Assembly (NCBI GenBank): GCA_963844875.1 | Contig: CAWJPZ010000005.1 | Location: 24,681 to 88,680, forward strand | Origin: an uncultured Acidobacteriota bacterium | Lineage (GTDB): Bacteria > Acidobacteriota > Vicinamibacteria > Vicinamibacterales > Fen-181 | Direction of reading: 5' to 3' | DNA length: 64,000 bases | Part shown: piece after piece, positions 1 through 64,000 of the stretch | How positions within the stretch are numbered: the stretch's first letter is position 1 | Layout: every line of letters starts with the position of its first letter | The notes under the pieces: generated by a model | Databases searched by the model: none | What the model was told of the DNA's origin: nothing | What the model saw: only the letters and a program-made list of their open reading frames with translations | Program-made: the position numbers and the translations under genes

Positions 1-446
1 TGCTGTTCGGCGGATGGGAGTCCGCCAGCCGGTGCGCCGGGACGACGCTCCAGATCCTGGGCGAGCGGCTCGGCATCGTCAATCAGTTCCAGGGCGTGGA
101 CCAGGTGACCGTCGGCGCGGACGGGGCGCTGCGCGTCACCGAGCGCGTCGAGGGCGGGCGTCACCAGGTGTCGGTCTGCGCAGGCCCGCCGGCCGTGATG
201 GGCTGGGCCACGGGCACCCTTGGAGAGCCCCCGAACAACCCGCAGATCGGCGTCGCGAACATGCGGTCGGTCATGCCCGCGCTGCAGAAGGCCCGGCCGG
301 CGCCCGCCGCGTCGGGCGGGCTCACCTTCGAGCGCGTCAGCCTTCCGGCAGGGCGCCGGGACACGCGCGTCGTGAAGGGAATGTCCGCCGCGGCGGTGGC
401 GGAGGAGATCGTCGAGTGGATCAGGCAGGAACGACCGGATGAGTGA
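1..446 (+). CDS. etfB: Electron transfer flavoprotein beta subunit (3' part; the 5' end lies upstream of the window)
   Basis: The frame is open from nt 3 (LFGGWESASRCAGTTLQILGERLGIV...) through ORF 96..446. The C-terminus is ETF-beta-like. The stop overlaps the next gene's start at 439, the usual etfB-etfA arrangement. Confidence 0.7.
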   Translation, partial: LFGGWESASRCAGTTLQILGERLGIVNQFQGVDQVTVGADGALRVTERVEGGRHQVSVCAGPPAVMGWATGTLGEPPNNPQIGVANMRSVMPALQKARPAPAASGGLTFERVSLPAGRRDTRVVKGMSAAAVAEEIVEWIRQERPDE

Positions 447-1494
447 AACGATTCTCTGGCTGGCCCACACGGCGGAGGACGGCACGTTGCCAACGGCCGC
501 CCGCGAGGCGTTGAGCGGTGCGATCGCCCTGGCCGCCGCGCTTCCCGGGGCCGTGCTCCACGCGGGACTCGTGGGGAGCGAGGTGCAGCGTGCGGCCGCC
601 GGGATTGGCGCTGCAGGCTGCGCCAGGACCTTCGGCGTCAGCGGCGATGCCTTCGGCCCTTCGCGGTACTCCACCGACGCCGCTGCGGCGGAAGCGATCT
701 GCCGGGCGTCGGGTGCCACCCTCGTCGTCGCGGCGAACACGGCGCGATGGCAGCGGGCGCTGCCCGGTGTCGGCGCAAGGCTTGGAGGCCGCGCCGACAC
801 CCACGCCGCCTCGGTGTCGGGAGACGGCGACGGTGTCTCGGTGACTCGCTGGTACTACCGGCAGCGCATGACCGGGTCGATTCGGCGGGAGCAACGGCCG
901 TGGATCATCCTGATGGACCCGGGCGGCGGCCCAGTTTGGGCCGGGACGCCTGAAGCCGTCACGGTCGAGATGGTCGACGTGCCGCTCTCCGATGCGCACG
1001 CGCGGACGCAGGTCGTGGGCTTCGAGGCGCCGCCGGCCGACCGCCAGACCATCCGGCCGGACGCGCCGCTGCTGTTCGTCGCGGGCGCGGGTTGGACGAA
1101 GGCGCAGGCGGACGGGAAGGCCCGCCCGCACGACGCCGGGCGGCTGATCCTGCGGTTTCTCTCGCTCGCGAACGCGTCGCTCGGCGGCACGAAATCGCTG
1201 GTGGACCTGGGCGGTGAAGGCCAGGCGGTGCTTCCGTTCATGTCCCACCTGAACCAGGTCGGACAGACCGGGTCGTCGCCCCGCCACCCGAAGGGGTTGG
1301 CCACCTGCTGTCATGGCGAAGAGCCCCACGTGGTCGGGTGGCGGTTCGTCAGCGAGCGGCGGGCGATCAACCTCGACCCCAACTGCGGCTGGGCGCGCGG
1401 CAAGGCCGACGTGCTCTACGTGGCCGACGCGTTCGAGGTCATGGAGCGGGTGAACGCACTCCTGTCCTCCCCGACTCCTGAATCCCGACTCTGA
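439..1494 (+). CDS. etfA: Electron transfer flavoprotein alpha subunit
   Basis: 351-aa ORF. The C-terminal FAD-binding region is ETF-alpha/FixB-like (...LFVAGAGW...SHLNQVGQTGSSPRHPKGLATCCHGEEPHVVGW...). It directly follows and overlaps etfB. Confidence 0.85.
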   Translation: MSETILWLAHTAEDGTLPTAAREALSGAIALAAALPGAVLHAGLVGSEVQRAAAGIGAAGCARTFGVSGDAFGPSRYSTDAAAAEAICRASGATLVVAANTARWQRALPGVGARLGGRADTHAASVSGDGDGVSVTRWYYRQRMTGSIRREQRPWIILMDPGGGPVWAGTPEAVTVEMVDVPLSDAHARTQVVGFEAPPADRQTIRPDAPLLFVAGAGWTKAQADGKARPHDAGRLILRFLSLANASLGGTKSLVDLGGEGQAVLPFMSHLNQVGQTGSSPRHPKGLATCCHGEEPHVVGWRFVSERRAINLDPNCGWARGKADVLYVADAFEVMERVNALLSSPTPESRL

Positions 1495-1497
1495 TTC

Positions 1498-2930
1498 CTA
1501 CCTCGAGTACGCGTCGATGATGCGCGTGATCGCGCGCTGGCAGACGGGGCAGAATCCCACCTTGTCCCGGGTGAACATGATGCAGTCCGCCGTCGGGCGG
1601 TAGAGTCCCTTCGCCTCGTAGGAGGCGCCTTCGAAGGCGCCCACCTTGCCCGAGGTACGTCATCCCGCCCAGGAACGGCGTCGACCAGTTCATCTCCTCG
1701 GTGAACAGCTGGTTCATCTCGCTCTCTGGCGCGTTCCTGGCGCGAAGCTCGCGGCGTCTCGCCTGGATCTCCCGGCTCTTCTTCTCGTACGCCTCTTTGT
1801 CCCACGGCGTCGGCACGGGTGTGCCGGCCGCCACCAGGTCCTTCCACTTCAAGGTCGCCGGGTCCTTCAGCGCGGTGATGTTCGGTTCCCACGGCTCCGG
1901 GCGGTCGGCGACGCCCGTCTCGTAGGCGACGTCCGAGGTGTAGTACTCGTCACCCAGGCCGGCGAAGTGGTGGCCGAATTCGTGGACGAAGATGTAGTCG
2001 GCGAACGCCGTGTCGACGGCGGCGGTCGCGTGGCTGTTGAACACGCCGCCGCCGCCGTACTGCTGTTCGTTGATCAGGATCTCGAGGAAGTCGTAGGGCG
2101 CCCCCGAGGCGATGTCGCGCATCGCCCGGTTGTCGGTCGTCAGCGCGTAGCGCTCCGAGTCGAAGATGTTGTAGGAGACACCGAGCGGCGTACGGCGGAA
2201 ATCCCCGGTTCGCGGGCGATTTACGCCGCTGCGCGGCGTCGGCAGGTCGATCGCGCGGACGTTGAAGTCCGAGCGCCGGCTCTTGAAGGGCTCCGTCGCA
2301 AACAGCTGGTCGGCGAGCCGCTTCACGTCCGCGTGGAACTTCGGCAGGTCGGCCTCGGCATAGCCGTCGCCGAGGATCAGCAGGTCCACCTTCGTCGCGG
2401 CAGGCCCGTTCTCGAACACCGTCCACACCTTGCCTGCCGGTCTTGCCTCGGCGGGCGTCACGAACCGAGACGCGGGATCGACAACCGTGGACCAGGCTTC
2501 CCGGAATGCGTTCTGCGCGTCGCGCTTCTTCACGACCACCTGGACGGGGTTCTTCGGCCAGGGGAAGCGCAGCGATTCGTGGAACGAGCGGTGCAGCCCC
2601 TGCTTCGGCTCGTCGGTCGTCTCCCACTCGCCGTAAATCGACGCAAATCCGCGCGAGTAGATCGTCCGGTTCGTGGCGCGCTCGATCACCTCGAAGTAGT
2701 ACGGGCCAAGGTTGGTGTCGTCGATCAGCTGGGTGCGGCTGCCGGCCCAGGGGCCGTCCGAGACGACCTGGTCGAGCGCGAACAACTCCTGCCCGCCTCC
2801 CGTGTGGTAGTAGTCCACGCGCATGGTCTTCTCGGTGAAGTAGGTCGAGTACCGACGATTGCGCGTTCGCGAATGAGGCCATGATCACCACCAGCGTCAC
2901 CGTCATTCCGCACGAGAGCTTTTTCGTCAT
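1498..2930 (-). pseudogene. M64 family (IgA-peptidase-like) zinc metallopeptidase, secreted; two frameshifts as sequenced
   Basis: ORF 1439..2824 carries HEFGHH plus YGGGG, the M64 signature. The true C-terminus (GKVGAFEGASYEAKGLYRPTADCIMFTRDKVGFCPVCQRAITRIIDAYSR*) is in another frame, with a shift near 1645-1660. The signal peptide MTKKLSCGMTVTLVVIMASFANAQ (ATG at 2930, AAGGA ribosome-binding site) is in a third frame, with a shift near 2860-2870. Confidence 0.8.
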
Positions 2931-3055
2931 AAGGGTCCTTCGCCCGCCTCGCTGGCGGGCTTCGAGGTTCACGCCACCGTTGGCGCTTCGCCGCGATCCT
3001 GGTGCAGCCTATCGCGGCCGGGAACCGAGGGCAAGTGTCGTAAACTTGTCGCGCC

Positions 3056-5314
3056 GTGACCGAGCAGCCCTTCACGATCGTGCCGACCGGGTGCGCCCAC
3101 AACTGCGGGGGCCACTGCGTGCTGAAGGTCTGGGTGCGGGACGGCCGAATCGAGCGGATCACGACCGACGACCGGCCGGACCTGCCCGACGACCCGCAAC
3201 TGCGTGCCTGCCCACGCGGCCGCGCCTATGCCCGCCGCGTCTACCATCCCGATCGGCTGCTGCACCCGATGAAGCGCGTGGGGCCTCGCGGGGAGGGGCG
3301 GTTCGAGCGCGTCTCGTGGGGTGAGGCGCTGGACCTGGTCGCCTCGGCGATGCTGCGGGTGAAGGACGAGCACGGCCCGGACGCCTTCCTGAACATGCAC
3401 GGCACCGGCGGCGCGAGCCTGTTCTCCGGCAGCCGGATGTCGGAGCGCCTGCTCAACGTCTTCGGCGGACAGCTGAATCACTACAATTCCTACAGCTCGG
3501 CGGCGGCACGCTGGGCGACACCGTTCAGCCTGGGCACCGACGACAGCGGCAACAGCCCGGACGACTGGCTGCGCTCCCGGCTGATCCTGCTCTGGGGCTA
3601 CAACCCCGCCGAGACCGTGTTCGGCACCAACACCAGCTACCGGCTGAAGCTCGCGCGGCAGGCCGGCGCGCGGATCATCGTCATCGATCCGCGCTTGAGC
3701 ATGACGGTGCAGGCGCTGGCGGACGACTGGGTCCCGCTGCGCCCCGGGACCGACAGCGCGCTCATGGACGCGATGGCGTTCGTCATGATCAGCGAAGGCC
3801 TTCACGACCAGGCCTTCCTGGACCGCTACTGCGTGGGGTTCGACGACGATCACCTGCCGGAGGGCGCGGGGGCGGGGCCGTCGTACCGCAGCTACGTGAC
3901 GGGGCGCTCGGACGGTGTCGCCAAGTCGCCTGCCTGGGCCGAGCGCTACACCCAGGTGCCGGCCCGCCGCATCGAGCAACTCGCCCGCGACTACGCGACG
4001 ACGAAACCGGCGGCGCTGCTCGCCGGCCTGTCGTTCAACCGGCGCGCCTTCGGCGAGCAGCCGGTGCGCGGGACCGTCACGCTCGCCGCCATGACGGGCA
4101 ACATCGGGATCCCCGGCGGTTCGGCCGGGGGCGTGTCGTACTCGGTGGCGCGTCCGCTCCCGGTCGGCGACTTTCCGCGCGGGGTGAATTCGGTGACCGC
4201 GTCCATCCCGGTGTTCCGTTGGACGGATGCGATCGTCAGGGGCACCGGGATGGGGGCGGGCGACGGCGTGATCGACCTGCCGCCGGGCCGGCGGACCCTT
4301 CGCAGCAACGTCAAGTTCCTGTTCAACGTCGCCGGCAATACGCTCGTCAACCAGCACGCGAACATCAACCGCACGGTCTCGATCCTGCGTGACCCCGCGC
4401 TGGTGTCGCACATCGTGGTCGTCGACCACTTCCTGACGCCCAGCGCGCGGTTCGCCGACGTCGTGCTGCCCGCGACGATGTGGCTCGAGAAGAACGACGT
4501 CTGCACCATCTGGGGCCACGGCGATTCGCTCATCTTCATGAACCAGGCGATCGCGCCGCTCGGCGAGTGCCGCTCGGACTACGACATCTGCGCCGGGATC
4601 GCGTCACGGCTCGGAGTCGGGGAGGCGTTCACCGAGGGCAAGTCGGAGCTGCAGTGGCTCGAACAGATGGTTGCCCCCGCGGCCGCCGCCGACCCGTCGT
4701 TCCCGGGATTCGGGGAATTCCGCCGCCGAGGCGTTCACGTCTTCCGCTACGCCCGGCCGCACGTGGCCTTCGAGGCGTTCCGGGAAGACCCGGACGCTCA
4801 CCCGTTGGGCACGCCGTCCGGCAAGGTCGAGATCTACTCGGCCCGTCTCGCGGCGATGAACCTGGCGGGCGTCCCACCGATTCCCACGTTCATCCCCGAG
4901 TGGGAGGGCGGGCCGTGGGACCCGCTCTTCGAGCGGTATCCGCTCCAGGCGTTCGGGCGGCACTACCAGCGCCGCACGCACTCGATTTACGACAACGTCG
5001 ACTGGCTCGAGGAGTCGCAGCCGCAGCGCATGTTCATCAATCCGATCGACGCGGCCGCCCGCGGCCTCGAGGACGGCGACGAGGCGCGCGTGTTCAACGC
5101 CCGGGGCGAGCTCAGGATCCGCGTCCGCATCACCCGCCGGATCATGCCCGGCGTGGTGGACATCCCGCAGGGCGCCTGGTGGTCGCCGGGTCCCGACGGC
5201 GTCGACCGCCGGGGGAACATCAACGTGCTGACGTCGGAGCGGCCGACGCCCGGCGCACGGGGCAACGCGCAGCATTCGAACCTCGTGCAGGTCGCCCGGG
5301 TGGGGAGACCGTAG
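3056..5314 (+). CDS. Molybdopterin oxidoreductase, DMSO-reductase family catalytic subunit (DmsA-like), no Tat signal
   Basis: 752 aa. It has an N-terminal Fe-S motif CAHNCGGHC, a DmsA-like YNSYSS segment (Ser Mo-ligand region) and molybdopterin-binding domains. It begins MTEQPFTIVPTGC with no twin-arginine leader. Confidence 0.85.
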   Translation: MTEQPFTIVPTGCAHNCGGHCVLKVWVRDGRIERITTDDRPDLPDDPQLRACPRGRAYARRVYHPDRLLHPMKRVGPRGEGRFERVSWGEALDLVASAMLRVKDEHGPDAFLNMHGTGGASLFSGSRMSERLLNVFGGQLNHYNSYSSAAARWATPFSLGTDDSGNSPDDWLRSRLILLWGYNPAETVFGTNTSYRLKLARQAGARIIVIDPRLSMTVQALADDWVPLRPGTDSALMDAMAFVMISEGLHDQAFLDRYCVGFDDDHLPEGAGAGPSYRSYVTGRSDGVAKSPAWAERYTQVPARRIEQLARDYATTKPAALLAGLSFNRRAFGEQPVRGTVTLAAMTGNIGIPGGSAGGVSYSVARPLPVGDFPRGVNSVTASIPVFRWTDAIVRGTGMGAGDGVIDLPPGRRTLRSNVKFLFNVAGNTLVNQHANINRTVSILRDPALVSHIVVVDHFLTPSARFADVVLPATMWLEKNDVCTIWGHGDSLIFMNQAIAPLGECRSDYDICAGIASRLGVGEAFTEGKSELQWLEQMVAPAAAADPSFPGFGEFRRRGVHVFRYARPHVAFEAFREDPDAHPLGTPSGKVEIYSARLAAMNLAGVPPIPTFIPEWEGGPWDPLFERYPLQAFGRHYQRRTHSIYDNVDWLEESQPQRMFINPIDAAARGLEDGDEARVFNARGELRIRVRITRRIMPGVVDIPQGAWWSPGPDGVDRRGNINVLTSERPTPGARGNAQHSNLVQVARVGRP

Positions 5315-5929
5315 GTGCCGCAACTCGCCTTCCTCATCGACGTGTCCTCCTGCAGCGGCTGCAAGGCCTGTCAGCTCGCCTGCAAGGACCGCCACGGGTT
5401 GGAGACGGGCCGGCTCTTCCGGCGGGTGGTCGAAGTCGAAGGCGGCGAGTGGACGCGGGCGGGCGATGCGTGGGAGACGACGGTCTTCGCCTATTCCATT
5501 TCTGCCTCCTGCATGCACTGCGAGGCGCCGGCGTGCGTCCCGGCCTGCCCGTCCTCGGCAATCGCCAAGGACGCTGACGGCGTGGTGACCGTCTCGCCGG
5601 ATCGATGCCTCGGGTGCCGGTACTGCGAGTGGGCCTGCCCGTACGGCGCTCCGCAGTTCTCGCAGGCCACGGGACTCATGAGCAAGTGCGACCTCTGCGC
5701 GGACGAGCGCGCGGAGGGGCGCCCGCCGTCGTGCGTGGCGGCGTGCCCGCTCCGGGCCCTCGACGTCGGCCCCCTGGACGAGTTGCGCGCGCGTCACGGC
5801 GCGCTGTCGACGCTCGGCCCTCTCCCGGAGCCTGCCCGGACGATGCCGGCCGTCGTCATCGTTGCGCCGAAGGGGGCAGCCGGCCGCCAGGCCACCCGCA
5901 TCGTCAATGCCGAGGAGATCCTGCGATGA
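5315..5929 (+). CDS. DmsB-like 4x[4Fe-4S] electron-transfer subunit
   Basis: 204 aa with four Cys clusters (CSGCKACQLAC, CMHCEAPACVPACP, CLGCRYCEWACP, CDLC...CVAACP). It starts immediately after the DmsA-like stop. Confidence 0.85.
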   Translation: MPQLAFLIDVSSCSGCKACQLACKDRHGLETGRLFRRVVEVEGGEWTRAGDAWETTVFAYSISASCMHCEAPACVPACPSSAIAKDADGVVTVSPDRCLGCRYCEWACPYGAPQFSQATGLMSKCDLCADERAEGRPPSCVAACPLRALDVGPLDELRARHGALSTLGPLPEPARTMPAVVIVAPKGAAGRQATRIVNAEEILR

Positions 5930-6852
5930 GCCGGGCCAGGGGAGAGTGGCCGCTCGTCGCGTTCACCGTGCTCGGACAGGCGGCTGCCGGCATGTTTGCC
6001 GCGCTGGCGCTCGCGCGGCTGCTGCTCCGGGGGGCGATGGACGACGAGGCCGCCTCGCAGCTGCTGGCCGGCCCGACCCTGGCGGTCGGCGTGATTCTCG
6101 GCGCGGCCCTGCTGCTTTCTACGAGGCACCTGGCGCGTCCCATGCGGGCGTGGCAGGCGCTGCGGAACGTCGCCGGTTCGTGGGTGAGCGCGGAAGTGGC
6201 GCTTGGTGCCGCTTTCGCGGTCTCGGGCGCGGTGTTCGCGGGCCTCGAACTCCTCGGAGTCCAGCCGCGGTGGATCCGCGACGGCCTGTGCGCCATCACC
6301 GCGCTGTCCGGCCTCGGCTTCGTGGGCTCGATGGGGCAGGTCTATCGGCTGCCTGCGCTGCCGGCGTGGGATCACCCGTCGACCCCCGTCGGGTTCTTCG
6401 CGACGACCGCGTGGCTGGGCAGCCTGGCGGGCGCCGCGGCCCTGGCGGCCTCGGCATCGCGGACGCTGGCGCCCGCGTCGCTGTTCCCCGAACACCTCGC
6501 CGCGCTGGACGACGCGGTGAGGTGGCTCGCCGGCGCGGCCGTGGCCGCGTCCCTGCTCGACGTGCTGGCGGCGTTCACGCACCAGACCATCCGGCGCGCC
6601 GTGTCGGCCGGGGCGAGCCTGCCGGCGTCGGCGGCGAGCCTTCGGACCCACGGGCGCCTCGCGGCGGGGCGCGCAGTGCTCACGCTCGTTGCGGCCGCGG
6701 CGGCGGGCGCTTTCGCCTTCAGACAGCCGCCCTGGTCCGTCCTGGAACCGGAAGGCGTGGCGTTGCTGGCTGGAGGGTTGGTGCTGGCGGTCGCCGCGTC
6801 GACGATTGGACGCGTGTCGTTCTACGCGGAGGGGCCGAGGGGAGGGATATAG
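5926..6852 (+). CDS. DmsC-like polytopic membrane anchor subunit
   Basis: An ATGA overlap links it to the DmsB-like stop. The roughly 308-aa hydrophobic protein (MSRARGEWPLVAFTVLGQAAAGMFAALALA...) has about 8 predicted TM segments, and its position is typical of dmsC. Confidence 0.6.
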   Translation: MSRARGEWPLVAFTVLGQAAAGMFAALALARLLLRGAMDDEAASQLLAGPTLAVGVILGAALLLSTRHLARPMRAWQALRNVAGSWVSAEVALGAAFAVSGAVFAGLELLGVQPRWIRDGLCAITALSGLGFVGSMGQVYRLPALPAWDHPSTPVGFFATTAWLGSLAGAAALAASASRTLAPASLFPEHLAALDDAVRWLAGAAVAASLLDVLAAFTHQTIRRAVSAGASLPASAASLRTHGRLAAGRAVLTLVAAAAAGAFAFRQPPWSVLEPEGVALLAGGLVLAVAASTIGRVSFYAEGPRGGI

Positions 6853-6881
6853 AGAGAATGAAAACGCGTGGAGCTACTGCT

Positions 6882-6963
6882 GTCAACGAGGCCGCACGGC
6901 GCCGGGGGGGGGACCCGGCGGGGCAGGGGATGCCTGCCCCCGCGGGGGCGCGCCCTCGTTGAC
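6882..6963. terminator. Compound GC-rich hairpin between convergent genes (candidate bidirectional terminator)
   Basis: The outer perfect 10-bp stem is GTCAACGAGG (6882-6891) / CCTCGTTGAC (6954-6963). It encloses an inner hairpin GGGGCAGGGGATGCCTGCCCC (6920-6940). There is no U-tract. Confidence 0.4.
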
Positions 6964-7008
6964 CAATCAGGAATGAATGCGGGTAGAGCAGCCGGGCGCT
7001 GAGAAGAG

Positions 7009-7302
<294 letters not shown>

Positions 7303-7451
7303 CTATACGCAATCGGGCAGGTGCGACAAGTTCCCGGCGATTGTGCCGGGAAGCCGGTAGCCCGGCCACCGATACGACCATTCGGGTCGTCGATCGGGCA
7401 GTTCCTGAAATGCCTGCGGGAGAATTGCCATGTCTGCCCGCTCGCCGCTTC

Positions 7452-8324
7452 CTACTTCAGCAGGCTGATCCCCTGGATGATCGACGCCGCGATGGCCAGC
7501 ACGGTGACGGCCAGGCAGCCGAGCGCGATCACCATGTGATCCGTGCGTTCCGGCTTCATGGGGTCGAGCCAGATCGCGGCGAGATACCCGCCGGCGAACC
7601 CTCCCGCGTGGGCCCAGTTGTCCACGCCCGGCATGAAGATCCCGAAGACGAAGAGCGTCAGCGCCCACGACCACGCCTGGCCCCGCACGAGGCTGCTGCC
7701 GGTGCGGTGTCCGTATCGCACGAGCGCGCCGAGCAGGCCGAAGATCGGCGCCGACGCGCCGATCGTGAACGAGGCGCCGCCCAGGATCGGCACGCCGGGG
7801 AGGACGACCCCGGCGAGCGAACTGAGGAAGAACCCGACGGCCCCGCCGATCGTGTAGATGATGACCAGCCGGCTGGCGCCGAACAACTGGCCGGTGGCGG
7901 GCCCCAGCTGGCGGACCCACATCATGTTGAACAGGATGTGGAGCAAGCCGCCGTGCAGCCAGCCGGCGGTGAAGATCGTCCACCATCGATCGAACATGAA
8001 GACGGGCATCGCGCCGCTGGCGCCGAAGACGAAGAGCGCGCGGGAACTGGGCGACAACAGTGAGAACAGGCCTCCCATGCCGATGTCGCCGCCCGACGCC
8101 AGCAGCGTCAGCACGTACAGCGTGGCGCACGCGCCAATCACGACGGGCGTGAAGCCGAAATCGTTGCCGAGGCGGCGGAGGAGCGGGGCGAACCCGTACA
8201 TGCCCGGGTTCCAGCGGCCGCAGCTGTAGCACCGCTGGTCGTTGACGCCGACGAGGTTGCCGCACGAGGGGCAGACCACCGAGCCCGTTCGCTGCCGGTT
8301 GAACATCCCCCGATCATAGCCCAT
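7452..8324 (-). CDS. Rhomboid family intramembrane serine protease with an N-terminal zinc-ribbon
   Basis: Rhomboid motifs GWLHGGLLHILFNM, GASAPIFGLLGA and HAGGFAGG are present. The N-terminus has CPSCGN...CYSCG. The start could be 8324 (MGYDRG) or 8306. Confidence 0.8.
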   Translation of the reverse strand: MGYDRGMFNRQRTGSVVCPSCGNLVGVNDQRCYSCGRWNPGMYGFAPLLRRLGNDFGFTPVVIGACATLYVLTLLASGGDIGMGGLFSLLSPSSRALFVFGASGAMPVFMFDRWWTIFTAGWLHGGLLHILFNMMWVRQLGPATGQLFGASRLVIIYTIGGAVGFFLSSLAGVVLPGVPILGGASFTIGASAPIFGLLGALVRYGHRTGSSLVRGQAWSWALTLFVFGIFMPGVDNWAHAGGFAGGYLAAIWLDPMKPERTDHMVIALGCLAVTVLAIAASIIQGISLLK

Positions 8325-8330
8325 GGGGAA

Positions 8331-8428
8331 GGCTTCACGCTCCAGGCTTCGGGCGTCTGGCCGGACACGGGCCCAACGCCCAGAGCCCAAGGCTGCCCAG
8401 GGCCTGGAGCCGAGAGCCCAGAGCCCTT
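8331..8428. repeat. 7-nt-periodic array (14 heptamers), GGCTTCN family, imperfect inverted arms
   Basis: GGCTTCA CGCTCCA GGCTTCG GGCGTCT GGCCGGA CACGGGC CCAACGC CCAGAGC CCAAGGC TGCCCAG GGCCTGG AGCCGAG AGCCCAG AGCCCTT. It lies in the divergent intergenic region between the rhomboid gene and the SDR gene. Confidence 0.8.
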
Positions 8429-8437
8429 CAGATCCGG

Positions 8438-8443
8438 TAGAAT
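8438..8443 (+). promoter_or_regulatory. Candidate -10 box TAGAAT
   Basis: GGTAGAATGG lies about 85 nt upstream of GTG 8527. The same hexamer recurs upstream of four other genes in the window. Confidence 0.3.
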
Positions 8444-8526
8444 GGCCGCTGGTCCCCCGCGGTGCCGAACCGCCCCGTTCATCCCGTCACGCGTCCTGTT
8501 CGTCTCCTCGACAAGGAGGGTCTTTC

Positions 8527-9546
8527 GTGCGCAAACCCGTCGTTCTCATCACCGGCGCCGGCGGCGAAATCGGCCACGGCCTGATCAGCAGCCTGGCCGC
8601 CGACGGCAGCCGCGGCATCATCACGCTCGACGTCAACCCGCTCGAGCCCTCGCTCGGCAAGATGGTGTCGCGCGAGTTCCAGGGCTCGATTCTCGATACG
8701 AACCTGCTCGACCGTATCGTCGCCGAGTACCAAGTCGACCTCGTCTTCCACCTGGCGGCGCTCCTCTCCACCCGGTCGGAATTCACGCCAATCGCCGCGC
8801 ACGAGGTCAACGTGGGCGGGACCCTCAACCTGCTGGAGTTCGCGCAGAAGCAGGGCGAGTCGCACGGCCGGCCCGTCGTGTTCCTGTATCCCTCGTCGAT
8901 TGCCGCCTACGGCATGCCCGACCTGGAGACGAAGGAGCGGGCGGGCGAGGTGAAGGAAGACCAGTACAACCACCCCAGCACGATGTACGGCTGCAACAAG
9001 CTGTACTGCGAGCAGCTGGGCGATTACTACAGCAAGCACTACAAGCAGCTGGCGAAGGACTCGGTCAGCCGGAAGGTGGATTTCCGGTGCGTGCGCTTCC
9101 CGGGTCTCATCTCGGCGGTTACGGTGCCATCGGGCGGCACGTCCGACTTCGCGCCCGAGATGATTCACGCCGCGGCCCGCGGCGAGGCCTACGCGTGCTT
9201 CGCGCGGCCGGACACGCGGATTCCCTTCATGGCGATGCCCGACGGCGTGGATGCGCTGCTGCAGCTGGCGGCCGCGCCCCGCGAGCGGCTGCGCCGCACG
9301 GCCTACAACGTGGGGGCGTTCAACCCGTCGGCCGACGAAGTGAAGGAACTGGTGGTCCAGTCGTTTCCCGGCGCGCAGATCTCGTACTCGGTGGACGAGC
9401 AGCGGCAGGGGATCCTCGACTCGTGGCCGGCCGACGTGGACGACTGCGCCGCCCGGAAGGATTGGGGCTACGCGCCGAAGTACAACTTCGAACGCGCGTT
9501 CTCCGAGTACCTCATCCCGACGATCAGGCAGCGGTATCAGAAGTAG
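8527..9546 (+). CDS. NAD-dependent epimerase/dehydratase (SDR) family protein, L-threonine 3-dehydrogenase-like
   Basis: GTG start with an AAGGAGGG ribosome-binding site. It has the Rossmann motif ITGAGGEIG, the YGCNK catalytic YxxxK and a PSGGTSDFAPEMIHAA segment resembling SDR-type TDH. Confidence 0.7.
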   Translation: MRKPVVLITGAGGEIGHGLISSLAADGSRGIITLDVNPLEPSLGKMVSREFQGSILDTNLLDRIVAEYQVDLVFHLAALLSTRSEFTPIAAHEVNVGGTLNLLEFAQKQGESHGRPVVFLYPSSIAAYGMPDLETKERAGEVKEDQYNHPSTMYGCNKLYCEQLGDYYSKHYKQLAKDSVSRKVDFRCVRFPGLISAVTVPSGGTSDFAPEMIHAAARGEAYACFARPDTRIPFMAMPDGVDALLQLAAAPRERLRRTAYNVGAFNPSADEVKELVVQSFPGAQISYSVDEQRQGILDSWPADVDDCAARKDWGYAPKYNFERAFSEYLIPTIRQRYQK

Positions 9547-9556
9547 AACCCTTGTC

Positions 9557-9619
9557 GTGGCTAGTGGCTAGTGGCTGGTGGCTGGACTGCCCACTAGCCA
9601 CTGCCCACCAACCACTACC
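9557..9619. repeat. 7-nt-periodic array GTGGCTA/GTGGCTG x4 facing CACTAGC/CACTGCC-type heptamers
   Basis: GTGGCTA GTGGCTA GTGGCTG GTGGCTG GACTGCC CACTAGC CACTGCC CACCAAC CACTACC. It lies between the convergent stops at 9546 (+) and 9643 (-). Confidence 0.8.
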
Positions 9620-9642
9620 CCTGTCCTGCCAGGCTGTCGACC

Positions 9643-10620
9643 TCACTGGCCCGGTATCAAGACGATCTTCCCGTGCGCTCCCGGCGCCATCACCGCCTCG
9701 TGGGCCAGCCGTGCGTCGGCGAGCGGGAACCGGCGGCCGACGATCGGCCGCAGCGTCCCGCTTCGCAGGCCGGCGCCAATCGCCGCGTGAATCTCCAGCA
9801 TGTCGCCGGCGGTTGCGTTGAACAGGATCATCCCCCGGATGTCGGCGTCTCGGGCCATCGCCTGCCGCGCGTCGATCTCGACCGTTCCCCGGTTGCCGAT
9901 CACGACGACCCGCCCGTGCGGGGCGAGGAGGCCGAGGTCGGTATTGAGATTCACGTTGGCGAGCATCTCGAGGATGACGTCGAACCCGCGGCCGCCTGTC
10001 GCCGCCATCATCCCCGCGGCGTAGCCCGGCGCCGCGTGGCTGAAGACCGCGGCCGCGCCCTCCGTCCTGGCGAGATTCAGGCCCTCGGCGGTTCCCGCCG
10101 TAGCGAAGACGACCGTGCCGGCCGCGCGCGCGAGTTGGATGGCGGCCGTGCCGACGCCGCCGCTGCCGCCGTGCACGAGGACCGTCTCGCCCGGTCGTGC
10201 CTGGGCCCGCTGGAAGAGCCCGCGGTAGGCTGTCCCATAGGGAACGCCAACCCCGGCCCCTTGCTCGAACGAGACCGCGTCGGGGAGCGGGTAGACCTGC
10301 GTGGGGGTGCAGACGGCGAGTTCCGCGTACGCGCCGTACGGACCCGCGATGGTGCCGGTGATGTAGACCCGGTCGCCGGGCGCGATGCCCGCGACCTCAC
10401 GTCCGACGGCTTCCACGGTGCCTGCCGCGTCCGCGCCGGGCGTGAACGGGAGCGCCGGCTTTCGCGCGTAGGCCCCCTTCCTGATGTAGGTTTCGACCGG
10501 GTTCACGCCGACCGCGCGAACCCGCACGAGCACCTGCCCGGGCCCGGCTGCCGGGTCGGGAACATCTTCGAACCGCAGCACGCCGGGCTCGCCGAATTCA
10601 TGGACCACGATCGCCTTCAC
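9643..10620 (-). CDS. NADPH:quinone oxidoreductase / zeta-crystallin-type medium-chain dehydrogenase
   Basis: VKAIVVHEFGEPGVLRFEDVPDP...VLVHGGSGGVGTAAIQLA. GTG start at 10620 with a GCAAGGAGGAC ribosome-binding site. Confidence 0.8.
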   Translation of the reverse strand: MKAIVVHEFGEPGVLRFEDVPDPAAGPGQVLVRVRAVGVNPVETYIRKGAYARKPALPFTPGADAAGTVEAVGREVAGIAPGDRVYITGTIAGPYGAYAELAVCTPTQVYPLPDAVSFEQGAGVGVPYGTAYRGLFQRAQARPGETVLVHGGSGGVGTAAIQLARAAGTVVFATAGTAEGLNLARTEGAAAVFSHAAPGYAAGMMAATGGRGFDVILEMLANVNLNTDLGLLAPHGRVVVIGNRGTVEIDARQAMARDADIRGMILFNATAGDMLEIHAAIGAGLRSGTLRPIVGRRFPLADARLAHEAVMAPGAHGKIVLIPGQ

Positions 10621-10881
10621 ACGTCCTCCTTGCCGCACCGGGCTTGCAGGCCTGCGTCGCCCGGGCACTGGTTGTATTGTTTCACGACTGCCGTCCCGGC
10701 TTGGAACCGGCGAGAAACCTCAAGAAAACGGCGGCTGATGTAGAAGTTACCCGTCCCGCCGCGCGGTCCGCCCGCGTCGGGTCGCGGACGCGCCCGCCGA
10801 TCGTCCGATTGCGGCCTGAAACGCGCCGTTTTCCGGCTGGCCTCCCTCTTGCCTTGTCCGGGCAAAGGAGTGTGGCACAGC

Positions 10882-11187
10882 ATGGTCCCGCAGAACGCCG
10901 TCATCGTCTGGCAGCTGTTTGGGTTCGTGGAGGAGGTGGACTGCTACTTCGTGCGGAGTCCCCGCGACTTCACGCTCACCGTCGAACGCGCCGGCGAGCG
11001 GCTGGCGGAAGAGCGTTATTCGAGCCTTCACGAGACGATCGCCCGGGCGCGCGAGATGAAGCGCGACCTCATGGACGTAGGATTCAAGGCGGTCCCGCTC
11101 GCAGAGACGGAACCCGGCCTGGAGTCGCTGCTCCGGCAATTCGTGCGTGAAGGCACCACGCACCTCCACGCCGTCCCCGGCGCCTGA
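10882..11187 (+). CDS. Hypothetical protein (about 101 aa)
   Basis: Third-position GC is very high throughout, and AAGGAG lies upstream. I recognise no family. The start is uncertain (10849 or 10882). Confidence 0.45.
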   Translation: MVPQNAVIVWQLFGFVEEVDCYFVRSPRDFTLTVERAGERLAEERYSSLHETIARAREMKRDLMDVGFKAVPLAETEPGLESLLRQFVREGTTHLHAVPGA

Positions 11188-11215
11188 TCTCCTTTCGCTG
11201 CCGGGGCCGATTCGC

Positions 11216-11221
11216 TATGAT
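11216..11221 (+). promoter_or_regulatory. Candidate -10 box TATGAT, 6 nt before the ATG (possible leaderless mRNA)
   Basis: TATGATgcgggcATG. There is no Shine-Dalgarno sequence between the hexamer and start 11228. Confidence 0.3.
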
Positions 11222-11227
11222 GCGGGC

Positions 11228-12230
11228 ATGACGCCCGCCACCCCGCTCACCCCGCTCACCCCGAAGACCCTGATGGACCTGGCGACCGCGTTTCAGCGGA
11301 GCCGCCCCCTCCTGACCGCATTCGAACTCGGCCTGTTCACCGCGATCAACGGCGAGGAGCGCACCTCCGCGGAAGTGGCGGAGGCGCTCGGCACCGACCC
11401 GCGGGCCACGGACCGCCTGATGAACGCGCTGGCGGCCATCGGCCTGCTCGAGAAGAGCGACGGTCGGTTCCGCAACACCGCCGTGGCCGAATCGCACCTC
11501 GTCAAGGGGCGCCCCGACTACATGGGCGGCCTCGGGCACACCAATCACCTGTGGGACACCTGGAGCCGGCTGACGGAGGTCGTGCGCGAAGGGCATCCCG
11601 TCGGCCTGGCGGACACCAACGACCGCGGCGACGACTGGCTGCGCCCGTTCATCGCCGCCATGCACACCCGCGGCCGCCAGTCGGCAGCCGAGGTCGTCGG
11701 CTTGCTGAATCTCGACCGCGTGTCGCGTGTCCTGGACGTGGGCGGCGGGTCCGGGGTCTACGCGATGGCTTTCGCGCGCGCCGGGCGGGGCATTTCCGCG
11801 GTGGTGTTCGACCTGCCGAACGTGATCCCCCTCACGCGCATGTACGTCGCGCAGGAGGGGCTGTCGGCCGAAGTGACCACGGCCGCGGGCGACTACCTGG
11901 CCGCTCCGCTCGGCGAGGCGCTTCGACCTCGTCTTCATGTCCGCGGTGATCCACAGCAACGCGGTCGATGACAACCGGCTGCTCTTCAAGAAGGCGGCGC
12001 AGGCGCTGAATCCCGGGGGGCAACTCGTCGTCCAGGATTTCCTCATGACCGAGGAGCGCGACGGCCCGCTCATGCCCGCGCTGTTCGCGCTGAACATGCT
12101 GGTGGGGACGCCCGAGGGAGACACGTTCACCGAGTCCGAGGTGCGGACGTGGATGCTCGATTCCGGCTTCGAATCGATCGAACGCACGGACACGAGCTTC
12201 GGCACGAGCCTCATCGTCGGGCGGCGGTAG
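11228..12230 (+). pseudogene. Class I SAM-dependent O-methyltransferase (dimerisation domain plus Methyltransf_2 type); one frameshift
   Basis: It has an N-terminal winged-helix dimerisation region and the SAM motif VLDVGGGSGVYA. The frame changes near 11908-11915 (...LGEA|FDLVFMSAVIHS...), joining ORFs 11147..11971 and 11937..12230. Confidence 0.75.
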
Positions 12231-12240
12231 CAGGGGACCC

Positions 12241-12504
12241 ATGGAGCCCGGAGCGCTCTGGCAGCACGCCTCGGAGATCCTGCGTGGGATGGCCCTCGCG
12301 CGCCACGAACGGCAGGTGCGTGCGGAGGCGATCGAACTCCAGGACCTCTTCCTGCTGCTCTGTTTCATGGACGTGATGGGGCTGCCGAACCCGGCAGCCC
12401 TCTACCTGGTGGACCTGTACCCCTACCTGCTCGAGGAGTTCCACCTCTGGCACCGCAGGATGGGCGTCGACAGGTCGCCGCTCGCGACCTTCTCCTGCTG
12501 CTGA
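12241..12504 (+). CDS. Small conserved-looking protein ending in Cys-Cys-stop
   Basis: 87 aa with high GC3, ending ...SPLATFSCC*. It lies 3 nt upstream of the ArsA-like ATPase. I recall an NCBI family name of this kind ('cory-CC-star'), but cannot verify it here. Confidence 0.55.
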   Translation: MEPGALWQHASEILRGMALARHERQVRAEAIELQDLFLLLCFMDVMGLPNPAALYLVDLYPYLLEEFHLWHRRMGVDRSPLATFSCC

Positions 12505-12507
12505 ACC

Positions 12508-13476
12508 GTGCGTCACCTCCTGTCCCGGCACATCCTGTTCTTCGGCGGCAAGGGCGGCGTCGGAAAGACAACGTGCGCGGCGGCGTTCGCGCTGGCGGCC
12601 AGCCGGATGGGCCGTCGCGTCCTGCTCGTCTCGACAGACCCGGCGCACTCGACGTCCGACGTCCTTGGCGTCGAGCTCTCGGCCGGCGAGCGCGAGATCC
12701 TGCCCGGCCTGTTCGGGGTCGAGGTGGACGCCGACACCGAAGCGCGGCGCTACCTGGACGAGGCGAAGGAGCGGATGGCAGGCCTCTTCAGCCCGGGGGT
12801 GTTGAAGGAGGCCGCACGCCAGATCGAACTCACCGCCGCCATGCCGGGGGTGGCCGACGTGGCGCTCTTCGACCGGATGTCGCGGTTGATCGCCGCCGAC
12901 GCCAGCCGTTACGACCTGGTGGTGTTCGACACGGCCCCGACCGGCCATGCCCTGCGCCTGCTGCGGATGCCCGAGCTGATGGGCACCTGGGTCCAGGCGC
13001 TGTCGGCCCGGCGGCGCGAGTCGCACGCGCACGCGGCGGACGGAACGGGCGGGCTCGCCGACCCGGGGCCTGCCGGCAATCAGCGCGACCCGGTCCTGGA
13101 GATACTGGAGGCGCGTATGGCCCGCCTGTCGGCCGTTCGCACCGAGTTGACGGCCGGGGACCGGGTGGCCTTCGTGCTCGTTCTGATCCCCGAGAAGCTC
13201 CCGATCGAAGAATCGGCGCGGGCCGCGCACGCGCTGGCGGAGGCCAACATCCACCTGGGGGCCATCATCGTCAACCGTGTGCTGCCCGACGAAGCGGAGG
13301 GCAGCTACTTCGAGGCGCGGAAGGCCCAGGAGCGGGTGCACCTGGCCGAGATCGACCGTCGGCTGCCCGCCGTGGCGCGGGTGTTCGTCCCGCAACTCGA
13401 ATCCGACGTGAGCGGATTCGCCAGCCTGGAGCGGATCGGCCGGTTCCTTGTGGATGAATCGGCGGGCGACAGGTAG
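12508..13476 (+). CDS. ArsA/Get3 family ATPase (single-domain, 322 aa)
   Basis: It has the deviant Walker A GGKGGVGKTT and the signature DTAPTGHALRLL, with a GTG start. Confidence 0.85.
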   Translation: MRHLLSRHILFFGGKGGVGKTTCAAAFALAASRMGRRVLLVSTDPAHSTSDVLGVELSAGEREILPGLFGVEVDADTEARRYLDEAKERMAGLFSPGVLKEAARQIELTAAMPGVADVALFDRMSRLIAADASRYDLVVFDTAPTGHALRLLRMPELMGTWVQALSARRRESHAHAADGTGGLADPGPAGNQRDPVLEILEARMARLSAVRTELTAGDRVAFVLVLIPEKLPIEESARAAHALAEANIHLGAIIVNRVLPDEAEGSYFEARKAQERVHLAEIDRRLPAVARVFVPQLESDVSGFASLERIGRFLVDESAGDR

Positions 13477-13479
13477 AAT
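13474..13479 (+). promoter_or_regulatory. Candidate -10 box TAGAAT upstream of argR
   Basis: aggTAGAATacg lies 29 nt before ATG 13509 and overlaps the stop codon of the ArsA-like gene. Confidence 0.3.
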
Positions 13480-13508
13480 ACGCGGCGAGTGCGACGTTCG
13501 AGGGTCGA

Positions 13509-13962
13509 ATGACGAAGACACGGCGACAGACATTGATTCTCGAACTGGTGGACCACGAGGAGATCACCAGCCAGGAGGTGCTGCAGCGGCGGCTGCGCAC
13601 CCGCGGCGTCCATGCCACTCAGGCCACGCTCTCCCGCGACCTCAAGGAACTCGGGCTCGTGAAGCGCGCCGGCGACGGCGCCTACAGCCGGCCGGGCCAG
13701 GATTCGCCCAACGTACGAACTCGCTCTCGTGCAGTTGCAGCGTGTGGCGGTGCGCTCGCTCACCCGAACCGCCCGGGTGGACCAACTCGTGGTCCTCCGG
13801 ACTCCCCCCGGTGAAGCCCAGCACCTCGCGCTGGCCATCGACCGCACGGCATTCCCCGAAGTGGTCGGGACGATCGCGGGCGACGACACGGTCCTCGTGA
13901 TCGCGGGCGGCAGCAGGGAAGCGGCCGCCTTCCTCGAACAGCTCGAGAAACTCACGCGCTGA
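13509..13962 (+). pseudogene. argR: Arginine repressor ArgR; one frameshift
   Basis: The N-terminal winged helix is [31 protein letters not shown]. The C-terminal oligomerisation domain (...[19 protein letters not shown]...[12 protein letters not shown]) is in another frame, with a shift at a CCC run near 13707-13712. Confidence 0.85.
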
Positions 13963-14020
13963 ACGACATTCGCACTCGCCCCCTCTTGCGGCGGCTGCGG
14001 AGGGCCGCGGATGTAATAGT

Positions 14021-14047
14021 TATGCATTAGACTGCATAATGATGCGA
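14021..14047. promoter_or_regulatory. Candidate ArgR operator (ARG-box-like 18-bp palindrome TATGCA-N6-TGCATA plus ATGCGA)
   Basis: TATGCATTAGACTGCATAATGATGCGA ends 39 nt upstream of argG. The arms are perfect inverted 6-mers, and it overlaps a CATAAT -10-like hexamer. Confidence 0.55.
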
Positions 14048-14085
14048 GGCGGCGGCCGCCTGTCGCCGTCCGAGGGGGAGACGAG

Positions 14086-15381
14086 ATGGAACGTATCGTG
14101 TTGGTGTACTCCGGGGGGCTGGACACGTCGGTCGCCATCCCATGGCTGGCCGAGACTTACGGGGCCGAGGTCGTCGCGGTCACGATGGACCTTGGCCAGG
14201 GCGAGAACCTCGACTCGGCGCGGGACCGCGCGCTGGCGACCGGCGCGGTCAACGCGTACGTGATCGACGTCCAGCAGGAGTTCGCGCAGGACTACATCCT
14301 CCCCGCGCTCCAGGCCGGCGCCATCTACGAAGACAAGTACCCGCTGGCGACGGCGCTCGGGCGGCCGCTCATTGCCAAGAAGCTCGTCGAGATCGCGCAC
14401 ATCGAGCACGCCACCGCCATCGCGCACGGCTGCACCGGCAAGGGGAACGACCAGGTGCGCCTCGACGTGTCCGCGCGTGCGCTCGACCCGGGGATCAAGG
14501 TCTACGCCCCGGCCCGGGTGTGGGGCATGACGCGGGCCGACGAGATCGAATACGCGCGCGTGCGCGGCATCTCGGTCCCGGTGACGAAGGAGAGCCCGTA
14601 CAGCACCGACGAGAACCTGTGGGGCCGATCGATCGAGTGCGGCGTCCTCGAGGACCCCTGGGAAGAGGCGCCGGAAGACGCCTACTCGCTCACCCGGTCG
14701 GGGGCGGACTGTCCCGACCTGCCCGCCTACCTCGAGTTGGCGTTCGAGGCGGGAGTTCCGACCGAGGTGAACGGCGTGCCGATGCCGCTCACCGAGCTGA
14801 TCGACAGCGTCGCCACCATCGCGGGCGTGCACGGCGTCGGGCGGATCGACATGGTCGAGAACCGGCTGGTCGGGATCAAGTCGCGCGAGATCTACGAGAC
14901 CCCGGCCGCGGTCGTCCTGCATGCCGCCCATCGGGAACTCGAGGCGCTGGTCACCCCGAAGGACCTCATCCGGCTGAAGCGCGAACTGGGCATCAAGTAC
15001 GCCGACCTGGTTTACAACGGCCTCTGGTTCAGCCCCATGCGGCAGGCCATCGATGCCTTCGTGGCCACGATGCAGCCGCAGGTCACCGGGCAGGTCCGGC
15101 TGCGCCTCTTCAAGGGGGAGTGCCGGGTGGTCGGGCGGCGATCGCCCTTCGCCCTCTACGACCATTCGCTGGCGACCTACGACAAGGGCGACGCGTTCGA
15201 CCACACCGCGGCCGAAGGCTTCATCAAGTTGTGGGGGTTGCCGGTCGAAACGGTGGCGCGTCAATCCGCGAAGCTGGGGTCCGCCAGCCCCATGTCGCGC
15301 GCAGCGGTCGCCGTTGGCGTGACGCGCGCGGCCGCCGGTCACCCGAGGGCGGCGGTGGTCGCCGACTGGGTCGGGCTCTAA
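14086..15381 (+). CDS. argG: Argininosuccinate synthase
   Basis: MERIVLVYSGGLDTSV is the ATP-PPase motif, and the protein is ArgG-like throughout. The last ~35 aa (low-complexity, Ala/Gly/Val-rich) look atypical, so the true stop may be earlier. Confidence 0.9.
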   Translation: MERIVLVYSGGLDTSVAIPWLAETYGAEVVAVTMDLGQGENLDSARDRALATGAVNAYVIDVQQEFAQDYILPALQAGAIYEDKYPLATALGRPLIAKKLVEIAHIEHATAIAHGCTGKGNDQVRLDVSARALDPGIKVYAPARVWGMTRADEIEYARVRGISVPVTKESPYSTDENLWGRSIECGVLEDPWEEAPEDAYSLTRSGADCPDLPAYLELAFEAGVPTEVNGVPMPLTELIDSVATIAGVHGVGRIDMVENRLVGIKSREIYETPAAVVLHAAHRELEALVTPKDLIRLKRELGIKYADLVYNGLWFSPMRQAIDAFVATMQPQVTGQVRLRLFKGECRVVGRRSPFALYDHSLATYDKGDAFDHTAAEGFIKLWGLPVETVARQSAKLGSASPMSRAAVAVGVTRAAAGHPRAAVVADWVGL

Positions 15382-15388
15382 CCGCCGT

Positions 15389-16817
15389 ATGGCCAACTTG
15401 TGGTCCGGCCGGTTCGGCAGCGAGCCCGATCGAGACGTCTTCGAGTTCGGACGGTCTTTCCCGTTCGACCGGCGCCTCTTCGAGGACGACGTGCGCGGCA
15501 GCCTCGCCTGGGTGGAGGCGATTGCCGAAGCCGGGGCGATCGAGCCGGCGGACGCCCGCGCGATTGCCGAGGGGCTGCGCGGGATCCTCGACGACGGCTT
15601 GCGGTCGCCCGGCTTCCTCGAGGGCGACGACGAGGACGTTCACGCGTTCGTCGAGCGGAAGCTCGTCGAGCGGGTGGGAGAGGTGGGGAAGCGGCTCCAC
15701 ACCGGCCGCTCGCGCAACGAGCAGGTCTCGGTGGACCTGCGGCTGTACCTGAAGCGCCGCATCCCGGCCATCCAGGCCCGGCTCGTCGCCCTCGCCGCCG
15801 CCCTGGCCGGGCAGGCGGGATCGGCCGGCGACGCCACGATGCCGGCTTATACGCACCTCCGGCGTGCCCAGCCGGTCCTGGTAGCGCATTTCTGGCTCGC
15901 GCACGCCGCTGCCCTGCGGCGCGACGACGACATGTTCTCGTTCGCGGGCTCCACCGCCGACGCGCTGCCGCTCGGCTCCGGGGCGGTAGCCGGCACGAGT
16001 TACGCGCTCGACGTAAAGGTCGCTCGCCCGCCGCCTCGGGTTCTCGCACATCGCCCTGAACAGCATCGACGCGTCGTCGGATCGCGACTTCGTCTCGGTG
16101 TTCCTCCACGCGTGCTCGCTGGCGATGGTGCATCTCAGCCGGCTGTCGGAGGACCTCGTCATCTTCACCGGAGAGGAGTTCCGCTTCTTCGAGCTCTCGG
16201 ACGCGGTTTCAACCGGCAGCAGCCTGATGCCGCAGAAGAAGAACCCCGACCCGCTGGAGTTGATCCGCGGCAAGGCGGGCCGCGTGATCGGCCGCCACAC
16301 CGGCTGGCTGACGACGATGAAGGGGCTGCCGGCGGGGTACAACAAGGACCTCCAGGAAGACAAGGAGGCCGTGTTCGACGCCGAAGCGACGGTGGGCGCG
16401 TCGCTCACCGCCATGGCGACGATCGTGGCCGGGCTGCGGCTGGACGAAGCGCGGGCGCACGCCTGGTCGTCCGGGCTTCTGCTGGCCACGGACGTGGCGG
16501 AGTACCTCGTTGCGCGCGGGATGCCGTTCCGCACGGCCCACGAGACGGTGGGAGCGATGGTCCGTCGGCTGGCGGAGGACGGCCGCGACTTCCAGTCCTT
16601 GTCGGCGGCGGAGTGGGCCTCGTTCAGCCCGCTGTTCCAGCCGAGCGTCGTCCAGGCCGTCACGCCCGCCGCCGCCGTGGCGGCCCGCCGGACGCCGCAG
16701 TCGACGAACCCGGATGCTGTTGCAGCGGCGCTGGCCGAACTTCGCGGGTGGGTCACCGCCCGCTCGGCCGGCTCGCCCGCCAAACCGGCCGGCGACCAGG
16801 GGCCGGCCGGTTCCTGA
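15389..16817 (+). pseudogene. argH: Argininosuccinate lyase; one frameshift
   Basis: It has MANLWSGRFG... and the fumarate-lyase signature GSSLMPQKKNPD. The frame changes near 16016-16022 (...YALDVKV|LARRLGFSHIALNSIDASSDRDFVSVFLHACS...). Confidence 0.9.
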
Positions 16818-16819
16818 AC

Positions 16820-16846
16820 CATGCAGGCCTGTGCATAGATATGCGA
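16820..16846. promoter_or_regulatory. Second copy of the ARG-box-like motif
   Basis: CATGCAGGCCTGTGCATAGATATGCGA has the same block spacing as 14021-14047 (ATGCA-N6-TGCATA-N3-ATGCGA; 18 of 27 positions identical). It ends 32 nt before ATG 16878. Confidence 0.4.
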
Positions 16847-16877
16847 TCCGCCCCGGCGAGGCGGGCGAGGAGACACC

Positions 16878-17105
16878 ATGAGCGATCGGCCCTCCGCGGT
16901 GAACGGGAAGCGCAACAAGTCGTGGGGCACCACCGTCGTCTGCCCGGCGTGCGGACAGTGCCTGTGCTTCGGGTGCCATCCGGCCGGTCCCTGCGTGGAC
17001 GAGAACGCAGGCGACCCGGCCAGCTCCTCCTGCGAGGCCAGACCATTCCACGTCGGCCGCACCTCGAGGTCATCGGCGTCTGGGTGGTACGCGGAGGCTC
17101 GCTGA
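16878..17105 (+). CDS. Small Cys-rich hypothetical protein (75 aa)
   Basis: A strong ribosome-binding site GAGGAG lies 6 nt before the ATG, and GC3 is very high. It carries the motif CPACGQCLCFGCHPAGPC. I recognise no family. Confidence 0.5.
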   Translation: MSDRPSAVNGKRNKSWGTTVVCPACGQCLCFGCHPAGPCVDENAGDPASSSCEARPFHVGRTSRSSASGWYAEAR

Positions 17106-17145
17106 CCGCCAACAGTTGAGCCTAGAACAATGGGCTGTCCGCGAC

Positions 17146-17151
17146 TATGAT
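17146..17151 (+). promoter_or_regulatory. Candidate -10 box TATGAT, 7 nt before ATG 17159 (possible leaderless start of the MFS gene)
   Basis: TATGATgtcgcgcATGGCC. If this is real, the MFS protein starts MAHSSSAP at 17159 rather than 17147. Confidence 0.25.
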
Positions 17152-18412
17152 GTCGCGCATGGCCCATTCCTCGTCCGCGCCAGCCGTCGCCCTGCCGACC
17201 CGGTTTCCCGTACGCACGTGGCTGATCTCGCTCGCCGGGTGGATGTTCGACTTCTACGACCTGGTGTTGTTCTCCTTCCTGCTCGTGCCGATCGGCAACG
17301 AGTTGAAGATGACAACCGCCGAAGAGGCGACGCTGCTCGGCGTGGCGCTTGGCGGTTCGGGGATCGGGGGGATCATCTTCGGGTACCTCTCCGACCGCTA
17401 CGGCCGGCGCAACGTGATGACGTGGACGATCCTGCTCTACTCGATCGGCACCGGCCTCACGGGGTTCGCCACGGGGTTCTGGTCGATCCTGGGGTTCCGC
17501 CTGCTGACCGGGCTTGGTGTGGGCGGGGAGTGGGCGGTGGGGCACGCGCTGCTCGCCGAATCGTCACCGAAACACATGCGGGGGCGCGCGTCGGCGATGC
17601 TCCAGGCGGGCGAGCCGATGGGCGTCGGCCTCGCCGCGGTGATGGGCTTCGTCGTCGCGCCGATCATCGGCTGGCGCGCCGTGTTCTTCGTCTCTGCGGC
17701 CTCGGCGCTCATCGCGTTCGTCGTCCGCAAGCACCTGCCCGAGTCGAACCTCTGGGAGAAGCAGCGCGAGGCGCACCTGTCGCCCGCGGAAGCGCTTGCG
17801 CACATCGTCCGCTACCGCCTGGTGGGGGTGACGCTCAAGGGCTTCGTGCTCGCCGTGCTGAAGCTGGGGACCTACTGGACCTGTTACACCTGGCTGCCCA
17901 AGTTCCTCCAGACGCAGATGCACCAGCCCATCGGACGCTCGGTGCTGTGGATGCTGACCGCGCAGCTGGGGCAGTTCACCGGGATGCTGCTCTTCGGCTA
18001 CCTCGCGGATCGGTACGGGCGCCGGCTCCTCTTCACGCTGTATTCCGTCCTCACGGCGGCGTCGATCTTCCCCCTCGCTTTTTACTGGCAGGAGCTGCTG
18101 CCGCACCCTGTCCTGTTCTGGGGCTGCTTCCTGGGCCTCGGGCTCGGTTCTGGATGCACCGCCGGCTTTGGCGCGCTGCTCGCCGAGCTGTTCCCGACCG
18201 ACATCCGCAACTTCGCGATGGGGACCACGTACAACACCGCGCGCGGCATGCAGTTCTTCGCACCGTTCGTGGTGAGTTACTTCGTCGCCACGCACGGGAT
18301 GGCCGGCGGCCTCGCGGTCCCGCTGGTACTGGCGCTGTGCACGGCCATGTGGGTGTGGACGCTTCCCGAGACCCGGCACCGGAACCTGGCGGAGATAGGG
18401 AAGGGCCGCTGA
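17147..18412 (+). CDS. MFS transporter
   Basis: 421 aa with 12 predicted TM segments and the MFS loop motif GYLSDRYGRRNVM, repeated as GYLADRYGRRLLF in the second half. Confidence 0.85.
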   Translation: MMSRMAHSSSAPAVALPTRFPVRTWLISLAGWMFDFYDLVLFSFLLVPIGNELKMTTAEEATLLGVALGGSGIGGIIFGYLSDRYGRRNVMTWTILLYSIGTGLTGFATGFWSILGFRLLTGLGVGGEWAVGHALLAESSPKHMRGRASAMLQAGEPMGVGLAAVMGFVVAPIIGWRAVFFVSAASALIAFVVRKHLPESNLWEKQREAHLSPAEALAHIVRYRLVGVTLKGFVLAVLKLGTYWTCYTWLPKFLQTQMHQPIGRSVLWMLTAQLGQFTGMLLFGYLADRYGRRLLFTLYSVLTAASIFPLAFYWQELLPHPVLFWGCFLGLGLGSGCTAGFGALLAELFPTDIRNFAMGTTYNTARGMQFFAPFVVSYFVATHGMAGGLAVPLVLALCTAMWVWTLPETRHRNLAEIGKGR

Positions 18413-18506
18413 CCTCAACGAACGAGCCCGGGCCCGCGACCTGCGGCCCGTGGCCTGCCGCGGTGCCGGGCGAATCTCGCCGCGTAGGGCCCGCCCGGGA
18501 GGATGA

Positions 18507-19397
18507 TTGGTGTTGACCCGTGCCGCCGGTGTGGTTGCTGCCTGCGTGGGATTGGTCGTCCCCGCGGCCCCACAACAGCCGCCGACCTTCCGGAGCGGCG
18601 TGACCACCGTCCGGGTAGACGTGCTCGTGTCGAATGCGGGGCGGCCGGTCACCGGCCTGGCGGCCGCAGACTTTGAAGTGCGGGACAACGGCGTCCCTCA
18701 GACCATCGAGGCCACGAGCGAATCGGGAGGCGTGGATCTCGGCCTCGTTCTCGACGCCAGCGGCAGCCTGGCCGGCGACCGCCTGCGAGAGCTGGTCGAC
18801 GCGGCTGACGGTGTGCTCGAAGATCTTCGGCCCGGCGACAGGGCTGCCATCCTGGCGTTCAACCAGTCGGTACAACTGTTATGCCCGCCGACCGGCAACT
18901 TCGCGTCGGCCAGGCAATCGCTCGGGCGGTTGCGCGGTCAGGGGACGACGGCGCTCTATGACGCGGTTGGCAGCGCCGTCTTCCTACTGAGGCAGGATGC
19001 GACCAGGCCGGTGCTCATCGTGTTGAGCGACGGCCTGGACAACTCCAGCTGGTTGTCCCCGGAGCAGGTGTCCGACATGCTCGGGCGGGCAGAGGTGGTC
19101 GTGTACATCGTGTCGCCGCGTTGGCGGCCCGGGCCCGACCCGGGCGCCGCCGATGCCCGAGCCGCTCTCGGACACTTGGCCGCCCAGAGCGGCGGGACGG
19201 TGATGGAGGCCACCACTGCCGGCCTGCGACCGACGTTCCTGCACGTGCTCGAGGAGTTCAGGAGCCGCTATCTCCTGTCGTTCGTGCCGTCTGGCGTCGC
19301 GACCGGTGATGGCTGGCATTCGCTGCAGGTCAAGGTGAAGTCGCGGTCGGCCAGGGTGAAGGCGCGACCGCGGTACTTCTCGGGTGCGAACCGATGA
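18507..19397 (+). CDS. Secreted VWA domain protein (Acidobacteria-type VWFA-related family)
   Basis: It has a signal-like N-terminus, then FRSGVTTVRVDVLV...FEVRDNGVPQ and a MIDAS-like DASGS...T...SDG. The start could be 18507 or 18510. Confidence 0.75.
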   Translation: MVLTRAAGVVAACVGLVVPAAPQQPPTFRSGVTTVRVDVLVSNAGRPVTGLAAADFEVRDNGVPQTIEATSESGGVDLGLVLDASGSLAGDRLRELVDAADGVLEDLRPGDRAAILAFNQSVQLLCPPTGNFASARQSLGRLRGQGTTALYDAVGSAVFLLRQDATRPVLIVLSDGLDNSSWLSPEQVSDMLGRAEVVVYIVSPRWRPGPDPGAADARAALGHLAAQSGGTVMEATTAGLRPTFLHVLEEFRSRYLLSFVPSGVATGDGWHSLQVKVKSRSARVKARPRYFSGANR

Positions 19398-20548
19398 TGC
19401 CTCGGCGCGTAATCCTGCAGCGAGCAGTCAGCTGTGTCGCCGTGGGGTTGTGTCTCACCGCCAACCTGGCCGGCGATGCGGCCTCGAAGCGCCTGCAGTC
19501 CGACCGAAGCACGGCTGCCTACGAAGAACTGATACGCCGGTACCAGGGCGGAGAAACGGGCGACGCGGTCCGAAACCTGGCGACCTGGAGCGCCGAAGAT
19601 GTGAGGCGTGCCGCGCGTGCGAGCCAGGTCGAGGAGAGCAGCAGGATCGTGCCGCGGAGCGATGCCGCGCGGGACATGCGGCTCCTGACGGTCGCCGCGC
19701 TGCACGCCGAGGCGGGGATCGAGAGCGCAGACCGCGAGCGTTACCAGGTGCATGCCGAGGTGGGCGAGGCGGCGGTGCGGGAACTGGCGGGGCGCCGCCT
19801 GGCGGTGCCGTTCTGCCGCACCTGGTATCTGACCGTCTCGAACTTCTGGACGGTGCTCGGCGACCTTGTCCGGGCGGAGGCGGCGCTGACGAGTTCCAGG
19901 CGCCTGTTGGGAGCCGACGCCGAACTGCTCGTCGCCCTCGGCACGGTGAACGAGATGTGGAGCGGGCCCTTCGGCGCACCGTTCCTGAAACGTGACATGT
20001 CAGTGGATCTCGGCGGGATGAACGCCCAGTCGAGGGTGCAGGCACGGGCATCCCGGCAGCGAGATGGATTGCTCGGACGCGCGCGGAACTTCTATCGGGA
20101 AGCCGTTGGCGTGGCGCCTGCCGGCTACGAGGCGCGCCTTCGCCTGGGGCGAGTGGGCGTGCAGCTGGGGCACGGGGACGAGGCGGCGAAGGAACTCGAA
20201 CGCTGCCTGGCTCCCGAGGCGCCTCCGGCGATTCGATACCTCGCCGGGCTGTTCCTGGGCCAGCTTCGTGAGAGCGCGAACGACCTGGCTGCCGCCGAAA
20301 GGGCATACCGTGCCGCGCGCGCGAGCGTACCGCCGGGGCTCGCCGCGACACTTGCCCTGGCACGAGTGCTCGACATCACCGGCCGCGGCGAGGCGGCGAC
20401 GGCCGCCGTGGCCGAGACGCTCGCGTCGCCTGCCGGTCCGACGGACCTGGATCCTTGGTGGCTCTATCAAATGGGCCAACTCACGGACCTCAGCGCGCGG
20501 CTAGACCTCCTGCGGGCCTTGGCTTCCAGACGTCGGCCGGGGCCTTGA
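19394..20548 (+). CDS. Secreted hypothetical protein with TPR-like helical repeats
   Basis: An ATGA overlap links it to the VWA gene stop. It has a signal-like N-terminus and Ala/Leu/Arg-rich helical repeats. I recognise no specific family. Confidence 0.45.
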   Translation: MMPRRVILQRAVSCVAVGLCLTANLAGDAASKRLQSDRSTAAYEELIRRYQGGETGDAVRNLATWSAEDVRRAARASQVEESSRIVPRSDAARDMRLLTVAALHAEAGIESADRERYQVHAEVGEAAVRELAGRRLAVPFCRTWYLTVSNFWTVLGDLVRAEAALTSSRRLLGADAELLVALGTVNEMWSGPFGAPFLKRDMSVDLGGMNAQSRVQARASRQRDGLLGRARNFYREAVGVAPAGYEARLRLGRVGVQLGHGDEAAKELERCLAPEAPPAIRYLAGLFLGQLRESANDLAAAERAYRAARASVPPGLAATLALARVLDITGRGEAATAAVAETLASPAGPTDLDPWWLYQMGQLTDLSARLDLLRALASRRRPGP

Positions 20549-20550
20549 AC

Positions 20551-21024
20551 TTATCGAGCAAGCCACTCCGCCATCTGCGTCGCGAGGCAGTCGACGGCGG
20601 CTGCGACCCGCGGTGAAAGCGGCTGGCCCATTTCGAGCGTCGCGGGCTGGATGCCGATCAGCGCCACCTGGCAGCCGAGGTCGGCGGTCAGGTAGGTGGC
20701 CAGCACGGACGGCGGAAGCGTGTGGGTCGAGGCGCTCATGCCGTCGGCGTCGTGCCAGTCGATCCAGGCGAGCGTGCCAGGAGGCTGCTCCTGGTGCGCG
20801 GCGTCCACCTCGACGATCAGGTCGGGACGGAACCGCCGGAGGGGACCGGTGAAGTTCTCGGGCGCCGTGCCGCCGTTGATCAACAGCAGTCCCGGCGTCG
20901 CCGCCAGCTGCGCCGCCAGCGCCTTCACCACGCACACGCCCGCCCCGTCATCGCCATTCATCTCGTTCCCGACGCCGAGCACGGCGACGCGCGCAGGGCG
21001 TGGAGGGAAGGGCAGCGTCTGCAT
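20551..21024 (-). CDS. hycI: Hydrogenase maturation endopeptidase (HycI/HyaD family)
   Basis: It has the VLGVGNEMNGDDGAG motif, is 157 aa, and is the last gene of the hydrogenase operon. Confidence 0.8.
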   Translation of the reverse strand: MQTLPFPPRPARVAVLGVGNEMNGDDGAGVCVVKALAAQLAATPGLLLINGGTAPENFTGPLRRFRPDLIVEVDAAHQEQPPGTLAWIDWHDADGMSASTHTLPPSVLATYLTADLGCQVALIGIQPATLEMGQPLSPRVAAAVDCLATQMAEWLAR

Positions 21025-21029
21025 AAGAA

Positions 21030-21113
21030 GGCTTCAGGCTCCAGGCTTCAGGCTCTGGGCCGCGTCTGGCCCCGGCTCAGGGCCCAGGGCTCAAGCCTCA
21101 AGCCTCAGGCCTG
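21030..21113. repeat. 7-nt-periodic array (12 heptamers), GGCTTCN family, imperfect inverted arms
   Basis: GGCTTCA GGCTCCA GGCTTCA GGCTCTG GGCCGCG TCTGGCC CCGGCTC AGGGCCC AGGGCTC AAGCCTC AAGCCTC AGGCCTG. It fills the gap between the NuoI-like gene and hycI. Confidence 0.85.
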
Positions 21114-21114
21114 A

Positions 21115-21552
21115 TTACGCCGTCGCGGGCGCGGCTGCGGCCGGAGGTGCCGCCGGCTTGGGCGGCGGGTTCTTCAGCGCGTCGATGTCCTCGGGGCGGC
21201 CCAGGAGGAGCGTGAACGCCGCGCGATCCAGCGCTGCCAGCTCCCACCGCTCGTGCGACATGCTCAGCGCGTCGAAGTTGCAGCTGACGACGCACTGCGC
21301 GCAGAAGGTGCAGCGGTCGGTGTGGAACTTCATCACGAAGCGCTTGGTCGCCTTGTCGACGACCTGCAGCTCCACGGCGAACGCGGGGCAGTCGCGCACG
21401 CAGATCTTGCAGCCGGTGCACTTGGCCGGATCGAACGTGAGCTGGCCCCGCAGCCGTTCGGGCGTGGGCTTCCGCTCGAACGGGTAGCGTTCGGTCACCG
21501 GCCGCTTGAAGAGCGACTGGGTGATATCGCCGAGCATTGCGCCGATTCTCAT
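21115..21552 (-). CDS. Hydrogenase 2x[4Fe-4S] subunit (NuoI/HycF/MbhN-like)
   Basis: It carries CTGCKICVRDCP and CTFCAQCVVSCN, and has a Pro/Ala-rich C-terminal tail. Confidence 0.8.
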   Translation of the reverse strand: MRIGAMLGDITQSLFKRPVTERYPFERKPTPERLRGQLTFDPAKCTGCKICVRDCPAFAVELQVVDKATKRFVMKFHTDRCTFCAQCVVSCNFDALSMSHERWELAALDRAAFTLLLGRPEDIDALKNPPPKPAAPPAAAAPATA

Positions 21553-21635
21553 TTCCGGTACCTCGGGCGAGGGCCTGAAGGCCCTCGCCTACATCAACGG
21601 CCGCACCAGCCACTACGCGTGATCCCACCGCCCGT

Positions 21636-22554
21636 CTACCGGAGAATGACGATCAGGAACAGCTGGGCGATGGCCAGCAGGATCCCGATCCGCCACCACA
21701 TTCCCACGGTCTGGTCGATGCGAAGGCGGCAGAACAACGCCTGCAGGCCGGCGGTGACGACCAGCAGGCCGCCCGTCTTCAGCACGAACTCGAGAGGATT
21801 CGCGATCCCGCCGAGGTAGAACGACGCGATCAGCGTCAGGCCGACGAACAGCTCGACGTCGCGTCCGATTCGGAACAGCGCCCAGCCGCGGCCGCTGTAC
21901 TCGGTCATCGGGCCGGCGACGATCTCCGTTTCGGCCTCGGGGGAATCGAACGGGGGCAGTTCGAGCTTGCCCATCAGCCCGACGACCGCCACGAGGAAGC
22001 CGATCGGCTGGGTGACCACCATCCACCAATGTCCGTGGGCGAACGCGTCGACTCTGCAGATCTGCCAGGATCCGGCGATGATGGCCGGGCCCAGCAGCGC
22101 GAGCAGGAACGGCGCCTCGTACGAGAACAGCTGCGTGAGCGCCCGCGTCGCCCCGATCAGGGAGAACCGGTCGATCGTGTTCGCCCCGGCCAGGCCCATC
22201 GACAGTGTCATGAGGCTGAGGAGATACAGGGTGACGATCAGGTCGCCAGTGAAGCTGTAGGCCGGGACGAGGCCGGCCATCGGCACGTAGAGCGCGGCGG
22301 TGAGGGTCCCGACCAGGGCGACGATCGGCAGGCCGTGGAACAGCACCGGGTTGACGCCGTCGGGGACGATCTCCTCCTTGGCGAGGAGCTTGAACACGTC
22401 GGCGATCGGCTGGAACCAGCGCGGCCCGATCCGGTTCTGGAACTGCGCCACCAGCTTGCGGTCGGCGTATTCGTACCAGGTCCCGGCAAACAGCAGGAAC
22501 AGGCCGCCCGGGAAGAAGAGCAGCGCGATGAGTCGGCGGCAGCTGGATGTTCAT
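21636..22554 (-). pseudogene. Hydrogenase membrane subunit (NuoH/HycD/MbhM-like); one frameshift near the 5' end
   Basis: ORF 21636..22451 is NuoH-like (FQNRIGPRW..., PFDSPEAETEIVAGPMTEYSG). ATG 22554 (MNIQL...) is in another frame, and LIALLFFPGGLFLLFAGTWYEYADRKLVAQFQNRIGP is restored by a shift near 22520-22535. An ATGA overlap links it to the large-subunit stop. Confidence 0.8.
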
Positions 22555-23748
22555 CGGTAATACTCGATTCCGTATTGGCGCAGCCTGGCCCACGTCCACG
22601 TTTCGGCATCGTCCCTGCGCCGGATGGTGACCAGGCGGTCGTTGCACGAGAAGCACGGGTCGATGCCGGCGATGAGCATCGGCACGTCTGCCAGCTTGTG
22701 GCCGGGGGCGGTGGTGATCACCGACCCCCAGTTGCACAGGCTCGGGGTGCGGACCTTCACGCGGTCCGGGTTCGCGCCGCCCGCGCTCTTCAGGTAGTAG
22801 AGCAGTTCGCCGCGCGGGGCCTCCACCCGGCTCACGGTCTCGCCCGGCGGCACCTTCGGCTTGACGCGCACGGCCAGGTCGCCCGGCGGCATGTGGTCGA
22901 GGATCTCGCGGATGACGCGGTAGCTCTCGAACAGTTCCTGCAGACGGACGATGAACTTCGCCTCGAGGTCTCCGGCCGTCGCGGTGATGGTCTTGACGGG
23001 GAAGTCCGGGATACGCGGCGTACGGCGAATCCACGCGGATGTCGCGCGCCACGCCGGATGCGCGGGCGGTCGGCCCGACGGCGCCGAGGGTGTCGGCCTC
23101 GTCCGCCGTCATCTTGCCGACGTTGCGCGTGCGCCCGATCAGCGTCTCGTCGGTGGTGACGACCTTGAGGTAGTGGTGCGTGCGCGGCTCGAGCAGGTCG
23201 ACCGCCTTGCGGATGGCGTCCGCCTGCGCGTCGTCGACGTCGAACTTCACGCCGCCCAGGACGTTGCACGAGTAGTTGACGCGGTTACCCGTCAGCCCCT
23301 CCAGCACGTCCATGATCACTTCGCGGTCGCGCCACGAATACATGAACAGGGTGTCGAAGCCGCCCTCGTGGGCGGCGACGCCGAGCCACAGCAGGTGGCT
23401 GTGCACCCGCTCGAGTTCGGCGACGAGCACCCGGATCGCCTGGGCGCGCGGCGGCACCTGCACGCCTGCCAGCGCTTCGACGCCGAGGGCGTACGCCGTC
23501 GCGTGCACGTGCGAGCAGATCCCGCAGATCCGCTCGAGCATGTACATCGCCTGCGCCCAGTTCTGTCCCTCGACGCCCTTCTCGATCCCGCGGTGCACGT
23601 AGCCGAGGCGGACCGTGGCGGCGGTCACGATCTCGCCGTCCACCGTGATCTCGAAGTGGCCCGGTTCCTTCAGGGCCGGGTGCTGGGGCCCGATCGGCAC
23701 CACGAATTTCCTGCGCGGTTCCTGGTAAGTGTCCATCTCGTCCCTCAA
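22551..23748 (-). pseudogene. Group-4 [NiFe] hydrogenase large subunit (NuoD/HycE/MbhL-like); one frameshift
   Basis: The Ni-Fe ligand motifs RICGICSHVH (N-terminal) and DPCFSCNDR (C-terminal) are present, with a 27-aa tail after the second. The shift lies at 23006-23012 (...DSPYAAYP|DFPVKTITATAGDLEAKFIVRLQELF...). Confidence 0.85.
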
Positions 23749-23752
23749 AATC

Positions 23753-23787
23753 GGCTTTCGGCTTCTGGCTTCAGGCTTCCGGCGGTG
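23753..23787. repeat. 7-nt-periodic array GGCTTTC GGCTTCT GGCTTCA GGCTTCC GGCGGTG
   Basis: This is a direct heptamer array with no inverted partner, lying in the 47-nt gap between the NuoC-like and large-subunit genes. Confidence 0.8.
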
Positions 23788-23795
23788 TCACGCAG

Positions 23796-24311
23796 TCACG
23801 CTGGCAGACCTTTGAAGGCCTTCCTCAACGGGTAGACGCCGTCGGGCCAGTCGTCGGGCAGCAGCAGCTTCCCGGCATCCGGGGTGCCCTCGACCACGAT
23901 GCCGAACATCTCCATCAGCTCGCGCTCGTAGAGCGTCGCCGACGGGATGATGCTGCACACGCTCGGCACCACCGCGTCGTGGTAGGGAACGCTCACCCGC
24001 AGCGTGGCGACCACCGGACCGCTGACGAACTGGTAGAGCGCCTCGAGCCGGTCTTCCATCAGCGCGGCCGCCTCGGGCGTCAGGGCCTGCGGAGCGGCCG
24101 GCTTGGCGGGCGTCGGCCACGGGTGGTCGAGGCCCGTGATCGCCGACAGGTATCCCCAGCGCGCGTCGATGATCGTCTTGACGGCGGCGCACAGGTCCTC
24201 GCGCCTGACGATCGCCTCCACCCGCCCGGGAGCATGCACCACTGCGCCCACCGCGAAGGGCTGCAGCAGGGCGTCGGCTGCCTTGACGATGGCTTCGATT
24301 GGCATGGTCAT
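23796..24311 (-). CDS. Hydrogenase NuoC/MbhK-like (30-kDa) subunit
   Basis: 171 aa with a NuoC-type C-terminal core: YERELMEMFGIVVEGTPD...LLLPDDWPDGVYPLRK. Confidence 0.75.
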   Translation of the reverse strand: MTMPIEAIVKAADALLQPFAVGAVVHAPGRVEAIVRREDLCAAVKTIIDARWGYLSAITGLDHPWPTPAKPAAPQALTPEAAALMEDRLEALYQFVSGPVVATLRVSVPYHDAVVPSVCSIIPSATLYERELMEMFGIVVEGTPDAGKLLLPDDWPDGVYPLRKAFKGLPA

Positions 24312-24314
24312 CTC

Positions 24315-24800
24315 CTAGGCCACCGCCTCGGCGCCCTGCGCTGGGGCCGGCTGCTTCAGGCTGTTGAGCAGTGCGACGACGCCGTAGATGATCGCCTCCG
24401 GCCGCGGCGGGCAGCCGGGCACGAAGGCGCTCACCGGGATCACGTCGCCCAGGTTTCCGACGATGTTGTAGCAGCCCTGGAACGCGCCGCCCGAGATGCC
24501 GCACGACCCGACGGCCACGACGAACTTCGGGTCCGGCATCTGTTCGTAGATCCGGACCAGGCGGTCCTTGGCGAGGCGCGTCACCGGCCCGGTGCAGATC
24601 AGCACGTCGGCGTGGCGCGGGCTGCCCTGGAGTTTCACGCCGAAGCGCTCCAGGTCGTAGCGCGGGGTCAGGGTGGCGAGGATCTCGATGTCACACCCGT
24701 TGCACGACCCGCTGTTGAAATGGATGGCCCACGGCGAGTTGACCCGCGCCCACGTCCGCAGCGGGTTCATGATCGCGTCGAGCAGCGACACGTTTCCCAT
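24315..24800 (-). CDS. Hydrogenase small subunit (NuoB/HycG/MbhJ-like)
   Basis: The proximal-cluster cysteines are present: GSCNGCDIE, VAVGSCGISGG and VPGCPPRPE. Confidence 0.85.
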   Translation of the reverse strand: MGNVSLLDAIMNPLRTWARVNSPWAIHFNSGSCNGCDIEILATLTPRYDLERFGVKLQGSPRHADVLICTGPVTRLAKDRLVRIYEQMPDPKFVVAVGSCGISGGAFQGCYNIVGNLGDVIPVSAFVPGCPPRPEAIIYGVVALLNSLKQPAPAQGAEAVA

Positions 24801-24809
24801 ACCACGCTC

Positions 24810-25122
24810 CTATCCGAGAATCAGCGCCACGAGCGCGATCAGCAGCCCGACCAGGTAGACCGTCGCCGGCGCGGGCAGGCTCCCGACGCCGAGCACCAGC
24901 ATCGCCAGGTGGACCACGGCGAAGAACAGGGCAATGAGGAAGAACGGCTGGTATCCCGGCGCGGCTTCGAACGTGGGCGACGCCTCGCCGCTGCCGTAGA
25001 CGCTGCTCTTCACGGCGTTGGCATTCGCCGGGCCGGCCAGGAGCCGGCCGATCCCCGACGAGGATCAGCACCAGCGGGATGTAGGCCAGGAAGGCCACCG
25101 GGGGAGAGAGAAGAAGGTTCAT
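24810..25122 (-). pseudogene. Small membrane subunit, NuoA/MbhI-like; one frameshift
   Basis: MNLLLSPPVAFLAYIPLVLILVG joins IGRLLAGPANANAVKSSVYGSGEASPTFEAAPGYQPFFLIALFFAVVHLAMLVL..., with a shift at a C4/G4 run at 25053-25056. The layout resembles NuoA. Confidence 0.55.
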
Positions 25123-25134
25123 GCGGGCCCTCTC

Positions 25135-26671
25135 CTAGAATTGCGCCAGCGCGCCGGCGCCGGAGAACATCGACACCAGGTGGACGCCGCCGGGTGTGTG
25201 ACGAAGTCCATCAGCCCGGGCCAGAAGCCCGAGCACCACCACGACCAGGGTCAGCACGACGAGCGGGGCGCCCATCAGGAACGACACCGGCCTGCCGGAG
25301 GCGACCGCCGCCGACGGCTCGTGCCGGTACATCCGGTTGACGAGCGGCGCGTAGTACGCGAGCGACAGGACGCTGTTCAAGGCAGCGAAGATGACGAGCG
25401 CCTCGACCCCCGCGTTGCGCGTCTCGAAGCCCGCGACGAAGATCTGCCACTTGGACATGAACCCGGACAGCGGCGGCAGGCCGCCGAGCGCCAGCACCGA
25501 GATGCTGAGCGCGAACGCCGTGATCGGGTACTTGTTGCCGGCGCCGTTCAGGTCGTCGACCATGAGCGGGTCGTGGCTGCCGCGCGCGACGTGGAGCGAG
25601 TAGAGCAGCGCGCCGGCCGCCATGAAGGCGAGCCCCTTCATCAGCGCGTGGTTGAACAGGTGGAAGAAGCCGCCCGCCGCGCCGTTCGCGACGCCGTAGC
25701 CCACCGCCACGCCGAAGCCGACCAGCATGTAGCCCATGTGGCTGACGCTGGAGTAGGCGAACATCCGCTTCACCTGCGTCTGCCGCAGGGCCATCAGGTT
25801 GCCCGACGATCATGTTCAGCGCGCCGAACGCCAGGATCATCGACCCCCAGGTCGCGCTCGACCGGGGCGAGGCAGCCGAGCGACCGCAGCATCGCGATCA
25901 GGCCGGCTTCGATCACGATTCCCGACAGCATGGCGCTGATGCCGCTCGGCGCCTGGGAGTGCGCGTCGGGCAGCCAGGTGTGCAACGGGACGAGCGCGGT
26001 CTTCACCCCGAAGCCGATCAGGAAGAGCGCTCCCGCGGCCAGGAGTTGAGGCGGTGTGGGGCGGGCCGCGATCGCCAGCACCTGCTGGAGGTCGAGGGTG
26101 CCGGTCTGCGCGAAGACGAACGCGATGCCAATCAGCACGAAGGCGGAACCCACGGCCGACTGCACCAGGTACTTCACGCCCGCCTCGAGCGATCCCCGCT
26201 GCTCGCGGTAGAACGCCACGAGCAGGAACGAGGTGACGGCCATCGCCTCGAACCAGACCCACAGGTTGAACAGGTCGTTCGCGCACCCGAGGCCGATCAT
26301 CGTCGCGGCCATCGACACGAGCAGGGCGTAGTCCTTCTCCTCGCCCTCCTCCCCGCGCATGTAGGGGATGGAGAAGACCGATACGAGGAGGGTCAGCACC
26401 AGCACGGTGCCCGCCACGACCAGGCCGACGCCGTCCATCCGCAGCGAGATCGCGCCCACCGTCAACGAAACCGTGCCGCCGCGCCAGCACGGCGCTGGCC
26501 ACGTACCAGAGCGGAACCCCGGTCGGCCGCCAGCGTGAGCACCGACAGCCAGCGTGCCGGCGCCGCCGAGTCGCGCCGAGCCGCACGCTGATTCGGCCGG
26601 CCAGGTAGATCACCGGCGACGGCGACGAGGGGCAGCAGGAGCAACCAGGTCAATGCGAGTGTCGGGTTCAT
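25135..26671 (-). pseudogene. Antiporter-like membrane subunit (NuoM/NuoN/MrpD-like); at least 6 frameshifts
   Basis: Conserved blocks are spread over three frames: WLPDAHSQAPSGISAMLSGIVIEAG, KRMFAYSSVSHMGYML and GLPPLSGFMSKWQIF. Shifts lie near 26612, 26575, 26530, 26470, 25845 and 25797. Confidence 0.75.
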
Positions 26672-26676
26672 AGGAT

Positions 26677-28441
26677 CAGGCCCCTCCGAGCGCCAGGATG
26701 CCGAGCAGCACGACCAGCGACGACGAGGATCGCCAGGACGTTCCAGTTCAGCACCCCGTTGTGCGTCGCGCGCAGCGACTCGGCCGAGCTCTTCGGTCAC
26801 CCGGATCGACGCCGCGGTTGATCGCCTCGAAGCCGAAACTGTTCGGCGCCATCGTGCCGATGCCGCGCAGCGCGCTGGCGACTGCCGCCAGTTTGCCCGC
26901 GCTGCCACCACGCCGCCAGGCCCAGCGCCACCACGCCGAGCGCCAGGAACGTGGCCGGAGCGGTGGCGATCGTTTGCCAGCAGGACGGACGTGCCCTCCA
27001 CCTCGTGCTCCGGCGGCAACGCCTTGCCGAGGAAGTGCCCGAAGTCGCCGGCGAGGAGCCAGGTGGTGAGCGTGCCGAACGCCAGCGGGACCAGCGCGAC
27101 CTTCATCGCCGGCCCGGCGTCGTGCACGTGCTTGCCGCCGCGGGGCTCGCCGAAGAACACCATCGACAGGAAGCGCAGGGTGTAGAGCGCGGTCAGGCCG
27201 GCGCCCGACCAGCATGAAGAGCCCACGCCCACGAGCGGGCCGCCCTCGTGCCCGGCTTCGAGCACCAGTTCCTTGCTCCAGAAGCCGTTGAGGATCGGGA
27301 TGCCGGCCAGCGCCAGCCCGCCGATGATCATCACGACCTTCACGAGCGGCATCTGGCGGCCGAGACCGCCCATCTCGCGCATGTCGCGCGTGTGCACGGC
27401 GTGTATCACCGCGCCCGCCGAGAGGAAGAGCAGCGCCTTGAACACCGCGTGCGACAGCAGGTGGAACTGGCTGGCGAAGATGCCGCCGCAGCCCAATCGC
27501 GTAGACCATGTAGCCCAGCTGGCTGACGGTCGAATAGGCGAGGACCCGCTTCAGGTCGTTCGACACGATCGCCATGACCGCGGCCATCAGCGCCGTGACC
27601 GCGCCCACGGCGACGACCGCCAGCTTCCAGTACGGCACCGCCTCGAACGCCGGGTAGAACCGGGCCAGCAGGTAAACGCCCGCGTTCACCATCGTCGCGG
27701 CATGGATCGAGCGCGGAGATCGGCGTCGGCGCCTCCATCGCGTCGGGCAGCCAGGTCTGGAACGGGAACTGCGCCGACTTCGCGGCCGCCGCCACGAGGA
27801 AGCCGAACGCCATCAGCGCGAGGACGTTCGCCGGGAGGCTGGAAGCGCCGGCGAGGAACGTCGGCACGTCGTAGCTGCCCTGGTAGACGTAGAGGAACAG
27901 CGCGCCGGCCAGCAGGCCGATGCCGCCGACCTGGGTGATGATCAGGGCCTTGATGCCCGCCGCCACCGCCTTCGGGTCGTCGTTGTAGAACGAGATCAGC
28001 GCGTAGGAGCACAGCGCGGTGATCTCCCAGAACACGAAGACCATCAGCAGGTTGCTCGACAGGACGAGGCCCACCATCGACCCGATGAAGAACAGCACGT
28101 AGGCGTAGTAGCGGCCCAGCTGCCGCTCGCCCCTCATGTAGTCCACCGAGAAGATGACCGCCAGGCTGCCGATGGTCGTCGCGATGACGGCCAGGAACAC
28201 CGCCAGGCCGTCCGGCAGGAACGTCAGGGAGCCGAACGCGGAGCCGAGCGGCGAAGCCAAGGACGTTCACCTCGGTCCGCTGGGGGATCATGGCGAGTGC
28301 GGCGGCCGCGCCGGCCAGCGCGAACAGCACCGCGAGCGCGTGCTGCACCTGCGGCTTCCGGTCCTGGACCGCCCAGATCACGACGGCGCCCAGCCACGGC
28401 AGGCCAATCGAGAGCAGCGCAAGGGTCTCGATGGTCGGCAT
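26677..28441 (-). pseudogene. Antiporter-like membrane subunit (NuoL/MrpA/MbhH-like); at least 8 frameshifts
   Basis: Conserved blocks include FVFWEITALCSYALISF, KSAQFPFQTWLPDAMEAPTPISAL, MVNAGVYLLARF, LAYSTVSQLGYM and FHLLSHAVFKALLFLSAG. Shifts lie near 28263, 27710, 27497, 26968, 26893, 26800, 26775 and 26715. Confidence 0.75.
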
Positions 28442-28445
28442 GGCG

Positions 28446-28757
28446 CTACCTCCGCAGGGTCGACAGCGCCTGGAGGTCCAGCGTGCCGAACTGCCGGCGC
28501 ACCTGGACCGCGAGGGCCAGCGCGACGACGGAAACGATCGTGTCCGCCACGATCACGGTGAGCGCCATCGTCTGACCGGTCTGCACCTGGCCGGACAGCT
28601 TGCCGGCGAGGACGAGCGCGAGCATCGCGCCCTTCACCAGGACCTGCAGGCCGACGACGACCTTGATGAGGTTGCGCGTGACGAGCAGGCCCAGGAGGCC
28701 GATGCCCAGCAGGCCGAGCACCGCCACCGCGGTGAGCAGCGGAAGCGAGAGTGACAT
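28446..28757 (-). CDS. NuoK/MnhC/MbhG-like small membrane subunit
   Basis: 103 aa with three TM segments. Its start overlaps the upstream stop (TGATG). Confidence 0.7.
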   Translation of the reverse strand: MSLSLPLLTAVAVLGLLGIGLLGLLVTRNLIKVVVGLQVLVKGAMLALVLAGKLSGQVQTGQTMALTVIVADTIVSVVALALAVQVRRQFGTLDLQALSTLRR

Positions 28758-29245
28758 CACTGGTGCTCCTTCCGGGCGGCCACCCGCCCTTCGGTCAGCA
28801 GCCCGAGGACCGCCAGGACGCCGCCGATGATCAGCACGACCTGGAGCAGGACGTCCAGGCTCCGGTTCTGCCACAGGACGGTCGCGAACGTCTCGCCCTC
28901 GGCCGCCGCCGCTTCCGCCCGGAGGTTGGGGAGCGCCATGGCGGCGCCCAGGCCGATGGCGCAGAGCGCCACGACCCAGGCCAGCGGGGCCGGCACGAGC
29001 GAGCGCAGCGTGACCGGCGGCTCCTCGCCCGCGATGTTGATGGCGAACACGAACAGGACGGTGACCAGGCCGGCACCGACGCTCAACTCGATGACGGCGA
29101 CCTCGGGCGCCCCGAGCCGGAACATCATCAGCGCCGTGAGCGCCGAGGCGCCCGCCAGCCAGAGTGCAGCGATCAGGAGGCGTGTGCCGCGAACGGCCTG
29201 GAAGGCACACACCAGCAACGCTGCCACGATCAGCAGGTCGAACAT
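28757..29245 (-). CDS. First gene of the hydrogenase operon: MbhD/MbhE (MnhB)-like or NuoJ-like membrane subunit
   Basis: 162 aa, hydrophobic. The N-terminal half (GAPEVAVIELSVGAGLVTVLFVFAI) is MbhD/NuoJ-like. The C-terminal half (LWQNRSLDVLLQVVLIIGGVLAVLGL) is MnhB-like. Confidence 0.5.
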   Translation of the reverse strand: MFDLLIVAALLVCAFQAVRGTRLLIAALWLAGASALTALMMFRLGAPEVAVIELSVGAGLVTVLFVFAINIAGEEPPVTLRSLVPAPLAWVVALCAIGLGAAMALPNLRAEAAAAEGETFATVLWQNRSLDVLLQVVLIIGGVLAVLGLLTEGRVAARKEHQ

Positions 29246-29511
29246 GGACGAATCCCTTGATGAAGGAGGACGATGGAAATGCTGCGCCTTCTCCGGGGGG
29301 CTGACCGGCGGGCGCCGCGGGATTGCGGCGCGCCCCCGCTCGGAGCGGCAGCAGATGACAGGACCGAACTAGCCTAGTCCCCGGCGAGAGCCACGTGAAC
29401 GAACGATGATGATGACGTGATCGAAACGCTATGAACGAGTGGCCTTCGACACAGTCTGCGCCGCGTCCAATCCTGCGTATTTTGCACGAAGCCGCGTCCG
29501 GCGACAAGTGT

Positions 29512-29531
29512 TTTGTGAATTACTTCACAAA
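29512..29531. promoter_or_regulatory. Perfect CRP/FNR-family-type palindrome TGTGA-N6-TCACA
   Basis: TTTGTGAA-TTAC-TTCACAAA has 8-nt perfect arms. It sits in an unusually AT-rich stretch about 270 nt upstream of the hydrogenase operon start at 29245. Confidence 0.5.
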
Positions 29532-29672
29532 GACCGTAAATTATTCAGCCGTAGCGAAATGCGGCATATTGCTGAGGGTCAGAATGCGGCGCGTGTTGTA
29601 TTGTTCAGCAGCCTGATTTGTGGGCCGTCCGTCGCCGAAACCGACGCGCCGGGCGGCGCATCCATCGCTGTA

Positions 29673-29694
29673 GCACGGGGCTTCAGCCCCGTGC
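29673..29694 (-). terminator. Stem-loop just downstream of the preceding minus-strand gene
   Basis: GCACGGGGC-TTCA-GCCCCGTGC is a perfect 9-bp stem, 5 nt after the stop at 29699. There is no U-tract. Confidence 0.45.
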
Positions 29695-29698
29695 CCGA

Positions 29699-30617
29699 TC
29701 ACTCCTTCGGCGCGGCCGCGAGGTGGAGCGTGACCTCGAGCCGGACGCCCGTCACCGTCACCCTCCCGAACTTGTTCTCGTAGTCCTTGAATACCAGCTT
29801 CGTGGGCGTGGTCGTCACCGGCTTGAGATACTTGTCCAGGTTCTGCTGGATGTTGGCGAACGCCTTCCTGGCCGACGCGGCATCCGGGTAGGTCACGAGG
29901 ACGAGCGTCGTCTTGCCGGCGGCATCCTTGTAGTCGGCCGCGACTGCCGCGACCTTTCCGTTCAACAGCAGGATGTCGTCGTCGCCGAGCGTGTAGAGGG
30001 ACTGCAGGCCGAATGGTCCCCTGATGAGCCGTTCGGACCCGGCGACCAGTCCCGCCGCAGGGAGCGCCTTCAACTCGGGCGGCACCCGGTCGGGCGGCAG
30101 CCTGGCCGCCACCGCGCTGCCGAAGGCGACCAGCGCCGGCTGCATCTGGTCGGCGCCCGAGAGGTTGTTGATCGTGACGTAGTAGCGCTCGCGCACGAAC
30201 ATCAACTGGTGGCGGTTGATCGGTGTGGCGCGCCTTGAAGGCGGCGTCGGGCGTCTCCTTGCCGCGCTTCATCAGGTAGATGCCGGTCGCCGCCGCCGGG
30301 TCGGTCATCCGGTAGATTTCGACGGCGAACTCGTTCGCCCCGTTGCGGTACTTCTGCAGCGTCAGCTGATCGAACCCCAACTCCAGAAACAGTTCGGCCC
30401 CGCCGTCGATGTAGCCGTAGAGATCCGCCTTCGTGAAGACGCGGGGGTTGTCGGCCTTCTTCCAGCCTGCCACCGCCGCGTCGGCCGGCAACAGCGCCGA
30501 ATCGCCCGTCGGACGGGCGGACGCCTGCGCGTCGGGCATGACCGGGTCCGCTGACGTGGACCGAACGGCCACGCTCAGAACCGCCAGGACGCTCACCGTG
30601 CACAGCAATCGCCGCAT
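29699..30617 (-). pseudogene. Secreted hypothetical protein; one frameshift
   Basis: It has the signal peptide MRRLLCTVSVLAVLSVAVRSTSA and conserved-looking LYGYIDGGAELFLELGFDQ. The shift near 30205-30215 joins ORF 29541..30617 to ORF 29699..30205. Confidence 0.6.
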
Positions 30618-30637
30618 CCTTGTCTCCGACTCCCCTC

Positions 30638-30658
30638 GGGCAGGCGGGACGCCTGCCC
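30638..30658 (-). terminator. Stem-loop downstream of the DUF362 gene
   Basis: GGGCAGGCG-GGA-CGCCTGCCC is a perfect 9-bp stem in the 121-nt gap. Confidence 0.4.
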
Positions 30659-30738
30659 CACCGACCCTTGGTGCGTCCCGCCTTCGCGCTTCGCGCTACG
30701 GCGGCCGAGCAGTCCCGACCCCTCATCGTCGGATCCGA

Positions 30739-32026
30739 CTACACCTTCACGATGTGCATCTTCTCCGCCGCGACCACGCCGAGGCCCAGCGTCTCCGCGT
30801 AGCGCAGGTACTCGGTGATCCGCGGGCTCTCGTTGACGGTCACGCCCATTTCCTTCCGCTTCGCGTTGATCTCCTGGTGGCAGAGCATGTCCAGCGCGAA
30901 CGGGTCGGTGGCGAAGTAGAGGGAGTGGTTGTCGTAGACGAACTGGGCGTTCTTGTCGGGGCCGCCGTCGTACTGCGCGCGCAGGCCGTCGGTGATGTTC
31001 AGCGCGAGCTTGTCGCGCAGGACCGGCGCCGCCAGCACCTCGGTGTTCACCTTCAAGCGACAGCGGCGCGTGCAGCCGGCCGGTGTTGCAGACCGCCCCG
31101 TAGCCCAGGTTCTTGGTGGCCATCGAGATCGACGGCGCCGGTGTTCTTGAACGCGGCCACGTTGATGATGCGGGTCAGCTTCTTGGTCAGCAGCTTCCCG
31201 AAGTACGAGTACTCGCCGTTGAACACGTGCTGGTTCACGTAGAACTCGTCGTTCTTGTAGCCCTTCACGCCCTTGCCGACGATGCCCTTGGCGAAGTAGA
31301 AGACGTCCTTGTCGAAGTTGTCGATGGACACGTGCTTGCCGTCCGGTCCGCGCCACTTGTTGCCCGCTTCGTCCATCGTCTGCAGGCCTTCGAGGGCGAT
31401 GCCGGGGAAGCGGTCCTTGGTGAAGCCGGCGTCCTTCAGCATGTAGTCGAAGCGGTCCCAGATGACGATGTTCGACTTGGGGATGCCGTTGTCCACGAGC
31501 CACTTGATCACGGCGTCGACGACTTCGGGCCGGGTGTTGATGAGCGGCGGACCGACCGGGTTCACCTTGATCCCGACGACGTCGCGCGGGTCGATGAGGA
31601 GCCGGAACGACTCGTTCATCGGCTTGCCCGGTCAGCGTGGCGATGCCCTTGGCCGACCATCTCGTCGATGACCTTGCCGTCGAAGCTTGGCGTTGCCTCC
31701 GGCTTCTGCGCAGCAGGCGCGGGCGGCTCTCCCGCCTTGGCGGCCGGTGCCGAGGGCGGCGTCCACTTCTCGGGGACAGACCGCGCGTCGGTGACCTTCA
31801 CGACCCTGCCGGGGAAGGGGCCGGGCAGCGAGCGCGCCGTCTTCGGGACCTTGGTGAAGTCCCCGATGTTCGTTTCGACGGGGGCCGCCGGCTGCGGTGT
31901 CTGGCCGAAGCCAGGCCCGGCGAGCACGAGGCCGCCGGCGGCGGCGGCCGACGCCGCACCGATCGACTTCACGAATTCGCGGCGGTTGCACCCCGGGGCC
32001 AGGTCCATCGAGCGGTAACGCTTCAT
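30739..32026 (-). pseudogene. Tat-signal DUF362 domain protein; at least 3 frameshifts
   Basis: It has a twin-arginine leader [32 protein letters not shown]. The DUF362-like core is VVGIKVNPVG...INVAAFKNTG...ATKNLGYGAVCN...DGLRAQYDGGP. Shifts lie near 31640, 31125 and 31060. Confidence 0.65.
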
Positions 32027-32048
32027 CGTGTCTTCCTTTCGTTTGCCC

Positions 32049-32163
32049 GGCTTCGGGCTGCCACCTTCCGGCTTCGGGCCGCGTCAGGCATCGGGCAAAT
32101 GGTTGCGGCGCTGTCGGCCCTGTCTTCCGCCGGCCGGAAGCCGAGAGCCGGAGGCCTGGAGCC
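32049..32163. repeat. 7-nt-periodic array, GGCTTCN family, inverted arms around a ~50-nt centre
   Basis: GGCTTCG GGCTGCC ACCTTCC GGCTTCG GGCCGCG TCAGGCA ... GCCGGAA GCCGAGA GCCGGAG GCCTGGA GCC. It fills the gap between the polyferredoxin stop and the DUF362 start. Confidence 0.8.
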
Positions 32164-33865
32164 TATCGTTTCGGTGCCGGGGGCAGGATGAACTGGTTCG
32201 TCTTCGAGCGCGTTTCGCCGACGCTGGTGACATAGACGGCCGGCCGGTCCTTCACCGGGCAGGCGAACTCGCACGCGCCGCAGCCGATGCAGCGCTTGGC
32301 ATCGACCGCCGGCCGCCGGACCGTCTTCGTCTTCCCGTCCGCGTCCACCACGTCGGCGCTGGCGAGGTACGATGGCCTTCGGCGAGGTCGGGCAGCACTC
32401 CTCGCAGACGATGCAGTCGGTGGCCATCGCCCACGGCAGGCAGCGGCCCTGGTCGTAGAACGCCGTGCCGATCCTGATCGGGTTGCCGCCGGATCGGCGT
32501 GGGGCCGGGATTGCGGACCGGTCGCGGTTGCTCCGCCGGGAGGCTCTGCCAGCTTCTCGCCTCGGTGATCTTCTGGATGGCGCCGGTCGGGCAGACCTGG
32601 CCGCAGAGCACGCAGGTGGGCTCGCAGTAGCCGATGCGCGGCATGAGGATCGGCGTCCAGAGCCCCTCGATGCCGGCTTCGAAGAACGCCGGGTGCAGCG
32701 CGTTGTTCGGGCACACCTTCATGCACTCGCCGCAGCGGATGCAGCGCTCGAGGAAGTGCGGCTCCTCGAGCGCGCCCGGCGGCCGGATCAGGCGCGAGTC
32801 GGTTCCGACGTCGAGCCGGTCGGCGATGCGCAGCAGCGGCACGAGCGCGGCGCCGGCGGCGACGCCGGCGAGCAGCTTGCGGCGCTGCAGCTGCGGCGCT
32901 CGAGCGTGGTCGCGGCCGACGGCAGCGAGCCGAAGCGGAACGCGATGCCGTCCGTGGGGCAGTCGCCCACGCAGTTCAGGCACAGGTGGCACTCGTCCTT
33001 CCGCCACTTCGCCGCCGGGGATCGGGTCGTCGCCGCCCTGGCAGTGCAGCAGGCAGCGGTTGCAGTCGTCGCACGCGGCCTGGTCCTTCTCCAGGCTGGA
33101 CCAGCGACCAGCGCGAGACACGCCGAGCAACGCGCCGAGCGGGCAGAGGGCGCGGCACCAGAACCGCGTGACGCGCAGGTTGAGGGCGAGCAGCCCGATG
33201 AAGATGGCGCCGAGGAAGAACGCCTGCCGGAAGTGCGGCTGCTTGAAGCTGACGAGCGTCGCCCTGCAGCACGAACTGCGCCGCGTCCGCGGCGAAGCGG
33301 ACCGGCTGCCAGGGGCTGTCGTACCACGACGTCGAGCAGCGCGCCCGAGGCGTAGTTCACGCCCGGGAAGATCGACAGCCGCCAGCGAACGGACGCGTCA
33401 GCGAGATCGGGTCGAGCAGCCCGGCGAGCAGCGAGCCGAAGACCGCCGCCAGCAGCACCGCTGCCAGCACGTAGTACTTCACGGCCTGCCACGGCTTGTA
33501 GCGGTTCGAGTCGAGCAGCGCCTTTCCGCGCTTCTTCTCGGACTTGAAGCTCCCGAAGAAGTGGTGCAGCGTGCCGAGCGGGCAGACCCAGCCGCAGAAG
33601 AAGCGGCCGAGGACGAACGTCGGCACCAGGATCGACCAGGCTCCACAGCAGGCCGCGGTAGAGGGTGTGCGTGGAGATGCGCGGTCGCCATCGCGGCCAG
33701 CGGGTCGGCCTCGAGGAAGATCGAGACGGGCCACGGCAGCCGGACCTGTCCGGACGCCCCGCGGAACGAGCCCGTGAACTCGGACCGGAAGAGCAGGAAC
33801 AGGAACGCCGCGAGGAACACGATCTGCGAGACGCGGCGCACGACGGACAGGTGGGGACGCTGCAT
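32163..33865 (-). pseudogene. Membrane polyferredoxin, NapH-like N-terminal half fused to a NapG-like 4x[4Fe-4S] half; at least 9 frameshifts
   Basis: It has TM segments with two CX3CP motifs (FCGWVCPLGTL, WCRALCPLGAL). It also has CDDCNRCLLHC, CHLCLNCVGDCP, an internal RRKLLAGVAAGAALVPLL, then [30 protein letters not shown] and [12 protein letters not shown]. These motifs are spread over several frames. Confidence 0.65.
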
Positions 33866-33868
33866 AGG

Positions 33869-34852
33869 CTACACGGTACCACGCTTGGTCCGGACCTCCT
33901 CGAAGTTCGCCTTGCCGAGGCCGCGGGCCTGGGCGATGCGGAGGAACGGCAGGCGCTGATGGTCGAGGTCCCACCACGCCTTGGCGGCGTAGGATCGAGC
34001 GCGACCGGGTCGGTGCCGGCGAGCAGCGTCTTCTTCACCTCCACGTCGGCCAGGCTGCCTCCCGTCGGCCCGCCGCGCATCAGGACCCGGTAGGCGTCGA
34101 TGATCGTGAGCGTCGGCCGGGCGAAGGCGGTCAGGTCGACCAGGCTCTCGTTGATGCGCTGGTGCAGGCGGCTGCGCTGGCCGCCGATGATCCCGTAGAA
34201 GTTCTTCATGCCGAGCGTGCACGCCGGTCAGGCTGTGGTGCTTGGCGATCGGCAGGTTGATGACCTTGTCGGCGTTCAGAAACGGCTCGAGCACCGGCCA
34301 CGTCGGTCAGCACCTCGCCGCCCAGGTTGACCTGCTTGAACCGGCGCTCGTCGGGCAGGATCACCTCGGCGCCCGCGGCCTTCGCGGCCGCGGCGATCCC
34401 GCTGCGCTCGAAGCACACGCGGGGGTCGTTGCAGCTCATGTCGGTCACGATGACCCGCCTGGCGCCGGCGTCGAGGCACAGGCGGACGACCTCCGCGACG
34501 ACAGCCGGGTTGGTGTTCGCCGCCTGCTCGGGCGCGCGGTCCCAGCCGATGTTCGGCTTGACGACGACGATGTCGCCGCGGGCGATGAAGCGGCGCATGC
34601 CGCCGAGTTCCTCGAGCGCGCGGCGGACCAGGCCTCGGGCGAGCCGCCCTGTGCCACCACCATCTCGGGCAGGCCGGGGTCGGCGGGCACGCCCGTCCGG
34701 CGGCTGGCGACCAGGACTTCCGATTCCTTCGGCCGCTCGCTGCGCCAGCTGAGCCACCCGGCCGCGCCGACAGTGGCAGCGCTCAGGCCTCCGAGCCGCA
34801 GCACGCGCAGCATGAACTCGCGGCGGTCCGCCGCGGGTGTGTCACTCGCCAT
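33869..34852 (-). pseudogene. Tat-signal DUF362 domain protein (second copy); at least 4 frameshifts
   Basis: It has the leader MASDTPAADRREFMLRVLRLGG. The core is IVVVKPNIGWDR...RVIVTDMSCND...INLPIAKHHSLTG...MKNFYGIIGG...TIIDAYRVLMRGGPTGG. The stop lies 3 nt before the polyferredoxin ATG. Confidence 0.65.
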
Positions 34853-35009
34853 CGGTCGGTGCTCCAGGGGCAGAGCCGAACGGGGGTTCCAGGTTCAAGG
34901 CCCAACATTCTACCGGTGTTGCTGTGCCTTTCGCGCGCGATTCAGCCAGGAGCTTCGGCGCGAGGCGTCGCGAGTTCGAGGGGGGCGCAACGGGTGAGCT
35001 AGCCGCCGT

Positions 35010-35096
35010 CAATGCACAATGCATAATGCCCAGCGCAGAATGCACAACGCGCAAAGGCCCTTCCTTCTTGCATTGTGCATTTTGCATTGTGCATTC
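35010..35096. repeat. 7-nt-periodic AT-richer array (NAATGCA family) forming a long hairpin
   Basis: CAATGCA CAATGCA TAATGCC CAGCGCA GAATGCA CAACGCG ... TCTTGCA TTGTGCA TTTTGCA TTGTGCA. The outer arms match at 19 of 20 positions. It lies just downstream of the FKBP gene stop at 35115. Confidence 0.8.
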
Positions 35097-35114
35097 GGTA
35101 TCCGTCGCCCCCCG

Positions 35115-35879
35115 TTACCGGCCTGCTGCCGCGGACGTCGGTACGACGTAGGTGTAGCCGCCGGCCAAGGTCGCGCTCAAACCTTCGGGATTGATCACCA
35201 CGACGTCCACGGCGCCCGCAGTGTGCGCAGGGGTGGTGGCCGTGAGTTTCGTGCTGCTCACCAGCGTCACGTTCGTTGCGGCGGCGCCGCCGATGGTCAC
35301 CGCGAAGCCGCTCGTGAACTCGGTGCCGGTGATGGTGACGGTCGTGCCGCCGCCCGTCGGTCCCGAGGCCGGCTCGATCCCGCTGATCGTCGGGGTCACG
35401 CTGATGCCGACCAGCTCGATGTCGAAGATCAGCGTCGCGTTCGGCGGGATCGACGCGTACCGGTTCGCCCCGTAGGCATCGGACGGCGGAAGGACGAGGC
35501 GGCGCTGCCCGCCGACCTTCATGCCGACTACGCCCTTATCCCACCCCGTGATGACCGACCCGCTCCCGAGCTGGAAGACCAGCGGGGACTTGCCGACGGT
35601 CGTGTCGAACACGAGTCCCTTCTTGTCGGTCTTGTTGATGTCGTAGAACCAGCCGGTGTACCTCACGACCACCACGCTGCCGCTCACGGCCTCGGCGCCG
35701 GTGCCGACGAGCAGGTCGGTCTGACTGTATTCGGGGCTCGACGGCGTCACGGGAGTGTTGTCGCACCCGCCGGCCGCGACAGCCAGGGCGACCACCGATG
35801 CGAGCACGAGGACCGGACGGAACAAACCACTCAGTTTCACGGAACTTCTCCGGGCAAAGGGCAGGCGCCCGATTGTCAC
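35115..35879 (-). CDS. Lipoprotein: FKBP-type peptidyl-prolyl isomerase fused to a C-terminal IPT/TIG domain
   Basis: It has the lipobox LAVAAGGC and the FKBP core VVVVRYTGWF...GSGSVITGWDKGVVGMKVGGQRRLVLPPSDAYG. This is followed by PTISGIEPASGPTGGGTTVTITGTEF..., which is IPT-like. Confidence 0.75.
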   Translation of the reverse strand: MTIGRLPFARRSSVKLSGLFRPVLVLASVVALAVAAGGCDNTPVTPSSPEYSQTDLLVGTGAEAVSGSVVVVRYTGWFYDINKTDKKGLVFDTTVGKSPLVFQLGSGSVITGWDKGVVGMKVGGQRRLVLPPSDAYGANRYASIPPNATLIFDIELVGISVTPTISGIEPASGPTGGGTTVTITGTEFTSGFAVTIGGAAATNVTLVSSTKLTATTPAHTAGAVDVVVINPEGLSATLAGGYTYVVPTSAAAGR

Positions 35880-35883
35880 AGGC

Positions 35884-37026
35884 TCAACGGGTCAGGCGGA
35901 ACCGCACCCCGCCGACGAAGTACAGAAGCGTTTCATCCAGGCTGCCTTCGCCACCGGCCCTGGGTGAGCCTTGCAGCGTGGCCCGTCCCGCCTCCGCGTA
36001 CACGCCCCACTGGCGCTTGACCCAGATGTCGATGCCACCGCCGGCAATCCAGCCCCACCCTCCGGTCTGGAGGTTGAAGACCTGCGTGCCGCCGGGGAAG
36101 ACGACTTCCTCGCCGTTCACCGTCGCGACATACGGGTTGACCGACTCCGTGGTCTGGAAGTTCGAGCGCTGGTAGGTGAAGCCGCCTTCGGCGTAGAGCC
36201 GGACCCGTCCGGTCGGGATGGCGATCTTGCCGCCGACCGTGGCCACGTTGGGCCGAAGGGTGGTCGTGAAACGGTAGCCGCTCCCGCCGCCGGTCGCCTT
36301 CATCTCCAGCGGTTTCAGGTAGCTGCCGGTGACCGCCAGGAAGCGGCCCAGCCAGAAATCGCCGCCCATGCGGAACGTCAAAGCATACGCGTTGGAGGAG
36401 CAGCTGCCGACGCCCTGACCACACGCGACCGCACCGGAGTGCCCGTACTTGCCCGCGCCGAGGCCGCCGAACAGGACCAGCCCGACCGGGAGCGGGAACT
36501 CGGGCCCGCCGCCGGTCTCGGGGCGGGCGTTGGGATCCAGCCAGTTCGCGGGGGCCGGCCCCTGCCGGATCCATACCGCCTGGACCTGCTCGGCGGCATC
36601 GACGACGAGCGTGGTGATGCTGGTGACCGAGAACATGCCGAACAGCTCCCGGCGGGTGCAGCCGGCGGCCGGCGTCGGCGGCTGCCAACCGGCTTCCACC
36701 AGCCAGACGTGCCGGGCCTTCTCGCACACGTCGACGAAGACCCGGACGGACATCTCGGTCTTGCCGCCGCTCTTGGCGTTCCGGGCAGCGAGCATGTCGA
36801 GCGGAAGTTTCGCGACGCCGTCCGCGTCGGACGTCGCGGTCTTCAGCGGGGTGGCGTTCACCCCTACCTCGACCGCCGTGCCCGGCGTCGTCTTCGTCAC
36901 GATTACGGTCTGCGCGGTCGCCGCCGCCGCCCCGATCACGATGAGTGCGGCTGCGAGCATCAGCGGCCGCCAGGATACCGTCATGCGTTCCTCCCCCTGC
37001 GATGGTCTTGGCAGGGAACCCTTCAT
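35884..37026 (-). CDS. Outer-membrane beta-barrel protein with an N-terminal extra domain
   Basis: It has the signal peptide ...LMLAAALIVIGAAAATAQ (the start may be 36984). The C-terminal half has alternating Gly/aromatic beta-strand patterns. The family is not identified. Confidence 0.5.
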   Translation of the reverse strand: MKGSLPRPSQGEERMTVSWRPLMLAAALIVIGAAAATAQTVIVTKTTPGTAVEVGVNATPLKTATSDADGVAKLPLDMLAARNAKSGGKTEMSVRVFVDVCEKARHVWLVEAGWQPPTPAAGCTRRELFGMFSVTSITTLVVDAAEQVQAVWIRQGPAPANWLDPNARPETGGGPEFPLPVGLVLFGGLGAGKYGHSGAVACGQGVGSCSSNAYALTFRMGGDFWLGRFLAVTGSYLKPLEMKATGGGSGYRFTTTLRPNVATVGGKIAIPTGRVRLYAEGGFTYQRSNFQTTESVNPYVATVNGEEVVFPGGTQVFNLQTGGWGWIAGGGIDIWVKRQWGVYAEAGRATLQGSPRAGGEGSLDETLLYFVGGVRFRLTR

Positions 37027-37074
37027 GTTACCTCAACATAGACGCCGCAAGGTCTCCGCTGGCCTTGCAGCGAC

Positions 37075-38406
37075 TCACGCCGTCAGGCGAGCGACCCGGA
37101 ACCGCCAGACCATCACCAGCGTCACGCCGATCACGATCAAGCCGGAAGACAGGCCCACCCAGAGGCCGACGACACCCCAACCCGCCCCGAAGCACAGGGC
37201 GTAGCCGATGGGGAGGCCGAAGAACCAGTGGCCGGCGAGGTTGCTGAGCATGGGTGTCCGGGTGTCACCGAGCCCCCGGAGCACGCCGGTCGAGACGCCT
37301 TGCAGCCCGTCGAAGATCTGGAACATCGCCGCCACCAGCAGCAGCCGCCGGCAGGTCGCGAACACCGATTGATCGGAGGTGAAGGCCCCGACGAGCTGGC
37401 GCGGCAACAGGATGAACGCCGCGGCGGCAATCGTCATGAACCCCGCGCCAAGTGCCAGCGCCACCCAGCCGGAGCGTGCCGCGGCGTGGGCGTCACGACG
37501 GCCCACCGCGTGTCCCACGCGGACCGCGCCCGCCGAGGCGACGCCGAGCGGCACCATGAAGGTGAGGCTGGCGAGCTGGAACACGATCTGGTGCGACGCG
37601 AGCGAGACCGCGTCCAGGCGGCCTGCGAACGCGCTCGCTGCGGCGAAGACCCCCAGTTCGAGGGTCAGTTGCGTCGCGGCCGGCAACCCCAGCCTGAGAA
37701 GCCGCACCAGGCTCCGCTTCTTGGGCCGCCAGCGGATGCTGAGCGCCCTGACATCGTGCCGGCGATCGTAGAGGACGACCGCGACGAGCAGGGCGCCCGC
37801 GAGGTAAACCCTCGAGACGAGCGTCGCGACGGCCGAGCCGGTGGTGCCCATGGCGGGGAGGCCGAGGTGTCCGAAGACCAGCGCCCAGGCGGCCAGCGCG
37901 TTGATGATGTTTGCCGAGACGAGCGCGAAGGTCACCGGCTTGACGATCCCGAGCGCCTGGAGGTAGCGGCGGAACGACGCGTACAGCAAGAGCGGCAGCA
38001 GGCTCCACGTGATGACCCGCAGGTAGGGGCCGGTCAGCGCCAGCACCTCGGGCGTCAAGCCCCACCCGGGCAGGAGGGCGATGGCCGCGAAGGCGACGGC
38101 GGTCAGCACCGGAGCGGTGATCAGGCTGAGCAGGATCCCGTGAAGCAGCCACCGGTGGCATTCGTCCAGCCGCCCGGCGCCGAACGCGTGGGAGACCAGC
38201 GTGTCGAGGCCGAGGAGGAGGCCCATCCCGAAGACGGCGAGCGCGAGGAAGAGGATGTTGCCGATGCCGACGGCACCGATCGCCGCGGGCCCGAGAGGCC
38301 CGACGATGATGGTGTCCACGATTCCCATGCTGACCCAGCCAATCTCGGCGAGGACCACGGGGCCCGCGAGCGCGAGCATCGGCCGGAGTTCGTCGCGAAA
38401 CGTCAC
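37075..38406 (-). CDS. MATE family efflux transporter
   Basis: This is the C-terminal ~440 aa of the artefactual 995-aa ORF. It has 12 TM segments and MATE-like sequence (LALAGPVVLAEIGWVSMGIVDTIIVG...). The GTG start at 38406 is uncertain. Confidence 0.75.
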   Translation of the reverse strand: MTFRDELRPMLALAGPVVLAEIGWVSMGIVDTIIVGPLGPAAIGAVGIGNILFLALAVFGMGLLLGLDTLVSHAFGAGRLDECHRWLLHGILLSLITAPVLTAVAFAAIALLPGWGLTPEVLALTGPYLRVITWSLLPLLLYASFRRYLQALGIVKPVTFALVSANIINALAAWALVFGHLGLPAMGTTGSAVATLVSRVYLAGALLVAVVLYDRRHDVRALSIRWRPKKRSLVRLLRLGLPAATQLTLELGVFAAASAFAGRLDAVSLASHQIVFQLASLTFMVPLGVASAGAVRVGHAVGRRDAHAAARSGWVALALGAGFMTIAAAAFILLPRQLVGAFTSDQSVFATCRRLLLVAAMFQIFDGLQGVSTGVLRGLGDTRTPMLSNLAGHWFFGLPIGYALCFGAGWGVVGLWVGLSSGLIVIGVTLVMVWRFRVARLTA

Positions 38407-38488
38407 AGGAGAGCAACTATAACAGGCGCCGGTGAGCGCTGGACGACGCGCGTCGCCCCGCAGGCCGGCACGCGGGACGCGGCTGGGA

Positions 38489-38494
38489 TACAAT
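38489..38494 (+). promoter_or_regulatory. Candidate -10 box TACAAT
   Basis: gggaTACAATccg lies 35 nt before ATG 38530, and an AGGAG ribosome-binding site follows. Confidence 0.3.
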
Positions 38495-38529
38495 CCGACC
38501 GTTGATCCAGCCCTCCTCCAGGAGTTGAC

Positions 38530-40203
38530 ATGACACGATCGTTCGCTCGGTTCCTGACGGTGGCGGCGGCCGGCTGCGCGCTGGCCGCCTGCGTCGGCGC
38601 GTCCTCCTCGGCTCCCAAGGCCCCCGAGGCCGTGCCGTTCCCGGCCATCGACGGCAACGCCGTCCTGGCGCACACGAAGATCCTCGCCTCCGACGCGTAC
38701 GAAGGCCGCGCGCCCGGGACGCACGGCGAGGAGGTCACGGTGGCTTACATCACCGACCAGTTCAGGAAGGCGGGTTTGAAGCCCGGCAACCCCGACGGCA
38801 GCTACGTCCAGAAGGTGCCGATGGTCGGCATCGTCACCGACCAGAAGGCCGTGCTCTCGTTCCGGCGCGGCGCAACGGAGCAGAAGCTCGCCTGGCGCGA
38901 CGACTTCGTGGCCTGGACCAAGCGCGTCGCGGACACGGTGACGGTGGACAAGTCGGACGTCGTGTTCGTCGGCTACGGCGTGCAGGCGCCCGAATTCAAC
39001 TGGGACGACTACAAGGGCGTCGACCTCAAAGGCAAGACGATGATCGTGCTGGTGGGCGACCCGCCGGTGACCGACCCGGCCAACCCCGGCGAACTGGACC
39101 CGAAGGTCTTCGGCGGGAAGGCGATGACCTACTACGGGCGGTGGACCTACAAGTACGAGATGGGGCAGAAGATGGGGGCCGCCGCCGTGCTCATCGTCCA
39201 CGAGACGGGGCCGGCCGGGTATCCGTTTGCGGTGGTGCAGGGGAAGATCGCCGAGCAGTTCAGCCTGGTGGCGCCCGACAAGAACATGAGCCGGGCCGCC
39301 GTGGAGGGCTGGATCACCTTCGAGCAGGCGAAGAAGCTGTTCGCCGCCGCGGGCAAGGACTTCGACGCGGCGAAGAAGGCCGCGCTCACGGCGGCGTTCA
39401 CACCGGTGCCGCTCGGCGCCTCCGCGTCCGTCACGCTGCGCAACACCATCCGCGGCATCGACTCGCACAACGTCGTGGGGAAGATCGAGGGAAGCGACCC
39501 GGCTCTCAAGAACGAGTACGTCATCTACACGTCCCACTGGGACCACTTCGGCATCGGGGTGCCCGTCAACGGCGACAAGGTGTACCACGGGGCCGTCGAC
39601 AACGCGACGGGTATTGGCGGCATGATCGAACTCGGCCGCGCGTTCGCGAAGATGCCGACGGCGCCGAAGCGGTCGATCCTGATGCTGGCCGTGACGGCCG
39701 AGGAGCAGGGATTGCTGGGATCCGGCTACTACGCGGCGAACCCGCTGTACCCCCTCGAGAAGACGGCGGGCGTCGTCAACATGGACGCGCTGAACGTCTA
39801 CGGCAAGACCAGGGACATCACGATCACCGGGCTGGGGAACTCGGAACTCGACGACTACGCGACGAAGGTTGCCGCGGAACAGGGGCGCGTGATCCGTCCC
39901 GACCCGGAGCCCGAGAAGGGCGGCTTCTTCCGTTCCGACCACTTCCCGTTTGCCCAGAAGGGCGTGCCGGCGCTGGCGAGCGGCGGCGGGATCGACTACG
40001 TCGGCAAGGACCCCGGCTGGGGACGCGCCAAGAGCGACGCCTACACCGCGAACGACTACCACAAGCCGTCCGACAACGTCCGGCCGGACTGGGACATGAG
40101 CGGCGCCGTGCAGGACCTCCAGTATTTCTGGATGGTCGGTTACCGGCTGGCGCAGGCCGACCGGTTCCCGGAGTGGAAGGCGGGATCGGGGTTCAAGCGG
40201 TAG
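38530..40203 (+). CDS. M28 family aminopeptidase with PA domain (lipoprotein)
   Basis: It has the lipobox AAGCALAAC and the M28 metal-ligand blocks HWDHFG, GAVDNATG, AVTAEEQGLLGS and FFRSDHFPF. Confidence 0.85.
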   Translation: MTRSFARFLTVAAAGCALAACVGASSSAPKAPEAVPFPAIDGNAVLAHTKILASDAYEGRAPGTHGEEVTVAYITDQFRKAGLKPGNPDGSYVQKVPMVGIVTDQKAVLSFRRGATEQKLAWRDDFVAWTKRVADTVTVDKSDVVFVGYGVQAPEFNWDDYKGVDLKGKTMIVLVGDPPVTDPANPGELDPKVFGGKAMTYYGRWTYKYEMGQKMGAAAVLIVHETGPAGYPFAVVQGKIAEQFSLVAPDKNMSRAAVEGWITFEQAKKLFAAAGKDFDAAKKAALTAAFTPVPLGASASVTLRNTIRGIDSHNVVGKIEGSDPALKNEYVIYTSHWDHFGIGVPVNGDKVYHGAVDNATGIGGMIELGRAFAKMPTAPKRSILMLAVTAEEQGLLGSGYYAANPLYPLEKTAGVVNMDALNVYGKTRDITITGLGNSELDDYATKVAAEQGRVIRPDPEPEKGGFFRSDHFPFAQKGVPALASGGGIDYVGKDPGWGRAKSDAYTANDYHKPSDNVRPDWDMSGAVQDLQYFWMVGYRLAQADRFPEWKAGSGFKR

Positions 40204-40257
40204 GCAGGGCGGATGGCGGAGGGCGGAGGACGAGCCGGAGGGTGGAGGACGAAGGCC

Positions 40258-41931
<1,674 letters not shown>

Positions 41932-41937
41932 GGACGG

Positions 41938-41982
41938 GGCTCGAGGCTCAGGGCTCAAGGCGCAAGGCTCAGGGCCAGAGCC
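41938..41982. repeat. 7-nt-periodic array GGCTCGA GGCTCAG GGCTCAA GGCGCAA GGCTCAG GGCCAGA
   Basis: It lies directly after the M28 stop at 41931. The heptamer is the reverse complement of the GAGCCCT array at 42266. Confidence 0.8.
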
Positions 41983-42004
41983 GACATCAGGCAGGTTGCT
42001 GCGT

Positions 42005-42010
42005 TACACT
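42005..42010 (+). promoter_or_regulatory. Candidate -10 box TACACT, 7 nt before ATG 42018 (possible leaderless)
   Basis: CCGACA-N18-TACACT-N7-ATG, with no Shine-Dalgarno sequence. Confidence 0.3.
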
Positions 42011-42017
42011 CGCGACG

Positions 42018-42281
42018 ATGGCGTGTTACCGGTACCGGCGTGAAGTGTTGACCGAACTGCTCCGACACGGGGTGCGGCCCACGGACCGCACCCCGCCGTC
42101 TATAGTCAAGTCGTTCGTGAACGACCTGTATCGCTTCGAGATTCGGCGCCTGCGGGACCGGTTGCTGCGCGGCGAGATTCCGAAGCCGTCCTATGCGCAG
42201 CACGTCATCGAGCTCCGGAAGCGCTACCCGATCCTTTCGCTCGACGTGCGCTTCTGGACGGAGGCGAGCCCTGAGCCCTGA
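42018..42281 (+). CDS. Small basic hypothetical protein (87 aa)
   Basis: MACYRYRREVLTELLRHGVRPTDR...; codon usage is high in GC3. The last 5 codons lie inside the GAGCCCT array. I recognise no family. Confidence 0.45.
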   Translation: MACYRYRREVLTELLRHGVRPTDRTPPSIVKSFVNDLYRFEIRRLRDRLLRGEIPKPSYAQHVIELRKRYPILSLDVRFWTEASPEP

Positions 42282-42286
42282 GCCCT
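42266..42286. repeat. (GAGCCCT)x3 heptamer array
   Basis: Three perfect copies span the stop of ORF 42018..42281 and the stop of the convergent tricorn-like gene at 42285. Confidence 0.8.
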
Positions 42287-45200
42287 ATTTCTCGTACCTC
42301 CAGCTCTTCTCCTTCAGCATCTTCATCGCCTCGTCCACGGCGGCCTTCAGTTCGCGGTCGAATCCCTTCAGTTCGTCCTCGGGCGAGTTCTTGACGAAGA
42401 CGTCGGGCGCGACGCCGTAGTTCTCGAGGTTCACGCCGTAGTTGTTCGGCTTCGAGGGGTCCCACGTCACCACCAGCGATCCGGGCGTCCGGATGCTGCC
42501 GCCGTTGATCAGGCCGTACGACCCGGTGGCGATGACCGAGGCGTTGGTCGGGTTGCCCACGATGCGGCCGAGGCCGAGGTCGCGGAAGCCCATGGGGGTC
42601 ACTTCGCTGTCGGATGCGGAGCGCCAGTTGATCAACATCACCTTCGGCCCGACCACCATCGACCGCGGCCGCCGGCCCCACGTGCGCGCGCCCCAGCGGT
42701 TGTTCCAGAACTCGTACGGGCGGCGTTCGAGGATGTCGAGGAGTTCCTGGTCGATGTTGCCGCCGCCGTTGTAGCGGATGTCGACGACCAGCCCCTTCTT
42801 GTTCCAGAATTGGTCGATCTCGTTCTGGAACTTCTTGAGCGACGGCTGGTTCATCGACTGGATGTGCACGTACGCGATCTGGCCGTTGGTGTCCTTGTCC
42901 ACGAACTCGCGGTTCCGTTCCACCCATTCCCCGTACTTCACCTCGGAGAGCGACGCGACCGTCTTGATGCGGACGTCGCGGGCGTCGGTGCCCGCGGCGG
43001 TGCGCGAGATCCTGAACGTCACGTACTCGTTGAGCGGGTCGTTCAGCAGCCGCCAGTAGTTGTCGCCGGCCTTCACCGCTTTCCCGTCGATCGCGAGGAC
43101 GTAGTCGCCGACCTTGATGTCCAGCCACTCCTTGTCGGCCGGGCCCTTCCGGTAGATCCGGCTGATCCTGTAGAGGCCGCCATCGGGCACGAGGTCGAGT
43201 CCCGGCAGGCGCGTCGTGTAGGCGGGCGGGATCTCGCGGCTCGCCGGGCCGCTCACCCCGGTGTGCGACGCGTTGAGCTCGCCAATCATCTCGTTGGCGA
43301 TGTCGTAGACGTCGTCGTTCTCGCCCACGTACTTCAGCAGCGGCTCGTAGGTGGCCTTGACCGCGCCCCAGTCGCGGCCGTGCATCTTCTCGTCGTAGAA
43401 CTGGTAATTCATCACGCGCCAGCACTCGTCGAAGATCTGCTGCCACTCGACGCGGTTGTCCACCTTCACGGTCATCGCGGTGTTGATCTTCGTCTTCTTC
43501 TTCTCGCCCGACAGCTCCATCTGGTAGAGCTCGCCGTCCTGCGTGTAGAAGACCTTCTTCGTGTCGGCCGTCGCCGTCAGCCCTGCAAATGCGCCGTCGG
43601 CCACCCGCTTGCGGTCCTTGCCGTCGGTGCCGACCGAGAAGAGGCCCCGGCCCTTCTCGTCGCTGCTCACGAAGTAGACGAGCCGGCCGTCGGCCGAGAT
43701 GAAGTAGGGGCCGTCCGCCTCGGTGCCCTTCGTCAGCTGGATGGCGCGGCGGTCGATGCCGCCGGCATCGACCTGGATGCCGGCTGGGGCCGGTGCAGGC
43801 GCGGCGTCCTTGCCCTTCTGTTCGGCGCGCGCCTTCCTGGCGCGCTCCTTCACCAGCGGGTCGTCCGGGTCCTCGCGGAGGCGCTCGAGCGACACGATGA
43901 ACAGGTGCATCACGCCGCCGTCGCGCTCCGAGAGGAAGACCAGCTTCCGGCCGTCCGGCGTGAAAGCGGCGCGCCCCTCGGAGAACGGGTTCGGCGTGAC
44001 GTCGTATTCCTTCTTGCCCGCGATGTCGTAGAGATAGACGTCGGCGTTCTGGTCGTCGTCGCGCCGCGTGTAAGCCAGCCACTTGCCGTCCGGCGAGAAG
44101 TTGACCGACTGGAACCCGCCGGCCGGGTTGGCGCGCAGTTCCACGCTGCTGCCGCTGTCGATGTCGGCGGTGAAGAGGCGGTTCGCCGCGACGTACGCAA
44201 GCTGCTTCGAATCAGCCGACCAGCCGCCGAGGTTCTTGAAGGAGGCGTGCGTGGTCAGTTTCCGGCGCGTGCCCGCCTGGCGGTCGAACACCCAGACTTC
44301 CTCTTCCCTGGATTCGTCGGAGGTGTAGGCGACGTAGCGGCCGTTCGGCGAGAAGCTCTCGCGGCGATCGCGCCACGAGGAGGAGGTCACCAGCTGGCGC
44401 TCGCCGAATTCGGGGTCCGTGGGAACGACCAGGATCTCACCGTGAAAGTCGACGGCGGCATAATCGCCGTCGGGCGACGGCGAGAAGCCGTCGATGCGGC
44501 CCTTGGACTGGACGAACTGCACCAGGTTCTCCTTCGGATCGTAATCGAGATCGATCGCCACCTTCCGGGGCGACCCGCCGGGAACGGCGAGCGTCCAGAG
44601 TTCGAACTCGTTCTCGTAGGAGATCGTCTTGCCGTCCGGGCTGATCGACGGGAACTGGACCCCGTCCTGCTTGTGGAAGGTCACCTGCGTCGGCTGCCCG
44701 CCGGTCGGTGCGATCTTCCAGATGTTGAAGATCCCGTCCTTCTCGGAGGAGAAGTAGACCATCCCGTCGGCGCCCCACATCGGGTGAAGGCTCTGCCGCT
44801 TCTCGCGGAACGCCTGCAGGTCGGTTCCTGTCAGCTGGGTGATGGCCTTCGTCTTCAGGTCCTGGACGAAGATGTCGTCCGCCGCGTTGCCCTTGTAGCC
44901 CTTGCGCCAGTAGCGCACCGGGATGCGATTGAAGGCGAGCGCCGATCCGTCCTGCTTGATCATGCCGTTGCTGCCCACGTCGACGGGCAGCGGTTCGGGC
45001 AGGCCCCCTTCGAGTGCGACGCTGTAGAGCGGGCTCCCGAACGGCTGGCCGCTCCGGTTGCTGGCGAAGATGATCCGCTTGCCGTCCGGCGTCCAGTAGA
45101 GGACGGTGTCGGCCGTCGTCAGGAAGGTCAACTGGCGGGCCTCGCCCCCGGCCGCCGGAATGACCCACACGTCGTCGTTGCCCATGCGGTTGCTCGTGAA

Positions 45201-45440
45201 CGCCACCCACTTGCCGTCGGGAGAGAAGCGCGGGAAGGTGTTGCGCGAGACGTGGGCCGTCAGGCGAGCCGGGCGCGCGCCGTCGGCGTCGGCCACCCAC
45301 AGGTCGCCGTGGTACGCGAAGGCCAGCTTGCCGTTCGAGACGTGGGGATACCGGGCGAACTTGATGGGCGCGGCGAGGGCGGCCGTGGCCGCCACCACCG
45401 CGAACAGGCAGACCGCCGTGATCACGAGGCTCTTTCGCAT
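42285..45440 (-). CDS. Tricorn-like protease: TolB/WD40-type beta-propellers, PDZ and a C-terminal S41 peptidase domain
   Basis: The 1051-aa ORF is intact. It has a signal peptide, repeated FSPDGK.. propeller blades, and an S41-type core: a LVVDIRYNGGG block in the nucleophile region, ...LINWRSASDSE.... Confidence 0.85.
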   Translation of the reverse strand: MRKSLVITAVCLFAVVAATAALAAPIKFARYPHVSNGKLAFAYHGDLWVADADGARPARLTAHVSRNTFPRFSPDGKWVAFTSNRMGNDDVWVIPAAGGEARQLTFLTTADTVLYWTPDGKRIIFASNRSGQPFGSPLYSVALEGGLPEPLPVDVGSNGMIKQDGSALAFNRIPVRYWRKGYKGNAADDIFVQDLKTKAITQLTGTDLQAFREKRQSLHPMWGADGMVYFSSEKDGIFNIWKIAPTGGQPTQVTFHKQDGVQFPSISPDGKTISYENEFELWTLAVPGGSPRKVAIDLDYDPKENLVQFVQSKGRIDGFSPSPDGDYAAVDFHGEILVVPTDPEFGERQLVTSSSWRDRRESFSPNGRYVAYTSDESREEEVWVFDRQAGTRRKLTTHASFKNLGGWSADSKQLAYVAANRLFTADIDSGSSVELRANPAGGFQSVNFSPDGKWLAYTRRDDDQNADVYLYDIAGKKEYDVTPNPFSEGRAAFTPDGRKLVFLSERDGGVMHLFIVSLERLREDPDDPLVKERARKARAEQKGKDAAPAPAPAGIQVDAGGIDRRAIQLTKGTEADGPYFISADGRLVYFVSSDEKGRGLFSVGTDGKDRKRVADGAFAGLTATADTKKVFYTQDGELYQMELSGEKKKTKINTAMTVKVDNRVEWQQIFDECWRVMNYQFYDEKMHGRDWGAVKATYEPLLKYVGENDDVYDIANEMIGELNASHTGVSGPASREIPPAYTTRLPGLDLVPDGGLYRISRIYRKGPADKEWLDIKVGDYVLAIDGKAVKAGDNYWRLLNDPLNEYVTFRISRTAAGTDARDVRIKTVASLSEVKYGEWVERNREFVDKDTNGQIAYVHIQSMNQPSLKKFQNEIDQFWNKKGLVVDIRYNGGGNIDQELLDILERRPYEFWNNRWGARTWGRRPRSMVVGPKVMLINWRSASDSEVTPMGFRDLGLGRIVGNPTNASVIATGSYGLINGGSIRTPGSLVVTWDPSKPNNYGVNLENYGVAPDVFVKNSPEDELKGFDRELKAAVDEAMKMLKEKSWRYEK

Positions 45441-45502
45441 TGCGCGCTCCGGAGTGAATGGGGGACGGGGTTGCTGGGACGGGCCGGGATGTTACCTCAG
45501 GG

Positions 45503-45568
45503 CAGCCGAAAGCTGGGAGCCGAAAGCCTCAGCCGGACGCCGGACCGCAAGCCGCAAGCCGAAAGCCT
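45503..45568. repeat. 7-nt-periodic array (AGCCGAA/CCGCAAG type; complement orientation of the GGCTTCG family)
   Basis: CAGCCGA AAGCTGG GAGCCGA AAGCCTC AGCCGGA CGCCGGA CCGCAAG CCGCAAG CCGAAAG CCTG. It lies in a divergent intergenic region and abuts a TAGAAT hexamer. Confidence 0.8.
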
Positions 45569-45569
45569 G

Positions 45570-45575
45570 TAGAAT
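45570..45575 (+). promoter_or_regulatory. Candidate -10 box TAGAAT, 8 nt before ATG 45584 (possible leaderless)
   Basis: ctgTAGAATgccgtcccATG, with no Shine-Dalgarno sequence. Confidence 0.35.
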
Positions 45576-45583
45576 GCCGTCCC

Positions 45584-46237
45584 ATGTTCGATGCGCGGTA
45601 CTTCGCTTACGCGTCCATCTCGGCCCTCCTGGTCATGAGCCCCGGCGCCACCATGGCCGTCGTCATGGAGACCGCCGTGGCCGAGGGGCACGCGGCGGCG
45701 CTCTACACCGTGCTCGGCGTCAACATCGGCAATTCGACGCTGGCGTTCTTGTCGGCCCTCGGCATGTCGTTCGTCTTCACGCACTGGCCGTGGACGCTGC
45801 AGTTCGTCAAGGCCGGCGGCGCCGCCTACCTCAGCTTCCTCGGGTTGCGGGGGCTTTGGCGGATGTGGAGCGGGCCGCCGCCACTTCCGGTCAAGCGAAG
45901 GGACCAGGGGGGGCACGCTTCGGCGACACCGGCAGGCCGGCGAACCGTGCGGGCCGACATCGTCCGCGGCATCACCACCAACCTGCTGAACCCGCCGGTC
46001 ATCCTGTTCTACATGACGTTCCTGCCGCAGTTCATCGGGCCGGGCGACCGCTTCTTCGCGCGGTTCATCGTGCTCGCCGCGACCCACGTTTCGATGAGCC
46101 TCGCCTGGCTGTCGGTCTACGCGGTCGCACTCGGCGCGCTTGCCGAGCGGATGTCGCGCCCGCTCGTGCGGCGCACGCTGGAGGGGGTGACCGGCATCCT
46201 GCTGGTCGGCTTTGGTGTCCGGCTCCTGTTTCGATAA
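45584..46237 (+). CDS. LysE/RhtB family amino-acid exporter
   Basis: About 217 aa. It has the LysE-type N-terminus (...ISALLVMSPGATMAVVM...) and the NLLNPPVILFYMTFLPQF motif. Confidence 0.8.
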   Translation: MFDARYFAYASISALLVMSPGATMAVVMETAVAEGHAAALYTVLGVNIGNSTLAFLSALGMSFVFTHWPWTLQFVKAGGAAYLSFLGLRGLWRMWSGPPPLPVKRRDQGGHASATPAGRRTVRADIVRGITTNLLNPPVILFYMTFLPQFIGPGDRFFARFIVLAATHVSMSLAWLSVYAVALGALAERMSRPLVRRTLEGVTGILLVGFGVRLLFR

Positions 46238-46246
46238 GGCGGCCGC

Positions 46247-47506
46247 ATGTCTTTCACCGTTCGCGTTCTGATTGGCCTGGTGACCGGCCTCGTGATCGGC
46301 ATCGCGGTGTCGGCGAGCGGCGTCGGCTGGATGCTTCGACTGCCGGGGCTCGTGGAGCCGGCCGGCCTGCTGTTCGTCAATGCGATCCGGATGACGGTGA
46401 TCCCGCTCGTCGCCTCCGGGCTGATCGTCGGCGTCGCATCGATGCGCGATGCCCGCGCGGTCGGGCGCCTGGGCGGGCGGTCGCTCGCGGTCTTCGTCGC
46501 CTTCATCGCCGCGGCCACCGCCTTCAGCGCCGCGTGTGCCTACCCGCTCCTCCAGCGCCTGGAAATCGATCCGGTCGTCTCGGCGGCGCTGCGGTCCGGG
46601 GCGGAAGGAGCGGGCAGGAGTGCCGCGGAGGCCGCCCGGCAGCTCCCCTCGTGGTCGCAGTGGCTCGTCGACCTCGTTCCCGTCAATGCCCTGAAGGCCG
46701 CCGCCGACGGCGCCATCCTGCCGCTGATCGTGTTCTCGCTGGCGTTCGGCCTCGCGCTGACCTCCGTCGAAGCGGGGCGGCGGCAAATCGTCGCGGGATT
46801 CTTCCACGGTGTCGCGGAGGCGATGCTCCTGCTCGTCGGCTGGATCCTGAAGCTGACGCCGTTCGGCGTGTTCGCGCTCGCGGTTCCCCTCGGCGCCCGC
46901 ATGGGGGCCTCCGCCGCGGGTGCGCTCGCTTACTACATCGTCCTGCTGTCCCTCATCAGCGGCGCCTTCATCCTGGTCGTGCTCTACCCTGCGGCGATCC
47001 TCGTCGGGCGGGTGCCGCTGCGGCAGCTGGCGCAAGCGGCCGGGCCCGCGCAGGCGGTCGCGTTTTCGTCACGCTCGTCGCTCGCGGCGCTGCCGGCCAC
47101 CATCGAGGGGGCTCGCGCGGTGCTCCGCTGGCCGGAAGAAATGGTGGGGTTCTTCGTCCCGCTGGCCGCTTCGATGTTCAGGGTCGGGGGAGCGATGGCG
47201 CAGACGGTGGCGGTGCTGTTCGTGGCGCGGCTCTACGGCGTCCCGCTCGCCCCCGCGCAGCTCGCCACGATCCTGGTGACCGTCGTCGTCACCTCGTTTA
47301 CCATCCCGGGCATCCCCGCCGGCGCGATCATCACGATGACGCCCGTGCTCGCGTCAGCGGGGGTGCCGGTCGAGGGGATCGGGGTGCTGATGGGGGTGGA
47401 CACCATTCCTGACATGTTCAGGACGCTGGCGAACGTCACCGGGTGGTACGCCGCCGGCAGCGTGGTCCTGAGGCGGCGGGTCAGTGCGCCGCGCCGTGCT
47501 GACTGA
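46247..47506 (+). CDS. Dicarboxylate/amino acid:cation symporter (DAACS/GltP family)
   Basis: 419 aa with DAACS blocks: MTVIPLVASGLIVG, AVAFSSRSSLAALP and MGVDTIPDMFRTLANVTG. Confidence 0.85.
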   Translation: MSFTVRVLIGLVTGLVIGIAVSASGVGWMLRLPGLVEPAGLLFVNAIRMTVIPLVASGLIVGVASMRDARAVGRLGGRSLAVFVAFIAAATAFSAACAYPLLQRLEIDPVVSAALRSGAEGAGRSAAEAARQLPSWSQWLVDLVPVNALKAAADGAILPLIVFSLAFGLALTSVEAGRRQIVAGFFHGVAEAMLLLVGWILKLTPFGVFALAVPLGARMGASAAGALAYYIVLLSLISGAFILVVLYPAAILVGRVPLRQLAQAAGPAQAVAFSSRSSLAALPATIEGARAVLRWPEEMVGFFVPLAASMFRVGGAMAQTVAVLFVARLYGVPLAPAQLATILVTVVVTSFTIPGIPAGAIITMTPVLASAGVPVEGIGVLMGVDTIPDMFRTLANVTGWYAAGSVVLRRRVSAPRRAD

Positions 47507-47630
47507 GCACCCGCTCGAGGCTCCTGCCGACGAGCGACCTGAACCGGTGGTGCGTCGAGCGGTCCTTGCGCACCATATCCCGCCGGGCCGCTCTGATACG
47601 ATGAGGATTCAACTCAGGAGGCATCACCAG

Positions 47631-50600
47631 ATGATTGGTCGTCTACGAACCGTCCTCCCGGGCGCCGCGCTGACGGTGTCGGCCCTGCTCGGTCTGCTGA
47701 CGACGCCGGCAGTCATCTTGGCGCAGGCCGCGGCCCCACCACCTCCGAGGTCGCAGTCCGCGGTTTCCGCCCCGCAGCCGAAGGCGGCCGACACCACGCC
47801 CGTACCGCCCGAGCGGCTGGACCAGTCTCCCAAGAGCATCCCCGAGTTGAAGGGATTGAAGTACCGGGCGCTCGGGCCTTCGCGGGGCGGCCGGGTGGAC
47901 CGCGTCGCCGGCGTGCCCGGCAATCCCCGTGTCTATTACGCCGCCACGGCCGCGAGCGGCCTCTGGAAATCAGGGGACGGCGGCAGCACGTGGAAGCCGA
48001 TTTTCGACGACCAGGCGGTCGCGTCGGCGAGTTCGATCGCCGTCGCGCCGTCCGACCCCAACGTCCTCTACCTCGGAACCGGGGAGGCGAACATCCGCGG
48101 CGACGTCCAGGCGGGCGACGGGATCTACAAGTCCCTCGACGCCGGCAATACGTGGAAGCACGTCTGGGTGCAGGAAGGCCAGATCGGCACGATCATCGTC
48201 CACCCGAAGAACCCCGACATCGCGTTCGCCGCGGTCCTGGGCCGCGCGTTCGGTCCGAACCCCGAGCGCGGCGTCTTCCGGACGCGTGACGGCGGCAGGA
48301 CCTGGCAGCAGGTGCTCAAGAAGGACGCGGATACGGGCGCTTCGGATGTGGCGTTCGATCCGTCGAACCCCAACATCCTCTTCGCGGGACTCTGGCAGGC
48401 GCGCCGCAGCCCTTGGGACCTGGTGTCCGGTGGGCCGGGCAGCGGCCTCTACGTGTCGAGGGACGGCGGAGACACCTGGAAGGCACTGACCGGCAAGGGA
48501 CTGCCGGAGGGCATCTGGGGCAAGGTCGGCGTGGCGGTCGCCCCGACCGACGGCCGGCGTGTCTACGCGCTGATCGAGGCGGCCGAGGGCGGCCTCTACC
48601 GATCGGACGATGGCGGCGAGACGTGGGAGCGGGCGAGCGGCCACCACGCGCTGCGGCAGCGGGCCTGGTACTACTCGACGCTCACCGTGGACCCCGCCAA
48701 CGCGAACGTCGTCTGGTTCCCGCAGGTGCCCATGCTCAAGACGGTGGACGGGGGCCGGACGATCACGGCGGTCAAGGGCATCCACCATGCCGACCACCAC
48801 GACCTCTGGATCGACCCGGCCAACCCGCTTCGCATGATCGACGCGAACGACGGCGGCGTGGACATCACCGTGAACGGCGGCGAGACGTGGTTTGCCCCGC
48901 CGCTGCCCCTCGGCCAGTTCTATCACGTGGCGGTCGACACGCGCGTCCCCTTTCGCCTGTCGGGGGCGCAGCAGGACATAGGGACCGCGGCGGCGCCAAG
49001 CAACAGCCTGAACACTTCCGGGCTCTTGTTGAGCGACTGGTACTCGGTCGGCGGCGGAGAGGCGGGCCACACCGCCCACAACGCGGCGGACCCGCAAATC
49101 ATCTACGCCGGGGAGTACCTCGGCTACATCTCGGCGTACGACGAGCGAACGCGGCAGTCGCGCAACATCAGCGCGTGGCCCGAGAACCCTTCCGGGCACG
49201 GGGCCGAGGACATGCGCTACCGCTTCCAGTGGACGGCGCCCATCGCGCTCTCGCCTCACGACCCGCACGTGCTGTACCACGGTGCGAACGTGCTGTTCCG
49301 GTCGGCCGACGACGGCCGCACCTGGACGGCCATCAGCCCCGACCTGACTCGCAACGACAAGTCGAAGCAGAAATGGGCGGGTGGGCCGATCACGGGCGAC
49401 AACACCGGCGTCGAGACCTACTGCACGATATTCGCGGTGGCGGAGTCCCCGAAGCAGAAAGGGCTGATCTGGGCGGGCAGCGACGACGGCCTCGTGCACG
49501 TCACCCGCGACGGCGGCACGACGTGGACGAACGTGACCGCGGCGATGCCCGGGATGCCGGAATGGGGCACCGTGAGCCTGATCGAGCCCTCGCCCTTCGA
49601 TGCCGGCACCGCCTTCGTGGTGGTCGACGCGCACCGGCTGGACGACACGAAGCCGTACCTGTTCAAGACCGCCGACGTCGGGCGGACGTGGACCAGGCTC
49701 GATGCCAGGCTCGATCGGGCGACTTATCTCCACGCGGTCCGCGAAGATCCTGCCCGAAAGGGCGTGCTCTACGTCGGCACCGAGCGCGGCGTCGTGGCGT
49801 CGCCCGACGCCGGCGCGACGTGGCAGCCGCTCCAGTTGAACATGCCGACGGTGGCCGTGCACGACCTGGTGGTGAAGGACAACTCGCTCGTCGTCGCGAC
49901 GCACGGCCGCTCGTTCTGGATGCTGGACGACCTCGCCGCGGTGCGCGGCATGTCGCCCGAGGTCAGCGCGGCGCCGGCCCACCTGTTTCCGATCACCGAG
50001 GCGATCGAGTGGCGCTACGCTTCCGGCGGCCCCGAGGCGGGCGCGGGCCAGAACCCGCCGCCAGGAGCGGCGATCTACTACTACCTGAAGGAGAAGCCGG
50101 CGGGTGAGGTCACCCTCGAGATCAAGGACCAGGAGGGACGTCTGGTGCGGATGCTGACCTCGAGGCCGAAGACGTTGGACGCGAGCTACGAGTGGGAGGC
50201 CGAGGAAGCCGAGACCGATCCGAAGAAGCCGGACCTCGAGGCGGAGCCCGGCGTGCGCCGCGCGATCTGGGACCTGCGCTGGGCCGGCGCCGAGAAGATC
50301 CCGGGCGGCAAGCTGGACGCGGGCGACCCGAAGGCCGGGCCCCGGGTGCTGCCGGGGACGTACACGGTGACGTTGACCGCGGGAGGCGTGTCGAAGACCG
50401 CGCCGCTGGTGGTCAGGCAGGATCCTCGTGTGACGGTGCCTCCGGCGGACCTCGCGAACCAGGTGTCACTGGCCCTCGCGGTGCGGGACGACGTCACGAA
50501 GCTGACGCGGATGGTCAAGCGGTTGCGAGCGATCTCCAAGCAGGCCAGCGACCGGGTCGCCCTGTTGCAGGCGGACCCGAAAATGGCCGCGCTCTCGAAG

Positions 50601-50903
50601 GCCTCGGCCGACCTGGCCGCCAGGTGCGACGCCCTCGAAGGCGACCTGCACAACCCGAGGGCGGAGGTCGTGTACGACATCCTCGCACAGCGGGGCGGGA
50701 CGAAACTGTACTCCCGCATCAGCCCGCTGCTCTCGTGGATCGTGGAGGGCGACGGCGCGCCAACTCCGGGCGCGCGCGAGGTCTACGCCGAGCAGCAGAG
50801 AGAACTGGGTGGCTACGAGGCGCGGTTCAAGGCGATCGTCGAAGGGGACCTTGTCGAAGTGAACAGGCTGGCGGCGTCGCTCGGCGCCGGTTTCATCATC
50901 TAG
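47631..50903 (+). CDS. Secreted BNR/Asp-box repeat protein (sortilin/VPS10-like, about 1090 aa)
   Basis: ATG 47631 follows an AGGAGG ribosome-binding site. It has a signal peptide and about ten SxDxGxTW Asp-boxes (SGDGGSTWK, SLDAGNTWK, TRDGGRTWQ, SRDGGDTWK, SDDGGETWE...). Confidence 0.8.
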   Translation: MIGRLRTVLPGAALTVSALLGLLTTPAVILAQAAAPPPPRSQSAVSAPQPKAADTTPVPPERLDQSPKSIPELKGLKYRALGPSRGGRVDRVAGVPGNPRVYYAATAASGLWKSGDGGSTWKPIFDDQAVASASSIAVAPSDPNVLYLGTGEANIRGDVQAGDGIYKSLDAGNTWKHVWVQEGQIGTIIVHPKNPDIAFAAVLGRAFGPNPERGVFRTRDGGRTWQQVLKKDADTGASDVAFDPSNPNILFAGLWQARRSPWDLVSGGPGSGLYVSRDGGDTWKALTGKGLPEGIWGKVGVAVAPTDGRRVYALIEAAEGGLYRSDDGGETWERASGHHALRQRAWYYSTLTVDPANANVVWFPQVPMLKTVDGGRTITAVKGIHHADHHDLWIDPANPLRMIDANDGGVDITVNGGETWFAPPLPLGQFYHVAVDTRVPFRLSGAQQDIGTAAAPSNSLNTSGLLLSDWYSVGGGEAGHTAHNAADPQIIYAGEYLGYISAYDERTRQSRNISAWPENPSGHGAEDMRYRFQWTAPIALSPHDPHVLYHGANVLFRSADDGRTWTAISPDLTRNDKSKQKWAGGPITGDNTGVETYCTIFAVAESPKQKGLIWAGSDDGLVHVTRDGGTTWTNVTAAMPGMPEWGTVSLIEPSPFDAGTAFVVVDAHRLDDTKPYLFKTADVGRTWTRLDARLDRATYLHAVREDPARKGVLYVGTERGVVASPDAGATWQPLQLNMPTVAVHDLVVKDNSLVVATHGRSFWMLDDLAAVRGMSPEVSAAPAHLFPITEAIEWRYASGGPEAGAGQNPPPGAAIYYYLKEKPAGEVTLEIKDQEGRLVRMLTSRPKTLDASYEWEAEEAETDPKKPDLEAEPGVRRAIWDLRWAGAEKIPGGKLDAGDPKAGPRVLPGTYTVTLTAGGVSKTAPLVVRQDPRVTVPPADLANQVSLALAVRDDVTKLTRMVKRLRAISKQASDRVALLQADPKMAALSKASADLAARCDALEGDLHNPRAEVVYDILAQRGGTKLYSRISPLLSWIVEGDGAPTPGAREVYAEQQRELGGYEARFKAIVEGDLVEVNRLAASLGAGFII

Positions 50904-50932
50904 GACCCTGGTTCGCGCGGCTCACCAGCCTG

Positions 50933-51844
50933 CTACCGCGCCGGCACGACCGTCATCTGCACGCAGCTGGCGGCAGGGGTGGTGACGGTGGACGACCGGA
51001 TCGCCTTCATCATCTCCGCCGCGAGGATAGCGTAGCCGGCGTCGTTGGGGTGGAAGCCGTCGGACGAGAAGATCGACGCGTTGCCGAACTGGCCGTTGCA
51101 GAGCAGGTCCACGACCGGGATCCCCTGCGAGGCGAGCGGGTTGATCGCCTGCGTGCTGAAGCCGACCGAGATCTTCTGCATCATCTGCCGTTCCTCGAAC
51201 GTGTAGCCGGCCGTCATCGGGATGGCGGCGAAGTTCGGCAGGTTGGCCACCACGATGCGGGCGCCGGGGACGCGTTCCTTCAGGCGCGCGATGAGCGTGT
51301 TGTACTCCCCGGCGAACGCCTTGATCTGCTGGTCGATGAAGCCCCACGGGTCGCCCCCGCCGGCGCCGCTGCGGATGGTGGCGCCGACGGTGTTCACGTC
51401 GTTGCCGCCGGCAAAAATCGTGACGAGCGTCGTGTTGCGGGGAACGAAGGGCACCTCGCCGTCGATGAAGTTGCTCGGCACCGAGCGGTTGTACTGCGCG
51501 GCGAGCGCCTGGACGCCCGGGCCGATGACCGCGCCGGGGATTCCGAGGTTGACGACGGTGACAGTGGATCCCTGGTCCTTCAGCTGCCGCGCGATCGCCT
51601 GCACGTAGCCTGCGCCGTTCGGGCAGTCCGTGTACGGGATGCAGGGTGCGCTCGACCCGAAACCAATCGCGTCGCTCGCGCCGATCGCGGTGTAATAGAT
51701 CGGCGTTCCGGCTGTCGGCGGGCCGCTCGGGGAAGCGGGGTTCGAGTTCTTGGAGCACCCGGCCGCAAAGAGGGCGGCCAGGCACGTGAGCGACGCCGCT
51801 GCGCGCCGAAATCGTGGTGGGAGCAGTGACGTCGTCATGATCAT
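50933..51844 (-). CDS. SGNH/GDSL-type hydrolase lipoprotein
   Basis: It has the lipobox LFAAGCS, block I AIGASDAIGFGS, block III FAGGNDV and block V SSDGFHPNDAGY. Confidence 0.75.
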   Translation of the reverse strand: MIMTTSLLPPRFRRAAASLTCLAALFAAGCSKNSNPASPSGPPTAGTPIYYTAIGASDAIGFGSSAPCIPYTDCPNGAGYVQAIARQLKDQGSTVTVVNLGIPGAVIGPGVQALAAQYNRSVPSNFIDGEVPFVPRNTTLVTIFAGGNDVNTVGATIRSGAGGGDPWGFIDQQIKAFAGEYNTLIARLKERVPGARIVVANLPNFAAIPMTAGYTFEERQMMQKISVGFSTQAINPLASQGIPVVDLLCNGQFGNASIFSSDGFHPNDAGYAILAAEMMKAIRSSTVTTPAASCVQMTVVPAR

Positions 51845-51952
51845 CGAGGCTGACGCAAATGCGATGCCGCCGAGGGGCCAGGACGAATCGCACACCGGGC
51901 CCGGTTTTGGTTACGGTTCTGTGATCGTTGCAGCAATTCCGCAGAAGCGCAA

Positions 51953-53484
51953 GTGAACGTGACACAGCAATTGCCGCTATTTCGTCGGGCGGCCAAGTGG
52001 GCCGACCGGACTGCGTTGGACGGCGCCGGTGGACGGGCGAGCTATGCACGCGTGCTCGACGCCTCAGCCTGCGTTGCGACCCGGCTGCTCTCGGGCCGGC
52101 ATGACCTCAACGAATCGCCGGTGGTGTTCCTCGTGCCCCCAGGCTTGCCCTACGTTGCGGTGCAATGGGGCATCTGGCGGGCGGGTGGCATGGCGGTCCC
52201 GCTGGGCGCGGCCCAGGCTCCAGCGGAATGGGTCTACATCCTCGAGAATGCCGGCGCCGGCGTCGTCGTCGCGGGCCACGACGGAGCGCTCGAGGCGGTT
52301 GCCGCCGCCCGCCGCATCCCCGTCCTGCGCGTCCCCGACCTGGTGGCCCCGATCGCGGGCTCGGCCTCGCTGCCCGAGATCGGAGAAGGCCGGCGAGCGA
52401 TGATGCTCTACACGAGCGGGACGACCAGCCGCCCGAAGGGCGTCGTCACGACGCACCGGAACCTTGCCGCCCAGGCCGCATCGTTGACGAAGGCGTGGGG
52501 GTGGACCTTGGAGGATCGGGTCCTGAACGTCCTGCCGCTGAACCACGTGCACGGGATCGTCAACGTTCTCGGTTGCGCCCTCTGGTCCGGTGCGACGTGC
52601 GAGTTCCTGGCGCCGTTCGACCCGGTGGCCGTCTGGAACCGCCTGGCCGACGGCGGCCTCACGTTGTTCATGGCGGTCCCAACGATCTACGCAAGGCTGC
52701 TCGCGGCCTGGGAGTCGGCGCCGCCAGGGCAGCGGGCGCGTTGGTCCGAGGGGGCGGCAAGGCTGCGCCTGATGGTGTCGGGCTCGGCCGCGCTGCCGGT
52801 CTCGACGCTCGAGCGATGGCGCGCGGTGACCGGGCACGTCCTCCTGGAACGCTACGGGATGACCGAGATTGGCATGGCGTTGTCGAATCCCTGGCGGCCG
52901 AACGGCGTCCCGGGTGCGTGGGCCAACCGCTGCCTGGCGTCGCCGTGCGACTCGTGAACGAGGCAGGCCTCGAGGTGGCGCCGGGCGAACCGGGCGAGAT
53001 CGAGGTGCGCGGGGACACGGTATTCCTCGAGTACTGGAACCGTCCCGATGCGACGCGCGGCGCGTTCCGGGAGGGCTGGTTTCGCACCGGCGACATCGCC
53101 GTCGTCGACGCGGGGAGCTACCGGATCCTCGGGCGCCAGTCGGTGGACATCATCAAGACAGGCGGCTACAAGGTCTCCGCGCTGGAGATCGAGGAGGTGC
53201 TGCGCGAACACCCGGACGTCCGCGAGTGCGCCGTGGTTGGCGTGCCGGACGAGGAGTGGGGCGAACGCGTGGCTGCGGCGATCGTGCCGCGGCACGGCGG
53301 GGATGCGCTGCCGGTCGAACGCCTTCGCGAGTGGGCCGGGCCCCGGCTGGCAAAGTACAAGCTGCCCACGCTGGTGCGCCTGGTGGACGAACTTCCGCGC
53401 AACGCGATGGGCAAGGTCGTCAAGCCGCGTGTGACGGAGCTGTTCCTTTGCAGGCCGCAGGCCTCAGGCCGCGAGCCGGAGTAG
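51953..53484 (+). pseudogene. AMP-dependent acyl-CoA synthetase (malonyl-CoA-synthetase-like); one frameshift
   Basis: It has the AMP-binding motifs MLYTSGTTSRPKGV, YGMTE, FRTGD and KTGGYK. The shift is at a CCC run near 52888-52891 (...[22 protein letters not shown]...). The last ~11 codons lie in a heptamer array. Confidence 0.8.
53451..53478. repeat. Short heptamer array CAGGCCG CAGGCCT CAGGCCG CGAGCCG
   Basis: It forms the 3' end of the acyl-CoA synthetase ORF (translated ...[11 protein letters not shown]), immediately before a TAGAAT hexamer. Confidence 0.6.
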
Positions 53485-53487
53485 AAT
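53482..53487 (+). promoter_or_regulatory. Candidate -10 box TAGAAT
   Basis: gagTAGAATcta lies 23 nt before TTG 53511, and a GGAGGA ribosome-binding site follows at 53498-53503. Confidence 0.3.
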
Positions 53488-53510
53488 CTATCGCTTCGGA
53501 GGACCCCAGG

Positions 53511-55940
53511 TTGCCCAAGGATCAGGACGATCGGCCGCAGTCGTTGTTCGACCTCGAAGAATACGTGAAGGCGTCGGCCGGCCAGCCGCCGAGTTGGCCG
53601 CCCCTCGCCAATCGCCCGCCGGCCGGCGGGGACGGCGAGGCGGTGGCGCTGCACGAAGCGGCCCAGGCGCGGTACCTGAACTACGCGCTGTCGGTCATCA
53701 CCTCGCGCGCCCTGCCGGACGTGCGGGACGGGATGAAGCCCGTCCAGCGGCGCATCCTCTTCACGATGTGGCAGCAGAACCTCACCGCGTCGGCCAAGCA
53801 CCGCAAGTGCGCGAAGGTGGTCGGCGACGTGATGGGAAGCTACCACCCGCACGGCGACTCCGCGCTCTACGAGACGCTCGTCCGGATGGCGCAGCCGTTC
53901 TCGCTGCGGTACCCGCTCGTCGACGGTTCGGGGAACTTCGGATCGCTGGACGGCGACAGCGCGGCCGCGATGCGGTACACCGAATGCCGGCTCGCCCGCA
54001 TCAGCGACGAGATGCTGTCGGAGATCGACGAGGACACCGTCGCGTTCCGGCCAAACTACGACGGGACGAAGACCGAGCCGGTGGTCCTGCCTGCGCGCCT
54101 GCCAAACCTCCTGGTAAACGGGGCGACCGGCATCGCGGTCGGGATGGCCACGAGCATCCCGCCGCACAACCTGCACGAGGTGTGCACCGCGCTGATCAAG
54201 CTGCTCGAGAACCCCGACCTGAGCAGCGTCCAGTTGTGCCGCTACGTGAAGGGCCCCGACTTCCCGACCGGCGGCCAGGTGTTGAACTCGCCCGACGAGC
54301 TCAAGGAGATCTACAAGACCGGGTCCGGGTCGATCCGCCTGCGCGGCACGTGGACCGAGGGACCGACGACCCGCGGGTCGAAGACGATCTACATCACCAG
54401 CGTTCCGTATGCGGTCAACAAGTCGCAACTGGTGGAGCGGATCGCGGAAGTCGTGGTGAGCCGGAAACTCGGGGCCTTGCTCGACGTGAAGGACCTGTCG
54501 GCCGACGACGTCCGGATCGCGCTCGAGATCAAGCGGGACGCCGACGAGAAGATGGTGCTGGCCTATCTCTTCAGGCACACGCCGCTCCAGACCAACTTCG
54601 CCGTCAACCTCACGTGCCTGATCCCGACGGAGAACCCCGAGGTCTGCCGCCCCGAACGCCTCGACCTGAAGTCGATGCTCTGGCACTTCCTGCACTTCCG
54701 GCTGGAAGTGGTGACCCGGCGGCTGGAACACGAACTGGCGGCCCTGCGCCGTCGGATCCACGTGCTCGAAGGCCTCGCCACGGTCTTCGACGCGCTCGAC
54801 GAGATCATCCGGATCATCCGGAAGTCGGACGGCAAGCAGGACGCGGCCCAGCAGATCATCAAGCGCTTCGGGCTGGACGCGGAGCAGACGGACGCGATTC
54901 TCGAGCTGAAGCTGTACCGGCTGGCGCGCCTCGAGATCCTCGTCATCCGGAAGGAACTCGACGAGAAGCAGAAGCGCGTGCGCCAGATCGGCACGCTGCT
55001 GCGCGACGAGGACGCCCGGTGGAAGCTCGTGCGCGGCGAACTCGCGGACCTCCAGCAGAAGTACGGCAACCCGAAGATCGATCCGCGGCGCACGCTGCTC
55101 GAGCCCGCCGGCGAGGAAGTGGAGTACACCGCCGACGACTTCATCGTCGAGGAGGACAACGTCGTCATCGTCTCGCGCGACGGCTGGGTGAAGCGCCAGA
55201 AGGAAGTGCGCGACCTGGCGACGACGCGGCTGCGGGAGGGCGACAGCGTCCTCGCCGTCCTGCCGGGGAGCACCCGCGCGACGGTCGCATTCTTCACGAA
55301 CTTCGGCGTCGCATACACGGCGAGGATCGTCGACGTGCCGGCCTCGACCGGCTACGGAGAGCCAATCCAGCGGCTGTTCAAGTTCCGCGACGGCGAGCGG
55401 GTGGTGAGCGCCGTCAGTCTCGACCCGCGGGTCACGCGCGGCATCACCCCCGCGAAGGAAGGGGCGGTTCCGCCGACGCACGCGCTCGCGGTCACCAGCG
55501 ACGGCTTCAGCCTGCGGTTCGGACTCGAGTCCTTCGTCGAGGCGAGCACGCGCGCGGGCCGACGCTACGCGCGGCCGGTCGAGGGCGCCGAGGTGGTGAA
55601 CGTCGCAATCGTCCACGGCGACGAGACGGTCATCGCGGTCACCGAACAGGCGCGCGCCATGCTGTGCAGGCTGGACGAGGTGAACTACCTGTCGGGCCCC
55701 GGCAAGGGCGTGATCCTGATCAAGCTGAAGCCCGGGGAGGACCGTGTGCTGGGCTTCATCGCCTCGAAGGGCGACCGGGACCTGTTGACGGTCGAGACGA
55801 GCCGCGGAGCGGAGCAGACGATCAGCACGACCAAGTACGAGATCACCAGCCGCGGCGGGCGCGGGCGGGAACTGCTGCAGCGCGGGCAGTTCACGCGGGT
55901 GCTCGTGCCTCCGCCCGAGATTCCACCGCCGCTGCAGTAG
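53511..55940 (+). CDS. Type IIA topoisomerase A subunit (topoisomerase IV ParC / GyrA family)
   Basis: It has [18 protein letters not shown], an HPHGD block and the catalytic Tyr in [10 protein letters not shown], plus a beta-pinwheel C-terminal domain. The TTG start is inferred from the ribosome-binding site. No B subunit gene is adjacent. Confidence 0.85.
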
Positions 55941-55949
55941 GAGCCGCCG

Positions 55950-56903
55950 ATGCGCGTCATCGTGTGCGTGCTGGCGGCCGCGTTCTTCGCGGCCGGGTGC
56001 GGCCGCGAGGTGCCGGAGCAGCCGCGCACCCGCATCCGTTTCGCCTCGGGGACGCCGGACGGCGGTTTCTCGCCGTTCGGAGACGCGCTCGCCCGCGAGT
56101 ACGAGCGCGTGCTCCCCAGCCTCCAGGTCGTGCTGCAGGAGAGCGAAGGCCTGGCGAGCGGCATCGAGGCGATCGAGCGCGGCGACGCCGACGTCGGGCT
56201 GTCGTACGCCGACGTCGCCTACCTGGCCTACATGGGCCGCCTCGAGGGAAGGGGGCAGGCGTTCAAGCGGCTGCGGGGCATCGCGATGCTCCAGTTGACG
56301 CGCATGCACGTCGTCGTCCGGCCGGGCGCCGGCATCGCGCGCGTCGAAGACCTGCGGGGCAGGCGCATCAGCATCGGGCGAGTGGACCCGACGGCCGGGG
56401 CGACCACGGCCGCGATGGTGCTCGGGGCCTACGGAATCGATCTCCGGTCCGTGACCCTCGAGTCGCTGCGCCATGAGGAAGCGGCGGTCCGGCTGGCCGA
56501 TGGCTCGCTGGATGCCCTCCTGGTCAGCGGGAGCTACCCGCTCGACGCGGTGACGCACGCCACGCGGGCAGGGGGGCGGATCCTGTCCGTCGACGGTCCG
56601 CTGATCGACCGGCTTCGCCACGCCTACCCGTTCTTCAACCGCGCCGTGATCCCTGCCGGCACCTACCCCGGGCAGACGACCGCCATTCGCACGATCGGCG
56701 TGGACAGCTTGCTCGTGTGCCGGGCCGAACTCCCGGAGCCGCTGGTCCACGATCTCACCCAGCGCCTGTTCGAGATCCTGCCCCTGCTGTCGTCGTCGAA
56801 TCTCGCCCAGGGGCCGCCCGACCCGGATCGGGCCGCGGCCACGCCCATCCCGCTGCACGACGGGGCCGCCCGCTACTACCGCGAGCGCGAGTTGTCCCGA
56901 TGA
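55950..56903 (+). CDS. TAXI-family TRAP-type solute-binding lipoprotein (orphan)
   Basis: It has the lipobox FFAAGCG. It is TAXI-like throughout (IRFASGTPDGGFSPFGDALA..., ...PLHDGAARYYRE). No TRAP membrane component is in the window. Confidence 0.75.
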   Translation: MRVIVCVLAAAFFAAGCGREVPEQPRTRIRFASGTPDGGFSPFGDALAREYERVLPSLQVVLQESEGLASGIEAIERGDADVGLSYADVAYLAYMGRLEGRGQAFKRLRGIAMLQLTRMHVVVRPGAGIARVEDLRGRRISIGRVDPTAGATTAAMVLGAYGIDLRSVTLESLRHEEAAVRLADGSLDALLVSGSYPLDAVTHATRAGGRILSVDGPLIDRLRHAYPFFNRAVIPAGTYPGQTTAIRTIGVDSLLVCRAELPEPLVHDLTQRLFEILPLLSSSNLAQGPPDPDRAAATPIPLHDGAARYYRERELSR

Positions 56904-58580
56904 GGGGCAAGGTGTCGCGGCGCGACTGGCTCCCCGGCCTGGCGGGCTGGATCGTGGCGGGCGTGAGCCTCTCGCTGGCGCTCCTGATCTGGTTCAACTA
57001 CCGCGCCGTGTCCGAGTGGCGGCACTCGGAGGAATTGCTGGCCGACCGGCGCGCCGCCGAGGCGGTGGACGCCGTCGTCGGCTCCCTCAGCCGCAACATG
57101 CGCGGGGTGCAGGACTGGTTCCTGCCGGCGTGGTGGGAGGAACTGTCGCTCGAGCCGCGCGACGACGCGCGGAACCTCGTCGCGTCGGCCTTCGCCGGCT
57201 ACGCCTACCCCGAGTCGTTCTTCACCTGGCGGAAGGGGGCCGGCGACGCCGACATGACGTTCTACAGCCGGTCTGACCGCCCGCCGGCCTGGCTCGCGAG
57301 CCGCCCGCCGGCCGGCCCCTTCCCGGTCTTTCTCCATTCCGCTCCCGCGGCGGCGCTCGAGATCATGAAGCGGCTGCACGCCGATGCCGCACCAGGTCGC
57401 CCCTTCCTCGTGTTCGAGACGGAACTGGCCGGCGAGCCCTACCAGATCGTGTCCCGGCTGTTCTACGAAGATGCGTTCCGCGAGCGGCCCGTGGGCCTGG
57501 TCGGTTTCACGGTGAACCTGCGATGGGCCCGCGAGCAGTACTTTCCCGAGTTCGCCAGGCAGATGGCGAGGATCGGGAGCGGGTTCGCGGTCGCCATCGT
57601 GGACGGGAGGGGCAGGCTCGTCGCAGGAACGATGACGCCGTCCTCGCAGGGGCCAATCGTTCGCCGCTGGTTTCCGATGACTTTCTTCGACCCCGTTCGC
57701 ACCCGCCTGGCGGCGTCCCCGGAGGGCTGGCAGGAGTCGTGGGCCGTGCAGGCCGGGGTCCGCAGCGACGCGGAACTCTCGGTGGCGGTGGCTGGCTCGA
57801 ATCGCACGCTGCTGACCGCCGCGGTCGCCACCGCGATGCTGTTCATGGGCCTCGTGCTGACGGCGAGGGCGGCCCGGGAGAGCGCGCGGGTGGCAGGGAT
57901 GCGCTCCGAGTTCGTGTCGAGCGTCACCCACGAGTTGAAGACGCCCATCGCCACGATCCGGGCCATCGGGGACACGCTGATGCGCGGGCGCCTGTCGGAC
58001 CCCAAGGCGATGCAGGACTACGCCCACCTGGTCGTCCAGGAGTCGAAGCGGCTTGCACGGCTCATCGACAACCTGCTCGCCTACGCCCGCATCACCGACG
58101 TCACCGAGGTCTACGCGTTCGAAGCCGTGGACCTCGCCGGGGCGGTGGACGAGGCGCTGCAGACGTATCACGCGCAGCTCGCCGCCGCCGGCTTCGAGGT
58201 GCAGGTGGACGTGCCCAGGCGACCTCCCGCCCGTGCGGGCCGACCGCGTCGCGCTCGGACTGGTGCTGGACAACCTGCTCGACAACGCGATTCGGTACTC
58301 GCGCGCGTCGCGCTGGCTGGGGATCCGCGCGGGGCGAGGGGACGGGGCGCAGGTCGAGTTGGCGGTCATCGACCGGGGCGTCGGCATCCCGGCCGAGGAA
58401 CTGGGCCAGGTGACGCGGCGGTTCTTCCGCGGGCGGCGGGCGACCTCCGGCGGCAGCGGGCTCGGCCTTGCCATCGTCAGCCGCGTGGTGGACGATCACG
58501 GCGGGCGGCTGGCGATCGAGAGCCGGTTCGGGACGGGAACCACCGTGCGGGTGAGCCTGCCGGTCGCGGGGCAGGGCTGA
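56900..58580 (+). pseudogene. Sensor histidine kinase with a large periplasmic domain; one frameshift
   Basis: An ATGA overlap links it to the TAXI gene. It has two TM segments, the H-box SSVTHELKTPIATI, the N-box DNLLDNAIRY, and the G-boxes DRGVGIP and GSGLGLAIV. The shift lies near 58216-58218 (...QVDVP|GDLPPVRADRVAL...). Confidence 0.85.
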
Positions 58581-58583
58581 CGG

Positions 58584-58646
58584 CTGAATGTTGAATGCGG
58601 AATGTAGAATGCCGAATGCAAGAACGCCGAGTGCAGGACGCGTAGC
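58584..58646. repeat. 7-nt-periodic array (NNGAATG)x5 followed by degenerate heptamers
   Basis: CTGAATG TTGAATG CGGAATG TAGAATG CCGAATG CAAGAAC GCCGAGT GCAGGAC GCGTAGC. It fills the entire HK-RR intergenic gap and contains TAGAAT at 58605-58610. Confidence 0.85.
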
Positions 58647-58649
58647 GGC

Positions 58650-59321
58650 ATGAAGAAGAAGATCCTGGTCGTCGAGGACGATGCCGCGCTGGCGCGCGTG
58701 CTGAGGGACAACTTCGTGTTCGACGGGTTCGACGTGGAGTGCGCGGCGGACGGGCACGAAGCGATCCGGAAGTCGCGCGAGTTCTCGCCGGACCTCGTGA
58801 TCCTCGACGTCATGCTCCCCGGGCAGGACGGGTTCGAACTGGTCGGCCCGCTGCGCAGCGGCGGGCAGACGCCCGTGATCATGCTGACCGCGCGCGGCGC
58901 CAAGGCGGACAAGCTGCGGGGGCTCGACCTCGGGGCCGACGACTACGTGACCAAGCCGTTCGACCTCGAGGAGCTGCTGGCGCGGGTGCGGGCCGTCCTC
59001 CGCCGGGCCGGCCCCGGCGTCGAGCGTGTCGCCCTCGGCGAGGTGCTCATCGACTTCAAGACGATGCAGGCCACGCGCCGCCGCGAGGTCCTGCACCTGA
59101 CGCACCGCGAGCTCAAGCTGCTGCGGTACCTGGCCGAGCGGCAGGGCCGCGTCGTCCACCGTGACGAACTGCTCCGGGAAGTGTGGGGCTACCCGGCGAC
59201 GCCGGAGACCCGGTCGGTGGACCACGCCGTCGCGCGCCTCCGCAAGAAGGTCGAGCCCGACCCGCGCCGGCCCCGCTACATTCACACCGTGCACGGCGAC
59301 GGGTACCAGTTGACGCCCTGA
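58650..59321 (+). CDS. OmpR-family response regulator
   Basis: It has a receiver domain (DLVILDVMLPGQDG, K at ...VTKPF) and a winged-helix trans_reg_C domain (...IHTVHGDGYQL). Confidence 0.9.
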   Translation: MKKKILVVEDDAALARVLRDNFVFDGFDVECAADGHEAIRKSREFSPDLVILDVMLPGQDGFELVGPLRSGGQTPVIMLTARGAKADKLRGLDLGADDYVTKPFDLEELLARVRAVLRRAGPGVERVALGEVLIDFKTMQATRRREVLHLTHRELKLLRYLAERQGRVVHRDELLREVWGYPATPETRSVDHAVARLRKKVEPDPRRPRYIHTVHGDGYQLTP

Positions 59322-59422
59322 CGCCCGCGGCCGGTGCGACAACTTGCGACAATCCCCGGGCCGGACCGCTCCTATACTCTTCCGACATCTGCCGGTCGGG
59401 CAACTCATTGGAGGACGAAGTC

Positions 59423-62405
59423 ATGCGTAGAGGCCTATTCTGGAGCCTGGTGCTGGTCCTGGCTCTCGCGGCCACAACCGCGTTTGCACAAGGCAACCCC
59501 ACGGGCGCAATTTCCGGCCAGGTCACGGACCCCGACGGTCTGGCCCTACCCGGCGTCGTCGTCACGGCGAGTTCCCCCGTCCTGCAGGGCGCTCGCAGCG
59601 TCACCACGTCAGCCAACGGCGACTACATCGTCCCGTTCCTCGCACCCGGCGACTACACCGTCACGTTCGAGCTGTCGGGATTCGCCACCTACAAGCAGAC
59701 CGTCCGCGTGGAGATGGCCGCGACGATCCCGCTGAAGGTCAAGATGACGCTGGCGTCGGTCAGCGAAACGGTGAACGTGACGGCAGCGGTCACCGAGATC
59801 GCCCAGACCGCCACGGTGGCCAGCACGTTCTCGTCGTCGACGATCGAGACGCTGCCGGTCGGCCGCACCGTGAACTCCTACACGCTGCTCGCGCCCGGCG
59901 TCAACGACAACGGCCCCTCGTCGGCCGTCATGATGTCCGGCGCCATGTCGTACGAGAACCTGAACATGGTCAACGGCGTCGTCGTGAACGAGAACCTCCG
60001 AGGCACGACGCGCAACCTGTTCATCGAGGACGCCATCCAGGAATCGAAGGTCTCGACGGGCAGCATCTCGGCCGAGTACGGCCGCTTCGGCGGCGGCGTC
60101 GTCAACACGATCACGAAGTCGGGCGGCAACATGTTCAGCGGGTCGTTCCGGCTGTCGCTGAACAACGACGGGTGGAAGGCCCTGACGCCGTTCGCGGGTG
60201 ACAAGAACATCGACAAGACGATCCCGACCTACGAGGTGACGGTCGGCGGGCCGATCTGGAAGGACCGGCTCTGGTTCTTCGGCGCGGGGCGCTACGAGAA
60301 CCAGGAAGTCAACATGACGGCCGAGTACACGGCCTACAACTACGTCCAGGGGGACAAGGAATACCGCTACGAGGGCAAGGGGACCTTCGCGGTCAACTCC
60401 AAGAACACCGCGAAGGTTTCCTACATCAAGCGGCGGCTCGACACCACCAACAACCACTACACCGCGGCGTCGGCGGTGATGGACCAGCGCAGCCTCTACA
60501 ACAACGCGCAGGACGAGAACCTGCTCTCGGCGAACTACACCGGGATCATCACCAGCAACTTCTTCATCGAGGGCCAGTACTCGCAGCGCAACCTCTCGAT
60601 GATCGGGACCGGGTCCCAGTACCAGGCGAACTACAGCGACCTGAGCTCGTTCGGCAACAGCACGCCGATCTGGGACCGGTCGCGCGGTCAGGCGCGATTC
60701 AACTCGCCGACGTTCTGCGCGGTCTGCGGCTCGGGGCTCGAAGAGCGCGACAACTGGGACGGGTTCGTCAAGGCGAACTACTTCCTCTCGACCAAGCGGT
60801 TCGGGTCGCACAGCTTCGTCGGCGGCTTCGACCTCTACAAGGAGATGCGGAAGAACGACAACTACCAGTCGGGCAGTTCGTTCCGCATGCAGTCCACCGG
60901 CGCGGTCATCCAGGGCGCCGGAACGGCGAACCCGTCGATCTACCCGATCCTGAAGAACGACAACACCACCTACATCGAGTTCCTGCCGCTGGTCGGCCCG
61001 AGCCTGGGCAACGACATCCGCACCTACTCGGGCTTCGTGAATGACATCTGGCGCATGAACAGCCAGCTGACGCTCAACCTCGGGCTGCGCTTCGACAAGA
61101 ACACCTCCAAGGACCAGGGCGGCAACTCGGTGGTCAGGGACCAGGCTTTCAGCCCGCGCGTCGGCGCCACCTGGGACATCGGCGGCAAGGGCGTGTGGAA
61201 GGCGAACGCGGGCTTCGCGCGCTACGTGATGGGCATCAGCACGGCGATCGTGGACGCCGGCTCCACCGGCGGCCGCACGGCGACCTTCAGCTACTTCTAC
61301 AAGGGACCGAACTTCAACACGGCAGCGACCGGTCCCTACCTGACGGCCGACGAGATCCTGCCGCAGGTGTTCAACTGGTTCTTCGCGGCCAACGGCCGGC
61401 AGGACGGCTACCCGGGCAAGCTGACCACGCGCACGACGCCGAGCATGCCGGGCGTGACGACGACGGTGGGCACCGGCCTGAAGGCGCCGAACAACGACGA
61501 GTTCACGGTCGGCCTGGCGCGGCAGATCGGGCAGAAGGGGACCGTGCGCGTCGACTACCTCTACCGCAAGTACAACGACTTCTACGGCGACTTCCGCGAC
61601 ATGACCACCGGCAAGGTCTACGAGCCGGTGTCGGCGAAGTACTACGACCTGCTCGTCGTGCGGAACACCGACACGGTGGAGCGCGGCTACAAGGGGCTGA
61701 CCGTGATGGCGAGCTACCGCCAGAACACGAAGCTGAACTTCGGCGGCAACTACACGCTCGCGTGGAACAAGGGCAGCTTCGAGGGTGAAACGGCGACGGA
61801 CGGCCCAGTTCGGGCGAGCGCCAACGACATGCCGGAGTACCGGGCGGCCGCGTGGAACTACCCGGTCGGCTACCTGAACGGCGACCAGCGGCACAAGATC
61901 CGGATGTGGGCCACCTACGGGCTGCCGGTGTCGCCGAAGCTCGGCAACATGGACGTCAGCTTGATGCAGCGGATCGATTCGGGGCGCGGCTACGACCTCA
62001 ACGCGACCCTCGATTCGCGTCCGTACGTGACGAACCCCGGTTACATCACGCCGACTTCCAGCGTGACCTACTACTTCAGCGAGCGCGGCGGCTTGACGCG
62101 CGACACGGTCTACCGGACCGACCTGTCGTTCAACTGGGAGGCCAGGATGCCGAAGGCCCAGAGGGCGCGGCTGTTCTTCCGGTTCATCCTGAACAACGCG
62201 TTCAACTCGAGCACGATCGTCGGCTTCAACACGACGGTGCAGGCCAGGGCGCAGAACTCGGCGCTACGCCGCCTTCAACCCGTTCACCACCACGCCGGTC
62301 CAGGGCGTGAACTGGGACTACGGCCCGGAGTACGGGAAGCCCGCCGACCCGACCGACTACCAGACGCCGCGAAACTTCAACTTCTCGTTCGGCTTCCGCT
62401 TCTAA
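59423..62405 (+). pseudogene. TonB-dependent receptor with an N-terminal carboxypeptidase-regulatory-like domain (Oar-like); one frameshift near the 3' end
   Basis: It has a signal peptide, a GAISGQVTDPDGLALPGVVVTA CarboxypepD_reg fold and a plug region. The shift near 62250-62256 restores ...YAAFNPFTTTPVQGVNWDYGPEYGKPADPTDYQTPRNFNFSFGFRF*, with the terminal Phe typical of OM barrels. Confidence 0.8.
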
Positions 62406-62412
62406 CAGCCTG

Positions 62413-62440
62413 GCGGGGCGGCTCCCCGGGGCCGCCCCGC
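62413..62440 (+). terminator. GC-rich stem-loop after the receptor gene
   Basis: GCGGGGCGGC-tccccggg-GCCGCCCCGC is a perfect 10-bp stem, 8 nt after the stop. There is no U-tract. Confidence 0.5.
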
Positions 62441-62446
62441 ACACTC

Positions 62447-63009
62447 ATGTCCATCCGCTCCCTGCTCGCCGGTTTCGTCCTCGCCGCGGCCTTGACGTGC
62501 GGTGGCACGGCCCACGCCAGCGGGTTCCAGGCCGAGCGCCCGCTCGCCATCACCTCGTGCGGGCAGAGCCCCGACGCGACCACGCTCAGCCTCCTCGCCA
62601 AGCGGCTCCGGCTCGATCACCGCTTCGAGAACACTGCTGCCGCCGGAGCGGATCGGTGACGTGAAGACGCTCGTCCTGGTGATCGGAGGAAGCCTGAAGG
62701 GGCTGGCCGAGGCCGGCACCAACGAGGAGCGCGAGTCGGCTCGCGTCTCGGCCCTGCTCGACAAGGCCCGCCGCCAGGGCACGAAGGTGATCGGCATCCA
62801 CATGGGCGGCGAGTCCAGGCGCGGGGCGCTCTCCGATCGGTTCATCGACCTCGTCGTCGTCACAGGCCGACTACCTGATTGCCACCGATGCCGGCAACAG
62901 GGACGGCGTCTTCACGAAGGGCGCGAAGTCGCGCGGTGTCCCCGTGATCCTCGTCTCGCAGCCTGCCGAGGTCGCCCGGGAACTCCGGGCCGTGTTCCCC
63001 GAACGGTAG
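62447..63009 (+). pseudogene. Secreted hypothetical protein; two frameshifts
   Basis: It has the signal peptide MSIRSLLAGFVLAAALTCGGTAHA, then ITSCGQSPDATTLS..., VKTLVLVIGGSLKGL... and ...DYLIATDAGNRDGVFTKGAKSRGVPVILVS. Shifts lie near 62635 and 62865. Confidence 0.5.
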
Positions 63010-63023
63010 CGCGCGACTGCGGG

Positions 63024-63029
63024 TATACT
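63024..63029 (+). promoter_or_regulatory. Candidate -10 box TATACT, 8 nt before ATG 63038 (possible leaderless)
   Basis: gggTATACTccccgttgATG, with no Shine-Dalgarno sequence. Confidence 0.3.
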
Positions 63030-63037
63030 CCCCGTTG

Positions 63038-64000
63038 ATGAATCTGCCGCACGCGCGCCGCGACCGGTGGGATGTCCTCGGGCGTCGGCGCCAACTCCAT
63101 CGACTACGTCACCGTCGTTCCCGCGTTTCCCCGGCCCGAGGGGTGGTATTCCAAGATGCAGATCCGCCAGCACCTCGTGACGTGCGGCGGACAAACGGCC
63201 ACCGCCATGGCGGTCTGCGCGCGTTTCGGCCTGCGGGCGCGCTACATCGGCGCGGTCGGCGCGGACGAAAACGGGCAGCGCGTGCTGGCCGACCTTCCGC
63301 GGCACGCGGTCGACTCGTCGGCCGTGGTGACGCGCGAGGGCCGGAACCAGTTCGCGGTCATCGTCATCGACGCGCAGACAGGCGAGCGGGCCGTGCTCTG
63401 GGACCGCGACCCGACGCTGGCGCTCCGCGACGAGGACGTGCCGCTGGACACCATCGCGGCGGCGCGCGTGCTGCACGTCGACGACGTGGACCAGGGCGCC
63501 GCGATCCGGGCCGCGCGGCACGCCCGGAGCCTGGGCATCCCGGTCACGAGCGACCTCGATAGGATGACGGAACAGACCGCCGAACTCGTCGACGCGGTGA
63601 CCTTTCCGATTTTCGCCGACGGGCTGCACGAGAAGCTGACCGGCTGCGCCGACCGCGAGGAGGCGCTGCGACGCCTGCGCCGGCCGCACCACCAGGCGCT
63701 GTGCATCACCGTCGGCCAGCACGGGGCGGTGGCGCTGGCGGCGTGACCGGTTCATCGAATCACCCGGCTTCAAGGTGGACGCGGTGGACACGACGGGTTC
63801 GGGCGACGTCTTCCGGGGCGCCTTCATCTACGCGTTGCTGCAGGACTGGGACATCGACCGCACGCTCCGGTTCGCCAACGCCGCGGCCGCGCTCGCGTGC
63901 ACCGCGCCTCGGCGCGATGGCGGGGATCCCGGCGCTCGACGCCTCGCTTGCCCTCGCGGGATTCGCCGGCTCGAAGGCCTCGGCGCCGCCCGGGTCATGA
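63038..64000 (+). pseudogene. PfkB-family carbohydrate kinase (ribokinase-like); at least 3 frameshifts
   Basis: It has DVLG|VGANSIDYV, CGGQTATAMA and the DTTGSGDVFRGAFIYAL anion-hole/ATP motif. Shifts lie near 63083, 63745 and 63907. The stop is at 63998-64000. Confidence 0.75.

Follow-up and report, generated by a model that had tools for sequence, protein, structure and literature searches.

Heptanucleotide repeat arrays between the genes of a Vicinamibacterales bacterium

Between the genes of an uncultured soil bacterium of the Vicinamibacterales (Acidobacteria) lie GC-rich tracts built of tandem 7-nt units, some of them arranged as imperfect inverted arms. Are these tracts one family of elements, as the original prediction supposed from six loci, or simple repeats that this lineage tends to form? 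We examined ~64 kb of the source genome (the 64,000-nt stretch called here the window) and roughly 350 kb of related DNA. At least 12 heptamer arrays were found within the window (some with the repeat finder TRF), and their structure was expressed as folding energy relative to shuffled sequences (z):

8331–8428 (no strand assigned): locus 1; lag-7 identity 0.57, p ≤ 0.0005; left arm of four units (GGCTTCA CGCTCCA GGCTTCG GGCGTCT), then a non-periodic centre and a right arm of five units (GCCCAGG GCCTGGA GCCGAGA GCCCAGA GCCCTTC); between divergent rhomboid (−) and epimerase (+) genes, with GTAGAAT directly downstream at 8437; RNA fold −55.4 kcal/mol, z = −2.1.
9557–9620 (no strand assigned): GTGGCTR hairpin (TRF), (GTGGCTR)4 opposite ~4 inverted units of consensus ACTACCC; lag-7 identity 0.70; fold z = −3.1; separates convergent epimerase (+) and alcohol dehydrogenase (−) genes.
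21030–21113 (no strand assigned): locus 2; lag-7 identity 0.68; imperfect hairpin of ~84 nt whose 6-bp helices are set apart by one mismatch per 7 nt; occupies the whole spacer from the stop of a ferredoxin-like hydrogenase subunit gene (21115) to the start of hycI (21024), both on the − strand; sense-strand fold −52.7 kcal/mol, z = −4.0, a stability reached by none of 200 shuffles.
23753–23787 (− strand): locus 3; lag-7 identity 0.71; single arm, (NGAAGCC)4 in the mRNA sense; immediately precedes the Shine-Dalgarno sequence and start codon of the gene for the [NiFe] hydrogenase large subunit; fold z = +1.6, less structured than shuffles.
32049–32163 (no strand assigned): locus 4; lag-7 identity 0.50; heptamer arms at 32049–32085 and ~32132–32163 around a non-periodic middle of ~45 nt; flanked by two − strand genes, one for a 4Fe-4S protein and one whose product is N-terminally like a twin-arginine export signal; forms a long imperfect stem, yet overall fold z = −0.3.
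35010–35095 (no strand assigned): CAATGCA hairpin (TRF), ~6 CAATGCA-type units opposite (TGCATTN)4; lag-7 identity 0.65; fold z = −3.8; downstream of an FKBP-type isomerase gene (−) and upstream of GTAGAAT (− strand, 34913–34907).
40206–40248 (+ strand): AGGGCGG-type array (TRF); lag-7 identity 0.64, p = 0.0045; between two tandem M28 peptidase paralogues offset by 1728 nt (the first ends with its stop at 40203, the second probably starts at 40258).
41938–41982 (+ strand): locus 5, (GGCTCRR)5; lag-7 identity 0.71; immediately 3′ of the stop codon of the second M28 peptidase gene; weak structure, z = −1.7.
42266–42286 (no strand assigned): perfect (GAGCCCT)3 array (TRF, 100% matches); lag-7 identity 1.00; overlaps the stops of an 87-codon ORF (+) and a convergent tricorn-type protease gene (−); its unit is the reverse complement of the locus 5 unit type.
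45503–45568 (+ strand): locus 6; lag-7 identity 0.63; units in complement orientation, four RAGCCGA, two GCCGGAC and three CCGCAAG; between divergent tricorn-type protease (−) and LysE-family (+) genes, ending at GTAGAAT (45569), 8 nt before the LysE ATG at 45584; unstructured, fold z = +0.1 on one strand and +1.6 on the other.
53450–53478 (+ strand): (GCAGGCC)4 array (TRF); lag-7 identity 0.82; at the 3′ end of a predicted ORF or just past it, with GTAGAAT (53481) directly after.
58585–58636 (+ strand): NGAATGY-type array (TRF); lag-7 identity 0.62; between histidine kinase and response regulator genes, containing GTAGAAT at 58604; fold z = +2.2, less structured than shuffles.

Seven-nucleotide periodicity in intergenic DNA

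Lag 7 was the best self-match lag at all six numbered loci, and the self-identities given above for them compare with ~0.29 in dinucleotide shuffles, none of which (0 of 2000) reached the observed value. When the window was scanned for 28-nt stretches with at least 22 self-matches, lag 7 gave seven, while each other lag from 2 to 12 gave none or one. The original prediction had expected intergenic 7-nt periodicity to exceed shuffled controls, and it does: the lag-7 excess reached z = 4.2 for the window and z = 9.6 for relatives and was accompanied by a harmonic at lag 14. Coding DNA showed no period-7 excess and stayed at baseline. The window arrays lie outside coding sequence, although the status of 53450–53478 is uncertain because the gene caller puts this array inside an ORF end. 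Our results thus confirmed that 7-nt arrays occupy all six predicted loci between gene calls, and that such non-coding arrays are found within operons as well as between convergent genes and in the promoter regions of divergent ones.

Other parts of the prediction held less well. The arrays are periodic but not strictly so, being degenerate and shifting register across their centres; imperfect inverted arms are found at loci 1, 2 and 4, whereas loci 3, 5 and 6 are single-arm arrays. The list of six was sound but incomplete, since six further arrays are built of other units, including the GTGGCTR and CAATGCA hairpins, neither of which had been listed. Nor do the arrays belong to one sequence family with a conserved core: the GGCTTCN type is only the commonest of at least six unrelated units in the window (GGCTYNR, GTGGCTA, CAATGCA, AGGGCGG, GCAGGCC and GAATGCN). 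A near-identical centre had been ascribed to loci 1, 2 and 4, but only loci 2 and 4 agree well, with 13 of 15 bases in common (GGGCCGCGTC[T/A]GGC), and the centre of locus 1 aligns to theirs only with a 3-nt gap. Allowing up to three mismatches, this 15-mer had 11 matches against 16.8 expected in such GC-rich DNA; the motif is not enriched over chance, and a shared centre carries little weight as evidence.

Distribution and turnover among relatives

In 258 kb of Vicinamibacterales DNA we counted 19 arrays, whereas Chloroflexi loci that share the hydrogenase operon had a single one in 1219 kb. Within the clade, one and the same spacer can measure 17–34 nt in some species and hold 100–140 nt of heptamers of different units in others. 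At the place of locus 1, relatives L082–L090 have only ~17 nt between conserved flanks, and the spacers orthologous to locus 4 are array-free (31–32 nt in L003, L005, L007 and L008; 61 nt in L006). The locus 2 spacer is in relatives 26–37 nt long, or a non-periodic 128 nt, or an array of 8-nt period, and that of 9557–9620 holds differing sequences in L082, L084, L088 and L090. At the place of locus 3, the closest relative, L002, carries a related (GCAAGCC)n array and the other relatives carry none.

The same holds for near-identical strains. Those with ~99.8% identical flanking genes carry entirely different spacers, of 140 nt (L211/L212), 129 nt (L220/L214) or 31 nt (L213/L218); L211 and L213 have a single difference in the 1500 nt upstream. 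Likewise, the gene next to the spacer shows one difference in 1020 nt between L084 and L082, whose spacers are nonetheless unalignable. The view of the arrays as unstable DNA of changing copy number is therefore borne out, since number and content vary even between such strains. For classical rapid phase variation, however, the window arrays are poorly suited, being imperfect.

Two kinds of observation bear the mark of slippage. Several identical units stand in a row in L007, (GGCTGAC)4 and (GGCGTAG)3, in L002, (CGTCCCT)4, in L090, (CAGAAGA)5, and in the window, (GAGCCCT)3. Orthologous arrays vary in length: an AGCCYTG array has ~5 units in L005 and L007 and 2–3 in L008, and a GGCYCAR array has four units in L082 and is longer in L090. 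The unit GGGATCG of L008 matches TAGGGGATCC at the same position in the array-free allele of L003, so that this array is possibly a case of birth in situ. Differences between units cluster at particular unit positions (p = 2e-4), which could reflect constraint on a 5–6-nt core rather than neutral decay; amplification of variant units would produce the same clustering. Units from different sites resemble each other slightly more within a genome than between genomes (p = 0.03), which hints at copying within the genome.

Rival readings: selected hairpins, binding sites or mobile elements

About half of the window arrays are long hairpins with a mismatch every 7 nt, and the remainder are unstructured single arms. 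Two-armed arrays of the window and relatives fold with z between −2 and −6.7, locus 4 being the exception. Could structure alone be selected at the RNA level, as in REP/BIME elements, with heptamers merely the way in which this lineage builds mRNA 3′-end protectors, convergent-gene terminators or intercistronic structures that set relative expression within operons? We consider this unlikely. Congruent with it, hairpins of unrelated units stand at the same gene-end spacers in different species, both downstream of hycI (GGCTGAC/GTCAGCC in L007, z = −5.5; a CAGTGGC type in L012; CGGCTCY in L008) and downstream of the epimerase gene (GTGGCTR in the window, others in L088 and L084). Moreover, the stem base of locus 2 juxtaposes the upstream stop codon and the downstream start codon, and the arrays leave Shine-Dalgarno sequences and start codons free. 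However, we found no systematic folding-energy advantage of the sense strand (favoured in 6 of 11), and about half of the window arrays are single-armed and less structured than shuffles. Furthermore, near-identical strains have array-free 31-nt alleles, and many relatives have short unstructured spacers at the same sites. No U-tract follows any array, hence they are not canonical terminators, in concordance with the earlier statement that they are not simply terminators. Nor does any array match an Rfam family.

REP/BIME elements (REPINs) of Enterobacteria and Pseudomonas are defined 20–40-nt sequences with conserved termini, many near-identical copies and a RAYT transposase, and they have no heptamer substructure. 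The arrays resemble them as intergenic imperfect palindromes that lie at gene ends and inside operons, are species-specific, are missing in some strains and may stabilise mRNA, but conserved termini, sets of near-identical copies and a tie to a RAYT transposase were not found for them.

It is improbable that the arrays are multimeric sites at which a protein binds DNA or RNA by recognising a short core (e.g., GGC/GCC or GGCT) at 7-nt spacing. The differences between units do concentrate at one or two positions and leave a conserved core; GGCT anchors seven window arrays and several of relatives, and none in 1.2 Mb of Chloroflexi DNA; and five arrays lie within ~100 nt upstream of GTAGAAT, a −10-like motif. 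There is also precedent, as binding has been proposed for the TAACTGA repeats of Beggiatoaceae, the “global regulator” sites of Geobacter and the recF/recO heptamers of Nostoc (PMC4679880, PMC2700814, bioRxiv 10.1101/2022.06.06.494920). A single protein is nevertheless hard to reconcile with at least six unrelated units in one window, with orthologous sites that have different units or no array, and with neighbouring genes of no common function (hydrogenase, peptidases, epimerase, two-component system, transporter), while presence or absence at strain level argues against a required operator.

We give even less credence to a MITE- or REPIN-like nature, in which a transposase or gene conversion would spread small non-autonomous mobile elements whose arms have a heptamer substructure. 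Loci 1 and 2 have GAAGGCTTCA[C/G]GCTCCAGGCTTC in common (22 of 23 bases) and a similar centre, but this match is explicable by the small unit repertoire (rough probability of order 0.5 over all comparisons), and the centre motif does not stand out from chance expectation. In register, four left arms are 73–78% identical, although units are not constant between loci and array lengths form a continuum. At loci 1 and 4, the elements of ~100 nt resemble insertions when set against the 17-nt and 31-nt ancestral spacers, near-identical strains differ by whole-spacer replacement, and a possible GGGATC direct repeat lies either side of the L082 array; yet defined ends or consistent target-site duplications were not found, and filled alleles lack the empty-allele sequence. 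The within-genome likeness of units favours mobility weakly, and no transposase was seen among the subset of window ORFs scanned.

Finally, chance or assembly artefacts of a GC-rich long-read metagenome-assembled genome can be discarded: the source assembly has probable single-base indels (the hydrogenase large subunit is frameshifted at ~23007 and antiporter-like genes are fragmented), but the shuffles, the lag scan and the intergenic enrichment refute this reading, locus 2 is base-for-base identical in L001, an independent Logan assembly of run ERR10755939, and relatives have such arrays too, both in many independently made short-read assemblies (Illumina-based JGI, ENA and Logan contigs) and in metagenome-assembled genomes.

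Known heptamer repeats and a proposed origin of the arrays

The original prediction could name no described counterpart, but heptanucleotide long simple-sequence repeats (SSRs) and specific families of them have been reported (PMC4679880, PMC4692102, PMC2700814). As cited in PMC4679880 and PMC4692102, Mrazek, Guo and Shah (2007) found them to be the most abundant long-SSR class in most prokaryotic genomes, and PMC4679880 summarises a general heptamer excess and slippage as its suggested cause. The specific families come from Calothrix/Nostoc, Xanthomonas, Beggiatoaceae and Geobacter metallireducens (PMC4692102, PMC4679880, PMC2700814); among the papers searched, we found no report of heptanucleotide repeats in Acidobacteria. 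Like prokaryotic long SSRs, the arrays are tandem 7-nt units beyond chance length, mostly non-genic and lineage-patchy, with polymerase slippage of a preferred 7-nt unit as the supposed origin, but most of them are degenerate, not perfect, and in about half the arms form inverted pairs.

The GGGAATC repeats of Xanthomonas and GGGGA(T/C)T repeats of Nostoc (Rehm et al. 2015, PMC4692102) are also intergenic, near ORF ends and in some cases inverted stem-loop pairs; they occupy the same gene pairs in related species with highly variable length and sequence, and no function was found. Their units, however, constitute a single G-rich family, four being the modal number, and G-quadruplex formation has been demonstrated (PMC4692102), whereas the window arrays are GGC/GCC-anchored, have for the most part no G3 tracts and draw on several unrelated units; a resemblance to the G-rich family was seen only in relative L008, in its (GGGATCR)6 array. 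The STRR of Calothrix PCC 7601, as cited in PMC4692102, comprise three tandemly repeated heptanucleotides. With these cyanobacterial STRR and the Nostoc recF/recO heptamers, which are reported to have modest effects on reporter expression (bioRxiv 10.1101/2022.06.06.494920), the arrays share the presence of several families per genome and positions near promoters or start codons, the latter sometimes overlapped, but the cyanobacterial units are AT-richer and come from a different phylum.

The TAACTGA repeats of Beggiatoaceae, cyanobacteria and Bacteroidetes (MacGregor 2015, PMC4679880) are short intergenic heptamer direct repeats, often a few nt before a start codon, where locus 3 and, in relatives, the arrays preceding the ferredoxin-like gene also lie. 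Theirs is a single conserved unit in 2–6 copies, found across phyla and almost never inverted (PMC4679880), whereas the clade of the window has many units and frequently inverted arrays. The multicopy elements of Geobacter metallireducens (GGGACCG ×4, 49 copies; MTYCTGA ×5, 15/16 sites; Aklujkar et al. 2009, PMC2700814) are likewise GC-rich tandem heptanucleotides scattered through the genome, and (TTCTGAC)5 of L211 is a cyclic permutation that fits the MTYCTGA consensus. The Geobacter elements were annotated as regulator sites or RNA elements because their copy number is fixed and their sequence conserved at many loci; here both vary from locus to locus.

Taken together, the arrays are probably heptanucleotide long SSRs, STRR-like, with an unusually strong tendency to form in this Vicinamibacterales clade, and a sequence-specific function is not required to explain the observations. 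The origin that we infer would begin with short 7-nt seeds, local or imported, amplified head-to-tail by slipped-strand mispairing; this proposal takes as given the 7-nt bias already noted across prokaryotes. Inverted copies could arise from strand-switch duplication or from a partly palindromic unit, and sequence under selection (stop and start codons, Shine-Dalgarno sequences, −10 boxes) would halt growth. Arrays would then decay by substitution, or be lost or replaced, and hence turn over rapidly. Whole-spacer replacement in near-identical strains counts against slippage alone, as it exceeds simple unit gain or loss and needs recombination or some copy mechanism. The clustering of unit differences and the likeness of units within a genome also count against this reading.

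For single-arm arrays no role is evident. With arms in both orientations, we infer, the DNA or transcript would fold into a long hairpin of 4–6-bp helices interrupted every 7 nt, which, by analogy with REP/BIME of E. coli, may be a sequence-independent stem-loop at a gene end or between cistrons. The similar folding of sense and antisense strands, the missing U-tracts and the existence of array-free alleles speak against such a role. The Vicinamibacterales are thus a new lineage for an already described class of heptamer repeats, whose arrays probably fill selectively free intergenic space and act at most as non-specific stem-loops at gene ends.

Heptamer arrays in the intergenic DNA of the window

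Read in heptamer register, the six intergenic loci of the original prediction (loci 1-6) were as it had described them. Each had its best self-match when shifted against itself by 7 nt (lag 7), with an identity of 0.50-0.71 against ~0.29 in dinucleotide shuffles, and the observed lag-7 value was matched by 0 of 2000 shuffles. Tandem Repeats Finder (TRF), which returned period-7 rows for the window, and a lag scan yielded six further arrays beyond that list, and lag 7 was the best lag in all 12 arrays (p ≤ 0.0045).

Arrays with a 7-nt period in the window
8331-8428: locus 1
21030-21113: locus 2
23753-23787: locus 3
32049-32163: locus 4
41938-41982: locus 5
45503-45568: locus 6
9557-9620: (GTGGCTR)4 with an inverted arm, further array
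35010-35095: ~6 CAATGCA-type units facing (TGCATTN)4, further array
40206-40248: AGGGCGG-type array, further array
42266-42286: (GAGCCCT)3, further array
53450-53478: (GCAGGCC)4, further array
58585-58636: GAATGCN-type array, further array

Across the whole window, a count of the 28-nt stretches that reach at least 22 self-matches gave seven at lag 7 and 0-1 at each other lag from 2 to 12; 258 kb of Vicinamibacterales DNA contained 19 segments at lag 7 vs 0-2 at other lags. The sole strong match at another lag in the window scan was a 9-nt-period repeat, CCCGCTCAC (3.4 copies, 11234-11270), at the 5' end of the ORF predicted at 11228-11971. On the gene map of our own rough gene caller the strong arrays all lay between gene calls; the pooled intergenic lag-7 excess of the window was z = 4.2, with a harmonic at lag 14, and coding DNA stayed at baseline. 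The enrichment of intergenic 7-nt periodicity over shuffles on which the prediction had been staked was thus present in the available sequence. An assembly artefact, which had been named as the other way in which the loci could fail, was ruled out because locus 2 was identical in an independent Logan assembly.

Some of the finer claims had to be narrowed. The arrays had been called strictly periodic; lag 7 was best everywhere, but the arrays are degenerate and their register shifts across the hairpin centres. They had also been described as one GGCTTCN/NGAAGCC family, and this unit type is merely the commonest in the window, where we counted seven GGCT-anchored triplets of units; the six further arrays use other units, so what unites the arrays is their period of 7 nt and their position between genes rather than the sequence GGCTTCN. 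The central segment said to be shared by loci 1, 2 and 4 was overstated: 13 of 15 positions matched between loci 2 and 4 only, and locus 1 needed a 3-nt gap. At up to three mismatches this 15-mer was neither commoner nor rarer than chance in window-type DNA, and similar strings were scattered over unrelated loci, Chloroflexi included, so we rejected it as a conserved core.

The left arms of loci 1 and 2 had 22 of 23 bases in common over their longest shared stretch (23 nt), a match not clearly beyond chance because the unit repertoire is small. Differences between units clustered at particular unit positions (p = 2e-4), a pattern compatible with constraint on a core next to a free spacer base (the unpaired base in hairpins) but one that amplification of variant units also produces. 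Units at different sites within one genome were slightly more alike than units between genomes (p = 0.03), a weak hint of copying inside the genome or of a genome-specific bias.

Gene context and folding of the arrays

The window has 69% G+C and carries on its minus strand a group-4 (Ech/Mbh-like) [NiFe] hydrogenase operon with genes for HycI and for ferredoxin-like, NuoH-like, large-subunit, 30-kDa and NuoB-like proteins. Its other genes include tricorn-type and M28 peptidases, a rhomboid-epimerase-alcohol dehydrogenase group and a two-component system. The closest relatives of the repaired large-subunit protein (78-94% identity) came from metagenome-assembled genomes that bear the label Acidobacteria, in two cases Vicinamibacterales, and the more distant matches were Anaerolineae; the 90% cluster of the window epimerase has one member annotated "Vicinamibacterales bacterium". 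The tricorn-type protease, response regulator and ferredoxin-like protein had no exact match among recorded proteins, probably owing to differing start-codon calls. Several features of the region were recorded alongside the arrays.

Other features of the region
18413-20550, plus strand: ~2.1 kb with VWA-domain and TPR genes, between hycI and an MFS transporter gene; at this site relatives have only a short convergent spacer, with a heptamer hairpin in several
22551-23736, minus strand: hydrogenase large subunit, frame shifted at ~23007 by one extra base relative to the closest related locus, L002 (window TATCCCGGACTT vs TATCCC-GATTT)
~25135-27500: antiporter-like subunit genes that appear fragmented
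38530-40203 and 40258-41931: tandemly duplicated M28 peptidase gene (offset 1728 nt, 77-80% DNA identity); both copies end ...GGTAG, followed by an AGGGCGG-type array after the first and a GGCTCRR-type array after the second
42018-42281, plus strand: 87-codon ORF between the M28 peptidase and tricorn-type protease genes, with inverted heptamer arrays on both sides and its stop codon within (GAGCCCT)3; no Pfam match, exact protein on record, 90% cluster containing a 58-residue JGI hypothetical protein

The large-subunit frameshift and the antiporter-like fragments are either long-read indel errors or real pseudogenes. The longest-ORF start of the second M28 copy (40213) falls inside the array, and the ATG at 40258, which has GGAGGA ahead of it, is more likely to be the start codon. 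Arrays can mislead automated start-codon calls in this way, as at 40213 and 45458.

A typical array starts a few bases from a stop codon (23 arrays lay within 15 nt of one) and stops just short of the Shine-Dalgarno sequence or start codon of the next gene. Other arrays end just before the motif GTAGAAT or lie up to ~100 nt upstream of it. GTAGAAT occurs six times in the window (8437, 13473, 34913 on the minus strand, 45569, 53481 and 58604) where 0.9 were expected, and 0 of 100 shuffles reached six. Five of the six copies are intergenic, point at the downstream gene and stand just 3' of a heptamer array, and other species have kept CCGGTAGAAT upstream of their epimerase gene. GTAGAAT is probably the −10 promoter element of the lineage; the copy at 45569, 8 nt before the ATG of the LysE-family gene, would then give a leaderless or nearly leaderless mRNA. 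Three further ideas about array position and unit choice were set aside. TAG stop codons, considered as a target site, were not enriched beside arrays (11/23 vs 104/259 overall, p = 0.5); stop-containing units, considered as a three-frame block, were found in 11 of 46 arrays vs 9.4 ± 2.8 for random intergenic 7-mers repeated in tandem (p = 0.34); and units bearing palindromes (CAGCTG, TCCGGA, GATC, CTAG), compared by eye only, did not seem commoner than expected.

In RNA folding the two-armed arrays formed long imperfect hairpins of 4-6-bp helices with one mismatch per 7 nt. Locus 2 folded at −52.7 kcal/mol (z = −4.0), and the hairpins at 9545-9630 (z = −3.1), 35000-35114 (z = −3.8) and locus 1 (z = −2.1) also exceeded shuffles; at locus 4 the long stem forms and the overall fold is unexceptional. 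Inverted arms had been said to be frequent: they were borne out by the hairpins at loci 1, 2 and 4, but loci 3 and 6 are single-armed, and the single-arm arrays (these two, 58570-58650 and 42255-42295) were not above shuffles in structure, most of them lying below. Comparison of sense with antisense folding energy favoured sense in 6 of 11 cases, with no consistent bias, and gave no support to selection at the RNA level.

An intrinsic terminator would combine a GC-rich stem-loop with a direct U-run. In the tails of the hairpins we found no U-tract; a partial exception is locus 2, whose tail UUCUUAU overlaps the start codon of hycI. A consensus scan of 8000-24500 flagged no array as an intrinsic terminator and no canonical promoter or terminator at the arrays, in keeping with the prediction that they are not simply terminators. 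Known RNA families were likewise rejected, as Rfam 15 gave no match at gathering score on either strand of the window.

Distribution and turnover among relatives

Strong lag-7 arrays numbered 12 in 11 related acidobacterial loci (194 kb) vs one in 69 Chloroflexi loci (1219 kb) that carry the same hydrogenase operon. The intergenic lag-7 excess of the relatives was z = 9.6, with coding DNA at baseline, and heptamer arrays are enriched in the Vicinamibacterales clade. Their distribution among the relatives is patchy: the related loci L007, L008, L010, L012 and L090 are array-rich, and L003, L004, L006 and L009 held no arrays within the stretch examined. Orthologous spacers were found in very different states.

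State of orthologous spacers in the window and in related loci
NuoH-like/ferredoxin-like spacer, L003, L004, L005 and L011: 17-34 nt
NuoH-like/ferredoxin-like spacer, L007, L008 and L012: 100-140 nt of heptamers, namely (GGCTGAC)4 plus seven GGCGTAG-type units (L007), (GGGATCR)6 plus GCCGTRA units (L008) and ~18 CAGCTRA units (L012)
NuoH-like/ferredoxin-like spacer, L090: five TCTTCTG units (mRNA sense)
NuoH-like/ferredoxin-like spacer, window: 86 nt, non-periodic
Ferredoxin-like/hycI spacer, window: locus 2
Ferredoxin-like/hycI spacer, L005, L007 and L008: 26-37 nt
Ferredoxin-like/hycI spacer, L002 (12632-12759): 8-nt-period array GGGCAACT/GAGTAACT, ~11 units, lag-8 identity 0.72
Locus 4 site, relatives: 31-32 nt (L006 61 nt), array-free
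Locus 3 site, relatives: related (GCAAGCC)n array only in the closest relative, L002
Upstream of the NuoB-like gene: AGCCYTG units in L005 (~5), L007 (~5) and L008 (2-3); GCTGYCA common to L012 and L002; 12 nt in the window

These states indicate that arrays are passed on over short evolutionary distances, that their unit numbers change, and that at greater distances they can be gained, lost or replaced. In line with the copy-number change expected of a 7-nt unit, the orthologous AGCCYTG arrays differ in length (~5, 5 and 2-3 units). As the 8-nt array of L002 lies exactly at the locus 2 site, the repeat-forming tendency is not absolutely limited to 7 nt. The L008 unit GGGATCG matches TAGGGGATCC at the same position of the array-free L003 allele, which suggests, from this likeness, local amplification. 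Units bearing CTGA (CGGCTGA, YAGCTGA, NAACTGA, CTTCTGA) recur in the relatives and in matches from viral contigs.

Turnover was also seen between strains. In five JGI contigs the epimerase proteins are identical and the genes differ at 0-3/1020 nt, and in four of these contigs the convergent spacer reads TAG-GGATCAAGGCCCAAGGCTCAGGGCTCAGGCC...-TCA. In the remaining contig, L084, that spacer holds a GC-rich hairpin of unrelated sequence; L084 and L082 have the same divergent spacer, and the dehydrogenase gene of L084 shows 2/774 nt differences. The NuoB-like protein is identical in ten contigs of the L003 species, among which the NuoH-like/ferredoxin-like spacer has three alleles.

Alleles of the NuoH-like/ferredoxin-like spacer in the L003 species
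31 nt, array-free: L213, L218
140 nt, (CGGGCAG)5, central hairpin, (TTCTGAC)5: L211, L212
129 nt: L220, L214

Between L211 and L213, 1/1500 nt differs upstream of the spacer and 3/118 nt downstream. The filled alleles do not contain the sequence of the empty allele, and the change is therefore a replacement of the whole spacer and not a clean insertion. In addition, several independent short-read Logan contigs (L214-L217) end exactly at this spacer (near locus coordinate 7650-7720), consistent with array heterogeneity within samples; array spacers thus break short-read assemblies.

Comparison with known elements and interpretation

The original prediction knew of no described element of this type, yet tandem heptanucleotide repeats are an established, if poorly understood, class (PMC4679880, PMC4692102, PMC2700814). 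They were first reported in Calothrix and then in a 2007 survey, by the dating given in PMC4692102. As cited in PMC4679880 and PMC4692102, Mrazek et al. [quoted passage not shown] Their proposal was that 7 nt corresponds to the length of DNA in contact with the polymerase, which would promote slippage. Rehm et al. (PMC4692102) described GGGAATC arrays in Xanthomonas and GGGGAYT arrays in Nostoc that are intergenic, near ORF ends and sometimes inverted, and that occur at the same gene pairs in related species with extensive length and sequence variation; no role was found. TAACTGA repeats stand just upstream of start codons (MacGregor, PMC4679880), GGGACCG x4 and MTYCTGA x5 elements were annotated in Geobacter metallireducens (Aklujkar et al., PMC2700814), and heptamer repeats near recF and recO of Nostoc had modest reporter effects (bioRxiv 10.1101/2022.06.06.494920).

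The arrays show each of the defining features of heptanucleotide long SSR/STRR-type arrays that we listed: at least three head-to-tail 7-nt units beyond chance, period 7 above other unit lengths, a strong non-coding bias, and length and sequence variation at the same site among close relatives. Some resemble described repeats individually, since (GGGATCR)6 of L008 (12097-12150) fits the G-quadruplex-forming GGGNATC type of Xanthomonas and Nostoc, and (TTCTGAC)5 of L211 (7756-7790) and L220 is a cyclic permutation fitting the MTYCTGA x5 element of G. metallireducens. Viral contigs scanned for (GGCTNNN)x3GGCT gave at least 120 matches at GC contents from 0.32 to 0.70, and many of these were perfect arrays with 3-25 units. 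This shows only that heptamer SSRs anchored on GGCT are widespread at low and high GC alike, without a specific link to the Vicinamibacterales lineage. The arrays are best explained as heptanucleotide simple-sequence arrays. They would be born by slippage, their hairpins would arise through inverted duplication of heptamers, and they would fill selectively free intergenic space with a fast turnover down to strain level.

The arrays may plausibly act as stem-loops at gene ends or between cistrons, but the available tests gave this no support. A more active origin, in which a lineage-specific process builds, copies and swaps heptamer-hairpin cassettes that serve as evolvable "tuning knobs" of the expression of genes beside or downstream of them, draws on the replacement of whole spacers between strains with ~99.8% identical flanks; the swapping could be enzyme-mediated or proceed via recombination between arrays. 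We consider this improbable; if true, it would make the arrays a distinct kind of hypervariable intergenic element and not passive microsatellites.

The arrays failed the tests for intrinsic terminators, REP sequences, contingency loci, G-quadruplex repeats and Rfam families. REP/BIME (REPIN) elements are many near-identical 20-40-nt palindromes with conserved ends, whereas units and lengths differ by locus here, no such set of copies was found within the 64-kb window, and the Pfam-scanned subset of window ORFs held no transposase (RAYT or IS200/IS605-like). Phase-variation switches are perfect tracts in an ORF or between −35 and −10 boxes, at surface, restriction-modification or virulence genes; in contrast, the window arrays are degenerate and sit after stops, upstream of Shine-Dalgarno sequences or upstream of a −10-like motif, not between promoter hexamers, and their neighbours encode hydrogenase subunits, peptidases, an epimerase, a LysE-family transporter and a two-component system. 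G-quadruplex GGGNATC repeats have at least four G3+ tracts at heptamer spacing, whereas the window units are built on GGC/GCC and not G3, the nearest being 42266-42286 (three GGG tracts on the minus strand) and 40206-40248.

As heptanucleotide simple-sequence arrays, the Vicinamibacterales arrays are a known kind of repeat in a new phylum; our literature search for "Acidobacteria" and "heptanucleotide" together found no report. The clade offers a GC-rich, phylogenetically distant case with many units per genome and recurrent hairpins with a 7-nt modular stem. Vicinamibacter and Luteitalea are candidate cultured relatives. The most useful aspect is that "empty" and "filled" alleles occur naturally within a well-defined operon, in strains that are otherwise almost the same, and such allele pairs would suit tests of transcript ends, operon polarity and repeat mutation rates if a cultured relative shares the arrays.

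Follow-up and report, generated by a model that had tools for sequence, protein, structure and literature searches.

Here we report that a 75-aa Cys-rich open reading frame (the mini-ORF), found in a 64-kb stretch of DNA (the window), is strongly supported as a predicted member of the arginine regulon. One motif occurs upstream of argG and again upstream of the mini-ORF, and both sites are likely to be ArgR operators of ordinary architecture. What is new is the uncharacterised Cys-rich regulon member of soil Acidobacteria, the operator itself being of a known kind; we found no paper in the literature on the ArgR regulon of Acidobacteria or on a Cys-rich small protein under ArgR control. The features on which the argument draws are listed here, the second score given for a box being that of a matrix built from relatives without the mini-ORF (the relatives-only matrix).

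13509..13962, plus strand: argR, arginine repressor (Pfam Arg_repressor, E=2e-18, and Arg_repressor_C, E=4e-21, in different frames)
13986..13991, plus strand: TTGCGG, candidate argG -35, homologous to a conserved CTTGCG/TTGCAC in related loci (argR-argG intergenic alignment)
14011..14028, no strand assigned: predicted argG operator, ARG box 1, ATGTAATAGTTATGCATT; 18.9 bits, relatives-only 19.5 bits
14021..14047, plus strand: first element of a preliminary description of this DNA, running from the right half of box 1 across the 2-bp spacer into box 2, of which it takes in nearly all (to 14047)
14031..14048, no strand assigned: predicted argG operator, ARG box 2, ACTGCATAATGATGCGAG; 15.9 bits, relatives-only 15.0 bits
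14086..15381, plus strand: argG, argininosuccinate synthase (Pfam Arginosuc_synth, E=1e-66; Arginosuc_syn_C, E=1e-86)
15389..16817, plus strand: argH, argininosuccinate lyase (Pfam Lyase_1 and ASL_C2 match the 3' part)
16810..16827, no strand assigned: predicted mini-ORF operator, ARG box 1, GTTCCTGAACCATGCAGG; 0.6 bits; overlaps the argH stop codon
16830..16847, no strand assigned: predicted mini-ORF operator, ARG box 2, TGTGCATAGATATGCGAT; 20.0 bits, relatives-only 18.6 bits
16867..16872, plus strand: GAGGAG ribosome-binding site, 5 nt before the ATG; GCGAGGAG is conserved before the starts of homologues
16878..17105, plus strand: mini-ORF, 75 aa, of a Cys-rich family with the core WGTxxxCxxCxxCxCxxCHPxGPC
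17147..18412, plus strand: MFS transporter (Pfam MFS_1, E=6e-47)

Within the 64-kb window, ATGCA-N6-TGCATA-N3-ATGCGA has exact matches at 14022-14047 and 16821-16846 only, and the shorter ATGCA-N6-TGCATA has no further exact match. For the 26-nt pattern with up to three mismatches the mean in shuffled sequence was 0.05, and none of 100 shuffles reached 3. The two 27-mers, TATGCATTAGACTGCATAATGATGCGA (14021-14047) and CATGCAGGCCTGTGCATAGATATGCGA (16820-16846), lie where the preliminary description had placed them, at distances of 39 nt from the start of argG (14086) and 32 nt from that of the mini-ORF (16878). Its reading of them as ArgR sites is upheld by comparative genomics, but not its box register, its claim of lineage specificity or the "perfect 18-bp palindrome" that it saw in the first copy, where perfect arms of 6 bp (7 bp with the flanking T and A) enclose a non-palindromic spacer, TTAGAC.

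Two canonical 18-bp ARG boxes (core TGNAT-N4-ATNCA), in tandem and 2 bp apart, make up each site, and TATGCA-N6-TGCATA joins the right half of box 1 to the left half of box 2, N6 being the variable segment between boxes. Both window sites have this 18+2+18 layout, as do 26/26 operators from related loci. The symmetrised matrices read nnTG[C/T/A]ATA[A/G][T/C]TAT[G/A/T]CAnn, and the window boxes at 14011, 14031 and 16830 (15-20 bits) are 18-bp imperfect palindromes with this core and an AT-rich centre. With the relatives-only matrix the best match in the window is argG box 1 at 14011 (19.5 bits), followed by 16830 (18.6 bits) and 14031 (15.0 bits), while shuffles gave 0.4 matches at 13 bits or more; there is some circularity in the matrices, as the first matrix, by which the relatives' sites were chosen, had the mini-ORF lineage as its training set. 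A combined 38-bp matrix under-scored the window's second site because it mixed promoter and operator signal, and was superseded by the 18-bp symmetrised box matrices. Single-box matches at 21018, 29514 and 5025 were rejected as noise (7 matches of at least 9 bits versus 6.1 in shuffles); the weak match at 21018 overlaps the HycI start codon.

That the element is instead a lineage-specific 18-bp palindrome, TATGCA-N6-TGCATA with a trailing ATGCGA, combining new half-sites with E. coli geometry, is very unlikely. The perfect arms of the first copy speak for it, and its register (14021-14038; 14.1 bits with one matrix) loosely fits TNTGAAT-N4-ATTCANA, a fit that arises because ATGCAT is self-complementary. 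The relatives-only matrix, however, gives that register less than 10 bits, and the two boxes of the 18+2+18 layout 19.5 and 15.0. Across genomes, no part is less conserved than the N6 at its centre (TTAGAC, CGTCTG, CAGCCG, CATCAC), whereas the supposed flanks (AGTT; N3 plus ATGCG) are conserved and AT-rich, like the centres of ARG boxes. In two related loci (L081 and L083) the second arm is TGAATA, which leaves the palindrome imperfect and yet makes a good canonical TGAAT-N4-ATGCG. Nor are the half-sites new, and the box is therefore not specific to this lineage: experimentally validated ARG boxes of Streptomyces combine identical half-sites, TGCAT-N4-ATGCR, with an 18+2+18 layout.

The tandem ARG boxes stand beside the gene for their presumptive regulator. 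The preliminary description had noted argR as the adjacent gene, and a gene with both Pfam domains is indeed found at 13509-13962. In this assembly a single frameshift, located between 13696 and 13721, splits it: by tblastn the intact L081 orthologue (150 aa) matches in frame 3 with 83% identity and in frame 1 with 80%. The window gene retains both its recognition helix (TQATLSRDL) and its arginine-site motif (GDDT). Orthologues are intact (150 aa) in L081-L083 and match TIGR01529 argR_whole with E=7e-35, at 120 bits versus a cut-off of 130. If the argR frameshift is real rather than an indel error, the window operators would be relics in this strain. Another frameshift lies in argH, near 16017, where residues 1-210 of L081 ArgH align in frame 2 and residues 210-462 in frame 3 (81% identity). 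None of argC, argJ, argB, argD, argF or carAB was found within the window (tblastn with L016 ArgB, ArgD and ArgJ gave no match); with ArgC of L023 as query, the matches listed (at least 120) were all close relatives of L023.

The main evidence for the assignment of the mini-ORF comes from related loci. The same 38-bp element lies 54-114 nt upstream of the mini-ORF in 23/23 further distinct loci with enough upstream sequence, and columns not imposed by the search pattern are also conserved (T in column 3, 18/20; A in column 28, 19/20; T in column 30, 20/20). Across the mini-ORF loci (141 kb) the relatives-only matrix gave 57 matches, every one of them (57/57) at the two operator positions. The site before argG is likewise kept, as GTATAGTTATGCA-N6-TG[A/C]ATA-N3-ATGCG with varying N6, in six further distinct loci of the same gene order (box 1 as GTATAGTTATGCA in L081, L082, L083, L088, L090 and L095; box 2 as TG[A/C]ATA-N3-ATGCG); in L082 argG is absent at this position and the operator is upstream of argH.

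Three gene arrangements were distinguished: (a) argR-argG-argH-mini-MFS; (b) mini-argR-argG-argH, in which the sole operator is upstream of the mini-ORF; and (c) the mini-ORF standing alone, flanked by YetF/peptidase S58 genes and an aldose epimerase gene. The link between operator and mini-ORF persists in all three, and the ArgR proteins of these lineages are 53-61% identical to that of L081. With the operator in all 23 loci, through three arrangements, and with all 57 matrix matches at the two operator positions, the earlier prediction that the mini-ORF belongs to the arginine regulon appears well founded. Among 28 Vicinamibacterales loci without the mini-ORF (356 kb), 68 of the 82 matrix matches fall at most 270 bp upstream of argR, that is, in the argC-argR intergenic region with its divergent promoters, where they show 20-bp phasing. 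Textbook boxes occur among these relatives, such as GATGAATAAGTATTCATC and GATGAATAAAAATTCATC.

The distribution of the boxes also bears on what binds them. A conceivable alternative is that some other regulator, possibly the mini-protein itself, binds them in place of ArgR; in arrangement (b) the mini-ORF does adjoin argR, and a second factor might act at the same promoters. We consider this alternative highly improbable: the boxes match validated ArgR operators in sequence, in their 18-bp dyad and 2-bp spacing and in the genes that they accompany (argC, argR, argG and argH), and the motif is present in the 28 relatives that have argR and no mini-ORF. The mini-protein, for its part, has no recognisable DNA-binding fold in AF2 models, which are of poor quality (pLDDT 52 and 58).

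In homologues, promoter elements clearly overlap the putative ArgR operators: a TTGACn-17-TATAGT promoter underlies the boxes of the mini-ORF and TATAGT underlies argG box 1. At box 1 of the mini-ORF the homologues have TTGACn (the -35, doubling as left half-site), N4 and ATGCA, and at box 2 they have TGTATAGTTATGCA, which contains the -10 hexamer TATAGT; in the window, box 1 retains the right half-site ATGCA alone, and the hexamers are poor (-35 TTCCTG, -10 CATAGA). For argG, two -10-like hexamers, TGTAAT (14012-17) and AATAGT (14015-20), overlap box 1. The -35-like hexamer of relatives lies 17-18 nt upstream of TATAGT/TATGCT, and that of the window 20-23 nt from the -10-like hexamers, a spacing that makes the argG promoter of the window uncertain. 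In a consensus scan of 13400-17400, neither a sigma-70-like promoter nor, between argH and the mini-ORF, a plus-strand terminator was found.

Might the shared block then be a promoter alone (-35, -10 and discriminator), which RNA polymerase or an alternative sigma factor would recognise with no repressor involved? The near-consensus TTGACn-17-TATAGT within the homologues' element, and the coincidence of box left halves with its hexamers, would suit such a view, which is nevertheless extremely unlikely. Invariant ATGCA blocks occur in the promoter spacer and just past the -10, where sigma-70 does not read them, and the window copies retain ATGCA, TGCAT and ATGCG despite decayed -35 and -10 hexamers. 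Moreover, the argG boxes are shifted 20 bp further downstream relative to the promoter, and in relatives the motif repeats at 20-bp phasing, even over the argR start codon.

The gene behind the second predicted ArgR operator is a real, conserved coding gene of a narrowly distributed family. The preliminary description had called the ORF well supported, in keeping with its ribosome-binding site (GAGGAG, 16867-16872) and a GC content of 0.82-0.90 at third codon positions, and the homologue search that it proposed yielded 76 database homologues. Variation is 0.30 at third codon positions versus 0.135 at positions 1 and 2. Family members are 60-99 aa long; the conserved part is the N-terminal 42 aa, whose invariant residues include six Cys and one His, and not the C-terminus. 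There was no family match in Pfam, NCBIfam or PHROGs, the best PDB match had E=6.4, and AF2 models (22 and 74 aligned sequences) reached mean pLDDT values of 52 and 58 with no secondary structure. An exhaustive HMM search of 1.84 billion representatives returned only 20 clusters, of 48-99 aa bar one marginal 1,846-aa match (E=3.7e-4), with no informative fusions. Distant homologues keep the Cys core in unrelated gene contexts. Phage-like contigs carry the core module as well.

Amino-acid operons are known to contain leader peptides that sense metabolites, and the mini-ORF is short and directly upstream of the MFS gene in arrangement (a) or of argR in arrangement (b). That it is a regulatory leader (an attenuator or arrest peptide) for either gene is nonetheless exceedingly improbable: it is monocistronic in arrangement (c), with a convergent gene downstream; conservation is N-terminal rather than near the stop codon; Arg positions 4 and 12 use varied synonymous codons; the leader hairpins of the window are no more stable than shuffles (z ~ -0.2), and those of three homologues only marginally more stable; Rfam gave no match at E≤1 over 13400-17400; and distant homologues retain the Cys core in unrelated surroundings. 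A RiPP precursor of SCIFF/ranthipeptide-like type is not supported, there being no maturase nearby and the neighbours differing among the three arrangements (MFS; argR; YetF with aldose epimerase).

Based on the six invariant Cys and one His and on its gene neighbours, the regulon member may tentatively be read as a compact metal-binding (Zn or Fe-S) protein of arginine metabolism or its regulation. A more specific proposal, which we regard as possible though doubtful, is an unrecognised small metalloprotein made only under arginine limitation and serving as a regulator or adaptor of arginine metabolism; such a protein could, for example, modulate ArgR or a pathway enzyme or transporter, and perhaps link arginine synthesis to metal or redox state. 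In all arrangement (a) loci that are long enough to show it, the MFS gene follows the mini-ORF, and the two are probably co-transcribed; against NCBIfam its product has sub-threshold matches alone, to metabolite/H+ symporter families.

The motif is conserved in sequence and position and matches validated ARG boxes, from which we infer that ArgR binds both sites and acts as a repressor. In the model that we propose, the operator consists of two imperfect 18-bp palindromes (nnTGNAT-WNWW-ATNCAnn) 2 bp apart, whose four half-sites on one face of the helix would engage four subunits of an ArgR hexamer loaded with arginine. At the argG-argH promoter, operator 1 (14011-14048) would cover the -10/+1 region; operator 2 (16810-16847) precedes the mini-ORF, and in homologues the -35 (TTGACn) and -10 (TATAGT) hexamers of a sigma-70-type promoter lie under its boxes 1 and 2, respectively. 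With ample arginine, ArgR on the boxes would exclude RNA polymerase; under arginine limitation, argG, argH and the mini-protein would be derepressed together, probably along with the MFS transporter downstream. As box 1 of the mini-ORF has a single half-site here (0.6 bits), the mini-ORF in this genome may be read mainly from the argG promoter.

These observations would extend textbook ArgR biology to a poorly studied soil phylum. An orphan gene without annotation anywhere appears to have kept its ArgR operator through three independent genome rearrangements, which points to arginine starvation or loss of argR as the physiological condition under which to study the mini-protein. They also suggest that arginine regulons of Acidobacteria include a small metal-binding component missed by standard annotation, and the ARG-box model is usable for regulon reconstruction in Vicinamibacteria.

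Among known systems, the mini-protein resembles small CPxCG-type zinc-finger micro-proteins and rubredoxin-like knuckles in its CPACG knuckle, which a CxxC follows, and in its size of 60-100 aa. Unlike the zinc ribbon or the ferredoxin CxxCxxCxxxCP, it has six Cys and one His within 18 residues (C-x2-C-x2-C-x-C-x2-CH-x4-C). A conceptual precedent is cyanobacterial PirA, a small PII-interacting regulator of arginine synthesis under NtcA/NsiR4 control, which has fewer than 100 aa and no enzymatic domain and tunes flux into arginine synthesis (PMC8092223); the likeness is conceptual alone, for PirA has no sequence relation to the mini-protein and is controlled by NtcA/NsiR4, not ArgR.

The closest solved structure to the ArgR of this lineage is that of M. 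tuberculosis (PDB 3ERE, 3FHZ, 3LAJ, 3LAP; E=1e-26 over 138 residues), which shares the recognition helix TQAT[L/I]SRDL and the arginine-site motif GTIAGDDT, although overall identity is about 40%. E. coli ARG boxes (TNTGAATWWWWATTCANW) are bound by an arginine-bound ArgR hexamer that represses transcription, and occur in pairs that overlap the promoter, with a spacing of 3 bp (2 bp at argR) (PMC4381063, PMC3293853). The sites described here have the same 18-bp imperfect dyad with AT-rich centre and same-face tandem arrangement and, in homologues, the same core-promoter overlap (PMC4381063, PMC3293853), and perfect E. coli-type boxes exist in some relatives (L009, GATGAATAAAAATTCATC); they differ at position 5/14, where C/G or T/A mostly takes the place of A/T, and in their 2-bp spacer.

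The nearest counterparts are the Streptomyces ArgR operators of S. clavuligerus argC and S. coelicolor argC, argG, argH and arcB, with two 18-nt ARG boxes 2 bp apart (PMC3293853, PMC5839063). Here the host is instead an acidobacterium (Acidobacteriota, placed in Vicinamibacterales by ArgG similarity), the regulon includes an orphan Cys-rich mini-protein, and the sites are predicted. Validated S. coelicolor boxes are CTTTGCATGGTCATGCGTAA (argG), TCATGCATGAGTATGCAGAA (argH) and CGCTGTATAGAAATTCAGAA (arcB) (PMC5839063). Both the layout upstream of argG and argH and the half-sites TGCAT/ATGCR and TGTAT/ATTCA (CTTTGCATGGTCATGCGTAA, CGCTGTATAGAAATTCAGAA) recur in our sequences (window ACTGCATAATGATGCGAG, homologues TGTATAGTTATGCA), and the half-sites of argG box 2 are those of the S. 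coelicolor argG box.

The cysteine-rich mini-ORF of this window is preceded by a predicted ArgR operator that is maintained in related genomes, and we propose that it belongs to the arginine regulon. The two 27-mers singled out in the preliminary description lie exactly at 14021-14047 and 16820-16846 and do end 39 and 32 nt before the downstream start codons. Across the 64-kb window (about 69% G+C), ATGCA-N6-TGCATA-N3-ATGCGA is matched exactly at two places, against 0.05 matches in dinucleotide-preserving shuffles even with three mismatches allowed; the shorter ATGCA-N6-TGCATA has no further exact match within the 64 kb.

Genes (assigned with Pfam) and predicted operators around the two sites
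12508-13476, ArsA/Get3-like ATPase
13509-13962, argR, with one frameshift at 13696-13721
14011-14048, argG operator, ATGTAATAGTTATGCATT-AG-ACTGCATAATGATGCGAG
14086-15381, argG
15389-16817, argH, with one frameshift near 16017
16810-16847, mini-ORF operator, GTTCCTGAACCATGCAGG-CC-TGTGCATAGATATGCGAT
16878-17105, mini-ORF of 75 aa, no Pfam family matched
17147-18412, MFS transporter

Similarity of ArgG places the DNA in the Acidobacteriota, order Vicinamibacterales (top match 75% identical). The single frameshifts in argR and argH, seen against intact orthologues that are 80-83% identical (database locus L081), are probably indels of long-read assembly; were they real, the window strain would be a carrier of argR and argH pseudogenes. 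Short heptamer-like tandem repeats occur in intergenic DNA of the window (21028-21110, GGCTTCA/GGCTCCA and CTCAAGC), of L081 (4863-4900, GGGACGA four times) and of L017 (upstream of argG, GGGCTTA/GGGCTGA).

Upstream of argG, 6-7 further distinct loci with the window's gene order conserve GTATAGTTATGCA-N6-TG[A/C]ATA-N3-ATGC[G], with an N6 that differs in every genome compared. The conserved pieces form two 18-bp units, 2 bp apart, each of the form nnTGNAT-N4-ATNCAnn with an AT-rich centre. TATGCA-N6-TGCATA, previously taken as the box, therefore spans neighbouring boxes, joining the right half of box 1 to the left half of box 2, whose own right half is the trailing ATGCGA; the register is ambiguous because ATGCAT is self-complementary. 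Nor is the first copy a perfect 18-bp palindrome, as its 6-7-bp arms flank a non-symmetric TTAGAC. In L082 (3382-3521), argG is missing between argR and argH, and a tandem operator stands directly before argH.

The register was scored with two symmetrised 18-bp matrices, the first from genomes carrying the mini-ORF (the mini-ORF lineage), the second solely from sites in Vicinamibacterales loci that lack it (relatives).

Scores of window positions with the first and the relatives-only matrix
14011, 18.9 bits and 19.5 bits
14031, 15.9 bits and 15.0 bits
16830, 20.0 bits and 18.6 bits
14021 (register of the preliminary description), 14.1 bits and below 10 bits
16810, 0.6 bits and not listed

In a scan of the window with the relatives-only matrix, the three window boxes were the top three hits, and shuffles gave 0.4 matches of at least 13 bits. 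The same matrix found 57 matches in 141 kb of mini-ORF loci, 41 upstream of the mini-ORF, 14 upstream of argG/argH and 2 upstream of argG in L089; all 57 thus fall at the two operator positions.

The relatives (28 loci) keep argR-argG-argH with neither a mini-ORF nor a box between argR and argG, and a divergent argC, continued by argB, argD and argJ, faces argR. When the mini-ORF-lineage matrix was applied to 356 kb of these loci, 68 of the 82 matches of at least 13 bits lay no more than 270 bp upstream of argR, phased by 20 bp (e.g., -28/-8, -160/-140, -126/-106) and including canonical boxes such as GATGAATAAGTATTCATC and GATGAATAAAAATTCATC. In L001-L027, L040 and L058 one box lies over the very start codon of argR (e.g., TGTGAATATTTATGAAGC in L016, where ATG is the start), a second, 20 bp upstream, covers a TATACT -10, and a distal pair adjoins the divergent argC. 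A box-like match, GGTGCATGAACATGAACC or GATGCATGAACATGAACC, recurs 5.6-6.5 kb downstream of the argR start in L008, L009, L013, L014, L017 and L022, at a conserved position beyond argH, and probably falls within the reading frame of a conserved gene.

The main prediction of the preliminary description, that the mini-ORF is a member of the arginine regulon, is supported by the comparison of loci: the 38-bp element lies 54-114 nt before the mini-ORF start in 23/23 further distinct loci whose upstream sequence is long enough, across three gene arrangements. In arrangement (a), the window and L081-L100, the order is ArsA-argR-[operator]-argG-argH-[operator]-mini-MFS. In arrangement (b), L103, L109/L110, L111 and L112, it is [operator]-mini-argR-argG-argH, and the argR-argG interval carries no operator. 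In arrangement (c), the mini-ORF stands alone, between a YetF/DUF421 or peptidase S58 gene that diverges from it and an aldose epimerase gene that converges on it. ArgR of the arrangement (b) loci shares only 53-61% identity with that of L081, and the association of mini-ORF and operator is therefore old. In all 23 loci TTGACn opens box 1 and TATAGT, TATACT or TATAAT follows exactly 17 nt later in box 2, so that the mini-ORF operator overlies a near-consensus sigma-70-type promoter.

The only mini-ORF locus without the operator is L088 (around 3990-4000), where mid-argH is joined to the mini-ORF leader by either deletion or mis-assembly. The argR-proximal promoter of the arrangement (b) loci (GTGTACACTCG...) no longer has the ARG half-sites kept by relatives at -28 and -8. 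A trio of O-methyltransferase, DUF7990 and ArsA/Get3-like ATPase genes (window 11147-13476; L081-L083) always precedes argR in arrangement (a); relatives have argC in its place.

A homologue search for the 75-aa protein, as the preliminary description had suggested, returned 76 proteins of 60-119 aa, almost all unnamed, and a profile searched exhaustively against 1.84 billion representative proteins found only 20 clusters, of 48-99 aa bar one marginal match of 1,846 aa (E=3.7e-4). Conservation is almost complete over the N-terminal 42 residues (MSDRPSAVNGKRNxAWGTxxxCPACGQCLCFGCHPAGPCVDE), and the tail is variable. Across the 23 loci third codon positions vary at 0.30 vs 0.135 at positions 1 and 2, so it is the protein sequence that is conserved. 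The window protein lacks the C-terminal ...GASGLRMRA...RLR of the 92-99-aa homologues in arrangement (a), and no alternative frame at 17040-17105 restores it.

The protein has no match in Pfam, NCBIfam, PHROGs or PDB, and two AlphaFold2 models (pLDDT 52 and 58) gave no confident fold. A compact Zn or Fe-S site is tentatively suggested by the six invariant Cys and one His, which fall within 18 residues and include a CPxCG knuckle. The most distant members share only the core WGTxxxCxxCxxCxCxxCHPxGPC and lie on phage-like contigs or near NifU and IscA-like genes (L114 2772-2972, L115 88-261, L116 110-400), which hints at a mobile Cys-cluster module. The phage-like contigs carry runs of small ORFs that overlap one another, together with an N6/N4 DNA methyltransferase. 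One core-only homologue immediately precedes NifU_N and IscA-like genes for Fe-S assembly, a hint that the core is possibly linked to Fe-S clusters. We suggest, tentatively, that the mini-protein most likely binds metal and modulates arginine metabolism or its regulation, and that it would be made when arginine is limiting. A leader peptide is argued against by the monocistronic mini-ORF of arrangement (c) and the conserved N-terminus; for the leader RNAs, neither significant structure nor an Rfam match was found. The absence of a conserved maturase neighbour speaks against a RiPP precursor.

Loaded with arginine, the ArgR hexamer binds paired 18-bp boxes that are separated by 2-3 bp and overlap the promoter, and bound ArgR represses transcription (PMC4381063, PMC3293853). 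The recognition helix TQATLSRDL and the arginine-site motif GDDT are conserved in ArgR here, and repression of the type known for the family would be expected at the window operators. At argG, box 1 would cover the -10 and box 2 the start-site region; in homologues, both the -35 and the -10 of the mini-ORF promoter are covered by boxes. The window has poor promoter hexamers, and its mini-ORF operator is half-decayed in box 1. The gap between argH and the mini-ORF is only 60 nt, with no terminator, and the window mini-ORF may thus be transcribed mostly from the argG promoter, where it would still be under predicted ArgR control.

We found no paper on an ArgR regulon in Acidobacteria or on a Cys-rich small protein controlled by ArgR. 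PirA is a conceptual precedent only for a small modulator of arginine metabolism, and the closest solved structure to ArgR of the mini-ORF lineage is that of M. tuberculosis. The window box differs from the E. coli ARG-box consensus at one symmetric position. Experimentally validated ARG boxes are known in Streptomyces for argG (CTTTGCATGGTCATGCGTAA), argH (TCATGCATGAGTATGCAGAA) and arcB (CGCTGTATAGAAATTCAGAA) (PMC5839063), with 2 bp between the two 18-nt boxes (PMC3293853). The window operators have the same half-sites and layout, which makes the box neither new nor specific to the lineage; of the preliminary interpretation, the main prediction is supported, and its register and its claim of novelty are corrected. 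What is new here is the predicted regulon member, an orphan mini-protein now directly testable, under an operator of a known kind.

Follow-up and report, generated by a model that had tools for sequence, protein, structure and literature searches.

The minus strand of the window (the whole 64-kb stretch of DNA that was analysed) carries between positions 20551 and 29245 a cluster of eleven genes related to the subunits of complex I and of membrane-bound hydrogenases, several of which are interrupted by frameshifts. The question that arises is which enzyme this locus encodes and whether the broken genes are decaying. Based on the available evidence, the region very probably specifies an energy-converting, membrane-bound [NiFe]-hydrogenase of group 4 with ten subunits, together with its own HycI-type protease, with the broken frames being assembly errors.

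All eleven families were recovered by Pfam in the order NuoJ/MbhD-like, NuoK-like, NuoL-like, MbhH-like, weakly NuoA-like, NuoB, NuoC, [NiFe] large subunit, NuoH, NuoI and HycI, with the start of gene 1 at position 29245 and the stop of hycI at position 20551 (Table 1). Families and outer coordinates both agree with the first-pass annotation of this DNA. The six-subunit core of group 4 enzymes (NuoB-, C-, D-, I-, H- and L-like) is complete by Pfam, and these six families are present in every related locus of sufficient length.

Table 1. Genes of the hydrogenase cassette and sites at which their reading frames are interrupted.
Feature	Position	Strand	Length and state, or remark
Gene 1, MbhD+MbhE-like fusion, NuoJ-like	28757..29245	-	162 aa, intact
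Gene 2, NuoK/MrpC/MbhG-like membrane subunit	28446..28757	-	103 aa, intact
Gene 3, distal antiporter-like subunit, NuoL/NdhF/MrpA type	26676..28441	-	about 584 aa, broken
Gene 3, one-base insertions	28251, 27712, 27488, 27233, 27224, 27206, 26972, 26895, 26806, 26788, 26720	-	
Gene 3, deletion	about 26677	-	
Gene 4, proximal antiporter-like subunit, MbhH/MrpD/NuoN type	25135..26671	-	about 509 aa, broken
Gene 4, insertions	26620, 26568, 26526, 26485, 25859, 25804, 25231	-	
Gene 4, deletion	about 25186	-	
Gene 5, three-helix membrane subunit, weakly NuoA/ND3-like	24810..25122	-	103 aa, broken
Gene 5, insertion	25052	-	
Gene 6, NuoB-like hydrogenase small subunit, one [4Fe-4S] cluster	24315..24800	-	161 aa, intact
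Gene 7, NuoC-like subunit	23796..24311	-	171 aa, intact
Gene 8, [NiFe] large subunit	22551..23736	-	394 aa after repair, broken
Gene 8, extra base	near 23007	-	L1 and L2 thrown into different frames
Gene 9, NuoH/MbhM-like membrane subunit	21636..22554	-	305 aa, broken
Gene 9, insertion	22533	-	right after the ATGA overlap with gene 8
Gene 10, NuoI/MbhN-like 2x[4Fe-4S] subunit	21115..21552	-	145 aa, intact
Gene 11, HycI-type maturation endopeptidase	20551..21024	-	157 aa, intact

The identity of the enzyme is given by its large subunit, in which the ligand motifs L1 (RICGICSHVH) and L2 (DPCFSCNDR), as well as the tail of 27 residues that follows L2, can be read directly from the translation of the window, as the first-pass annotation had reported. 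Both agree with the group 4 patterns C[GS][ILV]C[AGNS]xxH (L1) and [DE][PL]Cx[AGST]Cx[DE][RL] (L2). The two motifs and their four Ni-Fe cysteines are invariant in 80/80 orthologues, and 75 of these 80 have a C-terminal extension of 26-30 aa. The NiFeSe_Hases and Complex1_49kDa domains assigned to this gene are the precomputed domains (PF00374 and PF00346) of its homologues, which have 394 aa and are up to 96% identical; many members of the family bear the label "ech hydrogenase subunit E" in the automatic annotation of JGI. Among solved structures the best match is MbhL (E = 1e-79) followed by HycE (3e-74), and the 27-aa extension aligns with the cleaved extension of the latter. The product of gene 11 scored above the cut-offs of Pfam HycI (55 bits vs 23) and TIGR00072 (107 vs 47) and fell 0.5 bit short of that of TIGR00142 hycI (118.6 vs 119.1). 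A model match, the metal-site motifs with their Asp/Asp/His residues (GDDGAG, VDA, STH) and a substrate extended at its C-terminus, the attributes of HycI-type endopeptidases, are thus found together, in line with the claim that a dedicated protease closes the operon. The view that this is a genuine hydrogenase, and not complex I or an Ehr-type relic, is upheld by the conserved cysteines, the HycE-like extension and HycI; the four cysteines exclude both complex I and Ehr, and complex I is also excluded by the presence of two antiporter-like subunits and the lack of NuoEFG.

The two antiporter-like subunits (Pfam Proton_antipo_M, E = 3.7e-77 for gene 3 and 1.1e-65 for gene 4) belong to different types. 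The distal one matched NdhF (4e-86) and Escherichia coli NuoL (2e-81) but MbhH only at 1e-49, and its orthologue exceeds the cut-off of NCBIfam TIGR01974 NDH_I_L. Its lateral helix is shortened, missing about 30 residues of the NuoL helix HL, and retains the FGFE motif and the TM16 anchor. The proximal subunit has MbhH as its best match (1e-69), followed by MbsH (6e-49) and NuoN (2e-42). Glu in TM5, Lys in TM7, His or Glu in TM8 and Lys in TM12 are conserved in both subunits, and in the proximal one Lys of TM7, Glu of TM8 and Lys of TM12 are kept across the family. Both subunits matched chains H and X of PDB 6u8y. Since the Mbs complex also contains two antiporter-like subunits, MbsH and MbsH', their number is not unusual.

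The small membrane subunits are more divergent. Residues 3-70 of gene 1 align with MbsD (6u8y_D) and MbhD (6cfw_D), and the whole protein, which matched both MbhD (E = 5.6e-9) and Oxidored_q3 (E = 7.6e-8) in Pfam, is 93% identical to its orthologue in the intact operon L001. An MbhD-like gene 1, an MbhH-type proximal subunit and a NuoL-type distal subunit together bear out the proposed mixture of Mbh and complex I traits. Gene 2 was recognized as Oxidored_q2 (E = 5.6e-15), with NuoK-type matches in NCBIfam that each lie under their own cut-off. For gene 5, situated at the nuoA/mbhI position ahead of the nuoB-like gene, a NuoA/MbhI-like nature had been proposed, of which the NuoA part holds weakly (Pfam Oxidored_q4, E = 0.002, under the cut-off) and the MbhI part does not, as a profile of 25 orthologues matched ND3/NuoA chains only (E = 0.02-0.6) with no match to MbhI. 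The hydrophilic arm is well defined. Gene 6 belongs to Oxidored_q6 (E = 5e-31), and among 77 NuoB-like orthologues the CxxC and GCPP motifs occur in 76 each and the GxCG pattern in 62; gene 7 belongs to Complex1_30kDa (E = 4e-24). Gene 9 (NADHdh, E = 2e-69) overlaps gene 8 in an ATGA start/stop. Gene 10 carries the 2x[4Fe-4S] ferredoxin domain (Pfam Fer4 families), with two CxxCxxCxxxC motifs in 76/76 orthologues, and is likely the site of ferredoxin docking and electron entry.

Although the genes had been implied to be continuous, frames having been joined silently in the first-pass annotation, five of the eleven (NuoL-like, MbhH-like, A-, D- and H-like) lack a continuous ORF in the window. 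Comparison with L001 (85% DNA identity) revealed 21 frame-shifting insertions and about two internal 1-bp deletions. Of the insertions, 11 interrupt the NuoL-like gene and 7 the second antiporter-like gene, and the A-, D- and H-like genes have one each. These breaks most likely represent sequencing or assembly errors rather than gene decay, as suggested by the excess of insertions, a TCG context at 12 of the 21 sites (3.9 expected), repaired frames with zero stop codons and a dN/dS of 0.07-0.15, equal to that of the intact genes, and similar frameshifts in the nearby argH and argR. That the cluster is instead a genuine pseudogene, a hydrogenase recently inactivated by real frameshift mutations, is improbable. 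Such a reading would account for the breakage of 5/11 genes and for the concentration of 18/21 insertions within the two antiporter-like genes, a strong clustering that uniform random error would not produce, and decay is seen in a relative of the lineage (L083), where a Cys-less D-like gene has a nuoC-like gene as its sole neighbour. However, insertions exceed deletions about 10:1, the reverse of the bias towards deletions that is usually reported when bacterial genes decay, no nonsense substitutions appear once the frames are repaired, dN/dS matches that of the intact genes, a sequence context is common to the insertion sites, and the same defect affects argH, argR and many other stretches of the window, where frame switches are frequent across 10.8-35 kb.

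Concerning its distribution, a search of a one-genome-per-species collection yielded 168 matching stretches, and about 80 related loci were examined. In all of those long enough the eleven-gene cassette was intact and in the same order, so that the comparison of orthologous clusters that had been recommended confirmed the subunit content. The hosts are Vicinamibacterales-type Acidobacteriota and Anaerolineae, the latter being the majority, and four of the loci belong to cultured Anaerolineae; Longilinea arvoryzae and Anaerolinea thermolimosa are examples of cultured carriers. The rarity implied by the first-pass annotation is therefore not sustained; taken as a whole, its observation was confirmed in part and its interpretation supported in part, the hydrogenase identity holding while the unbroken frames and the rarity do not. 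As had been stated, the cassette contains no genes for NuoEFG, formate dehydrogenase (FDH), CODH or MrpEFG; it also lacks hyp genes. In the two loci whose flanks were annotated with Pfam, FDH, CODH, NuoEFG and Mrp genes are missing there too, and no neighbouring family recurs, the best-shared one being present in no more than 27/78 loci. No hyp maturation genes occur in the 64-kb window. Its sole ferredoxin gene (7010-7205) lies 13 kb from the cassette. The window also contains ETF genes and, 15 kb away, a molybdoenzyme of the DMSO/selenate-family reductases (TIGR02166, above cut-off).

The cassette shares traits with several known systems. With the 14-subunit Mbh of Pyrococcus furiosus (group 4d, PDB 6CFW) it has in common the order D/E, G, H, mbhI position, J, K, L, M, N, the MbhH-type proximal subunit, an MbhD match in gene 1 and the lack of a built-in donor module. 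In contrast, it lacks the sodium module MbhA, B, C, F (homologues of MrpE, F, G, B), missing from cassette and annotated flanks, which speaks against the Mbh-Mrp type; moreover, a single gene combines MbhD and MbhE, an additional NuoL-type subunit with its own short lateral helix is present, the gene at the mbhI position is weakly NuoA-like instead of MbhI-like, and the hosts are bacteria. As in complex I (Nuo/Nqo), the genes form the blocks J-K-L-(M/N) and A-B-C-D-H-I, although swapped, and the NuoL-type subunit shows the TM16 anchor, the canonical charged residues and a helix HL that starts with GF(D/E); unlike in complex I, this helix is shortened by about 30 residues, the antiporter-like subunits number two instead of three, NuoEFG is missing and the D subunit keeps the Ni-Fe cysteines, hence no quinone chemistry. 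The two-antiporter membrane arm resembles MrpA and MrpD with MrpC of the Mrp antiporter. Formate hydrogenlyase (Hyc/Hyf, group 4a, PDB 7Z0S) shares the homologous C-terminal extension of HycE and the HycI-type protease, but the cassette does not fit this type: FDH (FdhH), HycB and HycF are absent from it and from the annotated flanks, C and D are unfused, the gene order differs and the identity to HycE is only 37%. The six core subunits are shared with Ech/Ech2 (groups 4e/4g) of Methanosarcina and Thermoanaerobacter kivui; the Ech type is excluded, as Ech has a minimal six subunits with one antiporter-like, whereas the cassette encodes ten with two, besides the 27-aa extension and HycI.

Complex-I-like hydrogenases have already been treated in the literature with Hfo, which was proposed for Bathyarchaeia as an Fpo-like group 4g hydrogenase of 11 subunits and whose place as a link from hydrogenases to complex I has been discussed (Loh et al., 2021; PMC7886697). 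Like the cassette, Hfo is an uncharacterised [NiFe] hydrogenase assembled from subunits of the complex I type (A, B, C, D, H, I, J, K, L and additional antiporter-like ones) without a sodium module and without a NuoEFG or FpoFO module. The Hfo type (4g-6) is excluded, as it has three antiporter-like subunits and the order A-B-C-D-H-I-J-K-L-M-N, whereas the cassette has ten subunits, one antiporter-like fewer, and the order J-K-L-N-A-B-C-D-H-I. In a neighbour-joining tree with few labelled references, the large subunit formed a separate clade with no more than 48% identity to any of them; the family was monophyletic in 40/40 bootstraps, the deeper nodes being without resolution. In this tree, with its few references and weak deep nodes, MbhL (43% identity) fell in another clade, and a Bathyarchaeota representative with fused C and D, which may not be Hfo itself, was 46% identical and not sister; identity to an Ech-like representative was about 45%. 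A sequence at this distance from the labelled references is of the kind that ends up in group 4g, which has been reported as polyphyletic (PMC13582414, PMC7886697).

In analogy with Mbh and Ech, the enzyme likely couples the oxidation of reduced ferredoxin with H2 formation to ion translocation. Reduced ferredoxin would dock on the NuoI-like subunit, from which electrons would reach the Ni-Fe site in the NuoD-like subunit by way of the one [4Fe-4S] cluster that the NuoB-like subunit carries; at the Ni-Fe site, 2 H+ would be reduced to H2. The energy released may be transmitted by the NuoH-like and the small NuoA/J/K-like subunits to a pumping pair composed of the proximal MbhH-type and the distal NuoL-type subunits, the latter clamped by its short lateral helix, and H+ (possibly Na+) would be exported from the cell. 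HycI would cut the 27-residue tail of the large subunit once the metal is inserted. Homology with Mbh, Ech and formate hydrogenlyase is the basis on which we infer ferredoxin as the partner, the reaction direction and the pumped ion. The electron donor or acceptor had been described as not evident from context, which is no puzzle; Mbh and Ech likewise have no donor module and are fed by soluble ferredoxin through their NuoI-like subunit, so that the absence of a linked module in the cassette fits a soluble donor. Ferredoxin-dependent, ion-translocating H2 metabolism, predicted here, was demonstrated with purified Ech2 of T. kivui, in which H2 production is coupled to H+ translocation (PMC9356269).

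For the small ferredoxin/H2 span at standard H2 pressure, two antiporter-like subunits plus a NuoH-type channel seem to offer too much pumping capacity, so that the actual direction or stoichiometry may be different. It is conceivable, though rather unlikely, that the enzyme works mainly in reverse, oxidizing H2 while the membrane potential, through the antiporter-like subunits, drives the uphill reduction of ferredoxin, a mode suggested earlier for the Ech of methanogens. Such a reaction would be well served by a larger number of ion channels per electron pair, and the Vicinamibacterales-type hosts, to judge from the DMSO/selenate-family reductase and ETF genes, probably respire and could provide the potential. 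Yet most carriers are Anaerolineae, whose cultured members are anaerobic fermenters that grow better alongside H2-consuming partners, a lifestyle that favours H2 evolution as the direction; in syntrophy, where H2 pressure is low, the calculated span suffices for two translocated ions, and the cassette has no linked pathway that consumes ferredoxin. Precedents for reversal are found in Hfo of Bathyarchaeia, for which a potential-driven reaction was also proposed (PMC7886697), and in purified T. kivui Ech2, which catalyses both directions (PMC9356269). A formate- or CO-dependent H2-evolving complex, resembling formate hydrogenlyase or CODH/ECH with its dehydrogenase encoded elsewhere, is very improbable: group 4 enzymes frequently pair with FDH or CODH, and a 2026 survey described Chloroflexota and Acidobacteriota whose group 4b clusters include Fdh subunits (PMC13582414), but FDH and CODH genes are missing from the two annotated flanks, no neighbouring gene family recurs in the roughly 78 loci compared, connecting ferredoxin subunits of the HycB/HycF type are absent, the molybdoenzyme of the window is the distant reductase mentioned above, and the large subunit shares just 37-38% identity with HycE and a CooH-like protein.

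Altogether, the cassette, which probably encodes a ferredoxin-driven, ion-pumping hydrogenase, represents an uncharacterised lineage within a known enzyme class, a solid and unsurprising find, and this lineage is common, and unstudied, in soil Acidobacteria and Anaerolineae.

Six-frame translation and a codon-position G+C model delineated a single coding strand from 29245 down to 20551 of the window, which according to Pfam searches and the Ni-Fe motifs carries ten subunits of a group 4 [NiFe] hydrogenase followed by a HycI-type protease. The first-pass annotation was therefore right about which genes are present, their order, the motifs and the outer limits; all eleven genes are present, although five of them are not continuous open reading frames, a fact which that annotation had not mentioned. 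The G+C content of the window is about 69%, so that spurious ORFs are abundant. NCBIfam offered no specific model for any subunit, reaching at most generic NuoL/NuoB subfamilies. An Rfam scan of the window gave no match, so the region ahead of the operon holds neither a riboswitch nor an RNA gene, and promoter and terminator consensus scans found nothing within the operon. Tandem heptamers (AGGCTCC, CTCAAGC, CGGCTTC; 3-5 copies each) occupy the gaps that separate hycI from the nuoI-like gene and the large subunit gene from its nuoC-like neighbour; the nuoI-hycI spacer of the related locus L001 contains other repeats, the 8-mers AACTGAGT/AACTGGGC.

Features of the window, with product lengths in the intact L001 operon and frame-shifting insertions per operon gene
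Feature	Position	Strand	Basis or content	L001 product (aa)	Insertions
Apparent electron-transfer flavoprotein genes	1-1456	+	second matched by Pfam ETF; first called beta subunit from sequence reading alone		
DmsABC-type DMSO/selenate-family molybdoenzyme	3052-6689	+	A and B subunits exceed NCBIfam cut-offs		
2x[4Fe-4S] ferredoxin	7010-7205	-	63 aa		
argR	near 13700		frame-shifted relative to orthologue		
argH	near 16017		frame-shifted relative to orthologue		
Hydrogenase operon	20551-29245	-	eleven genes		21
Gene 1, MbhD/NuoJ-like		-	Pfam	162	
Gene 2, NuoK-like		-	Pfam	103	
Gene 3, NuoL-like		-	Pfam Proton_antipo_M	584	11
Gene 4, MbhH-type		-	Pfam Proton_antipo_M	509	7
Gene 5, NuoA-like		-	103 aa; weak Pfam NuoA match, E = 0.002, below cut-off	103	1
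Gene 6, NuoB-like		-	Pfam	162	
Gene 7, NuoC-like		-	Pfam	170	
Gene 8, large subunit		-	RICGICSHVH and DPCFSCNDR, then 27 residues	394	1
Gene 9, NuoH-like		-	Pfam	305	1
Gene 10, NuoI-like, 2x[4Fe-4S]		-	Pfam	146	
Gene 11, HycI		-	Pfam	158	
Tandem heptamer repeats	21029-21055, 21090-21112, 23752-23783				
Insertion in large subunit gene	near 23007	-	L1 and L2 Ni-Fe motifs in different frames		
DUF362-polyferredoxin-DUF362-DUF6599 block	29541-34835	-	four genes directly upstream of operon		
Tandem paralogues	38550-40183, 40272-41908	+	~545 aa each		

L001, located on a 3.2 Mb contig of an Acidobacteriota MAG, carries the same eleven genes intact, with a large subunit 93% identical to that of the window. 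Searches with its proteins (tblastn) showed each broken gene split across two to six frames, and a DNA alignment (85% identity) revealed the frame-shifting insertions listed in the table along with about two internal deletions. True frameshift mutations and decay of the hydrogenase would be in line with the concentration of 18 of the 21 insertions in two genes, but are an unlikely explanation. No in-frame stops are found after removal of the indels, the broken genes have dN/dS values of 0.07-0.15 relative to L001, similar to those of the intact ones (0.10-0.20), insertions outnumber deletions by about 10:1, and TCG lies within three bases of 12 of the 21 insertion sites, against 3.9 expected. 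Synteny with L001 extends beyond the operon, where argH and argR are broken likewise and no such damage affects argG, an MFS transporter, MatE or FKBP; frame switches are frequent at 10.8-35 kb of the window and rare at 36-62 kb. Altogether, the lack of stops, the dN/dS values, the insertion bias and TCG context, the damage to argH and argR and the patchiness indicate that the broken frames most likely stem from insertion errors in the assembly that are patchy and depend on sequence context. Slippage in homopolymers was rejected as the only cause, since many inserted bases fall outside homopolymer runs. Repeated one-strand frame switching without intervening stops is seen across 10800-35000, including the block upstream of the operon. 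As a practical caution, the window contains many single-base insertions, and frames must therefore be repaired before gene loss is inferred.

Thousands of homologues exist for the repaired large subunit (at least 8000 candidates were scored, all significant), the best 120 ranging from 96% to about 71% identity under automatic names as varied as "ech hydrogenase subunit E", "NADH-quinone oxidoreductase subunit D" and "nickel-dependent hydrogenase large subunit". Its top matches among solved structures are MbhL (1e-79) and HycE (3e-74), and the 27-residue extension aligns with the cleaved extension of HycE. Identity as complex I or Ehr was rejected because the Ni-Fe cysteines are present, and the earlier view of a genuine hydrogenase is upheld by motifs that are invariant in 80 of 80 orthologues.

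For placement, 150 representatives were collected at 50% identity and a neighbour-joining tree of 130 sequences was built, in which the names of the sources served to label some clades (Methanoregula "membrane-bound hydrogenase subunit alpha", a Bathyarchaeota C/D-fused protein, a Pelolinea 360-aa type, a Telmatospirillum CO-induced hydrogenase, Oscillospiraceae Ech-like proteins and an Acidilobaceae protein). The family formed by the orthologous large subunits was monophyletic in 40/40 bootstraps, with deeper nodes poorly supported, and is at most 48% identical to any labelled reference. Identity to the large-subunit core of the window was 48% for the Methanoregula Mbh-like protein, 46% for the C/D-fused Bathyarchaeota protein, 45% for Ech-like proteins, 43% for MbhL, 38% for CooH-like proteins and 37% for HycE. 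A large-subunit phylogeny, advised in the first-pass annotation, yielded a clade of its own but, with few labelled references, no subgroup. Large subunits like this one are usually assigned to subgroup 4g, a loose cluster without known function according to its authors (PMC5037454) and later found to be polyphyletic (PMC13582414, PMC7886697).

Some relatives depart from this pattern. The protein P0138 (L083:6071-7683, GCA_041575255.1, contig JBFGNF010000075.1) adjoins the family in the tree, at a weakly supported position, and is 48-49% identical to it; three of the four Ni-Fe cysteines are lost (L1 ELFGLCPHAH, L2 DPYFSFKDS) and a tail resembling the hydrogenase extension is retained. On its contig, which has neither a small subunit nor membrane subunits and no protease, it is preceded by a nuoC-like gene alone, and it may be either a decayed remnant or part of a repurposed soluble pair. 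Five metagenomic relatives (P0133, P0478, P0479, P0490 and P0498) measure 549-571 aa; in the last four PF00329 (NuoC) is fused ahead of the large subunit, so C and D were fused more than once in or near the lineage of the cassette, and the fusion in P0133 is deduced from length and match start alone.

In the membrane arm, gene 3 encodes a NuoL/NdhF/MrpA-type protein (cyanobacterial NdhF 4e-86, E. coli NuoL 2e-81, MrpA 6e-73, MbhH 1e-49) whose score exceeds the NCBIfam NDH_I_L cut-off. Its alignment with E. coli NuoL spans TM15 to the start of the lateral helix (FGFE vs WGFD) and picks up again at the helix end and TM16, skipping about 30 NuoL residues, which suggests that the lateral helix is shorter than in NuoL, by an amount close to the width of a single antiporter-like subunit. 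Gene 4 is of MbhH type (MbhH 1e-69, MbsH 6e-49, NuoN 2e-42). MbsD and MbhD match the N-terminal half of gene 1 and Pfam NuoJ covers residues 15-138, so that this protein behaves as an MbhD+MbhE fusion. Gene 5 found no match in a single-sequence search against solved structures; a profile of its orthologues matched ND3/NuoA chains only, weakly but over the full length, and not MbhI. Genes 3 and 4 both conserve the charged residues diagnostic of functional antiporter-like subunits (about 73 orthologues), the sole notable difference being that Glu replaces the TM8 Lys of MbhH. Based on subunit types, helix and charged residues, the complex is predicted to combine an Mbh-like core with a complex-I/Mrp-type distal pump, its genes being arranged in the blocks J-K-L-N and A-B-C-D-H-I. 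The suggestion that this architecture lies between Mbh and complex I is borne out by the mixture of an MbhH-type and a NuoL-type pump.

A scan of one genome per species returned 168 matching stretches, and the best 80 examined belong to Acidobacteriota (several labelled Vicinamibacterales) and Anaerolineae, including the cultured Longilinea arvoryzae KOME-1, Anaerolinea thermolimosa IMO-1, Leptolinea tardivitalis YMTK-2 and Ornatilinea apprima P3M-1. Among these 80, every sufficiently long locus holds all eleven genes on one strand in identical order; comparison with orthologous clusters, proposed in the first-pass annotation, confirmed the subunit content. The C-terminal extension measures 26-30 residues in 75 of 80 orthologues, and the NuoI-like subunit keeps its two cluster motifs in 76/76. 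The most widespread flanking family occurs in at most 27 of 78 loci, and recurring ones, such as a valyl-tRNA synthetase and a glycosyltransferase, reflect local synteny. In the Pfam-annotated flanks of L001 and the Longilinea locus no hyp, FDH, CODH, NuoEFG or Mrp genes were found, which sustains the absence of NuoEFG, FDH, CODH and MrpEFG reported earlier. Given the lack of a widespread flanking family and of partner genes in these flanks, the whole conserved unit is the eleven genes. An FHL- or CODH-linked complex was rejected, as its partner genes are missing from the cassette and from these two flanks, and the molybdoenzyme in the vicinity belongs to the DMSO/selenate reductase family.

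The block directly upstream of the operon encodes a TAT-signal DUF362 protein, a membrane polyferredoxin (two Fer4_5 and several 4Fe-4S domains), a second TAT-signal DUF362-like protein and a secreted DUF6599 protein. It precedes the hydrogenase in six Acidobacteriota loci only (the window and L004-L008), being absent at L001, L010-L012 and every Anaerolineae locus; given this confinement it was rejected as part of the enzyme; it may serve as a redox partner specific to the lineage, or may simply be a neighbour. The 63-aa ferredoxin, 13 kb from the operon, is a candidate partner, and the redox genes of the window suggest a facultatively anaerobic host. The tandem paralogues are similar throughout and both match an M28 peptidase flanking the L001 operon (79% and 61% identity, over part of that gene).

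Complex-I-like hydrogenases have been described elsewhere. Hfo, an 11-subunit group 4g enzyme proposed in Bathyarchaeia, is without the sodium module of Mbh and has been considered as a link between hydrogenases and complex I (PMC7886697), and purified Ech2 (4g) of T. kivui couples ferredoxin-dependent H2 production to H+ translocation (PMC9356269). In Anaerolineae, Ehr complexes and group 4 hydrogenases have been catalogued but not dissected (bioRxiv 10.1101/2021.08.23.457424). Our literature search found no paper on the ten-subunit cassette, nor any containing the accession of the Longilinea protein. Judged by its sequences, the cassette is a real, well-conserved lineage of energy-converting [NiFe] hydrogenases, of which the window copy is an ordinary member; to a specialist it is a moderately interesting architecture and an unsurprising discovery.

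The subunit identities, the intact Ni-Fe site, a small subunit with one [4Fe-4S] cluster, a 2x[4Fe-4S] entry subunit, two antiporter-like subunits with canonical charged residues and a dedicated protease with a matching large-subunit extension are established. By analogy with Mbh, Ech and FHL, the NuoI-like subunit would take electrons from reduced ferredoxin, the large subunit would form H2 and the energy released would drive ion export; the reaction may also run in reverse, with potential-driven reduction of ferredoxin by H2, especially in respiring Acidobacteria. The standard Fd/H2 span covers about one ion per H2 (PMC9356269). According to our own calculation the span roughly doubles at the very low H2 pressures of syntrophy, which would make a second pump affordable. 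The lifestyle of cultured Anaerolineae fits such a pump at low syntrophic H2. A tentative reading, which we consider rather unlikely, would see in the cassette a bacterial form intermediate between Mbh-type hydrogenases and complex I. Such a form would unite an Mbh-like module and MbhH-type pump, devoid of the sodium module, with complex-I-type gains, namely a NuoL-type distal pump whose lateral helix is one subunit long, a fused NuoJ-like and a NuoA-like subunit; the second pump would lift the ion/electron ratio, providing more energy to fermenters at syntrophically very low H2. If so, a structure would reveal how the lateral-helix clamp and multi-pump membrane arm were first attached to a hydrogenase.

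The cassette points to a widespread, self-contained mode of H2-evolving (or H2-consuming) energy conservation in two abundant groups of soils, sediments and digesters, the Anaerolineae and the Vicinamibacterales-type Acidobacteria, the latter usually regarded as aerobes. Its mix of subunits constitutes a natural experiment in the assembly of complex-I-type membrane arms, and the four cultured Anaerolineae that carry it make it open to direct testing.
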